Assembly (NCBI GenBank): GCA_963555825.3
Contig: CAUVXB020000001.1
Coordinates: forward strand, 320,001-384,000
Reading direction: 5' to 3'
DNA from: Alphaproteobacteria bacterium
GTDB taxonomy: Bacteria > Pseudomonadota > Alphaproteobacteria > JAAXGF01
Length of the DNA: 64,000 nt
In this document: piece by piece, positions 1 to 64,000 of the stretch
Position numbering within the stretch: the stretch's first letter is position 1
Layout of the letters: each line of letters begins with the position of its first letter
The notes under the pieces: generated by a model
What the model was told of the DNA's origin: nothing
Databases searched by the model: none
The model's input: the letters and a program-made list of their open reading frames with translations, nothing else
Position numbers and translations under genes: made by a program

Positions 1-139
1 CTGAACCTGAACCGGCAACCGCTTCGAGCGTTGCCGATTCAACGCGCTTTGCGTCTCCTTGTCGGCGAAGCTCTTGATCACGGCGTGTAATAACGTGGCA
101 CGTTATTAACGTCAAACGTTATTGTATCGAGGATGGCGA

Positions 140-610
140 TCACGTGCGTGCCATACGATCGAGCGCGCCCTGCAGGATGTAGGCCGCCGCCATCTTGTCG
201 ACGACCTCGGCGCGGCGCTTGCGCGAGACATCGGCCTCGATCAGCGTGCGCTCCGCCGCGACGGTCGACAGCCGCTCGTCCCAGAAGGCGACCGGGATGT
301 CGATCTTGGCCAGCAGGTTGGCGGCGAACTGACGCACCGACTGGCAGCGCGGCCCCTCGCTGCCGTCCATGTTGATCGGCAGGCCGATGACCAGGCCGCC
401 GACGTCGTTTTCGTCGATCAGCCGGCGCAGCGTTTCGACGTCCAGTGTGAACTTCGAGCGCCGGATCGTCTGGCGCGGCGTCGCGACGATGCGGCCGACG
501 TCCGAGAACGCGATGCCGATCGTCTTGGCGCCGACGTCGAGGCCCATCAGCCGCTGGCCGGGACCGAGCGCCAGCGCCTCGACGGAGCCGAGTGGTGCGC
601 GTTCGGTCAT
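140..610 (-). CDS. ruvX: Holliday junction resolvase-like / pre-16S rRNA nuclease RuvX (YqgF)
   Basis: MTERAP...LMGLDVGAKTIGIAFSD...GLVIGLPINMDGSEG...WDERLST...VDKMAAAYILQ; ATG at 610 overlaps the upstream stop. Confidence 0.93.
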   Translation of the reverse strand: MTERAPLGSVEALALGPGQRLMGLDVGAKTIGIAFSDVGRIVATPRQTIRRSKFTLDVETLRRLIDENDVGGLVIGLPINMDGSEGPRCQSVRQFAANLLAKIDIPVAFWDERLSTVAAERTLIEADVSRKRRAEVVDKMAAAYILQGALDRMART

Positions 611-1455
611 GGCTGCCGGGCCGCCGCCGTATAGGCGTTGTTCAGGGCGCGCGTCGCCGGGCCGGCGGTGCCGTCGCCGATCGGATGGCCGTCGAGCGCG
701 ACCAGCGGGCAGACGCCGATCAGGCTGTTGGTCAGGAAGGCCTCGTCGGCCTCGGCGAGCCGTTCGAGCGACAGAATCGTCTCGTGCACGCCGAGGTCGA
801 GCCCGGCCGCCAGCTCGATTACCGCCCGGCGGGTGATGCCGGGCAGGGCGCCTTCGGTCAATGCCGGGGTGACGAGCGTGCCGCCGGAATCGATTGCGAA
901 GACATTGGCGGCGCTTGCCTCGGCGATATTGCCGGCGGTGTTCAGCATGAGCGCCTCGGCCGCGCCGCGCGATGCCGCCTCGTTGCGCGCGATGACGTTG
1001 TCGAGATAACTCATATGCTTGATCGACGCAGTCGGCGAATGCTCGTTGCGCCGGACCGAGGCGGTCACCGCGGTCATCGTCTGGGGCGGGGCCGACGCGG
1101 CGGTCGCCGTCAGCAGCAGGGTCGGCTGCGGATCGGCCGGCGCCAGCAAACCGCGCTGGCCGACCCCGTGGCTCAGCGTCAGGCGCAGCGCGGCGCACCC
1201 CCGCGCCAGGCCGTTCGCCTCGAGCACAGCCTGCACGGCGCGGCCGACGTCGTCGTCGTCCACCGGCACCGGGATGCCGAGCAGCGCGGCGCCTGTGCGC
1301 AACCGCGCGAGGTGCTCGGCCAGCCGATAGACGTAACCGTCGGCGGCGGCGAAGGTCTCGAAGACGCCGTCGCCGAGCAGGAAGCCGCGGTCGCGCGGAT
1401 CGATCCGCGCCGCGTCGGCCGCGACCAGGTCACCGTTCAGCCAGACGGTGCTCAT
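607..1455 (-). CDS. Class IV PLP aminotransferase, probably 4-amino-4-deoxychorismate lyase
   Basis: VWLNG...DRGFLLGDGVFET...HLARL...KHMSYLDN...AEASAANVF...LPGITR; directly downstream of pabB/pabA-like genes, so PabC role is inferred from context. Confidence 0.85.
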   Translation of the reverse strand: MSTVWLNGDLVAADAARIDPRDRGFLLGDGVFETFAAADGYVYRLAEHLARLRTGAALLGIPVPVDDDDVGRAVQAVLEANGLARGCAALRLTLSHGVGQRGLLAPADPQPTLLLTATAASAPPQTMTAVTASVRRNEHSPTASIKHMSYLDNVIARNEAASRGAAEALMLNTAGNIAEASAANVFAIDSGGTLVTPALTEGALPGITRRAVIELAAGLDLGVHETILSLERLAEADEAFLTNSLIGVCPLVALDGHPIGDGTAGPATRALNNAYTAAARQP

Positions 1456-2045
1456 CGCCGATCCTGGGTATTTTGCCACTCGTCGGCGCGGCGCAGGAAG
1501 TTCTTCAAGAGGTCGTGGCCGCGCTCGGTAAGCACCGATTCGGGGTGGAACTGCACGCCGACCACCGGGAACCAGCGGTGTGCCAGCGCCATCACCTCGC
1601 CCTCGTCGGTATAGGCGGTCGCCTCGAGACCGGTCGCCGCCTCGATGTCGACGACAAGCGAATGATAGCGCCCGACGCGCAACGGGTTGGGCAGCCCGGC
1701 GAAGACGCCGTGGTCGTCGTGGCTGATGCGCGAGATCTTGCCGTGAACCGGGCGTTGCGCGCGCCGCACCGTGCCGCCGTACACCTGGCCGATGCATTGG
1801 TGGCCCAGGCAGACGCCGAGGATCGGCACCCGTTCGCCGAGGCGGCGCACGACGTCGAGCGAGACGCCGGCGTCGTCGGGCGTGCCCGGGCCGGGCGACA
1901 GGATGATGGCCTCGGGCATCTCGGCGGCGATGTCGTCGACGTCGATCGCATCGTTGCGCACGACACGGCGCTCGCGGCCCAGCTCGCCGACGTAACGCGC
2001 GATGTTGTGGACGAAGGAATCGTAATTGTCGATCAGCAGGATCAT
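1452..2045 (-). CDS. pabA: Aminodeoxychorismate/anthranilate synthase component II (glutamine amidotransferase)
   Basis: [11 protein letters not shown]...SPGPGTP...GVCLGHQ...RYHSL...GVQFHPES. Confidence 0.9.
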   Translation of the reverse strand: MILLIDNYDSFVHNIARYVGELGRERRVVRNDAIDVDDIAAEMPEAIILSPGPGTPDDAGVSLDVVRRLGERVPILGVCLGHQCIGQVYGGTVRRAQRPVHGKISRISHDDHGVFAGLPNPLRVGRYHSLVVDIEAATGLEATAYTDEGEVMALAHRWFPVVGVQFHPESVLTERGHDLLKNFLRRADEWQNTQDRR

Positions 2046-3502
2046 GGCCCGGCCGTGCCGCCCGCGAAGCAGTCGATCATCGCGCGCGCCTTGTCGAGCG
2101 TCTCGTCGTATTCGGACGCCGGCTCTGAATCGGCGACGATGCCGCCGCCGACCTGGAACACGGCGGCGTCGTCCTTGAAGGCGACGACGCGGATCGCGAT
2201 CGACGTGTCCATCGCGCCGTCGAAGCCGATATAGCCGATCGCGCCGCAATAGGGGCCGCGCCGCGTCGGCTCCAGCTCGGCGATGATCTCCATCGCGCGC
2301 ACCTTCGGCGCACCGGTGATCGAGCCGCCTGGGAAGGCCGCGCGCAACAAATCGACCGGCCCCTTGCCGTCTTCGAGCCGCCCGGTCACCGTCGAGACCA
2401 GGTGGTGGACCGTCGCGTAGCTTTCGAGCGCGCAGAGTTCCGGCACCTCGACCGTGTGGTCGCGGCAGACGCGCGACAGGTCGTTGCGCAGCAGATCGAC
2501 GATCATGACGTTCTCGCTCAGGTCCTTCTCGCTCTCGGTGAGTTCACGGGCGAGGGCGGCGTCCGCGTCGGCGGTAGCACCCCTCGGCCGCGTGCCCTTG
2601 ATCGGCCGGGTCTCGACCGTGCCACCGTCGATTTTGACGAAGCGCTCCGGCGAGCTCGACGCGATCGTGACGTCGCCGAACCCGAGATAGGCGGCGAAGG
2701 GTGCCGGGCTGGCCGCGCGCAGCCGCCGGTAGAAGTCGAAGCGGTCGAAATCCGCCGGCAGCTCGGCGCGGAAGCGCTGCGACAGGTTGACCTGAAAGAC
2801 GTCGCCCGCCCAGATGTACTCGACGACCCTGGCGACCGCCGCCTCGTATGCTTCCCGCGTGAAATTCGAGACCGGCTCGATGGCGCCCGATGGCGGCGGG
2901 GCGGGCGGCGTCTCGGCGGCGGCCAGGGAGTCCGAGAACGCGTCGGCGCGTTCGGCGGCGCGTCGGGCGCGGACATCGGCGTCGGTCTCGGGCCAGCCGC
3001 TCGAGACGATCCAGGCGCGCCGCTCGGCGATATCAAACGTGGCAACCACGTCGTAGAAGCCGAGCATCATGTCGGGAAAGGCCATGTCGTCGCCGGCCGG
3101 GCCGGCCAAGTCTTCCAGATAGTGGCAGAGGTCGTAGCCGAAATAGCCCAGGGCGCCGCCCTGGAATGGCGGCAGCCCGGCCACCGTGGCCATCGGGTAT
3201 CTTGCCAGCAGTTGCTCGAGCGCGTCGAACGGGTCGCCCATGACGCAGTCGCCATCGATGCAGACGTCGCCGTCCTTGGCGGTCAGCGTCAGGAATGGTC
3301 GCGCCGCGATGATGGCGTGGCGCGCCATGTCCGAGCTGCTCGGCGGGGCGTCCAGCAACACCGCGAACGGCTCGTCCGCGAACGCTGAAAAGGCGCTCAA
3401 CGGCTCGATGAATTCGATTTCCCGGACAATCGGCTCGACCATTGCGGGGGGTGCCTCGGACGCCCGCACGGGGTGTCCCTGCGCGGGCTTGCGATGGGTC
3501 AT
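2042..3502 (-). CDS. pabB: Aminodeoxychorismate synthase component I
   Basis: [57 protein letters not shown]; start may instead be 3442. Confidence 0.9.
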
Positions 3503-3590
3503 GGCGGGTGCTAACGTGCCGGCGCAAAATGGCCCGAAAGCCCATATCTCCTTGGCTTTCGGCTCGGTTCTTCGGGGCGGACAATGTCAC

Positions 3591-3878
3591 ATGCCGATCG
3601 ATAAATCCACCGTGGCGAAAATCGCCCGGCTCGCGCGGATCGACGTGCCCGACGACAAGCGCGAGGCACTCGCCGGCGAGCTGTCGAATATCCTGAGCTG
3701 GGTCGAGCAGCTCGCCGAGGTCGATACCGACGGCGTGCCGCCGATGACCAGTGTGGTCGAGGTGACACTGCCCGAGCGCGCCGACGTGGTCGACGACGGC
3801 GACTGCCGCGAGGACATCCTGGCCAACGCGCCCGAGAGCGACGATGGTTTCTTCGTCGTGCCCAAGGTCGTCGAGTGA
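3591..3878 (+). CDS. gatC: Asp/Glu-tRNA amidotransferase subunit C
   Basis: [17 protein letters not shown]...VDTDGVPPM...[17 protein letters not shown], 95 aa, first gene of gatCAB. Confidence 0.95.
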
Positions 3879-5350
3879 CGGCCGCCTTGACAGAGTTTTC
3901 ACTGGCCGAGGCGCGTGACGGCCTGGCGGCCGGCGACTTCTCGTCGCAAGAGCTGACCGAGGCGCATATCGTTGCGATCGAGTCGGCGCGCGACCTCAAC
4001 GCATTCATCACCGAGACGCCCGAGCGCGCGTTGGCGATGGCCGATGCATCGGACGCACGCCGCGCAACCGGCGAGGGCGGCGCGCTCGACGGCTTGCCGA
4101 TCATCATCAAGGACCTCTATTGCACCAAGGGCGTGCGCACCACCGCCGGCTCGCACATCCTGGACGGTTTCGTGCCGACCTATGAATCGACGGTGACGGC
4201 GAAGCTCTGGGACGCCGGCGCGGTGATGCTCGGCAAGGCCAATATGGACGAGTTCGCCATGGGCTCGTCGAACATGTTCTCGTTCGCCGGGCCCGCGATC
4301 AGCCCGTGGCGCCGCGCCGGCGACGACCGGCCGCTGGTGCCCGGCGGCTCGTCGGGTGGTTCGGCGGCGGCGATCGCGGCGCGCATCGCGCTGGCCGGCA
4401 CCGGCACCGACACCGGCGGCTCGATACGCCAGCCTGCCTCGTTCTCGGGCATCGTCGGCCTGAAACCGACCTATGGACGCTGCTCACGCTGGGGCATCGT
4501 CGCCTTCGCCTCGTCGCTCGACCAAGCCGGCCCGTTGACGCGCACGGTGCGCGACGCCGCGATCATGCTGGGCGCCATGGCCGGCCGCGACGTCAAGGAC
4601 TCGACCTCGGTCGATGCGCCTGTGCCTGACTACGAGGCCGCGCTGACCGGCGACGTCAGGGGCCTGCGCGTCGGCATCCCCACTGAGTACCGCGTCGACG
4701 GCATGCCCGCCGAGATCGATGCGCTGTGGCGTGACGGCGTCGCCTGGCTCGAGGGGCAGGGCGCCGAGACGGTCGAGATCAGTCTGCCGCACACGTCTTA
4801 CGCGCTGCCGACCTATTATATCGTCGCGCCGGCCGAGGCGTCGTCGAACCTGGCGCGCTACGACGGCATGCGCTACGGCCTGCGCGTCGCCTCCGACGAC
4901 CTGACCGAGATGTACGAGAAGACCCGCGCCGCCGGCTTCGGGCCTGAGGTCCAGCGGCGCGTGATGATCGGCGCCTATGTGCTGTCGGCGGGCTATTACG
5001 ATGCCTATTACCTCAAGGCGCAGCGCGTGCGCACGCTGATCGCCCGGGACTTCCAGGGCGCCTTCGGCACGGTCAATGTGGTGCTGACGCCGACCGCGCC
5101 GTCGGACGCCTTCGCCGTCGGCGACAAGGCCGACGACCCGATCGCGATGTACCTCAACGATGTCTTCACCGTGCCGGCGAGCCTCGCCGGCCTGCCGGCG
5201 ATCTCGGTGCCGGCCGGCCTCTCGGCCGACGGCCTGCCGCTCGGCCTACAGTTGATCGGTCGGCCGTTCGACGAGGAGACCGTGCTGCGCGCCGCACAGG
5301 CGCTCGAGACCGCGGCCCAGTTCACCGCGCGGCCCGGAGGCATCGGCTGA
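3875..5350 (+). CDS. gatA: Asp/Glu-tRNA amidotransferase subunit A
   Basis: [43 protein letters not shown]. Confidence 0.97.
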
Positions 5351-6834
5351 TGGCCGCCCTGATCGAAGGCCGCAGCGGCCCGTGGGAGATGGTCATCGGC
5401 CTCGAGATCCACGCCCAGGTGGCCTCCGAGGCCAAGCTGTTCTCGGGTGCGAGCACCGCCTTCGGCGCCGAGCCCAACAGCCAAGTCAGCCTCGTCGACG
5501 CCGCGATGCCCGGCATGCTGCCGGTGATCAACGCGTATTGCATCGAGCAGGCGGTGCGCACCGGCCTCGCGCTCGGCGCCGAGATCAACCTGGTCTCGGT
5601 GTTCGACCGCAAGAACTTCTTCTACCCCGACCTGCCGCCGGGCTATCAGATATCGCAGTTCAGCCAGCCGATCGTCGGCAAGGGCCGCGTCGCCGTCGAC
5701 GTTGAGGGCGGCGCGACGCGCGAGGTCGGCATAACGCGCCTACATCTCGAACAAGACGCCGGCAAGAGCATTCACGACCGCGCCCCGAACGCGACGCACG
5801 TCGACCTCAACCGGGCGGGCGTCGCGCTGATGGAGATCGTCTCCGAGCCCGACATCCGGAGCCCCGAAGAGGCCGGTGCGTATCTGCGCAAGATACGCTC
5901 GATCCTGCGCTACATCGGCTCGTGCGACGGCAACATGGAACAGGGCTCGATGCGCTGCGACGTCAACGTCTCGATGCGTCGGCCGGGTGAGGCGCTGGGC
6001 ACCCGCACCGAGACCAAGAACGTCAACTCGGTGCGCTTCGTCATGCGCGCGATCGAATACGAAGCGGCGCGCCAGGTCGAGCTGCTTGAGGACGGCGGCA
6101 CGGTCGACCTGGAGACTCGCCTGTTCGACCCCGACCGCGGCGAGACCCGGTCGATGCGCTCGAAGGAAGAATCGCACGACTACCGTTATTTCCCCGACCC
6201 GGACCTGTTGCCGCTGACGCTCGATCAGGCCTGGGTCGACGAGATCGCCGCAGGCCTGCCGGAACTGCCGGATACAAAGAAGGCGCGCTTCATCGAGGTC
6301 TATGGCCTGACGCCGGCCGACGCCGGCCAACTCGTCGCCGAGCGCGACAGCGCCGATTACTTCGAGGCGGTCGCCGAGGGGCGCGCCGCCAAGACCGCGG
6401 CGAACTGGGTGCTCCACGACCTCTTCGGGGCGCTCAACAAGGCCGACCTCGAGATCGCCGCGTCGCCCGTCTCGGCCGCGGCACTGGGCGGCCTCATCGA
6501 CCTGATCGCCGACGACACGATCTCGGGGCGCATCGCCAAGGACGTCTTCGCCGAGATGTTCGAAACCGGCAACGAGGCCGCCGCCATCGTCGAGGCCAAG
6601 GGTCTCAAACAGGTCACCGACGAAGGCGCAATCGAAGCGATCGTCGATGCGATCATCGCCGACAACCCGGACCAGGCGGCCCAGTTCGCCGCGAGCCCCA
6701 AGGTCATCGGCTGGTTCGTTGGCCAGGTCATGAAAGCCACGCAAGGCACGGCCAATCCGGCTATGGTGAACCAGATCTTGCGGAAGAAGCTGGGCGGCGG
6801 GAAAGGCGCGCCGCGCCGAGGAGGGCAGCCATGA
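5350..6834 (+). CDS. gatB: Asp/Glu-tRNA amidotransferase subunit B
   Basis: [39 protein letters not shown]. Confidence 0.97.
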
Positions 6835-8822
6835 TGACAGAGTTTCCGACGCTGTTCACGCCGATCAAGCTGCGCCATGTGACGCTGGACAACCGCATCG
6901 TGTTCGGCGCGCATACCGCCAACATGGCCGAGGACGGGCTGCCGGTCGATCGGCACTTCGGCTATTACCGCGAGCGCGCCAGGGGCGGCGCGGCGATGAT
7001 CGTCGTCGAGCCGGCGCCGGCGCACCGCACCGGCGTCCTGATCCGCGCCAACTTCCGCCATGGCGACGACAGCGTCGTGCCGCATTTCCGGCGCATCACC
7101 GACGAGTGCCACGGCCACGGCACGGTGATGTGCCACCAAATCTACCACGTCGGCGGCCACGGCGATCAGGACAACTCGTGGGAGCCCTATTGGTCGCCGT
7201 CGGGGGTCCCGTCGATGCACGATCCGTGGGGCAGCCACGCGGTGACAGAGGCCGAGATCGAGGAACTGATCGAGGGCTTCGTGGCGCAGGCGCGCATCGA
7301 CAGGGATTCGGGCTTCGACGGCGTCGATATCTTCGCCGGCTACAACTGTCTGGTCGACCAGTTCTGGTCGCCGCTGACCAACAAGCGCGACGACAAGTGG
7401 GGCGGCTCGCTCGAGAATCGCGTCCGCTTCGCCGTCGAGGTCACCAGCCGGATCCGCGAGATGGCGGGCGACAATTTTATCATCGGCATGACCGTCTCGG
7501 GCGCCGAGCCGTCGCCCGGCGGCCTCTCGCTCGCCGACAAGCAGGAGATTGCCGCCTATCTCGATCAGCGCGGCCTGGTCGATTACTTCTCGGTCGGCGT
7601 CGGCAGCTATCTGTTCGGTTTCTCGCAGATCGTGCCGAGCTTCCATTACGACATGATGCTCGGCGTCGACGACGCACGCGCCTACAAGGAGGCGGTCAGC
7701 CACGCGTTGGTCACCTGCGAGGGCCGCGTCAAGACGCCGGCCAACGCCGAGAAGGTGATCTCGGAGGGCAATTCCGACCTGGTCAGCATCGTGCGCGGCC
7801 AGATCGCCGACCCGCATCTGGTCAACAAGGCGCGCGAAGGGCGGGCCGAGGACGTCCGTCCGTGCATCAACTGCAATCAGTTGTGTCTCGGGCGGCGCAT
7901 GCGCGAGAACTGGATCTCGTGCCTCGCCAACCCGTCGGTCGGCCGCGAGTTCGAGTGGGGCGGTGATGCGCCGCCGGCCGCCGAGACGCCGCGCGACGTG
8001 CTGGTCGTCGGCGGCGGGCCCGGTGGCATGGAGACCGCGCGGGTCGCCGCCGAGCGGGGACATCGCGTGACGCTCGCCGAGAGCGGCGCCGCGCTGGGCG
8101 GCCAGTTCCGCCTCGCCGCCGGCCAGCCCGAGCGTGGCGAGATCAGCCAGCTCCTGACCTGGTTCGAGACCCAGCTCGAGAAGCTGCAGGTGCGCGTCCA
8201 GCTGCGCACCGAGATGAGCGCCGAGGATATCGTGGCGTCGGGCGCCGATGTGGTCGTGCTGTCGACTGGCTCGACGCCGTCGCGCGAAGGTTTCCAGCGT
8301 GTGCTGCCGCATGTCGATCGCCTGCCGGGCGTCGACCAGGACAATGTCTGCACGATCCACGACGTGCTCGACGGTTCGGTCGTGCCGGGCAACAACGTGT
8401 TGCTGCTCGACGACATCAACGGCTGGTGGCCGGCGAGCGGCACCGCGCTGCACCTCGCCCTACAACGCCATACCGTCACCGTCGTCACGGCGTCGGAACA
8501 AGCGGCCGGCCAGCTCGACTACAGCCGCACCGGCGACACCACGCGCGAGCGTTTCATGAAGTACGGCATCGAGGTCGTGTTGGCCACCGCGCTGACCAAG
8601 TGGGACGGCAACACGGCGACGCTGGTCAACTTCTATACCGGCGAGGAAGAAACCCGCGAATTCGACTCGCTCGTGCTGGCCTGCACCAACCATCCGGAGA
8701 ACCGGCTGCAGGGCGAGCTCGCCGACGCCGGCCTCGAGGTCCACGAGATCGGCGACACGGTCGCAGCGCGCACCGCCTCGATGGCGTTCTACGAGGGGCG
8801 CAAGCTGGCGCTGAGCCTGTAG
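6831..8822 (+). CDS. NADH:flavin oxidoreductase (OYE barrel + 4Fe-4S + FAD/NAD domain)
   Basis: LFTPIKL...[29 protein letters not shown]-x11-C cluster motif, [12 protein letters not shown]. Confidence 0.9.
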
Positions 8823-8868
8823 GCTCGGCCGGCCGGCCCCGTCGCGTCGAAGGGTTGGGAAGATCGGC

Positions 8869-9501
8869 ATGAAGTGGCGGTGCATAGCGGCCATGGCCGC
8901 GGCGTTGCTGGCCGGCGGCGCGCCGCCGGCTGCCGCCGGGACGATCACCCTGGAGGGCATCGCCTTCTCGGATGAGCTCGGTGGTTTCGTGCTGGTCGAG
9001 GGCCGCGGCAGCGGTCGGCTCGACGATCCCTTCGTGCTGGTCGAGGTGATCACCGGCGACCGGCCGGCGATCATGACCATCCGCGGGCTCTCGCCGGCCT
9101 TCGGCAACCGTATCGGCTCGCACCACGCGGCCGGCTTCGCGATCACCAAGGTCGTGCGCAACGGCACCGATCAGACCTGGTCGGCCTACAACCTCGAACT
9201 GCGCGAAATCATCACCGCGCACAGCCCCTACGAGGACGGGCTCTCGTTCGGCCAGGCGTCGCAATCGGGCCGGCCGTTTGTTTCGGACCGTTACAGCGCC
9301 GCCATCGAGCACGACGAGCCCTACGACGGGGTCTCGTTCTCGGGCGGCCTGGTGCGGCCCGGCGAGACCGTGGTCTTCAGCTTCGTCGTCACCGACGCGT
9401 TGCCCAAACCGCTCATCTTCCTGCTGCAGAAACGCGGCGCGCCGATCGCCGGCGTCGCGCCCGATGACAGCGCCGATCGCGTAGTGATAGTGTCGCGCTG
9501 A
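8869..9501 (+). CDS. Exported hypothetical protein
   Basis: 210 aa ORF with signal-peptide-like N-terminus (MKWRCIAAMAAALLAGGAPPAAAG) and typical GC3 bias. Confidence 0.7.
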   Translation: MKWRCIAAMAAALLAGGAPPAAAGTITLEGIAFSDELGGFVLVEGRGSGRLDDPFVLVEVITGDRPAIMTIRGLSPAFGNRIGSHHAAGFAITKVVRNGTDQTWSAYNLELREIITAHSPYEDGLSFGQASQSGRPFVSDRYSAAIEHDEPYDGVSFSGGLVRPGETVVFSFVVTDALPKPLIFLLQKRGAPIAGVAPDDSADRVVIVSR

Positions 9502-9549
9502 CGCGGCGCCGGGCCGCGCGCCGTTTCCCCCGACCTCGAGCGCCATGAC

Positions 9550-10878
9550 ATGACGGCAACGAGCCACCTTGCCCGCGACACCAGCCTCGGCGGCGTGATC
9601 CGCACGATGAGCGCGCTCCTGCTCGGCGTCTCGGTGCTCTCGATGGGCTCGGGCGCGATGCTCGCGGTGATCGGCGTCCGGCTGTCGTCGGCCGGCGCGT
9701 CGACCATGATGATCGGCGCCGTCATGTCGGCTTACTTCCTGGGCGAGCTGATCGGCTCGATGTACGGCGGGCGCGTCATCGGCCGGGTCGGCCATATCCG
9801 CGCCTTCGCGGTGTTCGCCGCGATCGGCGCGGTCTCGACGCTGATGCTGGCGCTGATCGATTCGCTGCCCGTCTGGACGCTGCTGCGCTTCGTCGCCGGC
9901 TATTGCATCGCCGGGCTGGCGATGGTCGCGGAAAGCTGGCTCAATCATCGCGCCACCAACGCGACGCGCGGGCGCACGCTGTCGGTCTACATCATCGCGG
10001 TCAGCGCGGCCTTCGCGCTCGGTCCGCTGGCGCTCAACCTGGCCGATCCGAACGGCGACGAGCTGATCGTGGCGACCGGCATCCTGTTCGTGCTCGCGCT
10101 TTTGCCGGTCGCGCTGACGCGGACCGGCAATCCCGATATCGGCGAGCAGCGCCGGCTAGGCCTGCGCCGGCTTTTCGCGATCGCGCCGATGGGCGTGCTC
10201 GGCGCGCTGACCGTCGGCCTGGTCGAGAGCGCATTCTTCGGCCTCGCCGCGGTCTACGGCCAAGCGAGCGGAATGAGCCCGGCGCTGGTGTCGCTGTTCT
10301 TTTCGGTTTCGCTCGGCGGCCTCCTGGTCATGCAGTTCCCGATCGGTGCGCTGTCGGACCGCTTCGACCGCGAACGCGTCATCCTGGTCATCACGCTGGT
10401 TGCCGGCGCCGCCGCGCTCGCCATCGCCATCATCGGGACGATGCCGTTCGCCCTGCTGCTCGCGCTGACCTTCGTCATGGGCGGCCTGTCGAGCCCGCTC
10501 TATCCGTTGGCGCTCGCCGAGGCGAACGACTACCTCGAGACCGACGAGCTGGTGCCGGCGGCGGGCGCCATCCTGTTGGCCTACAGCCTGGGTGCGAGCG
10601 TTGGGCCACTCGCCGCCTCGGCGCTGATGGCGGCGGTCGGACCCGCCGGGCTTTACGGTTTCATCGCCGCCGTGTTGTTCGCTTTCGGAATATACGCGGC
10701 GCATCGCGTGCGCCAGGGCCTGGCCAAGCCGGCCGACGAGCAGACCCAGTTCCAGCCCGCCATGTCGCATGCCACGCCGCTCGCCGCCGGCCTCGACCCG
10801 CGCGGCCCGGAGGACCCGGCCTACGACACGAGCTGGGAGCGCGAAGAGTCCGACGACGGCGGCAAGGGGTGGTCGTAA
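9550..10878 (+). CDS. MFS transporter (YcaD-like)
   Basis: About 12 hydrophobic segments; GRVGHIRAF, ESWLN, GALSDRFDR motifs. Confidence 0.9.
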   Translation: MTATSHLARDTSLGGVIRTMSALLLGVSVLSMGSGAMLAVIGVRLSSAGASTMMIGAVMSAYFLGELIGSMYGGRVIGRVGHIRAFAVFAAIGAVSTLMLALIDSLPVWTLLRFVAGYCIAGLAMVAESWLNHRATNATRGRTLSVYIIAVSAAFALGPLALNLADPNGDELIVATGILFVLALLPVALTRTGNPDIGEQRRLGLRRLFAIAPMGVLGALTVGLVESAFFGLAAVYGQASGMSPALVSLFFSVSLGGLLVMQFPIGALSDRFDRERVILVITLVAGAAALAIAIIGTMPFALLLALTFVMGGLSSPLYPLALAEANDYLETDELVPAAGAILLAYSLGASVGPLAASALMAAVGPAGLYGFIAAVLFAFGIYAAHRVRQGLAKPADEQTQFQPAMSHATPLAAGLDPRGPEDPAYDTSWEREESDDGGKGWS

Positions 10879-10930
10879 CCGCCGGCCGCGCCCTATATGC
10901 TGGGATAACGGACCACGCCGGGAGGGAAAC

Positions 10931-11638
10931 GTGATCGATCTCTATACCTGCGCGACGCCCAACGGGCAGAAGCTCCACATCATGCTCGAGGAGGCCGGAC
11001 TCGACTACACCGAGCACTGGATCGACATCGGCAAGGGCGAGCAGTTCACAGCCGAGTTCCTGGCGATCAGCCCGAACAACAAAATTCCGGCGATCGTCGA
11101 CCAGGATGGCCCCGGCGGCGAACCCATGGCGCTGTTCGAATCGGGCGCCATCCTGTTCTACCTCGCCAAGAAAACCGGTCGTTTCCTGCCCGAGGACCCG
11201 CGCAAGCACTGGGACGTCATGCAGTGGCTGTTCTGGCAGATCGGCGGCTTCGGCCCGATGCTGGGCCAGGCGCATCACTTCAACGCCTACGCGCCGATGA
11301 ACCCGAGCGGCCCGGTGGTGCTGCCCTATGCCCAGGCGCGCTACACCAACGAGGCGGGGCGGCTCTACGGCGTGCTCGATCGCCAGCTGGCCCGACACGA
11401 ATACGTCGCCGCGGACGAGTACACCATCGCCGACATTGCTATCTTCCCGTGGTGCCGCCTTTACAATCGCCAAGAGCAGGACATCGACGACTTCCCCAAC
11501 GTCAAGCGCTGGTTCGTCACGGTCGGCCGGCGCCCCGCGGTCGAGCGCGACATGGGCAAGCTCGAGGACATCGTCGACGGCTGGGATGCCGAGAGTTGGG
11601 ACGTGTCCTTCGGCGGCCAGCAGTACGAGCGGCGGTAG
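10931..11638 (+). CDS. Glutathione S-transferase, YfcG/Nu-class-like
   Basis: GTG start after GGAGGG; TPNGQKLHIMLEE, SPNNKIPAI, FESGAIL, GPMLGQAHHF. Confidence 0.92.
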   Translation: MIDLYTCATPNGQKLHIMLEEAGLDYTEHWIDIGKGEQFTAEFLAISPNNKIPAIVDQDGPGGEPMALFESGAILFYLAKKTGRFLPEDPRKHWDVMQWLFWQIGGFGPMLGQAHHFNAYAPMNPSGPVVLPYAQARYTNEAGRLYGVLDRQLARHEYVAADEYTIADIAIFPWCRLYNRQEQDIDDFPNVKRWFVTVGRRPAVERDMGKLEDIVDGWDAESWDVSFGGQQYERR

Positions 11639-11671
11639 GTTCAACGACGCAGATACAGGGGCACAGATTTT

Positions 11672-11700
11672 GTAGGGGCGGGTTTGAAACCCGCCTCTAC
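11672..11700. repeat. GTAG-type REP-like palindrome
   Basis: GTAGGGGCGGGTTTGAAACCCGCCTCTAC: GTAG-tagged hairpin, intergenic, just after a stop codon. Confidence 0.7.
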
Positions 11701-11757
11701 GGGGCGGAATTCTCCGTGCCCTGGTATTTAAACATGACATTAGGAAAGGCGATCTAA

Positions 11758-12932
11758 TACCAGTGAGCCTATGAAATCACCTTCATGATCCATGGATAGG
11801 CGCAGAGGGTTCGCATACGATCCGGTTCTGCGATGAGGTCGATCCATGCTTGGCAACAGGCGTCGATGATGGCCTCGGTGTCGTCGAGGACGCGGAGCGA
11901 TAGGAAGCGTTCGCGTAGGTAGAGCCAAACCCGCTCGACGGGGTTGAGTTCGGGACTGTAAGGCGGCAACAGCGCCAAGGTGACGTTGTCGGGGACGGTG
12001 AGGGCGCGCTCGTCGTGCCAACCGGCGCCGTCGCACATCATGACGGCGTGCGCATCCTGGTCCAGGGTATCGGCGAAGTGTGCGAGAAACAGGTCCATGA
12101 CCTTGGCGTTGACGCTCGGCATCACCAGGGTGACGTCGTCGCCGGTGTCCGGGCGCACGGCGGAGAAGATGTAGGCCCACTGGTAGCCGATTTGACGCGT
12201 CCCGGGGGCACGCTCGCCCCTGCGCCACCACCGGTGACACACCCGGCCCTTGTTGCCGACGCGCGCTTCATCCTGAAACCACAGCTGTAGGCGCTTGTCG
12301 GGATGCGCCGCGGCGGTCGCCTTCAGGATGTCGCGAAGCCCCCTTTTTTGAAGCGCTCCTGCGCTTCGGCGTCCCTTCGCGGGTGGCTCGGGCGCGCCTT
12401 CTGGCGGGAAAATCCCATCCGCCGTAGAACCCGGGTCATGCTCGAGGGGTGGTAGGTCTTGGCGAAGCGCTCCTCCAGCCAGCGGCACAGATCGGCCCGG
12501 GTCCAGGCGCAAACCCCGTCGCGCTCAGGCTCCGGCCCGGCGATGATGACCGCCGCCAGCGCCGCTTCCTCGTCTGCCGTCAGCCGCCGCGGCGAGTAGC
12601 CCTTTGGACGGTCGTGAAGCCCCTCCAATCCCTTTGCATTGTAACGAACAACCGCGTCGCGAAGCGTTTGGCGATCCATCCCCGCAAGCCGCGCGGCATC
12701 AGCCCGGGGCATCTCCTCCAAAGCATTCGCGATCCCATAGGCCCGCGCCGCCGCTCGACCGTACGATTCCACGCGAGCCCAGCGCCGAAGCTCCAAAGGC
12801 GTCAAATCATCCCGTATCTTGAGTGCTGATCCCATGACATCCCCCACATCTGGTGGGAGACCATAGAATCACAATCCGCCATCATCCGCCATCAATGAAT
12901 ATCCCGAGAGTCAATTCAGGCGCTCACTGGTA
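11758..12932 (-). mobile_element. IS630-family element, copy 1 (orfA 12323-12835, orfB to 11769, -1 frameshift)
   Basis: TIR TACCAGTGAGC at both ends; flanks TAA/TAA; WFQDEAR...CDGAGWH...YSPELNPVE; A6G slippery site. Confidence 0.93.
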
Positions 12933-12935
12933 TAA

Positions 12936-13628
12936 GTGATTGATCTGTATACGTGGCCGACGCCGAACGGCCACAAGATCCATATCATGCTCGAGGAGAC
13001 CGGGCTCGACTACACCGTGATCCCGGTCGACATCGGCGCGGGCGATCAGTTCGCCCCCGATTTCCTCAAGATCAGCCCGAACAACAAGATGCCGGCGATG
13101 GTCGACCGCGACGGACCGGGTGGCGCGCCCTACGCGATGTTCGAATCGGGCGCCATGCTGATCTACCTCGCCGAGAAGTGCGGCCGGTTCATGCCGCAAG
13201 AGACGCGGGCGCGCTTCGATGTCATCAAATGGCTGATGTTCCAGATGGGCCACATCGGCCCGATGCTCGGCCAGGCGCACCACTTCCGCGCCTACGCGCC
13301 CGAACCCATTCCCTATGCCGTCGAGCGCTACACCAACGAGGCGGCGCGGCTTTACAAGGTGCTCGATGTGCGGCTCGGCGAATCGGCCCACCTGGCCGGC
13401 GACGACTATACGATCGCCGACATGGCGGTCTTCCCCTGGCTGCGCTCGCACGAGCGCCAGGGCCAGGACCTCGCCGACTTCCCCAACGTCGAGCGCTGGT
13501 TCGAGGCGATCAACGCGCGGCCCGCGGTCGAGCGCGGCCTGCAGGTACTCGCCGATCGCCGCCGCGCCGGCCCGATCAGCGAGCGCGAACGCGAGGTCAT
13601 GTTCGGCGCGACCCAGTACCGGCGCTAA
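12936..13628 (+). CDS. Glutathione S-transferase, YfcG-like (RBS displaced by IS630)
   Basis: MIDLYTWPTPNGHKIHIMLEE...SPNNKMPAM...FESGA...GPMLGQAHHFR. Confidence 0.92.
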   Translation: MIDLYTWPTPNGHKIHIMLEETGLDYTVIPVDIGAGDQFAPDFLKISPNNKMPAMVDRDGPGGAPYAMFESGAMLIYLAEKCGRFMPQETRARFDVIKWLMFQMGHIGPMLGQAHHFRAYAPEPIPYAVERYTNEAARLYKVLDVRLGESAHLAGDDYTIADMAVFPWLRSHERQGQDLADFPNVERWFEAINARPAVERGLQVLADRRRAGPISEREREVMFGATQYRR

Positions 13629-14458
13629 CCGTCAAATCCCCTGAAGATTTTATCGAGAGCGCCGTAACTTGTTGCGTCACTGGGGAAGGCACAGATGCCT
13701 TCATCGCGCAATGCGGCTGCAGCGCGTATGACCGCGTTCAGTGCGAGGCGCGAGAACGTTACGCCGACGCTGATCCGCTTGACGCCGGCCGCGGCCAGCT
13801 CGGCGACGCCGTAGGGTGTGTCGGGCGCGCCGATCATGACATTGACGGGCCGGTTTACCGACGAGCAGACCGTGCGGATGGCGTCGAGGTCGGGCAGGCC
13901 CGGCGCATAGACGACGTCGGCGCCGGCCGCCTCGAAGGCCTGCAGGCGGCGGATCGTATCGTCGAGGTCGCCCTGACCATGCAGGTGGTTCTCGGCGCGC
14001 GCGGTCAGCACGAAATCGCGCGACAGCCCGCGCGCCGCCCCGACCGCCGCGGCGACGCGTTCGACCGCCAACGCAAAATCGAAGATCGGCGCGTCGCGGC
14101 GGCCCGTGGAGTCCTCGACCGAACAGCCGGCGAGACCGGTGTCGGCGGCGAGCCGGATCGTCTCGGCAACGCCGGCCGGGTCGTCGGCGAAGCACTTCTC
14201 GAGATCGGCCGAGACCGGCAGGTCGGTCGCCTCGACGATATCGCGGCAATGGGCCAGCGCCTGGTCGCGCGTGATGGCGCCGTCGGGCAGGCCGAGCGAG
14301 AAGGCGAAGCCGGCGGAAGTCGTCGCCAGCGCCTCGAAGCCCATCGAGGCCAGGATGCGCGCCGTGCCGACGTCCCACGGGTTGGGGATGACGAAGGCGC
14401 CGTCGCGCTCGTGCAGCGCGCGGAAGTTGCGCGCCTTGGTGTCGGGGTCGGTTGTCAT
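13625..14458 (-). CDS. Isocitrate lyase/PEP phosphomutase family protein
   Basis: FRALH...PNPWDVGTAR...ALATTSAG...PVSADLE...SVEDS...LTARAE...GADVVYAPG. Confidence 0.9.
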   Translation of the reverse strand: MTTDPDTKARNFRALHERDGAFVIPNPWDVGTARILASMGFEALATTSAGFAFSLGLPDGAITRDQALAHCRDIVEATDLPVSADLEKCFADDPAGVAETIRLAADTGLAGCSVEDSTGRRDAPIFDFALAVERVAAAVGAARGLSRDFVLTARAENHLHGQGDLDDTIRRLQAFEAAGADVVYAPGLPDLDAIRTVCSSVNRPVNVMIGAPDTPYGVAELAAAGVKRISVGVTFSRLALNAVIRAAAALRDEGICAFPSDATSYGALDKIFRGFDG

Positions 14459-14609
14459 GGGGTGCCTCCGCTGGGTTGCCGGTTCGAATTCATGACTCGA
14501 ATATATGGCGGACTGTCGCTCGGCAACAGGTACCGCTTCGTGATGGCCGTGGCGTGCCGCGCTTCGCTCTGCTAGCCTTCGCGCCCGAATTTCACCGCAC
14601 GAGCCCGCC

Positions 14610-15758
14610 ATGACCGACATCCCCGACTTCAAGCCCGCGACGCTCGCCGCGCAGGCGCTCGGCTGGGACGAGCCGGCCTTTCAGGGTATCGTGCCGCCGA
14701 TCTATCCGTCGACGACTTTCGCCCGGCCGCCCGAGGACCAGGCGCGCCATGGCCGCATGTACACGCGCGACGCCAACCCGAGCTACGACCAGGCCGAGGC
14801 GCTGCTGGCGGCGCTCGAGGGCGGCTCCGCCGCGCTCCTCTACGCCTCGGGCATGGCGGCGGCGAGCGCGGTGTTCCAGGCGCTGGCGCCCGGCGACCAC
14901 GTCGTCGTACCGGACGTCACCTACCACGGCGTGCGCACCTGGCTGAAGAACCACGGCATGCACTGGGGGCTCAAAGTCGATTTCGTGCCCAACGGCGACC
15001 TCGACGCGCTGGCCGCCGCGATGCGGCCGGGCGAGACCAAGCTGGTCTGGCTCGAGACGCCGTGCAACCCGATGTGGGACGTCGCCGACATCGCCGCGAG
15101 CGCGCGCATTGCGCATGACGCGGGCGCCCGGCTGGCGGTCGATTCGACCGCCGCGACGCCGGTCCTGACGCGGCCCATCGAGCACGGCGCCGATATCGTC
15201 ATGCACGCCGCGACCAAGTATCTCAACGGCCACTCCGACGTGCTCGCCGGCGCGTTGGTTACGGCGCAAGCCGACGCCTTCTGGCAGCGCATCGCCGACC
15301 ACCGCCACGATGCGGGCGCCGTGCTAGGCACCTTCGAGGCCTGGCTCCTGCTGCGCGGCATGCGCACGCTGTATTTGCGCGTGCTGGCCTGCTCGGCGAG
15401 CGCGCTGACGATCGCCGAACACTTCGCCGACCATGCCAAGATCGAGGCGGTGCTCTACCCCGGCCTCGCCAGCCATCCGGGCCACGACGTCGCGGCGCGC
15501 CAGATGCAGGGCGGATTCGGCGGCATGCTGTCGCTGCGCGTGCGCGGCGGGTCCGAGGCGGCGCTCGCGGTCAGCGCGGCGTGCCAGGTGTTCAAGCGCG
15601 CGACTTCGCTGGGCGGCGTCGAGAGCCTGATCGAGCACCGCCACGGCATCGAGCCGCCCGACAGTCCGGTGCCGCCCGATCTGCTACGCGTCTCGGTCGG
15701 CATCGAGGACACGGCCGACTTGATCGCCGATCTGGAACGCGGCCTGGCCAGCGTATAG
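14610..15758 (+). CDS. Cys/Met metabolism PLP enzyme (cystathionine gamma-synthase/lyase family)
   Basis: YTRDANP, ASGMAA, WLETPCNP, HAATKYLNGHSD, ATSLGGVESLIEH, LRVSVGIE. Confidence 0.92.
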   Translation: MTDIPDFKPATLAAQALGWDEPAFQGIVPPIYPSTTFARPPEDQARHGRMYTRDANPSYDQAEALLAALEGGSAALLYASGMAAASAVFQALAPGDHVVVPDVTYHGVRTWLKNHGMHWGLKVDFVPNGDLDALAAAMRPGETKLVWLETPCNPMWDVADIAASARIAHDAGARLAVDSTAATPVLTRPIEHGADIVMHAATKYLNGHSDVLAGALVTAQADAFWQRIADHRHDAGAVLGTFEAWLLLRGMRTLYLRVLACSASALTIAEHFADHAKIEAVLYPGLASHPGHDVAARQMQGGFGGMLSLRVRGGSEAALAVSAACQVFKRATSLGGVESLIEHRHGIEPPDSPVPPDLLRVSVGIEDTADLIADLERGLASV

Positions 15759-15762
15759 AACC

Positions 15763-16362
15763 GTGGCTTCGCATCGCCGATCGGCGCGACTGTCGCGCGA
15801 GCAAGGCGATCATTGGACAATCCGGGTCGCGACCGACGCGGACGCCGCAATGATTGCCTATATCCACGAGGACGCGTGGCGCACTCTCTATTCTACGTTG
15901 TTGCCGCCCGCGGTTGTCGAAGCGCACGCGCCCCAACGGACGGCCGGTGTGTGGCTCGGTGAGGTCGGAAAATCGAACGTACTTCTCTTCGTTGCCGAGA
16001 ACCGCGACGCCGATATCGACGGTTTCATGCGCGTCGGTCCGACGAGGCTCGACGCCGACGCGTCGTTCGACCGTGAAATCACGCATTTCTATTTACGTCC
16101 CGAGGTGCGCCGACAAGGTCTGGGCCGTGCGATGATCGACCGTATCTTGCATCGGCTCGCGGCCGACGGCGTCGGCAGCGTCGTGGTGCGGGTTATGGAC
16201 GGCAATCCATTTGCGAAATTTTATGATTCTGTCGGGGCCGACCGCCGCGGCACGCGGTCCGTCGAACTTTACGGTCATCGTGTCGTCGAGATCGTCTACG
16301 CTTGGAGGAACATCGAGGAGTCGTGCACGGTGCACGATCGGACGGCAGGAGGATCCCCGTGA
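15763..16362 (+). CDS. GNAT family N-acetyltransferase
   Basis: IRVATDADA..., YLRPEVRRQGLGRAMI (motif A), NPFAKFY; start uncertain. Confidence 0.8.
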   Translation: MASHRRSARLSREQGDHWTIRVATDADAAMIAYIHEDAWRTLYSTLLPPAVVEAHAPQRTAGVWLGEVGKSNVLLFVAENRDADIDGFMRVGPTRLDADASFDREITHFYLRPEVRRQGLGRAMIDRILHRLAADGVGSVVVRVMDGNPFAKFYDSVGADRRGTRSVELYGHRVVEIVYAWRNIEESCTVHDRTAGGSP

Positions 16363-16985
16363 TCGATCTCTATACCTGGACGACGCCAAACGGGCGCAAG
16401 GTCTCGATCATGCTCGAGGAGCTCGGGCTCGAGTACCGCGTGCATCCGATCGACATCGGCGCCGGCGAGCAGCACGCGCCCGAATTCGTCGCGATCAGCC
16501 CGAACAACAAGATCCCGGCGATCGTCGATCACGCGGCGTCCGACGGCGGCGAGATCGCGCTGTTCGAATCGGGCGCCATCCTGATCTATCTCGCCGAGAA
16601 ATGCGGCCAGCTGCTGCCGACTGCGTTCCGGCCGCGCCTCGAGGTCATGCAGTGGCTGATGTTCCAGATGGGCAACGTCGGCCCGTTCTTCGGCCAGGCG
16701 CACCACTTCCGCCGTTTCGCCAAGGAGAAGATCCCCTACGCCATCGAGCGTTACACCAACGAGGCGCACCGGCTTTACGGCGTGATGGACCGGCGCCTCG
16801 CCGAGGCGCCCTATCTCGCCGGCGACGACTACACCATCGCCGACGTCGCGACCTTTCCCTGGGCGGCGCGCCACGAATGGCATGGCGTGGCCCTGGAAGA
16901 CTTCGAACACGTCAAGCGCTGGTACGACACGCTGTCGGCGCGGCCGGCCGTCGAGAAGGGCTACAACGTCCCGCCAATGACATGA
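16359..16985 (+). CDS. Glutathione S-transferase, YfcG-like
   Basis: GTG after AGGAGG; TTPNGRKVSIMLEE, SPNNKIPAI, FESGAIL. Confidence 0.92.
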   Translation: MIDLYTWTTPNGRKVSIMLEELGLEYRVHPIDIGAGEQHAPEFVAISPNNKIPAIVDHAASDGGEIALFESGAILIYLAEKCGQLLPTAFRPRLEVMQWLMFQMGNVGPFFGQAHHFRRFAKEKIPYAIERYTNEAHRLYGVMDRRLAEAPYLAGDDYTIADVATFPWAARHEWHGVALEDFEHVKRWYDTLSARPAVEKGYNVPPMT

Positions 16986-17470
16986 GCGCGTTGCTCGAAA
17001 GGCCTGCGGTTGTGCGCGTCCGCGCGGCATTGACCGCCGCCGGCTCGACCGCCGAGATCATCGCGCTCGCCGATACCGCGCGCTCGGCCCAGGACGCGGC
17101 CCGGAGCGTCGGCGTCGAATTGGGCGCCATCGTCAAGTCGCTGGTCTTCGCGGTCGACAGCCGCGCGGTCATGGCGCTGGTCGCCGGCGACCGGCGCTGC
17201 GACACCGCCGCGCTCGCCCGCGCGCTCGGCCTCGACGGCAAGGTCGGCCGCGCCGACGCCGACATGGTGCGCGAGGCCACCGGCTTCACCATCGGCGGCG
17301 TGCCGCCGATCGCGCATACGACGCCGCTCGCGACCGCGATCGACGCGAGCCTCGGCCGCTTCGCCATCGTCTACACCGCCGCCGGCCACCCGCATTGCGT
17401 CTTCGGCACGTCGCCCGACGAACTCGCCCGGCTGACCGGCGCGCCGGTGGTCGAGGATATCGGCGTCTAG
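16982..17470 (+). CDS. YbaK/EbsC aminoacyl-tRNA editing (deacylase) family protein
   Basis: ARSAQDAA...IVKSLVF...VREATGFTIGGVPP...AAGHPH. Confidence 0.88.
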   Translation: MSALLERPAVVRVRAALTAAGSTAEIIALADTARSAQDAARSVGVELGAIVKSLVFAVDSRAVMALVAGDRRCDTAALARALGLDGKVGRADADMVREATGFTIGGVPPIAHTTPLATAIDASLGRFAIVYTAAGHPHCVFGTSPDELARLTGAPVVEDIGV

Positions 17471-17493
17471 ACGCGTGGCCCAGGGCGGCGTTG

Positions 17494-17522
17494 TTGACAC
17501 GCCCTGGGGCGCTCTTTAGATA
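17494..17522 (+). promoter_or_regulatory. Sigma70-type promoter, likely the original tRNA-Ser promoter
   Basis: TTGACA-17 nt-TAGATA, ending about 35 nt upstream of the stranded tRNA 5' fragment. Confidence 0.65.
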
Positions 17523-17555
17523 ACGCGGAGCGCGCCGCGTCCGCGGCGTTCGCGC

Positions 17556-17571
17556 TGGTGGGGTGGCCGAG
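17556..17571 (+). repeat. att direct repeat = 5' end of tRNA-Ser (left end of island 1)
   Basis: TGGTGGGGTGGCCGAG identical to 45650-45665. Confidence 0.85.
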
Positions 17572-17618
17572 GTCATCGAGGCAGCCTTGCGAACGGGTGC
17601 CGAACGGTAACCGCGCCC

Positions 17619-17858
17619 ATTGGCACCGGTAATCATTTCATCGAGGTTTGCATAGACGAAAGCGACCGCGATTGGGCGATGCCGCACACGGGATCACGTG
17701 GCTGCGGCAATCGCATCGGAACCTACTTCACCCAGCGGGCCAAGAGCGAAATGGAGCACTGGTTCATCAAATTGCCCGACAAGGACTTGGCCTACTTGGT
17801 CGAAGGCTCCGAACAGTTCGGTGACTACGTTCAGGCGGTCGGCTGGGCGCAACGATAG
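17619..17858 (+). pseudogene. rtcB: RtcB RNA ligase internal fragment
   Basis: Manual translation IGTGNHFIEVCIDESDRDWAMPHTGSRGCGNRIGTYF...LPDKDLAYLVEGSEQFGDYVQAVGWAQR*; RtcB GNHFIE and HSGSRG motifs; not in the ORF track. Confidence 0.85.
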
Positions 17859-17997
17859 GCGGGCAACGCCGCGGGGTCTGCTTCCCGCCCGTTAGCAGAC
17901 CTTAGAGACATTGAATCGCGGGACAGGGTGTTCGACGCCGGCTTACCGTTCGAAATCGGACACCGCGCGGCGCTTCCGCCAACGTCTGCCGTTGACC

Positions 17998-19681
17998 CAG
18001 CCTGTGTAAAAACGTCGATGGTGTTATGATTCTCTCGTGCTTTGGCGGGAGGGTCTGATGAAGCGTTTTGTCGAGGGTGTCGATCGCAGCCAGGGCACGT
18101 TGTTTCCGGAGCGCCTGGAAGACTGGATCGGCGACGACAACCCGGTTCGGGCGATCGACGTCTTCGTCGATGAGCTCGATCTTGGCGGCCTCGGGTTCGA
18201 CCGGGTCGAGCCGCTGGCGACCGGCAGGCCGGCCTATCATCCTTGCGATTTGTTGAAGCTCTACATCTACGGCTATCTCAACCGGGTTCAGTCGAGCCGT
18301 CGGCTCGAGAGGGAGGCCGGGCGCAATGTGGAAGTGATGTGGCTGGTCGGCCGGCTGGCGCCGGATCACAAGACGATCGCCGACTTCCGCAAGGACAACG
18401 GCCGTGCGATCCGCAAGGTCTGCGCCCGGTTCGTCGCGCTGTGCCGGCAACTCGGGCTGTTCGCCGAGGCGAGCGTGGCGATCGATGGCTCGAAGTTCAA
18501 GGCGGTCAACAGCCGGGACAGGAACTTCACGCGGGCCAAGATGGCGCGGCGGGTGGCGCAGATCGAGGAGAGCGTTGCGCGCTATCTGGACCAGTTGGAC
18601 AGCGCCGACCGGCAAGAGCCGTCGCTGGCGCGCACGACCAAGACGACTCGTCTGGCCGACAAGATCGCGATCCTCAAGGAGGAGATGCGGCGCCTGAAGG
18701 CGCTTGAAGTCGAGCGGCGTGCGAGCCCGGACCAGCAGATCTCTCTGAGCGATCCCGATGCCCGCTCGATGGCGACGAGCGGCCGGGGTTCCGGCGTGGT
18801 CGGCTACAACGTTCAGGCCGCCGTCGACACCAAGCACCACCTGATCGTCGCCCACGAGGTGACCAATCAGGGCACCGACCGCGTCCAGCTCTCAGCCATG
18901 GCGAAGCGGACCAAGGCGGCTCTGGAGACCGACGAGTTGGATGTCGTTGCCGATCGCGGCTACTACAACGGCAAGGAGATTCTGGCCTGCGATGAGGCCG
19001 GCATCACCGTCACATTGCCTAAGCCGCTGACCTCTGGAGCCAAGGCCAAGGGCCGCTTCGGCAAACAGGACTTCGTCTATCTGGCCGCCGACGATGTCTA
19101 TCGCTGCCCGGCCGGCGAGCGTTTGGTCTACCGCTTCACCAGCCAGGAGAGGGGGCTGAGCATGCGGCGCTACTGGACCAACGCCTGTCAGGGATGCGCC
19201 ATCAAGCATCGCTGCACCACGGCCAAGCAGCGCCGCATCACCCGCTGGCAGCACGAGCATGTTCTCGAGGCCGTCGAGAGGCGGCTCGACGAGCACCCGG
19301 AGGCGATGCGTCGGCGGCGCGAGACGGCCGAGCATCCCTTCGGCACCATCAAGTCCTGGATGGGCGCGACGCATTTCCAGACGAAGACGCTGAAACGGGT
19401 GAGGACCGAGATGGCCCTGCACGTGCTGGCCTACAATCTCAAGCGCGTCATGAACATCACGGGCATCGACCCGCTGATCGCGGCGATGAGGACCGCATAG
19501 GCCTCTCTGCGCCGCAAATTGCGCCCATATCCGGCCAAATCGCAGCTCACACCGGCGCCAGCCGGCCGACAGGTCCGCACGAGTGGCGAAAATCCTTAAT
19601 CCCGGAATACCCGCCGCGACGGATCATCGAAGCCAAAGACGCGCCGTACAGATCACGCAGCAAACGTTCTTACACAGTCTG
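17998..19681 (+). mobile_element. IS1182-family element (transposase 18058-19500)
   Basis: TIR CAGCCTGTGTAAAAACG / CGTTCTTACACAGTCTG; 4-bp TSD GACC; GRPAYHP, SSRRLERE, PDHKTIADFR, ADRGY, AEHPFGTIK. Confidence 0.92.
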
Positions 19682-19808
19682 GACCCGAAGCAGACATAGC
19701 GGGGAGCCGGATCAGCCCTTCCCAGAAACCGTGCTAGGACTAACGTAGGAACTGGTACAAATAATGGGGTAGGGCCACCCCATTGATTAGATTTACGCGA
19801 CTTTTAAG

Positions 19809-21449
19809 CCGACATTCCCCAGATGATATCCAAATTCGCGGAAATCGTACCACGGCCCCAACTCCAAGGGAACTCTGTTCCCATTGCAGCCATCCGATGA
19901 CATGATTTTGGTAATCGGCCAGCGCGTGGAAGGCCATTTGGTCGTTTCTCTTGCCATCCAGACACACCTCTCGTGTCGCAATCTCCTTGCCGTCGATTCC
20001 CTCGGCCTACGCCGGAGCGGGTCTTCGTCGTAGATCATCAATCAGGCTCAAGATTTTCTGGAACAAGCTTCTGGGACTGCAACCTCGGCCAATTGAAATG
20101 TGACGTACCGGCCATGGCTGACAACTTTCGCACCGATCTTGACCAGCTTCTCCCTCAGCGTCGTCAGCGACCATTGCTCCACGGCATCGGGCAACGCCAG
20201 GGTACGCATGAAGTTGCCGAGGTTATAGGCGAGTGCATGCAGCTGGAGCCGGACGGCATTGTTGCGTAACGAACGGCATGACAGCCGCGTCCACTTGATG
20301 GCGTTCTTGCCTTCCTTGATCCATTGCTCGGCAGTGCCGCGCTGATTGTAGAACGCAACAACCCGCTCGGCAGGACGGCTCAGGTTGGTGACGATGAAGC
20401 CGACGCGGGGATACAGTTCCCCTGAGTGCCACTCCACCTTGGCGACGACCCGGCGGGGCTTCGTCCAGCTACCGGCCCGATAGCTGAAGTTCGCGTAATA
20501 CCGACGAACTTCCTTCGGCGGCCGACCGACGGGGCGCTTGAGCAGGTGCGCGATGCTGTCGTGCAGCACCTTGTTGGCCGGAAGCCGGATGGCGTACTTG
20601 AAGCCTTCCGCTTCCAGAAACTCATAAACCTCGGGCGAGGCGAAGGCGGCGTCACCACGGAAATAACGCCGGAGTGTCTTGTTCCGGTATCGAGCGACCA
20701 CCGGGTCCAACACATCGCGCCATTCATGGGCGCTGTGCACGTTGCCCGGACGCAGGGCGCAACGCTCCAGATCGCCGAACTGGTTGAACACGAACAGCGG
20801 GTGATAGCACGTGCAGCCGAAGTGACCGTTGTAGGCCGTGCCCTCCTGGTCACCGTAGGTCGGGCTGACGGAGCTGTCCATGTCGAGCACGATAATCTTC
20901 GGCGGCTTGCGCTCGTTAACCTGGTCGATCCAGATGCCCAAAAGGTCAGCGAGCGCGGCGAGGTTGTCATTGGTGGCGAGTAACTCCGTCTCGAACCGGC
21001 CCATCTGGCTGGTCGATGCGCCGCCGCGCTCGACAGCCCTGCCGCCGACGATCCACCGCATCGCAGGATCGCGCCCCAGCCGGTCGGCGTCGTTCACGTC
21101 CTCGTACCCGGCGAGACGACCATAGACGGATTGGCGAAGGAGACCGATGATGCCGTGCCAACCGTTCTTGCCGGTCCGGCTGTCAGCAATAACGTCACCG
21201 GCCAGCGTGGTCAGGCCGAGGGCTTCGTCCAGTTCACGATAGGCGAGCAGACCAGCGTCTGACGTGATCCGCGAACCGTGGAACTCGAACTTCAGTCTTC
21301 GGTCGAAAAACGCCCGCAGAAGCCCCCGATCCGACTCACCCTCCAGGTTCCGCATTCGACCCACCCTCCGTCTGATCTAATCCACTGATTCTTATACAGG
21401 AATCAGACGGAAACCGCATCAGATGGATCGGTCACTTGGGGAATGCGGG
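19809..21449 (-). mobile_element. IS1380-family element A (transposase about 20007-21355, frameshift near the C-terminus)
   Basis: TIR CCGACATTCCCCAG / CTTGGGGAATGCGGG; TSD TTAAG; ITSDAGLL, LDMDSS, RGDAAF, YNQRGTAEQWIKE. Confidence 0.9.
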
Positions 21450-21471
21450 TTAAGACTAAGTGGGCGATCTC

Positions 21472-23871
21472 ATGAATTTGGACCTCGGCCAGACCACCTC
21501 ATGCGGCGGCGCAGACTTTTACGTCGTAATCAAGGAGCAAGGACACAAAGACCCCGATCTGCCTGTCTGGACCTGCACTGAACCCGGAAGTATCCGTTAT
21601 CATGAACGACCTGCTGCTGTCGTAGAACGCAAAGACTTGTCAGAAATCACCGGCGCTTTTCATCTGTTGAATGTGCTGAGCGACGAGGAATGCGATCGTT
21701 TTGTGCAAATCAGTGAAGCTTTGGGCTATCACGGCGATGCTCCTGTTTCACTCCCACGCAGTATTCGTCACAACAATAATCTGAACTGGATCGTTGATGA
21801 GAGTGTGGACGGCCCGATCTGGGGTCGTTGTCGAAGTTTCTTTGGAGTTTCCGCATTCGATGGTCAACATCCGTTGGGCCTCAATGCCAGATTTAGGTTC
21901 TACCGTTATCCGACATTCCCCATATACCATCCAAATTCGTGGAAATCGTAGCACTTTCCCACCGCCAAGGGAACTGTATCCCCTATGCAGCCATCCGATG
22001 GCATGATTTTGGTAATCGGCCCGCGCTTGGAAGGCCACTCGGTCATTTTTCTCGCCATCCAGACACACCTCTCCTGTCGCTTTCTCCTCGCCGTCGATTC
22101 CCTCGGCCTACGCCGGAGCGGGTCTTCGTCGCAGATCATCAATCAAGCTCAGGATTTTCCGGAACAGGTCCCTCGGCACCGCCACCTCAGCCAATTGGAA
22201 CGTAACGTAGCGGCCATGTCGGACAACCTTGGCCCCGATCTTCACCAGCTTGTCGCGCAACGTCGTCATCGACCAGTGCTCCACCTCCTTCGGCAAAGCC
22301 AGTGTCCTCATGAAGTTGCCCAGATTGTAGGCCAGGGCGTGAAGCTGGAGCCGAACGGCATTGTTGCGGAACTTGCGACATGACAGACGGGTCCAGTTGA
22401 TGGCGTTCTTGCCTTCCTTGATGTGCTGCTCCGCCGTGCCACGGTGATTATAGAACGCCACCACCCGCTTGGTAGGGCGCGACAGATTAGTGACGATGAA
22501 ACCGACGCGAGGAACCAGCTCGCCGGGGTGCCACTCCACTTTGGCCACGACACGGCGCTTCTTGTTCCACGATCCGGCCTGATAGCTGAAGCTGGCGTGG
22601 AAACGGCGAACATGGTCGGGCGGGCGACCGACAGGTCGCGTAAGCAGATGGGCAATGTTCCGCTGGAGAATCGCGTTCGCTTTGAGGCGGATGACGTAGA
22701 GTAATCCCTCGGCTTCGAGATATTCGTATATCTCCGGTGAGGCGAAGGCGGCATCGCCACGAAAATACAGCCGCACCTTCCTTTCCTTATAGCGCATCAC
22801 CACCGGCTCCAGAACATTCCGCCATCCGTCGGCACTGTGAACATTACCGGGGCGCAGGGAACATCTCTCCAAGTCGCCGAACTGGTTGAACAGGAATAGC
22901 GGATGCTAGCAGGTACAGCCGAAGTGACCATTGTACGCTGTTCCCTCTTGTTCGCCATGGGTCGGGCTGACGCTGCTGTCCATGTCGAGAATGATCATCT
23001 TCGGCGGATGGCGGTCATGAACCTTGTCGATCCACACCCCGTTCATGTCGACCAAGGCTTCAACGTTCTCGTCGGTGGCCAATAGCTCCGTCTCGAAGCG
23101 TCCCATCTGGCTGGTGGAAGCGGCCTGTCTTTCGATGGCCTTGCCGCCAACAATCCAGCGCATGGCGGGATCGCGTCCCAGACGGTCGGCGTCGTTCACA
23201 TCGTCATAGCCGCCAAGGCGCCCGAAAACGGACTGGCGAAACTGACCCGTCATGCCGTGCCATCCGTTCTTGCCGGTACGGCTATCCTGGAAAACACCCT
23301 CGGCCATCTCAGTCAGGCCGAGGGCATCGTCAAGCTCCCGGTAGGCGAGCAACCCGGCATCAGAGGTGATCTTGGAACCGTGGAATTCAAGCTTCAATCG
23401 ACGGTCAAAAACGACCCGAAGGCACCCCGGTTTCGATTCACCCATCGGGTGTGCCATATCCGCCGCTCCATGTATGCTACAACTTCATGATTCTTATAGC
23501 AGAATCGCCTTCTCGCCGCACTGAATATCGACGATACTTGGGAAATGCGGGGTTATAGTAGGGGCGATTTTTTCGACCCCCACACAGATGGTGCATGGCC
23601 AGGTAGTCGGGTCGTCAATGGCCAACTCGTGGCTGATGCATATGGCGATCGGCTAAGCCAAATGACGGTTCTGATTTTTTTGTCTGATGGGTACGAGGGT
23701 GGTCGCACCTTGTTCCACACGGGCCAGACATCAATCGTCCCAGTTCATACACCGAAGGGGGCGATCTTGTGCTTCCCCCATGGCATGCATCCCCAGCACT
23801 GCATTCATGCTGGCGAGGAAGTGACGGCTGGGCAAAAGTACATTATCCGGACCGATGTGTTGTATGGCTGA
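21472..23871 (+). pseudogene. 2OG-Fe(II) oxygenase (prolyl-hydroxylase-like) split by IS1380 element B
   Basis: Removing 21910-23556 restores RFRFYRY|SRGDFFDPHTDG (HxD)...HAGEEV...KYIIRTDVLY. Confidence 0.88.
21910..23551 (-). mobile_element. IS1380-family element B (transposase 22108-23457, internal stop at 22906-22908)
   Basis: Same TIR type as element A; TSD GTTAT; GHFGCTC*HPLF where element A has Tyr. Confidence 0.9.
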
Positions 23872-24157
23872 TTGACGACGCCAGATTGCCCTACTCCACG
23901 AATACGCGGGTTGGGCAAGGAGGTAATCCGGCTCCTCAACCTCGCTCCTCTAAGCCTGCTGGCGGCTATGAGGAGGCATCCATCCGAATGGCATTTGTCA
24001 GCTTACCGCTCGAAAGCGGACGCCCAGCGTGTCAGCCGCCGAGGTCTGCTCCTGACCCAGGCTGTGTAAAAACCGCCCCCGAGCGCTATTGGCACGATTT
24101 TCTCTGACTTCTCGAATTTCTAAACTCAACAAAATCAACATCTTATCAGACCACCTA

Positions 24158-24195
24158 TAGAAGAATTGACCGGGAATAGAAGAATTGACTGGGAA
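24158..24195 (+). repeat. 19-bp tandem repeat x2 inside the MITE
   Basis: TAGAAGAATTGACCGGGAA / TAGAAGAATTGACTGGGAA. Confidence 0.85.
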
Positions 24196-24324
24196 CTCTC
24201 CTGTTAGTGGTATTTGCCGGCGTTTTTACACATGGCGTAACTCGGGGATCGGGCACTGCTCTCCTTAATGTAGCAACGACCGGCATGGGCCGGGCGAGCA
24301 CACTGAAAGAGCAGGAGAGCAGCT

Positions 24325-25356
24325 ATGGAACTGTATGTTGGAATGGATGTATCGCTCAAGGAGACCTCGATCTGCGTGGTCGATGACAACGGCGAGATCG
24401 TGTCCGAGGGCGTGGTGATCTCGGAGCCGGCGGCAATCGCGGCGTATATCAGGACAACGGCGCCGCACGCAAAGCGCATCGGTCTGGAGACCGGTCCGAC
24501 GACGACCTGGCTGTGGCATGAGCTCAGGGCGCTCGGCTTGCCGGTGATCTGCATCGATGCGCGTCATGCCAAGGCGGCGCTGTCGATGCAGATCAACAAG
24601 AGCGACCGGAACGATGCCGCCGGGATCGCGCGGATCATGCAGTGCGGTTGGTACAAGGAGGTCCAAGTCAAGAGCGTGGCGTGCCACGAGATACGGGCCG
24701 TCCTGAACAGCCGGGCCCAGTTGGTCAAGATCAAGCGTGATCTCGAGAACCAGATCCGTGGCTTGCTCAAGAACCTCGGCCTCGTCATCGGCAAGGCGGG
24801 CGGCAATGTCTTCCGTCGCCGGGTCGAAGAGCTGCTTGGCGGGCAGGGTCTTTTGTCGGAGGCCGTTCGGCCCCTTCTGGAAGTCCGCGAGAAGGTCGGC
24901 CGAGAGATCGCCGCGCTCTATCGCAAGCTGCTGGGCCTGGCGCGGAACGACGAGGACAGCAGACGTTCCATGACGGTTCCAGGCATCGGGCCGATCACCG
25001 CCTTGGCCTTCCACTCGGCGATCGACGAGCCGAGCCGCTTCCGACGTTCCCGGAGTGTCGGCGCGTACATCGGGCTGACGCCGCGCCGCCATGCTTCCGG
25101 CGAGGTCGATTGGACGGGGCGGATCTCCAAATGCGGCGATCGAATGCTCAGGACCTACCTCTTCGAGGCGGCCGGCGTGCTGCTCACCCGGGTGCCGCGA
25201 TGGTGCGCGCTCAAGGCCTGGGGTCACAGGTTGTGGAAACGCATCGGCTTCAAGAAGGCCAAGATCGCCGTGGCACGGAAGCTGGCGGTCATCCTCCATC
25301 GCATGTGGCGTGATGGAACGGACTTCATCTGGTCAACCAAAGAGGCGGCCGCATAG
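24325..25356 (+). CDS. IS110 recombinase/transposase (DEDD RuvC-like + Tnp domain)
   Basis: [40 protein letters not shown]...GRISKCG. Confidence 0.95.
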   Translation: MELYVGMDVSLKETSICVVDDNGEIVSEGVVISEPAAIAAYIRTTAPHAKRIGLETGPTTTWLWHELRALGLPVICIDARHAKAALSMQINKSDRNDAAGIARIMQCGWYKEVQVKSVACHEIRAVLNSRAQLVKIKRDLENQIRGLLKNLGLVIGKAGGNVFRRRVEELLGGQGLLSEAVRPLLEVREKVGREIAALYRKLLGLARNDEDSRRSMTVPGIGPITALAFHSAIDEPSRFRRSRSVGAYIGLTPRRHASGEVDWTGRISKCGDRMLRTYLFEAAGVLLTRVPRWCALKAWGHRLWKRIGFKKAKIAVARKLAVILHRMWRDGTDFIWSTKEAAA

Positions 25357-25369
25357 GGAAACAACGTCC

Positions 25370-25560
25370 AAGCATTCCGCGAGAGCGGAACCGATGCCCC
25401 TGTCGGGACGGCGGCGTCGGCGAGATCGATCCAGGCTTTGCGATGCCTCACCGAGGCAAGCGCGCTTCACACATTGATCCGCCAACGTCCTCCAACGCCA
25501 TCATGCGGAGGGCCGAGCCCCTACCGCGGAGAGAACAGTGAACCCGGCAGGTACGTCACG
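25370..25560 (+). ncRNA. Putative bridge/seek RNA of the IS110 element (copy 1); RNA ends approximate
   Basis: Target loop CCAGGCT (25431-25437) and TTCACAC (25466-25472); donor loop ACGCCAT (25495-25501) and AGAGAAC (25530-25536); each pair brackets an inner hairpin. Confidence 0.8.
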
Positions 25561-25592
25561 GAGAGCTTGACAACCAACCCCCGAGTTAGAGA

Positions 25593-26224
25593 ACGTTCCA
25601 TGACGGTTCCAGGCATCGGGCCGATCACCGCCTTGGCCTTCCACTCGGCGATCGACGAGCCGAGCCGCTTCCGACGTTCCCGGAGTGTCGGCGCGTACAT
25701 CGGGCTGACGCCGCGCCGCCATGCTTCCGGCGAGGTCGATTGGACGGGGCGGATCTCCAAATGCGGCGATCGAATGCTCAGGACCTACCTCTTCGAGGCG
25801 GCCGGCGTGCTGCTCACCCGGGTGCCGCGATGGTGCGCGCTCAAGGCCTGGGGTCACAGGTTGTGGAAACGCATCGGCTTCAAGAAGGCCAAGATCGCCG
25901 TGGCACGGAAGCTGGCGGTCATCCTCCATCGCATGTGGCGTGATGGAACGGACTTCATCTGGTCAACCAAGGAGGCGGCCGCATAGGGAAACAACGTCCA
26001 AGCATTCCGCGAGAGCGGAACCGATGTCCCTGTCGGGACGGCGGCGTCGGCGAGATCGATCCAGGCTTTGCGATGCCTCACCGAGGCAAGCGCGCTTCAC
26101 ACATTGATCCGCCAACGTCCTCCAACGCCATCATGCGGAGGGCCGAGCCCCTACCGCGGAGAGAACAGTGAACCCGGCAGGTACGTCACGGAGAGCTTGA
26201 CAACCAACCCCCGAGTTAGAGAAC
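25593..26224 (+). repeat. 630-bp tandem duplication of the IS110 3' third and right end, including a second bridge RNA copy
   Basis: Repeats 24963-25594; two substitutions seen (25341 A/25971 G and 25397 C/26027 T). Confidence 0.9.
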
Positions 26225-26504
26225 AGCCTGGACCCGTTGCGGGCATGACGCGGCATGGCGAAATTGGTCTGCAAGCCTGGGGCGATCTCGCCGACACCGT
26301 TCGGCGTGCTTACGCCCTTCGACCGGAAGGACGTTCACACCTCACCCGACAGGGAGATCGCTTCCGCCCTTGCGGAAATCATGGGGGTTGTTGCTTCTAA
26401 GCGGCCGCCTACCTGGCTGACCAGATGAAATCAGTTTCATCACGCGACATGCGATGCAGCATGACAAAGCCCCCGCGGGCACTTCGGATCGGAATCGGAG
26501 CGGC

Positions 26505-26687
26505 GGCGAGAGCGGCATGACCATGATCGTGGTGACCCATGAAATGGACTTCGCCCGCACAGTCGCCGACGAGATGGTTTTCATGGACGACGGTCGCATC
26601 ATCGAATCGGCTCTGCCCGACGCGTTCTTCTCGACGACCAAGAGCGACTGCACCAAGCTGTTCCTGAGCCAGATTCTATCGCATTGA
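26505..26687 (+). pseudogene. C-terminal fragment of a polar amino acid ABC transporter ATPase
   Basis: GMTMIVVTHEMDFARTVADEMVFMDDGRIIE...KLFLSQILSH; no Walker A region upstream. Confidence 0.85.
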
Positions 26688-26900
26688 CGGGCCCGGTTCG
26701 CCGCCGGTGTCGGGCTTTTGCCGTAGGGCCGGGAGTCACCTCCTGCCTGTCCCTCCAGTTCATCTCATTCGGGCCACCAACGGATTCTTCGCCGCCGCCG
26801 GCGACGCGCTTCTCATCGAAACGCAGGTGTAGCGTGACAAGGCGATGGAGGGGTGAAGTGAGCGCGTTCCGAATGCCGGTTGCCGGCCGTAGCCATATCA

Positions 26901-28075
26901 TACCAGTGAGCGCCTGAATTGACTCTCGGGATATTCATTGATGGCGGATGATGGCGGATTGTGATTCTATGGTCTCCCACCAGATGTGGGGGATGTCATG
27001 GGATCAGCACTCAAGATACGGGATGATTTGACGCCTTTGGAGCTTCGGCGCTGGGCTCGCGTGGAATCGTACGGTCGAGCGGCGGCGCGGGCCTATGGGA
27101 TCGCGAATGCTTTGGAGGAGATGCCCCGGGCTGATGCCGCGCGGCTTGCGGGGATGGATCGCCAAACGCTTCGCGACGCGGTTGTTCGTTACAATGCAAA
27201 GGGATTGGAGGGGCTTCACGACCGTCCAAAGGGCTACTCGCCGCGGCGGCTGACGGCAGACGAGGAAGCGGCGCTGGCGGCGGTCATCATCGCCGGGCCG
27301 GAGCCTGAGCGCGACGGGGTTTGCGCCTGGACCCGGGCCGATCTGTGCCGCTGGCTGGAGGAGCGCTTCGCCAAGACCTACCACCCCTCGAGCATGACCC
27401 GGGTTCTACGGCGGATGGGATTTTCCCGCCAGAAGGCGCGCCCGAGCCACCCGCGAAGGGACGCCGAAGCGCAGGAGCGCTTCAAAAAAGGGGGCTTCGC
27501 GACATCCTGAAGGCGACCGCCGCGGCGCATCCCGACAAGCGCCTACAGCTGTGGTTTCAGGATGAAGCGCGCGTCGGCAACAAGGGCCGGGTGTGTCACC
27601 GGTGGTGGCGCAGGGGCGAGCGTGCCCCCGGGACGCGTCAAATCGGCTACCAGTGGGCCTACATCTTCTCCGCCGTGCGCCCGGACACCGGCGACGACGT
27701 CACCCTGGTGATGCCGAGCGTCAACGCCAAGGTCATGGACCTGTTTCTCGCACACTTCGCCGATACCCTGGACCAGGATGCGCACGCCGTCATGATGTGC
27801 GACGGCGCCGGTTGGCACGACGAGCGCGCCCTCACCGTCCCCGACAACGTCACCTTGGCGCTGTTGCCGCCTTACAGTCCCGAACTCAACCCCGTCGAGC
27901 GGGTTTGGCTCTACCTACGCGAACGCTTCCTATCGCTCCGCGTCCTCGACGACACCGAGGCCATCATCGACGCCTGTTGCCAAGCATGGATCGACCTCAT
28001 CGCAGAACCGGATCGTATGCGAACCCTCTGCGCCTATCCATGGATCATGAAGGTGATTTCATAGGCTCACTGGTA
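26901..28075 (+). mobile_element. IS630-family element, copy 2
   Basis: Identical ORF translations to copy 1 in inverted orientation; flanks TCA/TCA; AAAAAAG at 27484-27490. Confidence 0.93.
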
Positions 28076-29461
28076 TCAGTCCAACGGCGGCCGCTGCTTG
28101 CCGTAGCCAGTCGCCTGTTCGTAGGCGTGAGCAATCTGAAGAACCAAAAGGTCGGCGCCGGGTGGGCCCAAGATCTGCAGGCCGCGCGGAATACCGGCAT
28201 CAGAAAGTCCACAGGGAACCGTGGCGGCGGGCAGTCCGAGCAGCGGCGCGGCGAAGAGCAAGGACCAGTCGTGCCTGTCTCCCGCTTCCTCGTCGTTGAA
28301 ACCGAAAGGGTCGGAAAGGTCATTCGGCCAGACCAGGACATCGTGCCGGGCGAAGGCCCGCGATACCTCGTTCCACATCTTGTGCCGACGGGCCTCGGCC
28401 GCCATGAAGTCCACGCCGGTCAGGCTGCGGAACCAGTGATACTTCTGCTCGAGCCGGGAATCGAGGCCGCGCCCGACCGCCGGCTCGACCTCGGCGGCGA
28501 CGCGTTGATAGGCCAGAACGCTGTAGTGATCGTAGAGGTCATCTACATGGTCGATCGGGCATTCGGCGACGACGCAACCGAGACCCTCGAACACGCTGCG
28601 CTGAGCGTCGAAGTTACGGCCGATGTCGGGATCGATCTGGAGGCAGTCATGGTCGCGGCTCCAGCCGATACCGAGCCCCGTCATGTCGCGGGCCAGCTCG
28701 GGAAGGCCAGCGGGAAATGGCGCTGACACCACGACCGGGCAGCGGAGATCGGGCCCTGTCAACGCCGACAAGAACAGAGCAGCATCCGCCACGCTGCGGG
28801 CCAGCGGCCCCGGCGCGTTCATGTTGTGCCATATGGCGGGATTGGGGACGTCGGGAATCATCCAAGACGTCGGGCGGTGGCCGACGATGTTGCACCAGGC
28901 AGCGGGGTTGCGCACGGACCCGCCGATGTCGGAGCCGTCAGCCAGCGAACACAGGCCGGCGGCGAGCGCGGCGCCGCTTCCGCCGCTGCTGGCGCCGGGA
29001 CAGAGGGTGGTGTCGTATGGATTGCGAGTCGGCCCGAACACCGGATTGTCGCAGGTGTTGAGCGCCATGGTGTATTCGGGCGTATTGAGCTTACCCAGGA
29101 TAATGGCGCCTGCGGCCTTCTCCCGCTCGACGACCGAGTGATCGAACGCCGGGACATGATCCTTGAAGGCAAGCGACGCGAACGTGGTGCGAATTCCCTT
29201 GGTCGGGAAGCAGTCCTTCACGCCGATGGGAAGGCCGTGCAGGACGCCGATAGTGTCGCTCCGGGCGCGCGCCTCGTCGGCCAATTTGGCCTCTCCGCGT
29301 GCTTCGTCCAGGCGCAGCGTGACGAAAGCGTTCAGCAGCGGATAAAAGCGTTCGATACGGCCTATGTAGGAATCGACGAGCTCGACCACGCTCAGTTCGC
29401 GCCGATCGAGCAAAGATTTTTGTTCGACGGCGGAGAGGAAACAGAGATCGATTGCGTTCAT
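28076..29461 (-). CDS. Amidase (amidase signature family)
   Basis: GLPIGVKD, PGASSGGSGAA, GSDIGGSVRNPA. Confidence 0.9.
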   Translation of the reverse strand: MNAIDLCFLSAVEQKSLLDRRELSVVELVDSYIGRIERFYPLLNAFVTLRLDEARGEAKLADEARARSDTIGVLHGLPIGVKDCFPTKGIRTTFASLAFKDHVPAFDHSVVEREKAAGAIILGKLNTPEYTMALNTCDNPVFGPTRNPYDTTLCPGASSGGSGAALAAGLCSLADGSDIGGSVRNPAAWCNIVGHRPTSWMIPDVPNPAIWHNMNAPGPLARSVADAALFLSALTGPDLRCPVVVSAPFPAGLPELARDMTGLGIGWSRDHDCLQIDPDIGRNFDAQRSVFEGLGCVVAECPIDHVDDLYDHYSVLAYQRVAAEVEPAVGRGLDSRLEQKYHWFRSLTGVDFMAAEARRHKMWNEVSRAFARHDVLVWPNDLSDPFGFNDEEAGDRHDWSLLFAAPLLGLPAATVPCGLSDAGIPRGLQILGPPGADLLVLQIAHAYEQATGYGKQRPPLD

Positions 29462-29593
29462 GACACCGCTACGGTTTATCCGCCATGGACCGTGATCCTC
29501 CCGTTAGGTATCGGCGAAACACGCCGGTCCATGTAATACCGTACCCGAACCCGAAGCTCTGTATTGTAGCTCCGTGACACTGAAACCGCTCTA

Positions 29594-30763
29594 GTGTCCC
29601 GATTCCGAAGTTCGCATGATTTTCGCCTGCTGTTCAGCGATTTCGATTGTTCGGAGGCAGAAGCGCTGGATGGCGCCGAGGATGTCATCGGCGGATTTGG
29701 TCCATTTGAAGGGTTTGGGGTTCTGGTTTGTCGTGTCGATGTAGTCGAGGATGGTGCGCTCCAAGGCCCTTGGTGGAGCGATGGACGCCGCGCCTGATCT
29801 GCTTGTCGTCAGCAGCCCGAACCAGCGCTCGACCTGGTTCAGCCAGGAGGCGCTGGTGGGTGTGAAATGGGCCTGCCAGCGCGGCCGTTTGGCGAACCAG
29901 TCGCGGATCGCCTTGGTCTTGTGGGTCCCGTAGTTGTCCATGACGATGTGGATGTCGAGATCAGCAGGGACGTTCGCCTCGACGAGGTCGAGGAATTTGC
30001 GGAACTCTCGGGCCCGATGGCGCGGGAAACATTTGCCGATGATCTCTCCCGTGGCGATGTCGAGGGCCGCGAAGAGAGAGGTCGTGCCGTGGCGCTTGTA
30101 GTCGTGGCTGCGCCGCTCCGCCTGCCCGGGGCGCATCGGCAAGAGGGGCTGGGAACGGTCCAGGGCCTGGATCTGGCTCTTTTCGTCGACACAGAGAACC
30201 AGGGCACGATCCGGCGGCGCCAAATACAGACCGACGATGTCGCGGACCTTCTCCACGAAGAAGGGATCGCTCGACAGCTTGAAGGTCTCCGAGCGATGCG
30301 GCTGCAAGCCGAGGCCCGCCAGATGCGATGAATGGTCGAGGGCGCGTGGCCGCTCGCCCGCGCCATCGAGCGAAGGCTCCAATGGGTCGCGTCCGGCGGC
30401 GTCTCTTCCAGCGTCAGCCGGACCGCTTCCGCGATGGCGTCATCGCCGATTTCCGCGGCGCGCCGGGGCGGGGTTCGTCGTACAGACCGTCGAGGCCCTC
30501 CGCCGCATAGCGGCGACGCCACTTGCCCACGGTGTCCGCGCTCGCCTCGAGACGAACCGGCGATCTCCTTGTTCTCCAACCCTTCCGCCGCCGCCAAGAC
30601 GATCCGAGCCCGCCGCGCAAGCCCCTGCGACGTCTTGCGACTACGAGACAGCGCCTCCAATTCCCGTCATCGCTCAAAGAGATCGTCACCGATGACTCTC
30701 GCCATCAATCGCGCCTCCTAAAAACAAATAGAGACATAATCATATCAATTGATCACAGGACAC
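29594..30763 (-). mobile_element. Degenerate IS630-family element (multiple frameshifts)
   Basis: Ends (TA)GTGTCC...GGACAC(TA) in CTAG context; [31 protein letters not shown] split over several frames. Confidence 0.88.
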
Positions 30764-30944
30764 TAGACTCCGACCTTCACCGCCACCTTAGTCCTGTATC
30801 CTAGTCCCGCAACTGAGATTTCACATTCGACGCGTCGCGGACAACGGATCCGGCGTGCATCAGTGTCCCTGAGCCCTCGTGCGGGTCCCGATGTCGCACG
30901 GAGCCAACCGGTTGGTCAGGGAATCTACTTTATGGCTACAGAAC

Positions 30945-31652
30945 CTAACCGGCCCCGCGGCTCTTCACCGAGGCCGCGGTCTGGCTGAACAGCACCTTGC
31001 GTTCGTCCTCGCTGGGTGGACCCGAGCGGCGGAATTCCTTGCCCAGATCGACGGCCCGCTGGACGGCCGGGCGCTGCTTCACCGCTTGGCGCCAGCGCGC
31101 CACATTGGGGAAGTCGTCGAGCGGCTGGCCCAGGGGCTTGGCGATCAGCACCCAGGGCCAGCAGATCATGTCGACGATGGAGTAGTCATCGCCGAGAATA
31201 TAGGCGCGGCCCTCGAGCCGGCGCTCGAGCACGCCGAGGCAGCGGTTGTACTCGTTGGCGTAACGCTGCCTGGAATAGTCATGATCCCCGGGCGCATAGT
31301 TGACGAAATGGCTCAACTGCCCGGCCATCGGTCCCTGGTTGCCGACCTGCCAGAACAGCCACTCCATCATCTCCTTCTTGCCCGCCGCGTCGGCCGGCGC
31401 GAAGCGCCCGGTCTTCTCGGCGAGGTAGAGCAGGATGGCGCCCGACTCGAACACCGTGACCGGTTCGCCGCGCGCGCCGTGGTCGACGATGGCCGGCATG
31501 CGGTTGTTGGGGCTGATGGCGAGGAAGGCGGGGTCGAACTGCTCGCCCTTGCCGATGTCGAGGGGCACCAGATTGTATTCGAGGCCGCACTCCTCGAGCA
31601 TGATGGCGACTTTCCAGCCGTTCGGCGTCGGCCAGTAATGAAAATCGATCAT
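30945..31652 (-). CDS. Glutathione S-transferase, YfcG-like
   Basis: MIDFHYWPTPNGWKVAIMLEE, SPNNRMPAI, FESGAIL. Confidence 0.9.
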   Translation of the reverse strand: MIDFHYWPTPNGWKVAIMLEECGLEYNLVPLDIGKGEQFDPAFLAISPNNRMPAIVDHGARGEPVTVFESGAILLYLAEKTGRFAPADAAGKKEMMEWLFWQVGNQGPMAGQLSHFVNYAPGDHDYSRQRYANEYNRCLGVLERRLEGRAYILGDDYSIVDMICWPWVLIAKPLGQPLDDFPNVARWRQAVKQRPAVQRAVDLGKEFRRSGPPSEDERKVLFSQTAASVKSRGAG

Positions 31653-31656
31653 CGCC

Positions 31657-32850
31657 CTAGCCACCTTCGGTGGCGACGTTTTCAGCGATCAGCGCGTCGA
31701 TGTCGGCCGCCGCCAAGCCGCTCTCGCCGAGCACGGCGCGGGTGTGCTCACCGAGCCGCGGCGCACCGTTGCGGTGGTCTGACGGGGTCGCGGAGAAGCG
31801 CGCGGCGGGGCGCGCCTGCCGGATGCGGCCGGCGTGGGGGTGGTCGCTCTCCACCACCGTCTCGTTCTCGACGATCTGCGGGTGGCGGAAGACGTCGCGG
31901 CGCCGCAGCACCGGGGCGCAGGGCACGTCCTCGGCCTCGAGGCGCGCCAGGCACTCGGCGCTGCTCCAGCCAGCCAGCGACTCCTGGGTCACAGCGAGAC
32001 GGTCGTTGATATTCTGCTGGCGTAGCGCCACGGTCTTGAAGCGCGGATCCGCGAGCAGCTCGGGCCGGCCGACGGCGCGCGAGAACGCCGTCCACTCCTT
32101 GTCCGACTGGACGGCGACACTGATGTAGCCGTCGGCCGTCTCATAGATCAGGTCGATGAAGCTCTGGGCCTCCTGCTGGTCGATATCGGTTTCCACGAAG
32201 GTCTGGCTCGACATGTCGGACGACCACAGGAACGAGATCACCGAATCGAGCATCGAGAGCCGGACGTGCTGGCCGCCGGCGCCGCGCTCGCGGGCCAGCA
32301 GTGCCGCGGTGATGGCTTGCGATCCGGTGAAGCCGGTCAGCTTGTCGGGCAGGATGGTGCGAACCAGCCGGGGCCGCGCCTCGTCGGCGCCGCCCTGGAT
32401 GGTGGTCAGCCCCGAGAGCGCCTGGACCAGCGGGTCGTAGACCGGCTTGGCGGCATAGGGTCCGCGCTCGCCGAAGCCGCTGATCGAGACGTAGACGATG
32501 TCGGGCGCCACGGCGCGGATGGCGTCGTAGTCCACCCCCATGCGCTCGACGACGCCGGGCCGGAAGTTCTGCACGAAGACGTCGGCGCCCGCCGCCAGCT
32601 TCATCAGCACCTCGACGCCGCGTGGGTGCTTGAGGTTGAGCGCCACCGAGCGCTTGTTGCGGTTGTTGTTGAGGAACGAGGCCGAAAAGCCGCCGTGCCG
32701 GTTGGAGACGCCCCGGGTGTGGTCGCCGCCGGCGGGGTTCTCGACCTTGATCACGTCGGCGCCCTGGTCGGCCAGAATCATGGTGGTCAGCGGCCCCGAC
32801 ACCATGGATGTCAGGTCGATGACCCTGATGCCGTGCAGCGGACCGGGCAT
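31657..32850 (-). CDS. CaiB/BaiF class III CoA-transferase
   Basis: PLHGIRVIDL, LADQGADVIKVE, NRNKRSVALNLK, NFRPGV, APRLGEHT. Confidence 0.92.
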   Translation of the reverse strand: MPGPLHGIRVIDLTSMVSGPLTTMILADQGADVIKVENPAGGDHTRGVSNRHGGFSASFLNNNRNKRSVALNLKHPRGVEVLMKLAAGADVFVQNFRPGVVERMGVDYDAIRAVAPDIVYVSISGFGERGPYAAKPVYDPLVQALSGLTTIQGGADEARPRLVRTILPDKLTGFTGSQAITAALLARERGAGGQHVRLSMLDSVISFLWSSDMSSQTFVETDIDQQEAQSFIDLIYETADGYISVAVQSDKEWTAFSRAVGRPELLADPRFKTVALRQQNINDRLAVTQESLAGWSSAECLARLEAEDVPCAPVLRRRDVFRHPQIVENETVVESDHPHAGRIRQARPAARFSATPSDHRNGAPRLGEHTRAVLGESGLAAADIDALIAENVATEGG

Positions 32851-32960
32851 GGGTGTGGACTCCTTTAGAGCGCGTGACGTGGACAATTCAGCGAACGAAA
32901 TACCCTATGCGGCGAAAAATCAACAGGCGCCAGGAATGGGCAGTATCTCAGTTAAATTAT

Positions 32961-33680
32961 CGGGCTGTCCTAGCTAAGGGCGTTTCTGTCTCAAAATAAT
33001 CCATGTCTTCAATTGGTTAAGCAGTTCTCGGTGGTCACCTCCGTTGAACCGCCATTCGCACTCCTTGAGGAACAGGTGAAAGCTCTGTTTCGGGACGCCA
33101 TTGAAGCGCCGTAAATGCCGCTTCGCCTGGTTCCAGAAGTTCTCGATCCCGTTGATATGGCTCCGCTCGTCGACGAACCGCTCCGAGTGATTGATCCGAA
33201 CATGGTGGAAGTCCGAAACGTCCAGGGCATCATAGCTCGAAAAGCCGTCCGTATAGACGATGCTGTCAGGCCGGATCATACGCTCCATAATCGGCATCAA
33301 CGTGGCAGTCCGGGCATTGGGAATCATCGCCGTGTAGACCTTCCCACCTCGCTTCAAAAGCCCGAAAACCGGGACTTTTCCGCCAGCGCCTCGACCCCGC
33401 TTGCCTTTGCGGCGGCCGCCAAAATAACTCTCATCAACCTCGATCTCTCCGGCAAAAGGCGAGGCCTTCTCCATTTCCTCGGCAATCACCTTGCGAAGCC
33501 GAGTATAAAACGAGGCCGCCGTGTTCCGGTGGACGCCAACCAGTTCGGCTGCTGCCCGAGCCGTCGTACCCGCAACGAAGTGCTCAATCAGACGACCGCG
33601 CTTCCAATCACTGAGCCGGCTTTTCCTCTCGTACATCCCGCCATCCTAGCCTAAGCATGCCGCTTAGCTAGGACAGCCCC
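32961..33680 (-). mobile_element. IS1595-family (IS1016-like) element, copy 1 (transposase 32974-33636)
   Basis: 720 bp; TIR GGGCTGTCCTAGCTAAG; flanks TAAATTAT/TACATTAT (7/8); EVDESYFGG, YTDG, HINGIENFW. Confidence 0.92.
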
Positions 33681-33784
33681 TACATTATAATGCCCCAAAA
33701 GCGTTAGGCGGACCCGAATGTTGGCTTAACTCGCCTTGCCCAAATCCGATAGCCGTCATGAACAATTGCGGCTAGCTTGGTCGG

Positions 33785-34753
33785 ATGCCGGTCGCCGTCA
33801 CTCGCCTTCTTGATGAGCCGATCATCCGTCCGAATATGGATGAGCGCATGGGCGACAACATCAACGGCCTGTCGCTGATCCGCGTGCCGAACTGGGTCGA
33901 GGGCCGGCTTGGCCGCTACTATCTCTATTTCGCGGATCACAAGGGCGCCTACATTCTCCTGGCCTACGCCGACGCGTTGACCGGACCCTGGACGCCGCAC
34001 ACGCCGGGCGTTCTCGACGTCGCGGAGTCACTGTTCGAAGCCGTCGATCCGCCGGAGCCGCCCGAAGCCGACCGGCCGCCTTGGGCCGAGAAGTTGAAGG
34101 GCGGGTATCTCTATGCGCATGTCGCCTCGCCCGACGTTGACGTGGACCACGGTGATCGACGCATACGCATGTAATATCACGGTCTGCTGTGGAACGGCTA
34201 TCAGCAGACCCGGCTCGCCACCTCGTGCGACGGTGTCAGGTTCGAGCCGCTGGAGCCGCTGCTTGGCCCGCCGTACTTCCGCGCTTTCGAGTACGCGGGT
34301 TACGTCTATGCGCTTGTCGGAAGCGGTGGGATATGGCGCGCTCGCCGACGGGAGCGTCCATTCGAGCACGGGCCCAACATCATCGCCTCGGCGGGCGGTG
34401 GCGGGATCGACAATGGCTGCCGTCACGGGGCGGTGCATCGGGTGGCGGACAGGCTGCACGTCTTTTACACCCGAAAAGGTGAGCGGCCGGAAGGCATCCT
34501 CCATGCCGTGGTCGACCTCACGCGTCACTGGACCGACTGGGTGGCGCGCGATCCGGTCACCGTTCTTGAACCGGAATTGGATTGGGAAGGCGCCGACCTG
34601 CCGCTCGGGACGTCGATCATGGGTGCTGCCGACCGACGGGTCCGTGAGCTGCGGGATCCCGGCGTCTTCGAGGACGCGGACGGCAAGACCTATTTGCTTT
34701 ACTGCGGCGCGGGAGAGAGTGGCATCGGCCTGGCCGCCATTTCCGGGCTATAG
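33785..34753 (+). pseudogene. Beta-propeller glycoside-hydrolase-like protein with one internal stop (34172-34174)
   Basis: ORFs 33785 and 34433 are in frame; YYLYFADHKG, HVASPDV, RM*YHG, ELRDPGVFED...YLLY. Confidence 0.75.
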
Positions 34754-34801
34754 AAGGCGACCGTTCAAAGCCTATTCTCTCCAACTTGGGTTGACGGGGT
34801 C

Positions 34802-35809
34802 CTACGAGTCGGTCTGAACGCCGCCCAGATGGCGCGGCATGGGGTTGCGAATTTGGCCGTTGATGACATCGCGCGGCCTGTACAGCCCATCAAGGGCCTC
34901 GATCTCATCGGAGCTGAGTTCAAAATCGAGTGCCTTAACATAACCTTCCAATTGGCTCACCGAAGCGGGGCCGACGATGGGGCAGCAAATCGCCTCCTTC
35001 GCGAGAACCCAGGCGAAAGCCACCTCGGCCATAGTCGTGCACTGTTCCTTCGCCGTAGCCTCGACCTTGGCGCAGATTTCCTTATCCAGCGCATCGCCAA
35101 AGAACTTGGTAAAGAATGCATCGGTTTGCGATCGGATATCCGTGCTGCCCGCCAACCAGCCCCTGGCTAACGGGCTGAAACACGTCACGGCAATCCCCTG
35201 ATCACGACAATAGGGCAGCATCTCCCGCTCTTCTTCGCGGTAGAGCAGGCTGTACTGGCACTGCATATTCACGAAGGGCGTCCAGCCGTTATTCCGAGCC
35301 ACGTGGTTCATCTGCGCGAATTGCCACGCAAACATGTTCGAGGCGCCTAATTAGCGAGCCTTGCCGGATTTTACGATGTCGTGGAGAGCACCCATGGTTT
35401 CCTCCATGGGGGTTTGGGGATCAAAACTATGGATCATGAAGATATCGACATAGTCGGTGCCCATTCTGCCCAGGCTGGCCTCGACGGCAGAAAGCAGGTG
35501 CTTGCGCGGTAGGCCCCGATCATTGGGATCGTCGCTCATCGCGTAACAAGCCTTGGTGGTCAGCACCAGATTGTCTCGGGGAACCATGGATGTCAGCGCC
35601 GAGGCCACGACACGTTCGCCTTCGCCAATCGAGTACCAATTCGCCATGTCGAAGAAAGTAATGCCGAGATCGAGGCATCGTTTAAGGAGCGGCCGCGCGT
35701 CCGCCTCGTCCAGCACCCAGGGTTTCCATTCGCTGGACCCGATGGTCATCGTGCCAAAACACAGTTTGCTGACCTTCAGGCCGGTCCGCCCAAATGAAAC
35801 AATTTCCAT
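34802..35809 (-). pseudogene. Aldo/keto reductase with one internal stop (35351-35353)
   Basis: GLKVSKLCFGTM, FFDMANWY, GKAR*LGASN, QCQYSLLYREEEREM, SPLARG; halves in frame. Confidence 0.88.
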
Positions 35810-36126
35810 GGTCTATGCCTCGCCCTGTACATCAGATGACTACGGTCGGACGTTTCGGGTCAGGTTATCCGTGTCCACAAATACGATGGCGCTTCCATTG
35901 TACTTGCCGAAGGCGATCCAGGTTCTTGTCATGGGTCGTACACCAGCCGAATCAGCACTTCCAAATCACCGTGCCATGATTAACGTAGGAACCGGTACAT
36001 AAGATGGGCGCAGGTCACGACCGGGGCCTGCGCCACCCGATCGACCGCAAGCGCGGCGTCGACATCTACGAAACTACCGTGTTTTGACAATAATCTTCGT
36101 AATTACAGCGATTTAGGAGGCATTCC

Positions 36127-39100
36127 ATGGCGCGTGATCCGCGATACGACGTTCTGTTCGAGCCGATCAAGATTGGCCCCGTCACGGCGCCCAACCGATT
36201 CTACCAAGTACCCCACTGCAACGGCATGGGGCGGGTTCATCCGACCAGCATGGCCCATATGCGCGGCATGAAGGCCGAGGGCGGCTGGGGCATTGTCGCC
36301 ACCGAGCAGTGCGACATTCACCACACCGCCGACATCGCTCCTTCTACGGAGACCCGCATGTGGGACGACGGCGACAAGAACTATCTGGCGCGCATGGCCG
36401 AGGCGGTCAGGGCCCATGGCAGCCTGGCCGCTATCGAGCTGGTGCACAACTCGATCTCCGCGTCCAACCTCTACAGCCGCGAGGTGCCGATCGGACCCAT
36501 GCACCGCCCGGTCAAGTGGACCAACCACCCGGTCCAGGCGCGGGCCATGGATTTGTCCGACATCCGCGACTACCGCCGCTGGCACCGCAATACGGCAATC
36601 CGCGCCCGCGACGCCGGGTTCAATATCGTCGTGGTCTATTCGGGCCACGACGGCACCCTGCCGACTTTCTTCCTGTCGAAGCGCCACAACCAGCGCACGG
36701 ACGAGTATGGCGGCAGCCTGGAGAACCGCCTGCGCCTGTTCCGCGAACTCATCGAGGAGACCAAGGACGCGGTCGGCGACACCATGGCGGTGGTGGTGCG
36801 TTTCGCGGTCGACGAGATGATGGGCGCCGACGGCATGGAGTGGGCCGGTGAGGGCCGCGACGCGGTCGAGATGCTGGCCGAGCTGCCCGACATGTGGGAC
36901 GTCAACGTCTCCGACTGGGCCAACGATTCCACGACCTCGCGGTTCGCCGAGGAAGGCTATCAGGAGGCGTTCATCGGCTTCGTCAAGCAGGTCACCACCA
37001 AGCCGGTGGCCGCCGTCGGCCGCTATACCTCGCCCGACGCCATGGTCTCGGCGATCCGCCGCGGCGTGGTCGACGTGATCGGCGCGGCGCGGCCCTCCAT
37101 CGCCGACCCGTTCCTGCCCAAGAAGATCGAGGAAGGCCGCATCGAGGATATCCGCGAGTGCATTGGCTGCAATATCTGCGTCGCCTGGAACAACATGGCC
37201 GCGCCGCTCCGCTGCACCCAGAACCCGACCCAGGGCGAGGAATGGCGCAAGGGCTGGCACCCGGAGAAGATTCCGGCCAAGGGTGAGAACGGCAGAGCAA
37301 TAATCCCCCACTGAAGCGGCCGGTCGATCCGGCTGCGGCGGACCAAAATGGGACCGCGTATAGCCTTCTGTCAGGGTTGCTCTGACTGGAAGGCGGGGGG
37401 GATGTATCGGGTGGAGTTGTACGCACGGGTTCGGCGGGCGTGTCATGTCGAGGGGATGAGCACCCGCGAGGCCTCGCGGGTGTTTGGTGTAGACCGCAAG
37501 ACGGTCCGTAAGATGCTGTCGTTCTCGGTGCCGCCAGGGTATCGCCGAAGCGCGCCGCCGAGGCGGCCAAAGCTGGGTCCGTTCACGGGAATCATCGATC
37601 GGATCTTGGAAGACGATCGGACCAGCCACCGCAAGCAACGGCACACTGCGAAGCGCATCTTCGACCGCCTCCGGGACGAGTACGGTTTCACGGGCGGCTA
37701 CACCATCGTGAAGGACTACGTTCGTGAGCAGGGGCTTCGGTCGCGTGAGGTGTTCGTGCCACTCTCCCATTCCCCCGGTCACGCCCAGGCGGACTTCGGC
37801 GAAGCGATGGCGGTGATCGGCGGCGCGTTACGGAAGATCCACTTCCTTGCCTTCGACCTTCCCCACAGTGATGGTTGCTTTGTTGCGGCCTATCCGGCGG
37901 AGACGACCGAAGCATTCTGCGATGGCCACAACGCGGCGTTTGCCTTCTTCGGCGGCGTCCCCCGATCCATCCTGTACGACAACACCAAGCTGGCGGTTGC
38001 CCGGATCCTGGGCGATGGGAAGCGGCAGCGAACGCGCGTCTTCACGGAGCTTCAGTCCCACTATCTGTTCGAGGACAGGTTCGGCCGGCCGGGCAAGGGC
38101 AACGACAAGGGCAAGGTCGAGGGACTGGTCGGCTTCATCCGGCGGAACTTCCTGGTCCCCGTCCCGCGTGCCGAGAGCTTCGCGGCCCTCAACGATGCTC
38201 TCGCCGAACAGTGCCGCCGGCGCCAGGCGGCGCGGCTGCGGGGCCACAAGGAGACCATCGGCGAGCGTCTCGAGCGGGATCGTCAAGTTCTCTTGCCATT
38301 GCCGCCTGCTCCCTATGATGCCTGCGATAAGCGCCCTGGACGGGCGAGTTCGCTGTCGCTGGTGCGTTACCGCAGCAACGACTATTCCGTGCCCGTGGCC
38401 TACGGCCACCGTGAGGTGCTCATCCGGGGCTACGTCGATGAGGTGGTGATCAGCTGCGGGGCCGAGGTGATCGCCCGGCACCGCCGGTCCTACGACAGCG
38501 AGGACCTGATCTTCGACCCGCTGCATTACCTGCCCTTGATCGAGCAGAAGATCGGCGCCCTCGACCAGGCCGCGCCATTGGCGGGCTGGGACCTGCCCGA
38601 GGCCTTCATCACTCTGCGGCGGCTCCTCGAAGCTCGTATGGGCAAGGCAGGCAAGCGCGAGTACGTCCAGGTGCTCCGTCTACTGGAGACCTTCCGGCTC
38701 GAGGAGGTCGAGGGTGCGGTCGGCGACGCCCTGCGGCTCGGCGCAATCGGCTTTGATGCGGTGAAGCACCTGGTACTGTGCCGCATCGAGCGGCGGCCGC
38801 CCAGGCTCAACCTCGACGTCTATCCGTATCTGCCGCGCGCCCGGGTCGCGATGACGTCCGCCAAGTCGTACATGAGCCTGCTGTCGGGGCTCGGCGCATG
38901 ACCGACACACCGCAAGTGCTGCTCGCCCACCACCTCAAGACGCTGAAGCTGCCGACCTTCCTGCGCGAGTACGACAAGATCGCCCGGCAGTGCGCCTCGG
39001 AAGGCGTCGATCACGTCCGCTACCTGTTGAGACTCGCCGAGCTCGAGCTGATCGACCGCGAGCGCCGCATGGTCGAGCGGCGCATCAAGGCGGCGCGCTT

Positions 39101-40772
39101 CCCCGTGGTCAAGAGCCTCGACAGCTTCGACTTCAAGGTCATCCCCTCGCTCAACAAGGCGCTGGTCCTGGAGCTGGCCCGCTGCGAGTACATCGAGCGC
39201 CGCGAGAACCTCATCGCGCTCGGCAACAGTGGGACCGGCAAGACCCACATCGCCCTCGGTCTCGGCCTGGCGGCCTGCCAGAAGGGCCTCTCGGTCGGCT
39301 TCATCACCGCCGCCGCGCTGGTCCACGAACTCATCGAGGCCCGCGATGACAAGCAGCTGCTGAGGTTCCAGAAGAAGCTCGCCACCTACAAGCTTCTGAT
39401 CGTCGACGAACTCGGCTTCGTGCCGCTGTCGAAGACCGGCGCCGAGCTGTTGTTCGAGGTGTTCAGCCAACGCTACGAGCGGGGCTCGACCCTGGTCACC
39501 ACCAATCTGCCCTTCGACGAATGGACCGAGGTGTTCGGCTCCGAGCGCCTCACCGGCGCGCTCCTCGATCGCCTCACCCACCACGTCAACATCCTCGAGA
39601 TGAACGGTGACAGCTACAGGCTCAACCAGAGCCGCAGGCGTCAAACCCCGACTGCTAACTGAACCGACCACCCAGCCCACGCTTGACCCCGTGGGCCCAC
39701 AGGTCCCTCCCGCGCGCGCCGCCGCGTCAGCCTGTTGAGGGCACGCCGCGTCGCGCGCGGGGCCCTCCCGTGGACTACGGGGACAAGCCCGCAGCCGCCA
39801 AGCGGTCCCTTCTTACACCGCCGAGGTGGTCCCTTTTTGCTCCGCCATTGACACAAGGGCTCGGACGCCAGCGTGCTGGTGGTCGGGGCCGGCCCGGCGG
39901 GCCTCGAGGCGGCGCGGGCCCTGGGCCAGCGGGGCTACACCGTTACCCTGGCCGAGGCCGGCGACGAACTCGGCGGCCGCGTTACGCTTGAGAGCGCCCT
40001 GCCGGGGCTTTCCGCCTGGGTCCGGGTGCGCGACTACAGGGTCGGCCAAATCCGCGAGATGGCCAATGTGGAAGTCTTCCTGGCCAGTGACATGACCGCC
40101 GAGCATGTCCGCGAACTCGGCCCCGATCATGTGGCGATCGCGACCGGCTCACACTGGCGCCCCGACGGCATGGGCCGGGCCAACTTGGCACCGGTGCCCG
40201 GCGCCGATAGCGCCAGCGTGCTGACGCCGGACGACATCATGGCCGGCAAGCGGCCGGTGGGGCCGGTGATCATCTACGACGACGACCACTACTACATGGG
40301 CAACGTCATTGCCGAACTCCTGCGCGGCGAAGGCCACGACGTGACCCTGGCGACCCCGGCGCTGTGCATCGCCCAGTGGACCCAGTACACCCTGGAACAG
40401 GAAAAGATCGAGCGCCGCATGGTTGACCTCGGCATCGAAATCCTCGCCCGCCACCGCCTGTCGGCCGTCGGCGACGGCACGGTGGAAATGGTCGAGAGCC
40501 TGACCGGCGCCACGGTGACGCGGCCGGGCAGCGTGGTCTCGGTGACGGCGCGGCTGCCGCGCGACGCGCTCTACTATGCCCTGAGCGGCGACGCCCAGGC
40601 CCTGGCCGATGCCGGCATCCAGTCGGTCAAGCGCGTTGGCGATTGCTACGGCCCGGCGACCATCGCCGCCGCGGTCTACGAAGGCCACCGCTACGCCCGC
40701 GAACTCGATACCGAGGTCGACCCGGACTCGGTGCCGTTCCACCGCGAGCGCTACGAACTTGACTCGGTCTGA
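36127..40772 (+). pseudogene. Trimethylamine/histamine dehydrogenase-like flavoprotein split by IS21
   Basis: MARDPRYDVLFEP...NRFYQVPHC (cysteinyl-FMN site), CIGCNIC...CTQNP; rejoins as IPAKG|SDASVLVVGAGPAG, about 689 aa. Confidence 0.88.
37284..39853 (+). mobile_element. IS21-family element, copy 1 (istA about 37402-38901, istB 38898-39662)
   Basis: TG...CA ends; 6-bp TSD CAAGGG; IstA AQADFG/YDN/KGKVEG; IstB GNSGTGKT and LLIVDELG. Confidence 0.95.
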
Positions 40773-40775
40773 AAC

Positions 40776-43700
40776 GAGCTATTGTCAAAAGTTGTGTATG
40801 GGCTGATCATGCGGCGGCGCGATCCTGGCGTTCTCCATCTACGAATTTGACGCCGCGAATGATCTCGGCGAGATGGTTCGATCCATCGAGTTTTCTCCAT
40901 TTTCTCTGAGCGCACTGGCATAGTTTGAAGACCATGGCCATCGCCGTCTTGCGCGACAGGCAGCCCTTGGTCCGGTAGGTGCGCAGACGAACCGTGGCGA
41001 ACGTGCTCTCGATGGGGTTGGTCGTGCGTACATGCTTCCAGTGCTCGGCGGGGAAGTCGTAGAACGTCAGCAGGACGTCGCGGTCCTTGGCCAGGCAGGC
41101 CGCGGCCTTGTCGTACTTCGGCCCGTAGGCTTCCAGGAAGAAGTCGAAGGCGCTCTCGGCATCCTTCCTGGTTTCGGCCATCCAGATGTCTTGCAGGCGC
41201 CCCTTGGCTTTCTTTTGCAGACCCTTGGGCAGCTTGTTCAAGACGTTGCCCGTCTTGTGAACCCAGCAGCGTTGCTCGCGGGCGCCTGGGTAGACTTGGC
41301 GGAGCGCCTTCCAGAAGCCGAGCGCGCCGTCGCCGAGCGCCAGTTGCGGACCCATTTCAAGGCCGCGCCGCTTGAGATCGAGCAGAACTTCGAGCCAGGA
41401 CTGCTCACTTTCGCGATAGCCGTCGGCGATGGCGATCAGTTCCTTCTGTCCCTTGTCCGTGGCCCCGACGATCACCAGGATGCACTGCTTCTCTTCCTCC
41501 ATGCGGGCGCTGAAATAGATGCCGTCCACCCAGAAATAGACGTAGCGCTTGGCCGTGAGGTCGCGCCGTTGCCAGCGCTCCGCCTCAACCCCCCAGACCT
41601 CTTTCAGCCGGGTGATCGTGGAGGCCGAAAGCCCCGGCGCGGAGCTCCCCAGGAGCGCCGCCAAGGCTTCCCCGAAGTCGCCGGTGGAAATGCCCTTCAG
41701 ATACAGCCATGGCAAAAGGTCTTCCAGGCTCTTGGCGCGGCGCAGATAGCGCGGCAGGATCGCCGACGTGAAGCGGATGGCGCCGTCCCCCCGGTCCCGC
41801 ACACGGGGTTGGCGCACGCTCACCGGGCCGATCCCGGTCTGGATGAAGCGTTCCGGCAGATATCCATTGCGGACAACCCGGCGGCGGCCGGCGGCGTCAA
41901 CAAGCGCCGCATGGCTACCCAAAAACACGGAGACCTCGGCCTCAACGGCTTGGGCCAACAACTCGCGAGCTCCAGCTTGTAGGACTTCCGTCAACGGATC
42001 TTTCTGAAAATCAGATGGGTTTTGAAAAGCAACAACGGTATTCTCTTTCATGGCGTATCCTTCCTTGGCTTAGCTCAAGTGGTGACATCAACAATCACCA
42101 GGATACGCCGCCTTCATTTCAACGCCGTACACAAGATTCGACGGGGCGATAAAAAGTTGTTGGCCGATGGCGTGCTTGTACAGGTCTTTGCGGTTCGGTG
42201 AAGAATATTTGCCTGTCTCCGCGTTGCTGGTGGATAAAACCTGATATTACCTACCCTTGGCTTCTCCTTGGCTTCGTTTTTTATGGTGCGATTGCCGCGC
42301 AGCGTCGGATATTGAGGCCGAGGGCACGCAGATTGACCACGTAGCGCATGGCCGGCATGCCGCGAATGCGTAGGTGAGCCAGGTTCATCTGGTACTTTAA
42401 TCGCGACATGGTCGCTTCTATGCCGGCCCGCCATCTGTAGACGTTGCGGAAGGCATCGCTTTGTTCATAAAGCCGGCGCTTTTGGTTGGCAGCCCTGGCC
42501 GGGGTATATTGAAAGCGGGAAAATTGGCCGTCACGCTTGGCCGCCTGCACGGGACATCGCAGTATATCGGGACATTTTTGGCAGATGGAGAGGTCGAAAC
42601 GGGCCTGCAGCTTGGCTTTGGCGAGCGAGGCTGAAACCGGTTCGACGTTATTGGGACAGCGCAAGACCAAGCCTTCTTCGTTGAGAGTGAAATCCTCCAA
42701 CGTCAACCGTCCCGAGACGGCGCCTTTCGGCGGTCGTGCGGGCGCCACGAGATTGATGTTCTGTTCGCGCGTCAGAGCCATGTTGTCACTGGAACCGTAA
42801 TGTGAATCACCCAGCATCACCGCCGGCGTCAGCGCGCGCTCGCTCAGATCATCCAGCGCATCGGCTAAGCGATGGCCGTCATGCACCGTCATCTTGTGGA
42901 CCTCCACGTGGGTGATGAGGTCCGGTGTCGCGGCAACCGCCTCGTTACTGACATCTTCACAATAGGTTTCGACGATCTGCGCCATGTATCCTTGACCCTT
43001 GTGCGCGTTGTAGCTCGCGTCCGGGTCGGCCGGATTGCCGACGGTATCGCACGGCACATCCTTTGGATCTCGAATCGCGGCGCGCGTTGCGTCACGATCG
43101 CCATACTCATCATCAACGATCTCGAACTGATCGCGCAGAACCCTCTCCAGGATCGCAAAACTGGAAAGCTTTGCCGCCGCCGTGTCACGGAATTGCAGCA
43201 CCAGGGCTAGGAGATACTGACCCGCTTCGCCGAGGCGCCGTTTTGAAACACTCGGCGCCGTATTCGCGAACGCGCCATTACCCTCGCGATCGACATAGCG
43301 GCGGATCACCTCCTTGCTGATCTGCTCGTGCAGACCGGGATGATATCGCTCAAGCTCACGGGCAAACTTCGAGATGCTCTCAACAACGATACCAAGTCGT
43401 GTCAGCGCCCGCATTGCCGAACGAAGGGCCGTCGAATCCATGCGTTGGTGGCTGGTATCGACAGAGAACCCCTGCACCAGCCGATCCGTCAAACACCGGA
43501 ACAGCAATTCATCGAGACCTTGTTCGATAAACAGACGGCGATAGTTGCGCAGGGTTTTCTCACAGAAATAGCTGTCCGCTTCGCTGCGCACGTCCAAGGC
43601 ATAGTGCCACGCCATATTGAAGGCCAGGGCCTCGACGGTCTCTGCATCGCTCAGATCGTGCAGCTGCTGCAAAAGCAAGACCCCGATGACAACGTGTAGA

Positions 43701-43958
43701 TCCTTCGATGGTCGGCCCATGCGTTCATCAAGGTGACGGCAAAGATCGTCAACCGGAAGTTCGACAAGCAGATGGTTCCGAAAAACCCCGGCCCAGGATT
43801 GCTCCATCAGGCGCCGACGTTTGTCCCCGAAATCGGACCAGCGATCAAACAATTCCCCAGTCCGTCGGTCGCGTAAAGTAAACATGCACAATTATAATCC
43901 AGCCGACTCTCATGAGGAATCGACTTTTTACCGCCCCGTCAAGATTCGGTTATAGCTC
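40776..43958 (-). mobile_element. IS256-family element (transposase 40807-42051) with another IS nested in its left TIR
   Basis: Ends GAGCTAT / ATAGCTC; 9-bp TSD GTCTGAAAC; WVDG, GDGALGF, QRCWVHK, RTTNPIES. Confidence 0.9.
42140..43940 (-). mobile_element. DDE IS of IS1182-like/ISNCY type (transposase 42281-43891)
   Basis: TIR GACGGGGCGATAAAAAGT / ACTTTTTACCGCCCCGTC; duplicated AAGATTC (CAAGATTCG if ends are trimmed by 1 nt); QRMDST, DPDASY, GDSHYG, RAGIEATMS. Confidence 0.85.
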
Positions 43959-44122
43959 GTCTGAAACCAGCGAGCCCATAAACGAACTCGAACCGTCGTC
44001 ATGCCTCGAGTCTGTCGGAGGACGAGGACACCCGCGCGACGTCATATTTCACACTGCAATCCTGAAAGACGCAAAGGCCCTGCTCGACGGCCCGACTTGA
44101 GGGATGGTGTGACAATTCCGGC

Positions 44123-45542
44123 TGAGTCGGACCCGATTTCCTTGGACACAGAATTGGCTTAATCGAAGTGTCCAAGGAGGACCGGAACATGACCGACAAT
44201 TTTGAGAACAAAGTTGCTGTTGATGGGCCTGTGGTAAACGAGGGCGAGCTTGGCTCGTCCACGTTTTCCCCGGGCCAGGTTTCGCCGGCAGGCCCTCTGG
44301 GACTTGGCCAGCGGTGGACGGTGACGCGCAAGCGTGAGGTTGCCCTGCGGCTTTTGCGTGGCGAGCCGGTGGAACTTTTGTCGCGGCAGTTGGGCGTGGA
44401 GATTTTCCGGCTCGAGCAGTGGCGTGAGAAGGCGATCGCCGGGATCGATGCCTCGCTCAAGGAACGCAAGGGCGATCCGGTGAAGGCGGAACTGGACATC
44501 GCCATGAAGCGGATCGGGGAGTTGATCATGCAGGTGGAACTGCTGGAGGCCAAGACGGAGACGTCCGGCCCTTTGGGGCGGCGGAGGTCGCGGCGATGAG
44601 TGCCGCCACCTCTCCCGGCACGGGTTTGGCCTACGGCCTCCAGCGGGTCTGTGCGGCCTGGGGTTTTGCCCGTTCCTCGTTCTACGCCATGAAATCCCGG
44701 CAGCAGGCCACCGCTGAGCGCCCACCAGCAAAGCGCCGGGGACCGAAGCCCTCGATCTCGGACGAGGCTCTGCTGGTGGCCATCGAGGCCGACCTGGAGG
44801 CATCCCCCTGGGAGGGCGAGGGACACCGCAAGGTCTGGGCTCGGCTTCGGGTCTGTCGTGGCATCCGTGTTTCCCGCAAGCGGGGGCTCCGGGTGATGCG
44901 CGAGAACAACCTGCTCTCGCCCCATCGCTGCCGCCGCCGTGGCGGAAATCCCCATGTCGGTGAGATCATCACCCATGCCCCCAACCTCATGTGGGGCACG
45001 GACGGCGTTCGGGTGTTCACGGTGGACGACGGCTGGGGCTGGATATTCACCGCCATCGAGCATTGGAACGCCGAGTGCGTCGGCTGGCATGTGTGCAAGC
45101 GAGGCGACCGCTTCGCCGCCCTTCAGCCGATCTCCATGGGGCTTGCGAGGCTGTATGCCTCGACCTCCGCCGGTGCGGCGCGGGGGCTGGCCTTGCGGAT
45201 GGATCACGGCTCCCAGTATCTGTCGGACCACTTCACCAACCAGATCAAGTTCTGGGGCATCCAGCCGTCCTACGCCTTCGTCGAACAGCCCCAGACCAAC
45301 GGCGTCGCCGAGAGGTTCAATCGCACGCTCAAGGAACAGATCATCCATGGCCGCATCTACCGCAACATCGCGGAGCTGCGGAACGCCGTCCGCGGGTTCG
45401 TCGAACAGTACAATGCCCAGTGGATCGTGGAGAAGAACGGCTACCTGAGCCCCGCTCAAGCTCGTCAGGCGTGGCACACCGCGATGTCACTCAGGCCCGC
45501 CGCATGAGACAAACTTGTGTCCAAGGAACCGGGTGCGATACA
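44123..45542 (+). mobile_element. IS3-family element (orfA about 44189-44599, orfB 44596-45507), no TSD
   Basis: TG...CA ends with TTCCTTGGACAC / GTGTCCAAGGAA; WGTDG, MDHGSQY, NGVAERFNRTLKE. Confidence 0.85.
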
Positions 45543-45577
45543 CTCAGAGGTACGCTAGAAGAACAGAATTAAGATTG

Positions 45578-45642
45578 TCGGGTGCCAATCGGGTGCTAAT
45601 TCGGTATTTTGTTGCGGATGGCTGTAGCGTAAGTCATTGAAT
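45578..45642 (+). promoter_or_regulatory. Putative integrase arm-type repeats and IHF-like site of the island right end
   Basis: TCGGGTGCCAA-TCGGGTGCTAA tandem (also ACGGGTGCCGA at 17593-17603); TAAGTCATTGAAT at 45630-45642, one mismatch to IHF consensus. Confidence 0.55.
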
Positions 45643-45650
45643 TTTAACAT

Positions 45651-45743
45651 GGTGGGGTGGCCGAGTGGCTGAAGGCGCCGGTTTGCTAAACCGGTATACG
45701 GTGTTGAACCGTATCGAGGGTTCGAATCCCTCTCCCACCGCCA
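45651..45743 (+). tRNA. tRNA-Ser(GCT)
   Basis: Acceptor GGTGGGG/TCCCACC, anticodon arm CCGGT-TTGCTAA-ACCGG, long variable arm, GTTCGAATC T-loop, discriminator G plus encoded CCA. Confidence 0.97.
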
Positions 45744-45942
45744 GCTAGTCCTTTGTTTTTGCAGAGTTTATCGGTAGGGATTCGAACTCTCGGTACATTC
45801 AAAGGGTTAGCGGGGCTTGCTGCGGTCCGTGCGGTACCGGGAGAGCGAACGGTCGGACGTCGGGGGGCGTTTGGGGCCGTTTTTCTCCGTCGCCGAGTTT
45901 GGTGGTACCGTTCAGGCGGGATGGTAGCCGGAATTTCCGGGG

Positions 45943-47667
45943 TCAGACCGGCCGGAATCGAAGGGCCGTCCGCTGCTCTTCCCATGAGACCGGCAGATCG
46001 ATACCGCGCAGTAGCATCTTGGCCGTGAGGTCGGGTGGCTGCCGGCCTTCGAGAATGGCTGCGACGATGTCGGGCGCGAGGAAGGAAAGACGCATGACCC
46101 GGGTGATGTAGGACCCGGTCAGGCCTTCGCGTTCGGTCAGCTCCTTGATCGATCGGATACGCCCGGACGTCAGCAGCTGCATCCAGTCGTGGGCGCGGTC
46201 GATGAGCTTGATCAGGACGGGATCAATGCGTCCCGGCGGCGCATCGGCGCTCCCTTCGATCACCAACTTGAGCTCGCTGCCACGGCGACGCAGGGTAAAG
46301 GGCACGGCGAGAGTGTGTGTGCCTTGGGGTGACGTCTCGGGACCCTGGTCGACCACGTCAAGCAGCTGCCGTAAGCCCGCTATGCCGATCTCCAACCGGA
46401 CGCAATCCTTCTCGAGGACGACCCGGCGAACAAGCGTGGTGATGATCTCGCGGCACCGACCGGGGGCTGCCGCTTCGAGTTCTCGATGGAGGCTCGCGGC
46501 GGCCCTGATCGTCTTGTCGATGTCGCCGGCTTCGAGACCTTGCAGGACGCCCATCAGTTCACCGTTATCGCCGAACAATCGCACGAGCCGGCTCACCACA
46601 ATGGCCTCGATCTCCCGCGCGGCGATGCGCTTGCCCTTGGTGCTGACGCTTGGATCGGGGGACCTGCCTCTGGTGATCAGCGACCGCTCGATGTAATAGC
46701 GGTAGCGCCGTCCGCACTTGACCGCATGGCTCGGCGTAAAGCGCTCGCCTTCGGCATCGAACAGCAGGCCTGCGAGCAGGCTCGGGTCCTTGGCGCCGTC
46801 GGCGTTGCGGCGCTTGCGCCGGTTCGATTCGATGACCCGCTGGACCTTCTGCCAAAGCGTATTGTCGATGATCGCGTCGTGCTCGCCCGGATAGACCTTG
46901 CCCTTGTGGACGGCCATGCCGATGTAGACCTCGTTCGCCAGCATGTGGTAGAGGGCGCCCACGGCGAAGGGCTTGCCGCCCCAACGCGTGCGCGTTTGGC
47001 TGATCCTCTCCTTGGTCCTGATGCCATCGGCGTCGAGCTCGGCCTTGACCTGCCGAACACTGCCCGTCTCGGCGTAACGGGCATAGATGTGGCGAACGAT
47101 CCCGGCCTCCCGGTCATTGATGATGAGGCGCTTGTCCCGGAGGTCATAACCGAAGGGCGGATGGCCGCCCATCCACATGCCTTTCTTCCTCGAGGCCAGG
47201 AACTTGTCCCGGATGCGCTCGCCGGTAACCTCGCGCTCGAACTGGGCGAAGGAAAGCAGGACGTTGAGCGTCAGCCGCCCCATTGAGGTGGTGGTGTTGA
47301 ACTGCTGGGTGATCGAGACGAACGACACACCGTGCGTATCGAGGACGTCGACGATCTTGGCGAAGTCTGAGAGGGAGCGGGTCAGGCGATCGACCTTGTA
47401 GACAACGATGACATCGACCTTGCCGGCCTCGATGTCGGCCAAGAGCGATTGCAGCGCGGGACGCTCGACCGTTCCGCCCGAGAAGCCGCCGTCATCGTAG
47501 GTGTCGGCGAGGACCGTCCAGCCCTCGTGGCGCTGGCTCTCGATGAAGGCTTCGCAGGCCTCGCGCTGGGCTTGGAGCGAGTTGAAGCTGAGCTCGAGTC
47601 CCTCCTGGCTGGATTTGCGGGTGTAGACTGCACAGCGCAGTCGACGCTGATCGTTTGGCTTCGTCAT
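45943..47667 (-). CDS. Large serine recombinase
   Basis: RCAVYTRKSS, YDDGGFSGG...RPAL, YKVDRLTRS, LLSFAQFERE; 574 aa. Confidence 0.93.
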   Translation of the reverse strand: MTKPNDQRRLRCAVYTRKSSQEGLELSFNSLQAQREACEAFIESQRHEGWTVLADTYDDGGFSGGTVERPALQSLLADIEAGKVDVIVVYKVDRLTRSLSDFAKIVDVLDTHGVSFVSITQQFNTTTSMGRLTLNVLLSFAQFEREVTGERIRDKFLASRKKGMWMGGHPPFGYDLRDKRLIINDREAGIVRHIYARYAETGSVRQVKAELDADGIRTKERISQTRTRWGGKPFAVGALYHMLANEVYIGMAVHKGKVYPGEHDAIIDNTLWQKVQRVIESNRRKRRNADGAKDPSLLAGLLFDAEGERFTPSHAVKCGRRYRYYIERSLITRGRSPDPSVSTKGKRIAAREIEAIVVSRLVRLFGDNGELMGVLQGLEAGDIDKTIRAAASLHRELEAAAPGRCREIITTLVRRVVLEKDCVRLEIGIAGLRQLLDVVDQGPETSPQGTHTLAVPFTLRRRGSELKLVIEGSADAPPGRIDPVLIKLIDRAHDWMQLLTSGRIRSIKELTEREGLTGSYITRVMRLSFLAPDIVAAILEGRQPPDLTAKMLLRGIDLPVSWEEQRTALRFRPV

Positions 47668-48155
47668 GTGCCCCGTCCTGCCGGCGATCCGATTCGTGCA
47701 TCCGGCTTCGTGTTGTTCAGGCCGAAGAAGGCGGGCCCCGACCAGCGGGTGCCGGTGATCTCACGGGCGATCTTGGAAAGGCTGTCGAAGCGTTGACCAT
47801 GCCATTCGAAGTCCCCTTCCAGGATCGTCACCTCATGGGTCTCCCCTTTCCAGACACGGACCAGCCGTGTCCCCGGCTTGTAACTGAGCCGAACAATCGG
47901 GGCCGCCCCGCCGTTTTGCGTGAGGTCTCGCGCGAGACGCTTCAGCTTCCTCCGTAGCGCGGGCTTGAGCCCGCCCCGTGCCTCGGCCTGAACCGCGTAG
48001 GCGACGCCGCGCAGGAGGAGGTCGGCACCGAGGCGCTTGGGGGGAGGGTTGCCATAGTACCGATGCCAATGATCTCTCAGATCATCCTTTGAGAGGGTCT
48101 CCAGCATGGCGACTGCTTCGGCCAATGCCGCCGGTGACAGCTTCGCGCTTGCCAT
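47664..48155 (-). CDS. DUF2924 family protein
   Basis: LRDHW...PGTRLVRVWKG...F.W.G..F.SLSKIAREITGTRWSGPAFFGL; coupled to the recombinase. Confidence 0.85.
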   Translation of the reverse strand: MASAKLSPAALAEAVAMLETLSKDDLRDHWHRYYGNPPPKRLGADLLLRGVAYAVQAEARGGLKPALRRKLKRLARDLTQNGGAAPIVRLSYKPGTRLVRVWKGETHEVTILEGDFEWHGQRFDSLSKIAREITGTRWSGPAFFGLNNTKPDARIGSPAGRGT

Positions 48156-48160
48156 CGGGC

Positions 48161-48637
48161 TTACGCCGCATCGGCGCGGTAGACCGTGGTGCCGGTGTCA
48201 CTCTTGCCGCACAGGACAGCGATCCCGCGCTTACGCAAGCCCGTGAGCGCCGCGCGGACGCTGTGGGGTTGCCAGCCGGTGGCCTTCGTCATCTCGGACA
48301 TAGCGGCGCCATCGGGGCGCGACAGGAGCGACAGGAGCTGCGCTTGCTTGGTCCCAGGGCGGATGGCAATGCTCGAAGTTGATCCGTTGTGCTGATTGCC
48401 TCCGCGTCGTGTTTGGCCGGCATCAACGCCGACAGCAGCGCGACCGGCCTTCGTGATGATCGGCTTCTTGTCCTTGCCTCGCTCGATGACGAAGCCCCGT
48501 TTGACGAGGCTGGCGAGCGTCGTCTTAAGGGCGCCGCCCTTGAGCGTGACGCCGTCGGGCAATGGCAGGATCGCGGCGCCACGCCGGGCGGACGCGGCCG
48601 TGAGAATCTTCTGCTGGTTGGGGGTGAGCTTCGACAT
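48161..48637 (-). CDS. DUF3489 family protein (winged-helix-like)
   Basis: RPGTKQAQLLSLLSRPDGA...ATGWQPHSVRAALTGL. Confidence 0.82.
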   Translation of the reverse strand: MSKLTPNQQKILTAASARRGAAILPLPDGVTLKGGALKTTLASLVKRGFVIERGKDKKPIITKAGRAAVGVDAGQTRRGGNQHNGSTSSIAIRPGTKQAQLLSLLSRPDGAAMSEMTKATGWQPHSVRAALTGLRKRGIAVLCGKSDTGTTVYRADAA

Positions 48638-48845
48638 CGGGATCTCCGTTGGCATGTGCGCCGCGGTGATTGCGGCGCTTCCACCACCCAAAGCCCCGTC
48701 GGTGGTGCCGATCGGGGCGGCGGACCGGAGACGGTCCGCCAGAGGTCGTCACCCATGCATGCTTGCCGCTGCGGCGAAGTCCAGTCCTTTCAGCGTGATC
48801 GTGTAACCGACGTCGGTTCGTCGCTTTCGGGGGAAACGACGATGA

Positions 48846-49028
48846 TCATCGTCTCGGCGATCGCCGTGAACCTTCTCGGGCACACTGAAGCCGCCGGGCG
48901 CAGGATGCATATTCCCGCGCCCGCAGTTCGGGCGATTGACCTTCGATGGCCGCTTCATGCGCGTCTTCGAGGACTTCCGTCGCCAGTGTGGACAGGCGGC
49001 GGAACAGTTCCTTGCGATCGTCATCCAT
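48846..49028 (-). CDS. Small hypothetical protein, possibly frameshifted
   Basis: MDDDRKELFRRLSTLATEVLEDAHEAAIEGQSP..., helical, co-oriented in the module. Confidence 0.4.
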   Translation of the reverse strand: MDDDRKELFRRLSTLATEVLEDAHEAAIEGQSPELRAREYASCARRLQCAREGSRRSPRR

Positions 49029-49155
49029 TGGCCGCACCTCGTGATCGGCACGGCCATGCACGCTTGCCGGCGCGATGAAGTCAACGGCGATTCGGTGGGC
49101 AAGAAAAAGGGCGGCGGCCCCACGGAGGGCCGCCGCAATCGTTACTCGTACCGGT

Positions 49156-49575
49156 TTATTCCCGCTCATCCGCTTGCTTGGCTAATCGGGCTATTTCGGC
49201 GGCCATCCACTCTTCTACGCCCATCTGCTCTGGTATCAGCAGGACGCCACCTTGGGGCTGTTCGTCTTGCTTCTCGGGCTCGAGCCCGCCAGCTTGCCGA
49301 TAGAACGAAAAAAGAAGCTGGGTGGCTCTGGGATCACCTTTGAGCGCCTTGACGATCTGCGTGTGCAAGATTGCCTCCATGCGAGACATCCTGCGGGTTC
49401 GATCGCCTTCGCGCACGGTGATCTTCTCACTCAGCATCTCCTCGAACAGGGCCGCGGTGTTCTTTGACCCTTTGGGCCGGCCCTTCCGGTTACCCGATTG
49501 GCCGGGTTGGAACTGGGTGCCCTTCGGTGGTTTGCCGTAGCCTATTTCGTATGCGTCATTCTCCTTCTTGGTCAT
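49156..49575 (-). CDS. DUF5681 family protein
   Basis: YEIGYGKPPKGTQFQPGQSGNRKGRPKGSKN...KALKGD. Confidence 0.85.
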   Translation of the reverse strand: MTKKENDAYEIGYGKPPKGTQFQPGQSGNRKGRPKGSKNTAALFEEMLSEKITVREGDRTRRMSRMEAILHTQIVKALKGDPRATQLLFSFYRQAGGLEPEKQDEQPQGGVLLIPEQMGVEEWMAAEIARLAKQADERE

Positions 49576-49648
49576 GGAAAGTCTCCCTTTCCGGGGTAGC
49601 GGGCCGTTCGCGCCTGGCTGGGCGCGAACGGCCCTGGTTGTGCTCCTC

Positions 49649-50959
49649 CTATTCGGTGGCGCGATCCGTTTCGAGTTCGGCAAAGGTCTTGCCGGTCTCG
49701 GCGTGAGTCGCATCCAGTTTCGCTACTTGGTCGAGGCGCTTAACGATCGTGTCGCAATACTTGGGGTCGAGCTCGATGCCATACCCCTTTCGCCCGGTTC
49801 GCTCGGCGGCAACGAGAGTGGTGCCGCTGCCGGCGAAGGCATCGAGCACGATGCCGCCACGCTTAGAGCAATCGAGAATCGCGTCGGCGACGAGCCCGAC
49901 GGGCTTTACCGTCGGGTGTAGAGCAAGCTCTTCGTCACGACCCTCTCGAAAGCTGTTGATACCGGCATACGACCAGACGTTTGTCCTGTAGCGACCGTGC
50001 TTGCCGAGCTCGACGTTATTGATGTGCGACGCCGTGCCCGACTTGAAGACAAACACCAGCTCGTGCTGCGACCGGTATAACGAACCCATCCCACCGTTGG
50101 TCTTGGCCCAGACACAGAGGTTCTTAAACTCGGTATAAGCCTCTGTGCCGGCCGCGACGATCTCGCCTATGTGACGCCAGTCGATACATACAAAATGAAT
50201 GGCGCCGCCGACGCTTGCGTCGGCCAGGTTCGAGAACACGGTACTCAGAAAGGCCGTAAACTCGGCCTTCGACATCTCGCCCGCGGCCATCGCAAACTCG
50301 CGATGTTTGACCTTACCGAGCCCGCAAACGTGGCCGTCGATCGGCACGTTGTACGGCGGGTCGGTAAAGACCCTCTGCGCTTGCTCGCCGACGAGAAGCC
50401 GACCGTATGCGTCTGGGTCGGTCGCGTCGCCGCACAAGAGCCGATGCCTGCCAATCTGCCAGAGGTCGCCAAGCCGTGTAACCGGCGGCTCGGACTCATC
50501 GACCTCGGGCACCTCGTCGGCGGGGTCTTCATCCGCCACGACCTCGAGTTCACCGACCAGGATGTCGATCTCGGCAACCTCGAAGCCGGTAATCGTGGCA
50601 TCGAAGTCAATCTCGAGCTCGGTAAGGTACTGCAGCTCGAGTCCGAGGAGTTCTCGGTCCCAGCCCGCGTTCTCTGCGAGCTTGTTGTCGGCGATGACGT
50701 AGGCGCGAATCTGCGCTTCGTTCAGGTCATCGAGACAGATCACGGGCACCGTATCGAGACCGAGTAGCTTGGCCGCGTCGACGCGGCCGTGGCCGGCGAC
50801 GATGCGGCGGTTGCTGTCGATCAAGACCGGGTTGGTAAACCCGAACTCTTCGATGCTCGCGGCGAGTTGTCGAATCTGCTTTGGGCTATGGGTACGCGCA
50901 TTGCGATCGTATGGTTTGAGCGCCGCGACCGGTAGATGGTCGACGGCACGGTATTGCAT
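49649..50959 (-). CDS. ParB-like domain-fused N6/N4 DNA methyltransferase
   Basis: LKPYDRNARTHS...IVAGHGR...ADNKLAE (ParB-like); FTDPPY, HPTVKP, DAFAGSGTT; alternative start 51004. Confidence 0.9.
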   Translation of the reverse strand: MQYRAVDHLPVAALKPYDRNARTHSPKQIRQLAASIEEFGFTNPVLIDSNRRIVAGHGRVDAAKLLGLDTVPVICLDDLNEAQIRAYVIADNKLAENAGWDRELLGLELQYLTELEIDFDATITGFEVAEIDILVGELEVVADEDPADEVPEVDESEPPVTRLGDLWQIGRHRLLCGDATDPDAYGRLLVGEQAQRVFTDPPYNVPIDGHVCGLGKVKHREFAMAAGEMSKAEFTAFLSTVFSNLADASVGGAIHFVCIDWRHIGEIVAAGTEAYTEFKNLCVWAKTNGGMGSLYRSQHELVFVFKSGTASHINNVELGKHGRYRTNVWSYAGINSFREGRDEELALHPTVKPVGLVADAILDCSKRGGIVLDAFAGSGTTLVAAERTGRKGYGIELDPKYCDTIVKRLDQVAKLDATHAETGKTFAELETDRATE

Positions 50960-51019
50960 GGGCAACCTCCGAGTTTGTTGATCCGTACTCGGAGGAGATG
51001 GCACCGATGCGCGCAGCTT

Positions 51020-51487
51020 TCATTCAGAACAAATACGCCGCCTTTTCTGTGAAGAAACGAAGTTCGCCACATGGCGCCATGTATGGTTCGGGAATAGGCG
51101 TTTCGCGACCATGCGTGCGGCCCGCTCATGGGGCGGTCCCTGCCACCAGTCGGCCTCCCTGATGCGGGGCCAGCCCTCCAGACCGCACCGTCGCTTCCGC
51201 AGCTTCAGCCAATCGAAGTATCGCTCGTAAAATATGGGCACGAGGATCGCCCGAATATGCTCCGTAAGCTTGTCCGGCCTGCGCCCGCGCTTCTTGTCGG
51301 TCCCCGCCAAGCGAGCACACAAATGGTCGAACACCTTGTCGGGGATCGGTTCGTCTCGGTGACGGCGCAGCGCTTCGGCAAGCTCTTTGCCATCGACAGC
51401 ACCGTTTCTGGTGATCGTCACTTCCAAACTCCGATACGTCCCCCACGCATATTCGGCGTACATGCCCTTCTTGTTCGCGTCGGCCAT
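51020..51487 (-). CDS. Hypothetical protein
   Basis: 155 aa ORF starting 1 nt after the HTH gene stop. Confidence 0.55.
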   Translation of the reverse strand: MADANKKGMYAEYAWGTYRSLEVTITRNGAVDGKELAEALRRHRDEPIPDKVFDHLCARLAGTDKKRGRRPDKLTEHIRAILVPIFYERYFDWLKLRKRRCGLEGWPRIREADWWQGPPHERAARMVAKRLFPNHTWRHVANFVSSQKRRRICSE

Positions 51488-51488
51488 C

Positions 51489-51704
51489 TTACGTCGCGAT
51501 GTCGTCGAGCAAGCAGGACGGTGGTACGTCGAGTGCCTTTGCGATCCTCTCAAGGACCAAGACGGTCGGATTGCGGACACCGCGCTCCACGCCGCTGACA
51601 TAGGTCCGGTGAACGCCGCATTCGAAGGCGAGGCCCTCCTGGGAGAGACCGCGTTCCTTGCGATACCGCTTCACGTTGAGACCGACCCGTTGCCGAATGT
51701 CCAT
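51489..51704 (-). CDS. XRE-family HTH regulator (controller-protein-like)
   Basis: GLSQEGLAFECGVHRTYVSGVERGVRNPT. Confidence 0.9.
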   Translation of the reverse strand: MDIRQRVGLNVKRYRKERGLSQEGLAFECGVHRTYVSGVERGVRNPTVLVLERIAKALDVPPSCLLDDIAT

Positions 51705-51727
51705 CCGACGAGGGGAGCCGGAATGTG

Positions 51728-51753
51728 GACTCTTGGGCTACAGCCTATGAGTC
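51728..51753. promoter_or_regulatory. Palindromic operator between the divergent HTH and nuclease genes
   Basis: GACTCTTGGGCT-AC-AGCCTATGAGTC, 10/12 inverted repeat. Confidence 0.55.
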
Positions 51754-51828
51754 TCTTTTTCCTGGACTTCCGGACCACGGCAAGTGATCACGGTGGGAGA
51801 TCAGTGATTCGAACCCGCGGAGGCGCTC

Positions 51829-52611
51829 GTGGACCCGATCGATCCCAGCATAATTCGTTACATCAAGCTCGGCGCCGGCGGAGGCTGGGCCCGGGCGTGT
51901 CTTGATCAGGGCGAGGTGCATTTTGGTTACGCAGCGGTACCGCACGAGATGTGCCTCGCCGGTGACTGGGAGAGTGTGACCGAGGTTCTCATGGAGAATG
52001 AAGGCCGGAGCCTCAGCAAGGCACGCGACGGTGTCCGAGAAATCCGCGACTTCTATACCTTGGGCGCGGATTGCCTTTGGGTCACGTTCGCGGACGGACA
52101 TCTCTGGTGGGCGTTCGCCGAGCCGGAGGTGACCTGGCTCGGAGGGGACGGTGAGGGGCAGGGCGTCCGCATGCGCAAGACCGTCGATGGCTGGTGCAAG
52201 ACCAACGTCGAGGGCACGCCGCTTAGGATCGATGGCCTGAGCACACGGCTCACCCAAGTCGCCGCATATCGCCAGACCATCTGCCGCGTGAAGGCCTCCG
52301 ATTATCTGCTCCGGCGCATCAATGGCATCACCGATCCCGACGTTGCGCGAGCCCGCGAAGTGAGGATCGAGATGACGGAGGTTGCCGCCAAATTGATCGC
52401 CGGCCTGCACTGGGCGGAATTTGAGACCCTGGTCGATCTCATATTCGCGCGCTCGGGTTGGCAACGGGTCTCACGCGTCGGTGGGACCCTCGCCGACGTC
52501 GATCTAATTCTCGAGCAACCGGTGACGGGTGAGACCGCCTTCGTGCAGGTCAAGTCCAAGGCAGGACAATCGGTCCTCGATGACTACATTGGTCGCTTCC
52601 GCCGCAGTGGG
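51829..52611 (+). pseudogene. Mrr-like restriction endonuclease, 3'-truncated by IS21
   Basis: FETLVDLIFARSGW...ADVDLILE...AFVQVKS; stop codon is supplied by the IS end. Confidence 0.7.
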
Positions 52612-62756: not shown

Positions 62757-63912
62757 GCGCGCGCACCCGGCGGCGTGGCCGTGCGGCGCAGGTCGCGATG
62801 GCCGCGGCGACCGCCCCGAAGAGCACGGCCGATCCATACGGCAGGGCGTCGGCGCCCAACCAATCCATCATCGGCCCGTTCGCCGCCGGCCCCATTGCGG
62901 CACCGACGCCGTAGAGCATCGCGAAGCAGGCGCTGCCGATGACGAGCATGCCGCCCGCGTAGCGTTCGCCCAAAATGGACAGCGCCCCGGTATAAAGGCC
63001 GAACGATGCGCCGCCGGCGACGAACACCACCGGCCAGAGCGCGTGCGCGACGAGAAACGACGCCGGGATCGCGACGCATGCGAGCGCCGTGAGCAACGCG
63101 CACCCCACTAGCACATGGACCTTGGGGAACCTGTCGAGCAGCCAGCCGATCGGCATTTGCGTCGCCACCATGCCGAATAGGAACGCCGAGACGGCGAGCG
63201 CCCCGAACTCCGGTGTCCAGCCTTGCACCAGCGCGTAGACCGGCAGGAGCGTCAAGATGGTGGCGTCGAAGCACGCGTACGCCAGGACCGCCAGCACTAG
63301 GATCGGCGTGGCCGCGAGAAACTGGGTCATGGCGCGAAGCGAGACACCGTCGTTCCACTCGTCCGCCATTGAGCGCTGCACGACAACGAGCGGCGAAGCG
63401 CCGACGACGATGATGGTCGCGCATACCACAAACGGCGTCCAACTCGCCGTGCCGGTCACCGCGAGAAGGCTTGAGCCGAGCCCGAAGCCCGCTGCGTTGA
63501 CCGTCGTGAATAACCCCATGACCCGTCCGCGGGCGGCGTCCGCCGCGATCGAGTTCATCCACGCCTCGGCAACGACGAAGCTCATGTTCAGCGAGAACGC
63601 GAGCATGACCCGCAGCACGAACCAGACCGCGAGGCTGTCGAACAGCGGAAATGCGAGCATCGTCCCGGCCGAGCCAATGAGGCCGGCGAGCATCAGCCGG
63701 CGCGCGCCTGCCAAACACAATAGGCGTGGCAACAGCGCGCACGACAGCAGCATGCCGACGCCGGTCATGGCACTGTTGATGCCGATCATCGTGTCGCTCA
63801 CGCCGCGTGCCTTGAGAAGGAGCGAGAGCAGTGGATAGCTCAGCCCGAGCGCCAGCCCGAAGATGCCGATGCTGGCGAGAACGGCTCCGGCGGCCCGCCA
63901 GTCGGTCACCAT
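62647..63912 (-). CDS. MFS transporter (YcaD/YfkF-like)
   Basis: Multiple TM segments; EAWMN...RGRVMG, PIGWLLDRFP; 3' end overlaps the lipoprotein gene by 110 nt. Confidence 0.85.
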   Translation of the reverse strand: MVTDWRAAGAVLASIGIFGLALGLSYPLLSLLLKARGVSDTMIGINSAMTGVGMLLSCALLPRLLCLAGARRLMLAGLIGSAGTMLAFPLFDSLAVWFVLRVMLAFSLNMSFVVAEAWMNSIAADAARGRVMGLFTTVNAAGFGLGSSLLAVTGTASWTPFVVCATIIVVGASPLVVVQRSMADEWNDGVSLRAMTQFLAATPILVLAVLAYACFDATILTLLPVYALVQGWTPEFGALAVSAFLFGMVATQMPIGWLLDRFPKVHVLVGCALLTALACVAIPASFLVAHALWPVVFVAGGASFGLYTGALSILGERYAGGMLVIGSACFAMLYGVGAAMGPAANGPMMDWLGADALPYGSAVLFGAVAAAIATCAARPRRRVRAPTAPSVLDEAGCSLSAGRPGRASGPRPSRTKSGRAG

Positions 63913-64000
63913 CGGCCCACCTCGTCTTCAAAATTCTTGCTGCCGTTGTATAGTGAATATTGCAATGCATTGACAAACGATAACTTCTCTCAATTTGAGT

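Follow-up and report, generated by a model that had tools for sequence, protein, structure and literature searches.

A decayed tyrosine-integrase island that very probably replaced the 5' half of the only tRNA-Ser(GCT) gene of an alphaproteobacterium

Integration that displaces a 5' tRNA fragment is rare and has already been catalogued. The Islander survey lists 159 islands with a displaced 5' tRNA fragment among 3919 islands (PMC4383910), and Krupovic et al. describe 5'-distal recombination as "considerably less frequent" (PMC6563490). The locus described here is a decayed, immobile case of this kind, and the 5'-side replacement that a sequence-only reading of the same DNA had set apart from most tRNA-targeting integrases is, beside that catalogue, rare but not new (PMC4383910). 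Like the Islander 5'-fragment islands as that paper presents them, it has an intact tRNA gene, a 5' fragment upstream in the same orientation, foreign DNA in between, and an island-brought promoter; unlike them, it has no integrase, the fragment is only 15 nt long, and 67% of the body is insertion sequence (IS) DNA (PMC4383910). Since no integrase is left, Islander's own integrase filter would reject the island.

A further point of comparison is the anticodon-loop class of tRNA-targeting tyrosine integrases, which is reportedly part of the sublocation scheme of Williams (2002). The integrase family traced here resembles this class in that the repeats of the intact relatives stop in nt 38-43, on the 3' side of the anticodon stem-loop, that the repeat of a relic at tRNA-Ser(CGA) of the present genome ends in the anticodon loop, that the symmetric stem flanks the likely overlap, and that arm-type repeats lie on both arms. 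It differs in carrying the 5' half of the tRNA gene, not the 3' half, and in having an integrase gene that reads towards the tRNA 5' end. ICEMcSym1192 was considered as a relative and rejected; it uses the 3' end of tRNA-Ser and is hence mechanistically unrelated.

The window, by which we mean the whole 64,000-nt stretch of DNA analyzed, contains the following features from the upstream neighbor to the tRNA gene.

17075-17470, plus strand: 3' part of a gene with a YbaK/aminoacyl-tRNA-editing domain (Pfam tRNA_edit, E 3.9e-23)
17494-17522, plus strand: native tRNA-Ser(GCT) promoter, orphaned (TTGACA at 17494-17499, 17 nt, TAGATA at 17517-17522)
17556-17571, plus strand: left repeat, a truncated attL stub (T plus tRNA nt 1-15)
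17572-45650, no strand: island body, 28,079 nt, mostly IS copies and cargo
45651-45743, plus strand: tRNA-Ser(GCT), intact, sole AGY decoder (ARAGORN)

The only tRNA gene in the window is tRNA-Ser(GCT), which is one of four tRNA-Ser genes among the 60 tRNAs of the genome and the single gene with the GCT anticodon. Its nt 1-15, GGTGGGGTGGCCGAG, have a second copy at 17557-17571, and with the preceding T the direct repeat is 16 nt long (17556-17571 and 45650-45665). In the 6,042,393-nt genome GGTGGGGTGGCCGAG occurs exactly twice and the reversed control pattern not at all; the 3' part of the tRNA gene has no further copy anywhere in the window. The intact tDNA and its cognate end fragment lie on one replicon in the same orientation, with the 5' fragment (17557-17571) upstream of the tDNA (45651), which is the configuration that Islander looks for. 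The TTGACA-17-TAGATA promoter is present exactly as the sequence-only reading gave it, followed by only 15 nt of the tRNA, with the full gene 28 kb downstream.

Gene order in relatives points the same way. In four of the eight relatives' loci an intact tRNA-Ser(GCT) comes directly after a ybaK-like gene, so the order that the sequence-only reading had expected is found, and on this comparison the YbaK-like gene is the ancestral upstream neighbor. The repeats and this ancestral gene order support the proposal that an element entered at the 5' side of tRNA-Ser(GCT) and replaced its 5' part. The companion proposal of argD as the former downstream neighbor finds no support, as a tRNA lies within 1.5 kb of an argD-like gene in none of 11 relatives' loci.

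The body carries IS1182-like, IS4-like, IS110, IS630, IS1595, IS21, IS256, and IS3 elements, with an amidase, a glutathione S-transferase (GST), a CoA-transferase, and a split aldo/keto reductase as cargo between them (Pfam) and an OYE-type reductase interrupted by IS21. Another genomic copy at 85% identity or more exists for 18,796 nt of the body (67%), and G+C content drops over it from about 0.69 to 0.55-0.66. Neither junction coincides with an IS end; unique DNA flanks the body for 361 nt at the left and 94 nt at the right. The tyrosine integrase profile PF00589, with 45 matches in the genome, has none in the window, so the integrase that Islander asks for is lacking; the only integrase remnant that tblastn with 13 family integrases recovered in the island is a 13-codon tail. 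None of the backbone genes of a related 13.1-kb island was found here, the only match being an amidase-family one at 29.5%. With no integrase gene left, the integrating agent has to be inferred from the arm and the remnants.

A set of 80 loci encoding homologues of the integrase remnant was classed by the tRNA gene within 700 nt after the match. A same-strand tRNA-Ser gene (GCT, TGA, or CGA) follows at 22 of them; the others comprise 4 with another same-strand tRNA, 21 with an opposite-strand tRNA, 26 with no tRNA, and 7 that are cut. In a quick tree, the same-strand cases cluster in a mostly alphaproteobacterial half that also holds the integrase remnant of the present genome. This clustering of labels was matched by none of 500 shuffles; the split between the two orientations has an SH-aLRT of 70, which is weak. 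Distant homologues in Actinomycetota, Chloroflexota, and Bacillota have the usual convergent layout, and the best integrase match among known phages is at 32% identity. Two relatives (G041 and G042) have both island ends on one contig, 34.1 and 13.1 kb apart, with tRNA nt 1-43 as the direct repeat and tandem CCGGTGCCAAT again in the P' arm; the 13.1-kb island contains the integrase, an HTH_17 (excisionase-type) gene, a ParA-like gene, and cargo. Because these two intact relatives repeat nt 1-43, the family swaps the 5' half of the tRNA, with a crossover that, judged from where the repeats end, probably lies in the anticodon loop and not in the D-arm.

The right end of the island preserves the arm of such an element.

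44104-45543, plus strand: IS3-family copy, sitting where the integrase gene 3' end is expected
45557-45650, plus strand: surviving P arm of the island, unique in the genome, aligning with the relatives' integrase-to-tRNA spacers
45581-45589, plus strand: arm-type repeat GGTGCCAAT, tandem, right arm
45592-45600, plus strand: arm-type repeat GGTGCTAAT, tandem, right arm
45627-45640, plus strand: conserved TAAG-type box GCGTAAGTCATTGA, right arm

At the 22 loci above, an arm separates the tyrosine integrase gene from the same-strand tRNA-Ser; the 94 nt immediately upstream of the tRNA in the window match this arm, and 45557-45650 was aligned with the integrase-to-tRNA spacers of 19 relatives and of a tRNA-Ser(TGA) relic in the same genome (locus 2). 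As in the family, tandem GGTGCCAA-type repeats and a TAAG-type box occur within 110 nt before tRNA nt 1, the box being present in 17 of 21 alignment rows as read by eye. What the family has and this locus lacks is an integrase ORF ending shortly upstream, its place being taken by the IS3 copy, whose right end at 45542/45543 is common to about 85 copies, and a repeat reaching from nt 1 to about nt 38-43, as only nt 1-15 are repeated here. Contigs of two public runs (X8 and X17) have other DNA ahead of 45543; in our own translation, their last 30 nt before this point read ...CDNVGKVDAAR, with the stop completed by window letters, and the 30 nt from X17 are not in the present genome.

Two smaller observations of the sequence-only reading stand in part. 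Of the CGGGTGC copies reported inside both ends, those at the right (45579 and 45590) form part of the tandem GGTGCCAAT/GGTGCTAAT repeats, which are a conserved feature of the arm in this integrase family; the one at the left (17594) falls within the integrase coding remnant and is probably coincidental. Over the window as a whole CGGGTGC shows no enrichment (19 copies versus 20.9 expected). As for an IHF-like site before the right repeat, the exact consensus WATCAANNNNTTR is absent there, and we read there only a minus-strand sequence, at about 45630-45642, that departs from it at one position.

The left end holds debris of a different kind.

17569-17610, plus strand: tyrosine integrase remnant, the last 13 codons (EVIEAALRTGAER) and TAA
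17619-17909, plus strand: internal fragment of rtcB (RNA ligase), residues about 171-268

The integrase remnant is joined to tRNA nt 15 through the common letters CCGAG; 17567-17717 has 89% DNA identity to the 3' end of an integrase pseudogene at G000:C1:766563-766713, and the relatives' integrases likewise terminate in IEAAMRTTGER or IENVLRTPRER before the stop. The neighboring fragment matches an RtcB-like ORF of a relative (G007) at 62% identity (tblastn, E 6e-31); RtcB is a putative name, given on the strength of its motifs. A supposed inverted arm site GGTGCCAAT at 17619-17627 was discarded, as these letters encode the GTGNHFIE motif of the rtcB fragment. Since the remnant was already fused to the rtcB fragment, in a junction common to this end and locus 2, this DNA is debris and not a P' arm. 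We count against our main reading that no P' arm follows the left repeat, that this repeat measures 15-16 nt and not about 43, and that the integrase remnant sits at the end opposite to the one that the canonical layout of the family would give it; its position calls for a further rearrangement or for a tandem array that once existed. Because nt 15 is abutted by the integrase 3' remnant and the rtcB fragment, the 15-nt limit of the repeat would reflect a later rearrangement.

The left junction could also be read as the original crossover, in the D-arm, with attP inside the 3' end of the element's own integrase gene, as in Mx8 and SSV, and the integrase tail left at attL. The remnant does abut the repeat exactly, in frame through GAG, and Mx8 and SSV, cited in PMC4383910, are precedents for an integrase gene running across attP; the likeness to these systems is that, at the left end, an integrase tail directly adjoins the tRNA repeat. 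In the relatives, however, the integrase ORFs end before the tRNA. When the frame is extended beyond the match, it terminates 68-129 nt short of the tRNA in 16 of the 22 same-strand tRNA-Ser loci and 375-805 nt short in the other 6, and the repeat comprises nt 1-43. Moreover, the attR of the window is the canonical noncoding arm and not integrase body, the remnant's frame meets a stop codon five codons ahead of the right repeat, and the tail is fused debris whose junction recurs in locus 2. On the relatives' ORF ends and the noncoding right arm we rejected this model as improbable, and the island is no member of the Mx8/SSV type. The D-arm crossover of the sequence-only reading is not supported, given the nt 1-43 repeats of the intact relatives and the CGA relic, whose fragment identity ends in the anticodon loop.

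Slighter still is the chance that no island was involved and that an IS-mediated inversion, a transposition, or a composite transposon split the tRNA from its promoter, the 16-mer being a target duplication or a coincidence. The genome is crowded with IS copies, repeated DNA makes up 67% of the interval, and a tRNA-Ser 5' fragment 2.6 Mb from its own gene and on the opposite strand testifies to large rearrangements. Against this, the junctions lie away from IS ends, behind unique DNA of 361 nt (left) and 94 nt (right), the 15-mer is found at just two genomic places, and the right junction joins a conserved integrase-family arm to tRNA nt 1, as in 19 relatives.

It is thus highly probable that 17572-45650 is a decayed tyrosine-integrase island in tRNA-Ser(GCT), with the reverse of the usual polarity. 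In the history that we propose, the integrase gene in the circular form would have been followed by a stretch of about 80-110 nt holding a tandem pair of GGTGCCAA-type arm sites, next by a promoter-like box, and finally by a copy of the tRNA 5' half (nt 1 to about 43). A crossover, probably in the anticodon loop, would have left the host promoter and the old 5' half at the far end (attL) and joined the element's arm, promoter, and 5' half to the host 3' half at attR, the essential tRNA being transcribed from island DNA from then on. Insertion sequences may later have filled the island, the IS3 copy and associated loss may have removed the integrase gene beside the tRNA, and an illegitimate join via CCGAG, to an integrase 3' remnant that would by then have been fused to the rtcB fragment, may have shortened attL to tRNA nt 15. 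Having neither an integrase nor, at attL, an anticodon-loop core, the island has no route to site-specific excision and is fixed.

Because the island entered the front half of the gene, the tRNA depends on a promoter that the island brought. The results support the view that the native promoter now drives just a 15-nt stub and that the full tRNA-Ser(GCT), with a 5' half that presumably came from the island, has upstream of it island DNA that must supply its promoter; the dependence of the AGY-decoding tRNA on island DNA, a central claim of the sequence-only reading, is thereby upheld for the sole GCT tRNA in the genome. At the equivalent place before an intact tRNA-Ser(GCT), four relatives (L004, L005, L010, and L011) have TTGACA and an A/T-rich hexamer. 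Consensus promoter scans returned nothing at either end of the island, and no consensus sigma-70 promoter was called in the right arm; the TTGACA-17-TAGATA promoter was missed because the scanner demands T at the last -10 position. We take the box GCGTAAGTCATTGA (45627-45640) as the putative island-borne tRNA promoter. One contig of a public RNA run (X15) covers 45568-45744 and 45551-45631 is without cover in another public run (X16), but contigs cannot show transcription starts; with run depths at the right arm equal to those of the flanks and of a DNA run, they neither show nor exclude a start.

Similar relics occur elsewhere in the genome. At tRNA-Ser(TGA) there is a 5.7-kb island with a 5' fragment of nt 1-30 (29/30) and an integrase pseudogene, and tRNA-Ser(CGA) is accompanied by arm-like repeats, by the C-terminal remnant of an integrase (E 3e-6), and by a displaced fragment of nt 9-39 whose identity ends in the anticodon loop.

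A second element adjoins the 3' side of the tRNA.

45943-48691, minus strand: second element, tRNA 3' side (Pfam)
45943-47667, minus strand: large serine recombinase, PF00239 and PF07508, 574 aa
47664-48155, minus strand: DUF2924 gene (Pfam)
48161-48691, minus strand: DUF3489 gene (Pfam)

Like other large serine recombinases, the enzyme is longer than 500 aa and combines Resolvase and Recombinase domains, and its homologues are convergent to a tRNA in 14 of 30 loci. No repeat of the tRNA 3' end of at least 13 nt was found, no displaced tRNA 3' fragment lies near the element in the complete genome G018, and no far end of the element was found; in two relatives (G001 and G013), the DNA after the tRNA matches other parts of the present genome. 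The authors of the Islander paper state that tRNA 3'-end targeting was not known for serine integrases (PMC4383910). The small serine recombinase of phiRSM has its attP/attB at the 3' end of tRNA-Ser(UCG) (PMC3816273), and the neighboring element alone shares with it, as described there, the association of a serine recombinase with a tRNA-Ser 3' end; it differs in having a 574-aa large serine recombinase with DUF2924 and DUF3489 genes. Our literature search returned no paper joining a serine recombinase, a tRNA gene, and DUF2924, and none with DUF2924 among the matches listed. That this recombinase integrated everything from 17572 to about 57900 as one element with the tRNA as cargo is the least credible reading, for although it is the sole intact site-specific recombinase gene nearby and its homologues adjoin tRNA genes, the tRNA is the genome's only GCT gene, the arm upstream of it belongs to a tyrosine-integrase family, the window has no remnant of a tRNA 3' end farther to the right, and several loci have the homologue on the 3' side of a chromosomal tRNA without a 5' island.

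We put forward tentatively, as somewhat less than an even chance, that tRNA-Ser genes of this lineage are two-sided integration hot spots, with tyrosine integrases of reversed polarity on the 5' side and, on the 3' side, a clade of large serine recombinases with DUF2924/DUF3489 neighbors that would insert immediately behind tRNA 3' ends. As part of that suggestion, a mostly alphaproteobacterial clade might capture the 5' half and promoter of an essential tRNA, and relics of this tyrosine-integrase clade might mark three of the four tRNA-Ser genes of the genome. If so, once the promoter has been captured the cell could not survive an imprecise loss of the right arm, and island wrecks like the present one would therefore be preserved.

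The main finding will be ordinary to specialists in integrative elements, and a fresher lead may lie in the neighboring type of element, the serine-recombinase elements found at tRNA 3' ends. In annotation, this island would escape finders that require an integrase and a 3' fragment, and its relatives define an integrase clade, its arm sites, and the likely crossover region. The locus is a clear natural case of mobile DNA taking the place of the promoter and 5' half of a tRNA gene that is both essential and single-copy, and it shows what remains of such an island after its death in an IS-swamped genome.

The first 15 nt of tRNA-Ser(GCT), GGTGGGGTGGCCGAG, recur at the left end of the island that precedes the gene (17572-45650), and the repeat reaches 16 nt when the T before the 15-mer is counted. 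The 15-mer occurs at just two sites in the whole 6,042,393-nt genome, a reversed control pattern had 0 matches there, and no second copy of the 3' part of the tRNA gene was found within the window. The left repeat (the stub) is preceded by a TTGACA promoter that begins 24 nt past the stop codon of a ybaK-like gene (YbaK-type tRNA_edit domain). This site is absent from the promoter-scan output because the scan demands T at the last -10 position. The claim of the sequence-only reading that a 15- to 16-nt tRNA 5' repeat stands behind a good promoter is thereby confirmed.

Features of the island and its flanks (window coordinates; island genes from Pfam scans of selected ORFs)
17494-17499 and 17517-17522: TTGACA and TAGATA, 17 nt apart
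17557-17571: left repeat, second copy of tRNA-Ser(GCT) nt 1 to 15
17619-17909: internal rtcB fragment
28076-29461: amidase gene, flanked by two IS630-family copies
in the island: GST and family III CoA-transferase
in the island: split aldo/keto reductase
in the island: OYE-type reductase, broken by IS21
in the island: transposases of IS1182-like, IS4-like, IS110, IS630, IS1595, IS21, IS256, and IS3 types
45651-45743, plus strand: tRNA-Ser(GCT), sole tRNA of the window (ARAGORN)
45943-47667, minus strand: large serine recombinase (574 aa), convergent, gene end 200 nt past the tRNA-Ser(GCT) 3' end
after the serine recombinase gene: DUF2924 and DUF3489 genes (within 45943-48691) and ParB-methylase gene, with IS21 and IS1595 insertions

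When the ybaK flank was used as the query against 41 related genomes and the 8 fetched loci were scanned for tRNAs, an intact tRNA-Ser(GCT) lay immediately downstream of the ybaK-like gene in 4 of them (L004, L005, L010, and L011), with TTGACA and an A/T-rich hexamer at the equivalent position before the tRNA; no tRNA was found within the fetched stretch at the remaining 4. This is the ybaK-to-tRNA-Ser part of the gene order that the sequence-only reading had proposed to look for in relatives, and the comparison indicates that the stub, with the promoter before it, is where the tRNA-Ser(GCT) gene originally began.

In the window, tRNA nt 15 of the left repeat runs directly into EVIEAALRTGAER and then a stop. 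This is the C terminus of a family of tyrosine integrases, whose relatives end in ...IEAAMRTTGER or ...IENVLRTPRER. The segment 17567-17717 is 89% identical to C1:766563-766713 of the source genome, which forms the 3' end of a pseudogene for a tyrosine integrase. The pseudogene is N-terminally truncated and contains a single TGG-to-TGA change. With the catalytic part of this pseudogene as the query, 80 homologous loci were taken, one genome per species, and each was scanned for the nearest tRNA up to 700 nt past the match.

Nearest tRNA at the 80 integrase loci
tRNA-Ser (GCT, TGA, or CGA), same strand: 22
other tRNA, same strand: 4
tRNA on the opposite strand (the usual layout): 21
no tRNA within 700 nt: 26
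locus cut by contig end: 7

Among the 22 loci with tRNA-Ser on the same strand, the extended integrase frame stops 68 to 129 nt upstream of the tRNA in 16; the other 6, with stops 375 to 805 nt upstream, may hold broken genes. A quick tree was built from the source genome's integrase remnant and the matches, 79 of 80 after one row of <150 aa was left out. One of its halves has 39 rows, including 18 with the tRNA on the opposite strand and 1 with it on the same strand; the other, mostly alphaproteobacterial, has 41 rows, including 21 with a tRNA-Ser on the same strand, 3 with another tRNA on the same strand, and 3 with the tRNA on the opposite strand. The remnant falls in the latter half. The clustering of tRNA-orientation labels on this tree was equalled by 0 of 500 shuffles, and the split between the halves had an SH-aLRT of only 70. 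A representative family integrase has Phage_integrase and Phage_int_SAM_3 domains, and no phage record matched it above 32% identity.

The 110 nt upstream of the tRNA were aligned in 21 rows: 19 relatives, the window, and locus 2, another decayed island of this family in the source genome. The aligned arm consists of two tandem repeats of the type GGTGCCAA, followed by a T-rich stretch, and a box such as GTGCTAAGTGCCTGA; a TAA-containing box was read by eye in 17 of 21 rows, and in most rows about 10 to 25 nt separate the box from tRNA nt 1. The window arm has GGTGCCAAT at 45581, GGTGCTAAT at 45592, and GCGTAAGTCATTGA at 45627-45640, and the repeat pattern GGTGCYAAT has only 3 occurrences in the window. 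Two relatives carry both island ends on one contig, 34.1 kb apart in G041 and 13.1 kb apart in G042. Their direct repeat is tRNA nt 1 to 43, which takes in everything from the 5' end up to and including the anticodon stem-loop, and the arm inside attL also has tandem CCGGTGCCAAT. In two more attL-like fragments, on other contigs, identity ends at nt 38 or the 5' half has diverged. Judging by these repeat end points, the family crossover most likely takes place in the anticodon loop. The 13.1-kb island encodes an integrase, a TraY-like protein, an HTH_17 (excisionase-type) protein, a ParA-like ATPase, and a Fic/RhuM protein, along with cargo.

From the repeat of nt 1 to 43 and the arm layout, it follows that integration by this family swaps out the 5' half of tRNA-Ser together with its promoter. 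In G042 and a further relative, G043, the host DNA before attL also has GTGCTAAGTGCC at equal distance, an indication that the elements bring with them a copied, genuine tRNA-Ser promoter. In its core, the sequence-only reading of integration on the 5' side of tRNA-Ser(GCT), with the native promoter left at the stub and a new one supplied by the island, was right. Its placement of the crossover in the D-arm was probably wrong, as judged from the G041 and G042 repeats and from a tRNA-Ser(CGA) fragment of the source genome that ends in the anticodon loop.

The internal fragment that starts 8 nt past the integrase-tail stop is 62% identical to residues 171 to 268 of an RtcB-like ORF in the relative G007, and from its motifs we take it to be rtcB. 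A search with the G007 protein found no intact rtcB in the genome; its only rtcB-like sequences are this internal fragment and another at C1:766600-766713, and in both the junction with the 3' end of an integrase falls at an identical point. Since the integrase-rtcB junction also occurs at locus 2, it is older debris and not the P' arm. At the joint between the tRNA and the integrase tail, the shared letters are CCGAG only. An illegitimate join at attL would have deleted tRNA nt 16 to 43 and the true P' arm, leaving the 15- to 16-nt repeat; a former tandem array or an inversion is a possible origin of an integrase tail in such an orientation.

The genome has 60 tRNA genes, 4 of them for serine (GCT, TGA, CGA, and GGA), and a single gene with anticodon GCT. 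This sole gene must be expressed, so its promoter must sit either within the 94-nt arm or farther upstream, in IS3. A consensus promoter scan of the right arm called nothing, and the arm's box is unlike the native tRNA promoters of the genome (TTGAC, about 17 nt, CTATAG). It is reasonable to infer that an essential tRNA would fall silent if the right arm were lost and that the island's right end is in this sense locked in place.

Inside the island, G+C falls from about 0.69 to 0.55-0.66, and 18,796 of its 28,079 nt (67%) have at least one other genome copy at 85% identity or more. Unique DNA beside the repeats is limited to 17572-17932 on the left and 45557-45650 on the right. The insertion sequence load is extreme genome-wide, with about 85 copies of one IS3-family element (window 44104-45543) and about 90 of an IS21. 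Two identical IS21 copies in the window (37262-39878 and 52609-55230) break the OYE-type reductase gene and an Mrr-like gene. The amidase gene lies between oppositely oriented IS630-family copies in a composite-transposon-like arrangement (26893-30776), and a third such copy is at 11769-12512.

None of the genome's 45 Phage_integrase matches falls in the window, and a tblastn search of it with 13 full-length family integrases found nothing beyond the 13-codon tail. The right end of the IS3 copy is at 45542/45543. A 1716-nt DNA contig from the public run X8 is identical to the window over 45543-46000 and has other DNA before 45543, where a second run, X17, also differs from the window. Manual translation of the last 30 nt before 45543 in the runs, continued into the window letters, gives ...CDNVGKVDAAR and then a stop, resembling the end of an integrase; the 30-mer is not present in the source genome. 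Some public runs containing the stretch are labeled sponge metagenome. Because it has lost its integrase and attL lacks the anticodon-loop core, the island is predicted to be incapable of site-specific excision.

Further relics occur in the same genome. At locus 2 (C1:765463-771332), nt 1 to 30 of tRNA-Ser(TGA) (C1:765463-765553) are repeated 5.7 kb away (29/30), and the interior holds IS copies and the N-truncated integrase pseudogene, inverted relative to the canonical family layout. tRNA-Ser(CGA) (C2:858336) is preceded by arm-like repeats, GCGACCAATTGGTGACCAT, and by the C-terminal remains of an integrase (E 3e-6), oriented as in the canonical layout (relic span C2:857932-858424). A 5' fragment of this tRNA, nt 9 to 39 (30/31), lies at C2:3499109-3499139, with identity stopping within the anticodon loop; its position 2.6 Mb away on the opposite strand implies a large rearrangement. 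Thus, 3 of the 4 tRNA-Ser genes bear wrecks of the family.

The serine recombinase beside tRNA-Ser(GCT) has a paralogue with 52% identity at C2:858712-860409, about 290 nt past tRNA-Ser(CGA) and also convergent. Among 30 recombinase loci from 251 genomes of the class, the window's own included, 14 have a tRNA within 1.5 kb (13 of 29 when L163, from genome G057, flagged unpublished, is left out), in every case just beyond the 3' end of the recombinase gene and convergent. These tRNAs are Ser(GCT) at 4 loci, Ser(CGA) at 2, Ser(GGA) at 1, Met at 3, Gln at 3, and Arg at 1. Words like TTAAGTCATTG start directly past the tRNA CCA at several recombinase loci, and a tRNA 3'-end repeat was not found in the window or in the complete genome G018. 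The word AAGTCATTGA is found in the island's promoter-like box (45631-45640), in an A/T-rich intergenic stretch at 61091-61103, and, in the form TTAAGTCATTG, past the tRNAs at L162, L163, and L173. About 35 nt past the tRNA, GGTAGGGATTCGAACTCTCGG (45778-45800) is an inverted near-copy of the tRNA T-arm and may be part of a candidate attachment site of the serine recombinase; inverted T-arm-like words also occur in L162 and L173. The recombinase of phage phiRSM is described as using the 3' end of tRNA-Ser(UCG) (PMC3816273); it is a small serine recombinase, whereas the one here is large, and both are associated with a tRNA-Ser 3' end.

Of the 3919 islands in Table 1 of Islander, the tDNA fragment is a 3' one in 3760 and a 5' one in 159, and the same source admits integrases that extend across attP (Mx8 and SSV) (PMC4383910). 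The kind is therefore already known, and the novelty proposed in the sequence-only reading does not hold: the island is a new, dead member of it. The integrase clade and its arm sites may or may not have been described already. The family-level picture and the serine recombinase neighbor are the parts that deserve renewed attention.

What the first reader, a model, noticed from the sequence alone, without database searches (positions are those of the whole stretch)
24221..25594. IS110 bridge RNA readable from sequence and apparently programmed against IS1182-type terminal repeats
Seen: the element sits at ...TTTTTAC[AC]AGCCTGG, i.e. CCAGGCT-GT-GTAAAA on the other strand. Its 3' non-coding end has a stem GATCGAT/ATTGATC enclosing an internal loop with CCAGGCT (25431-25437, identical to the left target) and TTCACAC (25466-25472, reverse complement GTGTGAA, 6/7 to core plus right target) around hairpin TGCCTC/GAGGCA. 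The predicted circle junction reads ACGCCAT-GT-TCTCT, and a second loop carries ACGCCAT (25495-25501) and AGAGAAC (25530-25536), both exact. Known: IS110/IS1111 recombinases use such bispecific RNAs, and IS4321/IS5075 target Tn21-family IRs. Inference: this is an intact 343-aa RNA-guided recombinase with an AC/GT core whose natural target is the end of another transposon family. An unoccupied identical site remains at 24057 and a 1-mismatch site at 17997.
Basis: partly seen in the sequence, partly recalled or inferred. Interest (0 to 1): 0.92.

Follow-up and report, generated by a model that had tools for sequence, protein, structure and literature searches.

The report
RNA-guided IS1111-type element in IS1182/MITE ends
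This is an intact IS110-family (IS1111-group) insertion sequence whose 3' bridge (seek) RNA guides can be read from the DNA; it inserts into the tips of another transposon family and is a good new example of a mechanism described in 2024, not a new mechanism.

Summary
The left end starts at 24232 after TTTTTAC-AC. 25594 is only the first right end. 25595-26224 is a tandem repeat of 24965-25594, and the quoted flank AGCCTGG lies at 26225-26231.

The 343-aa ORF is an IS110-family recombinase with IS1111-group hallmarks: a 10-bp subterminal inverted repeat, a long 3' non-coding end and a GLxPxxxxSG motif.

All 6 genomic copies sit in the same site. Across 57 distinct guide/flank combinations, drawn from 69 related loci plus the window's own element, both target guides covary with their flanks (0 of 2000 shuffles). 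The two-loop fold has 6 compensatory pairs.

The target exists only at tips of an IS1182-family element and of MITEs that share its terminal motif. In 28 of 80 related loci an IS1182-family transposase gene lies in the flank.

Tandem right-end duplications occur in 4 of 6 copies, each joined at an internal AC. They fit the 'half-match' recombination of 2026 preprints.

RNA expression is not shown. Verdict: new member of a known kind.

The parts
24232..25594 (+). One unit of the IS1111-group element, 1363 bp: left end ATGGCGT... to right end ...GTTAGAGA plus one copy of the AC core.
   Evidence: 6 full-length copies in the genome at 99.6-100% identity (one with a 34-bp insertion), all with the same junctions.
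24223..24231 (+). Left half of the target (TTTTTAC) plus core AC. This is the inner tip (GT-GTAAAAA on the other strand) of the MITE.
   Evidence: The 3' target guide TTCAC-AC matches it at 6 of 7 positions. It matches the copy at C2:1374255 at 7 of 7.
24238..24247 (+). Left subterminal inverted repeat TAACTCGGGG. Its partners CCCCGAGTTA are at 25579-25588 and 26209-26218.
24325..25356 (+). Recombinase gene, 343 aa: DEDD RuvC-like domain, Tnp domain, and motif [10 protein letters not shown].
   Evidence: PF01548 60.9 bits, PF02371 80 bits; NF033542 252 bits, cut-off 140; C-terminal part aligns with IS621 and ISCro4.
25402..25548 (+). Bridge/seek RNA core. Closing helix 25402-25407 with 25543-25548 encloses both loops.
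   Evidence: 34 pairs, 99.3% of cells paired in 54 sequences, 6 pairs with compensatory change.
25419..25483 (+). Target-binding loop. Stem 25419-25428 with 25475-25483. 5' guide CCAGGCT 25431-25437. Inner helix 25439-25442 with 25461-25464. Apical hairpin 25444-25458. 3' guide TTCACAC 25466-25472.
   Evidence: guide/flank covariation.
25491..25541 (+). Donor-binding loop. Outer pairs 25491-25492 with 25540-25541. 5' guide ACGCCAT 25495-25501 (reverse complement of the left end). Inner stem 25501-25511 with 25520-25532. 3' guide AGAGAAC 25530-25536 (same as right end plus core).
25595..26224 (+). Tandem repeat of 24965-25594, joined at an internal AC. It carries a truncated recombinase 3' part, a second complete RNA gene (about 26032-26178) and a second right end.
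   Evidence: D1, spacing 630; 632 bp, 99.68%.
26225..26231 (+). Right half of the target, AGCCTGG (CCAGGCT on the other strand).
24057..24231 (.). MITE of about 170 bp with the IS1182-type terminal motif at both ends. The end at 24057-24071 is free (CCAGGCTGTGTAAAA). The other end is split by the element.
   Evidence: other copies, for example C2:579218/579367, with ends 149 bp apart.
17997..19682 (+). Full-length IS1182-family element, transposase gene 18037-19500, with tips CCAGCCTGTGTAAAA and CCAGACTGTGTAAGA.
   Evidence: DUF772, DDE_Tnp_1_6; NF033551 451.5 bits; about 15 such pairs 1671 bp apart.
26273..26465 (-). Inverted remnant of the 3' part of a related IS110-family element (end of the recombinase gene, start of its RNA gene), cut just after its own guide CCCAGGCT.
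   Evidence: I1, I3, I6/I7; 80% over 121 nt.

Best explanation
The locus holds an active-looking IS1111-group member of the IS110 family.

Its DEDD/serine recombinase is guided by a roughly 150-nt RNA encoded in the 3' non-coding end. One internal loop of that RNA pairs with both strands of the target: CCAGGCT on one side of the GT/AC core, GTGAA/GTAAA on the other. A second loop pairs with the joined ends of the element (ACGCCAT-GT-TCTCT). A circular copy is thereby recombined into the target at the core dinucleotide without a target duplication.

The target is the tip of the terminal repeat of an IS1182-family transposon and of MITEs that carry the same tip, so the element lives inside other transposons.

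Shown here: family membership, site specificity, RNA fold conservation and guide/flank covariation. Inferred from the family's published mechanism: that the RNA is made, binds the protein and directs recombination.

The tandem repeats of the right end are best read as by-products of recombination. In that reading the right end plus core (a half-match to the donor loop) is recombined with an internal AC.
For: Protein:
- Pfam PF01548 and PF02371; NCBIfam 'IS110 family RNA-guided transposase', 252 bits against a cut-off of 140.
- The segment [11 protein letters not shown] aligns with GLTPRRYESGS of IS621.

IS1111 traits:
- 10-bp subterminal inverted repeat.
- 3' non-coding end of 238 nt against 93 nt at the 5' end.
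- 343 aa.
- The top-strand-complementary guide lies 5' of the bottom-strand one, as in the seekRNA preprint (sections 5 and 8 read).

Site specificity:
- 6 of 6 full copies share the same junctions.
- Copies occupy 4 of 15 tips reading CCAGGCT against 2 of 70 other tips, Fisher p = 0.008.

Guides, in 57 distinct guide/flank combinations:
- 5' target guide against right flank: 6.23 of 8 matches, against 4.44 when shuffled.
- 3' guide against left flank: 5.53 of 8, against 3.96. For both, 0 of 2000 shuffles reached the observed value.
- The 3' guide (5 nt plus core) is exact in 48 of 57.
- The donor 3' guide is exact in 68 of 70 elements. Both donor guides are 7 of 7 in this element.

Fold:
- 34 pairs, 99.3% paired, 6 pairs with compensatory change against 1.8 in shuffles (0 of 500). 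Slid controls gave at most 3.

Target identity:
- 49 of 79 free tips continue into the IS1182-family element.
- 28 of 80 related loci have an IS1182-family transposase hit in the flank. By my reading's hit list, about 22 of them end within 150 bp of the left end.

Duplications:
- 4 of 6 copies here and 1 of 80 related loci (L063) carry one. All 5 junctions lie at an internal AC.
Against: - There is no direct evidence that the RNA exists or where it starts and ends. RNA-library contigs (X15, X16) cover the 3' end, but contigs show neither strand nor ends, and DNA may be present in such libraries.
- No sigma-70-like promoter was found at 24000-26500.
- No circle junction was seen.
- The 3' target guide mismatches 5 of the 6 occupied sites at one position (TTCAC against TTTAC).
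- The donor 5' guide is exact in only 7 of 70 relatives, with 56 at 6 of 7.
- 8 of 57 combinations have a right flank matching the guide at 3 or fewer of 8 positions. Two are parsing errors (L049, L053) and one is a tandem duplication (L063). Five are unexplained: L019, L025, L050, L075, L092.
- The single-sequence fold is not exceptional: z = -2.3 for 238 nt and -1.4 for 151 nt.
Confidence: 0.9

Rival explanations
1. The real target is a host repeat (a REP-like imperfect palindrome) that both the IS1182-type elements and this element happen to use. It would not be the IS1182-type end as such.
For: The 20-25 nt outside GTGTAA differ between otherwise near-identical IS1182/MITE copies and follow only a consensus (aATGTCyGC-N4-GRY-CCAGNCT). 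The two flanks of one copy are inverted, not direct, repeats. The same outer pattern is seen in other genomes.
Against: The inner half of the target (GT-GTAAAAAC) lies in the invariant body of the IS1182-type element or MITE. No free palindrome of the expected form exists in the genome. CCAG-N-CT is kept at nearly all of 79 tips of several element types. IS1182-family genes abut the left end in other genomes.
Confidence: 0.1
2. The loop motifs are passive copies of flank and end sequence (for example picked up by imprecise excision), and the protein alone reads the site.
For: No RNA or binding data exist for this element. The single-sequence fold is not exceptional.
Against: The guides sit at fixed positions in a conserved fold with compensatory changes. 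They covary with the flanks across 57 combinations. The family's RNA-guided mechanism is shown experimentally for IS1111-group members (seekRNA preprint: abstract and sections 5, 8 and 12 read).
Confidence: 0.03
3. The tandem repeats of the right end are assembly errors or replication slippage, not products of the recombinase.
For: Short-read contigs collapse the repeat, and no listed contig bridges 25594/25595 (79 pieces were not shown). The shared junction homology is only 2-4 nt.
Against: Five independent duplications (units of 630, about 203 twice, 122, 23 and 142 bp) all end exactly at the right end plus core and start after an internal AC. The two copies in the window differ at 2 positions. 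A 2026 preprint reports tandem repeat units at IS110 loci that keep almost only the left-donor match (passages read).
Confidence: 0.1

Closest known systems
IS1111-group elements with seekRNA (ISEc11, ISKpn4, ISPa11, ISPst6; Siddiquee et al., preprint 10.1101/2024.04.26.591405)
   Same: Recombinase of 330-350 aa with GL-P----S/TG. Subterminal inverted repeats. Long non-coding end downstream of the gene that encodes the guide RNA. The top-strand-complementary segment lies 5' of the bottom-strand one. Insertion is site-specific without target duplication.
   Different: The target sequence and core (AC/GT) differ. There are no experiments on this element, and the RNA ends are unknown.
IS621 bridge RNA system (Durrant et al. 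PMC11208160; Hiraizumi et al. PMC11208158)
   Same: A two-loop RNA, one loop for the target and one for the donor, each reading both strands around a 2-nt core. DEDD plus serine recombinase. A circular donor junction.
   Different: In IS621 the RNA lies in the left end and the guide order is reversed (stated for IS110-type against IS1111-type in the seekRNA abstract). The IS621 core is CT. Only the C-terminal domain aligns by phmmer (E = 3e-9).
IS4321 / IS5075 (Partridge and Hall 2003; title seen in the reference list of PMC11208160)
   Same: IS1111-group elements that insert at one position and in one orientation in the terminal inverted repeats of another transposon family.
   Different: Their host transposons are of the Tn21 family. 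Here the hosts are an IS1182-family insertion sequence and its MITEs. That paper was not read here.
Expanded IS110 loci and half-match recombination (preprints 10.64898/2026.08.14.744561 and 10.64898/2026.08.31.748434); ISPpu9 modules (PMC12288879)
   Same: Tandem repeats of partial modules next to the recombinase gene whose unit boundaries keep the left-donor (right end) match only. Recombination at the core dinucleotide of otherwise unmatched sites.
   Different: Those studies concern IS110-group elements (IS621, ISPpu9) and large loci. Here it is a small IS1111-group element in which the repeats multiply the RNA gene itself.

Membership tests
IS110 family | N-terminal DEDD (RuvC-like) transposase domain | tested here: met
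   PF01548, residues 5-150, 60.9 bits against a cut-off of 29. GMDVS, GLETG and SDRNDA are seen in the translation; naming these as the catalytic residues is recalled.
IS110 family | C-terminal Tnp domain with the catalytic serine | tested here: met
   PF02371, 80 bits. HASGE aligns with YESGS of IS621. That this serine is catalytic in IS621 is recalled.
IS110 family | Curated whole-protein model | tested here: met
   NF033542, 252.3 bits against a cut-off of 140.
IS110 family | Site-specific insertion with a shared core dinucleotide at both junctions and no other target duplication | tested here: met
   6 of 6 copies read ...AC|ATGGCG...GAGA|AC|AG...
IS1111 group | Subterminal inverted repeats of 7-17 bp | tested here: met
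   TAACTCGGGG at 24238-24247 and CCCCGAGTTA at 25579-25588. The criterion is from PMC11208160.
IS1111 group | The longer non-coding region lies downstream of the gene | tested here: met
   238 nt at the 3' end against 93 nt at the 5' end.
IS1111 group | Transposase of 330-350 aa with GL-P----S/TG | tested here: met
   343 aa with [10 protein letters not shown].
Bridge RNA / seekRNA | A conserved fold with two internal loops | tested here: met
   5 helices and 6 compensatory pairs. No Rfam family matched.
Bridge RNA / seekRNA | Target-loop guides complementary to both strands of the target and covarying with it | tested here: met
Bridge RNA / seekRNA | Donor-loop guides matching the joined ends | tested here: met
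   7 of 7 and 7 of 7 here. In relatives, 68 of 70 are exact for the right end. For the left end, 7 of 70 are exact and 56 are 6 of 7.
Bridge RNA / seekRNA | The RNA is expressed and bound by the recombinase | tested here: inconclusive
   RNA-library contigs cover the region but give no ends or strand. Binding is not testable with these tools.
IS1182 family (the host element) | Transposase matching the curated model | tested here: met
   NF033551, 451.5 bits against a cut-off of 270.
IS1182 family (the host element) | Exact tip of the terminal inverted repeat, and the target duplication | tested here: inconclusive
   No direct repeats flank the copies and no empty site was found.

The most novel reading that the evidence does not exclude
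A whole clade of IS1111-group elements in Alphaproteobacteria (80 loci, recombinases 69-90% identical) is a dedicated parasite of IS1182-family transposons and their MITEs. Its two target guides diversify in step with the tip of the host transposon's terminal repeat (GT-GTAAAA, GT-GTGAAA, GT-TGAAAA, GT-TGCAAAAG...). Each insertion cuts the repeat tip off the body, so it could act as a reversible brake on IS1182/MITE mobility. The right-end tandem repeats would additionally be a natural record of half-match recombination that multiplies the guide-RNA gene.
Probability: 0.4. Interest if true: 0.55.

Novelty: new member of a known kind. Interest (0 to 1): 0.35.

Why it matters
It is a clean natural case in which all four guide segments of an IS1111-type bridge/seek RNA can be read and checked against 6 insertions and dozens of relatives. 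The alignment gives a ready set of natural guide/target pairs, including tolerated mismatches, for a compact RNA-guided recombinase.

It extends the 'transposon that targets another transposon's end' habit from the Tn21 family to the IS1182 family and its MITEs.

It adds IS1111-group examples of right-end-anchored tandem duplication at the core dinucleotide. That bears on the off-target behaviour of bridge recombinases.

None of this changes the known mechanism.

Tried and rejected
- Rfam, E-value mode, 23500-27000: one chance hit to a mammalian lncRNA model and no bridge-RNA family.
- Single-sequence folds pair parts of the guides and are not exceptional. The comparative fold was used instead.
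- My first anchor for the 5' target guide picked wrong sites. I replaced it with alignment columns.
- Searches for a free palindromic target of the IS1182-type element found none.
- Empty-site search in 30 related genomes with two MITE loci (L097, L098): no same-genus genome and no orthologous empty site. A third fetched locus, L099, was not used.
- Sequencing runs: the stretch is held by metagenome and organism-labelled runs of 7 studies. Laid contigs of X15, X16, X1 and X4 gave no circle junction and no bridging of the duplication joint. One weak joint (24262 to 26188, side 29, one contig) was set aside. Parts without cover mean nothing.
- Promoter scan at 24000-26500: 0 sites. By eye, a TTGACA in the right end (25570-25575, kept in relatives) lies 18 nt before the end. 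I did not test a junction promoter because that needs a joined sequence.
- Additional right-end motifs in 5 of 80 related loci: only L063 is a true tandem duplication. L024, L070 and L077 are chance look-alikes, and L085 is a neighbouring related element.
- Literature searches found no paper describing IS110/IS1111 elements that target IS1182-family ends. ISfinder and supplementary files could not be consulted and may hold such records.
Full report
**What is there**

The window is G000:C1:320001-384000. At 24223-24231 the + strand reads TTTTTAC-AC, followed by ATGGCGTAACTCGGGG.... A 343-aa ORF runs 24325-25356.
- It carries PF01548 (DEDD_Tnp_IS110) and PF02371 (Transposase_20).
- It scores 252 bits on NCBIfam NF033542, 'IS110 family RNA-guided transposase', cut-off 140.
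- By phmmer only its C-terminal part aligns with solved IS621 and ISCro4 transposases. Its [11 protein letters not shown] lies over GLTPRRYESGS of IS621.

After ...GAGTTAGAGAAC at 25594 the sequence continues GTTCCATGACGG, which is the sequence after 24964.
- 25595-26224 repeats 24965-25594 with 2 mismatches (D1, 632 bp at 99.68%).
- The flank AGCCTGG is at 26225-26231.
- The locus is therefore one full element plus a 630-bp tandem repeat of its 3' part, including a second full copy of the RNA gene.
- 24221 lies 11 nt outside the left end.

**Family and group**

The element has:
- a 10-bp subterminal inverted repeat, TAACTCGGGG at 24238-24247 with CCCCGAGTTA at 25579-25588;
- a 238-nt 3' non-coding end against 93 nt at the 5' end;
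- a 343-aa protein with GL-P----SG.

These are the traits given for the IS1111 group in Durrant et al. (PMC11208160, passages read) and in the seekRNA preprint (10.1101/2024.04.26.591405; abstract and sections 5, 8 and 12 read). Both place the guide RNA of IS1111-type elements downstream of the gene.

The seekRNA preprint states that in IS1111-type RNAs the segment complementary to the top strand lies 5' of the one complementary to the bottom strand. Here CCAGGCT (complementary to the top-strand right flank AGCCTGG) precedes TTCACAC (identical to top-strand left flank plus core). The order fits.

**Site specificity**

The genome (6.04 Mb, 2 contigs) holds 6 full-length copies. All are flanked by GTTTT[T/C]AC-AC on the left and AC-AG[C/T]CT[G/A]G on the right.
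- Right flanks read AGCCTGG in 4 copies, AGTCTGG in 1 and AGCCTAG in 1.
- The left flank is TTTTTAC in 5 copies and TTTTCAC in 1. Only the last matches the guide TTCAC exactly.

**Comparative test of the guides**

A scan of genome contigs found 229 relatives, and the best 80 loci were kept (69-90% aa identity).
- Ends and guides could be parsed in 70 of 80. Failures were L021, L039, L046, L055, L066, L067, L080, L090, L093 and L095.
- 69 loci plus the window's element were usable, giving 57 distinct guide/flank combinations.
- The 5' target guide matches the reverse complement of the right flank at a mean of 6.23 of 8 positions, against 4.44 (sd 0.18) when flanks are shuffled among elements.
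- The 3' guide matches the left flank at 5.53 of 8, against 3.96 (sd 0.15).
- For both, 0 of 2000 shuffles reached the observed value.
- On 7-nt windows the 3' guide plus core is exact in 48 of 57. The 5' guide is exact in 16, 6 of 7 in 23, 5 of 7 in 9 and lower in 9.

Results against my reading:
- 8 combinations match at 3 or fewer of 8 positions on the right flank.
- Two of them (L049, L053) are mis-parsed ends, and L063 is a tandem duplication.
- The other five (L019, L025, L050, L075, L092) are unexplained. Their flanks are not their own internal sequence.

Donor guides:
- The 3' guide AGAGAAC equals the right end plus core in 68 of 70 elements.
- The 5' guide is exact to the left end in only 7 of 70 (this element among them) and is 6 of 7 in 56.

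**Fold**

I aligned 54 distinct 3' ends, the window's plus 53 of the 57 distinct ones. L033, L049, L053 and L063 were left out for odd lengths.

RNAalifold gives:
- a closing helix (window 25402-25407 with 25543-25548);
- the target loop (stem 25419-25428 with 25475-25483; inner helix 25439-25442 with 25461-25464);
- the donor loop (25491-25492 with 25540-25541; 25501-25511 with 25520-25532).

On these 34 pairs, 99.3% of cells pair. Six pairs show changes on both sides, against 1.8 in shuffles (0 of 500 as high), and slid controls give 0-3. Examples are A-U 33 / U-A 19, and C-G 21 / U-A 16 / U-G 16.

The structure was predicted on the same alignment, which favours it. The apical hairpin is misaligned between subgroups and was not scored. 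Rfam 15 has no matching family.

**What the target is**

- CCAGGCTGTGTAAAA with up to 2 mismatches occurs 68 times in the genome.
- A wider pattern finds 79 free sites.
- Inward of GTGTAA, 49 of these 79 continue into the two ends of a 1.67-kb element (about 15 full-length copies). Its 487-aa gene (window 18037-19500) scores 451.5 bits on NCBIfam IS1182.
- The rest are ends of a 2.85-kb variant and of several MITE types.
- All 6 copies of the IS1111-type element sit at MITE ends: 4 at one end type and 2 at the other.
- MITE tips read CCAGGCT, whereas the full-length IS1182 tips mostly read CCAGACT or CCAGCCT. Occupancy is 4 of 15 CCAGGCT tips against 2 of 70 others, Fisher p = 0.008. That fits guide specificity.
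- In other genomes, 28 of 80 related loci have an IS1182-family transposase hit in the 2-kb flank, by tblastn with the window's protein at E <= 1e-5. By my reading's hit list, about 22 of them end within 150 bp of the IS1111-type left end.

The link with IS1182-family ends therefore holds for the clade and not only for this genome.

Not settled: whether CCAGNCT and the semi-conserved, copy-specific 15-20 nt outside it belong to the IS1182-type repeat. No free palindrome and no empty site could be found.

**Right-end duplications**

Four of the 6 copies carry tandem repeats that end exactly at the right end plus core:
- 630 bp here;
- two extra units of about 203 bp at C2:1372476-1372885;
- 122 bp at C1:936502;
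- 23 bp at C1:1666188.

Each starts just after an internal AC. One of these sites is the DNA of the 3' target guide itself (GCTTCAC-AC), a perfect left-target half-site. L063 in another genome has a 142-bp case, also at an internal AC.

This matches what two 2026 preprints describe:
- recombination needing only the core and one matched arm (10.64898/2026.08.31.748434; abstract and sections 8 and 9 read);
- tandem repeat units at IS110 loci that 'retain almost exclusively LD matches' (10.64898/2026.08.14.744561; passages read).

ISPpu9 shows related alternative circles and recombination at stray core dinucleotides (PMC12288879; introduction and discussion read). The route by which the repeats arose is inferred. 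It could be sister-chromatid exchange, or reinsertion of a partial circle beside the right end.

**Expression**

- Contigs of two metatranscriptome runs cover part of the gene and the 3' end, and run on into the flank of another copy. Contigs give no ends or strand, and DNA carry-over is possible.
- No promoter-like site is found in the integrated form.
- Expression therefore remains open.

**Verdict**

The mechanism and the way of reading guides have been in print since 2024, and targeting of another transposon's terminal repeat is known for IS4321/IS5075. I found no paper on IS1182-family ends as targets in four searches.

Noticed in passing
window 19809-23506: Two diverged tandem copies (81-88% identical, spacing about 2102 bp) of an IS1380-family element on the - strand. 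20048-21364 is an intact 438-aa gene. 22108-22872 plus 22906-23457 is a broken one.
   Followed up: partly
genome-wide; window 17941-18013 and 24001-24073: Flanks outside the IS1182-type and MITE tips are imperfect inverted repeats that differ between otherwise near-identical copies. One side often carries a REP-like hairpin (GTCCGCTTACCGCTCGAAAGCGGAC). No unoccupied site of that form exists in the genome.
   Followed up: partly
G000:C1:935246-935280: One of the 6 copies has a 34-bp insertion early in the recombinase gene. That should shift the frame, so this copy is probably inactive.
   Followed up: no
window 26273-26465 (-) and G000:C2:2842355-2842537: Remnants of an older, related IS110-family subfamily (80-88% identical) with an extra segment of about 45 nt before the target loop. 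The C2 remnant has loop CCGAGGT and flank AGCCTCGG, that is, its own matching guide and target.
   Followed up: partly
window 26900-26960 and 26986-27510: The end sequence ATACCAGTGAGCGCCTGAATTGACTC recurs in the genome behind CCAGACTGTGTA as one end of a 2.85-kb element. Here it lacks that tip. It is followed by an ORF with HTH_28/29/32/33 domains.
   Followed up: no
window 26454-26687: A short ORF that by eye looks like the C-terminal end of an ABC-transporter ATPase, apparently cut off by the mobile-element debris upstream. It was not scanned against any library.
   Followed up: no
window 24100-26400 in public runs: Near-identical sequence is held by sponge-metagenome runs and runs of several coded organisms from 7 studies. 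One RNA-library contig (X16, 25399-25495) carries a variant with changes next to both target guides (25430 T>C, 25465 C>A).
   Followed up: no
L085:4763 region: A second, different IS110-family right end with flank AAAATCTGCC lies 1.5 kb downstream of the first element in the same locus. Related elements with different guides therefore sit side by side.
   Followed up: no
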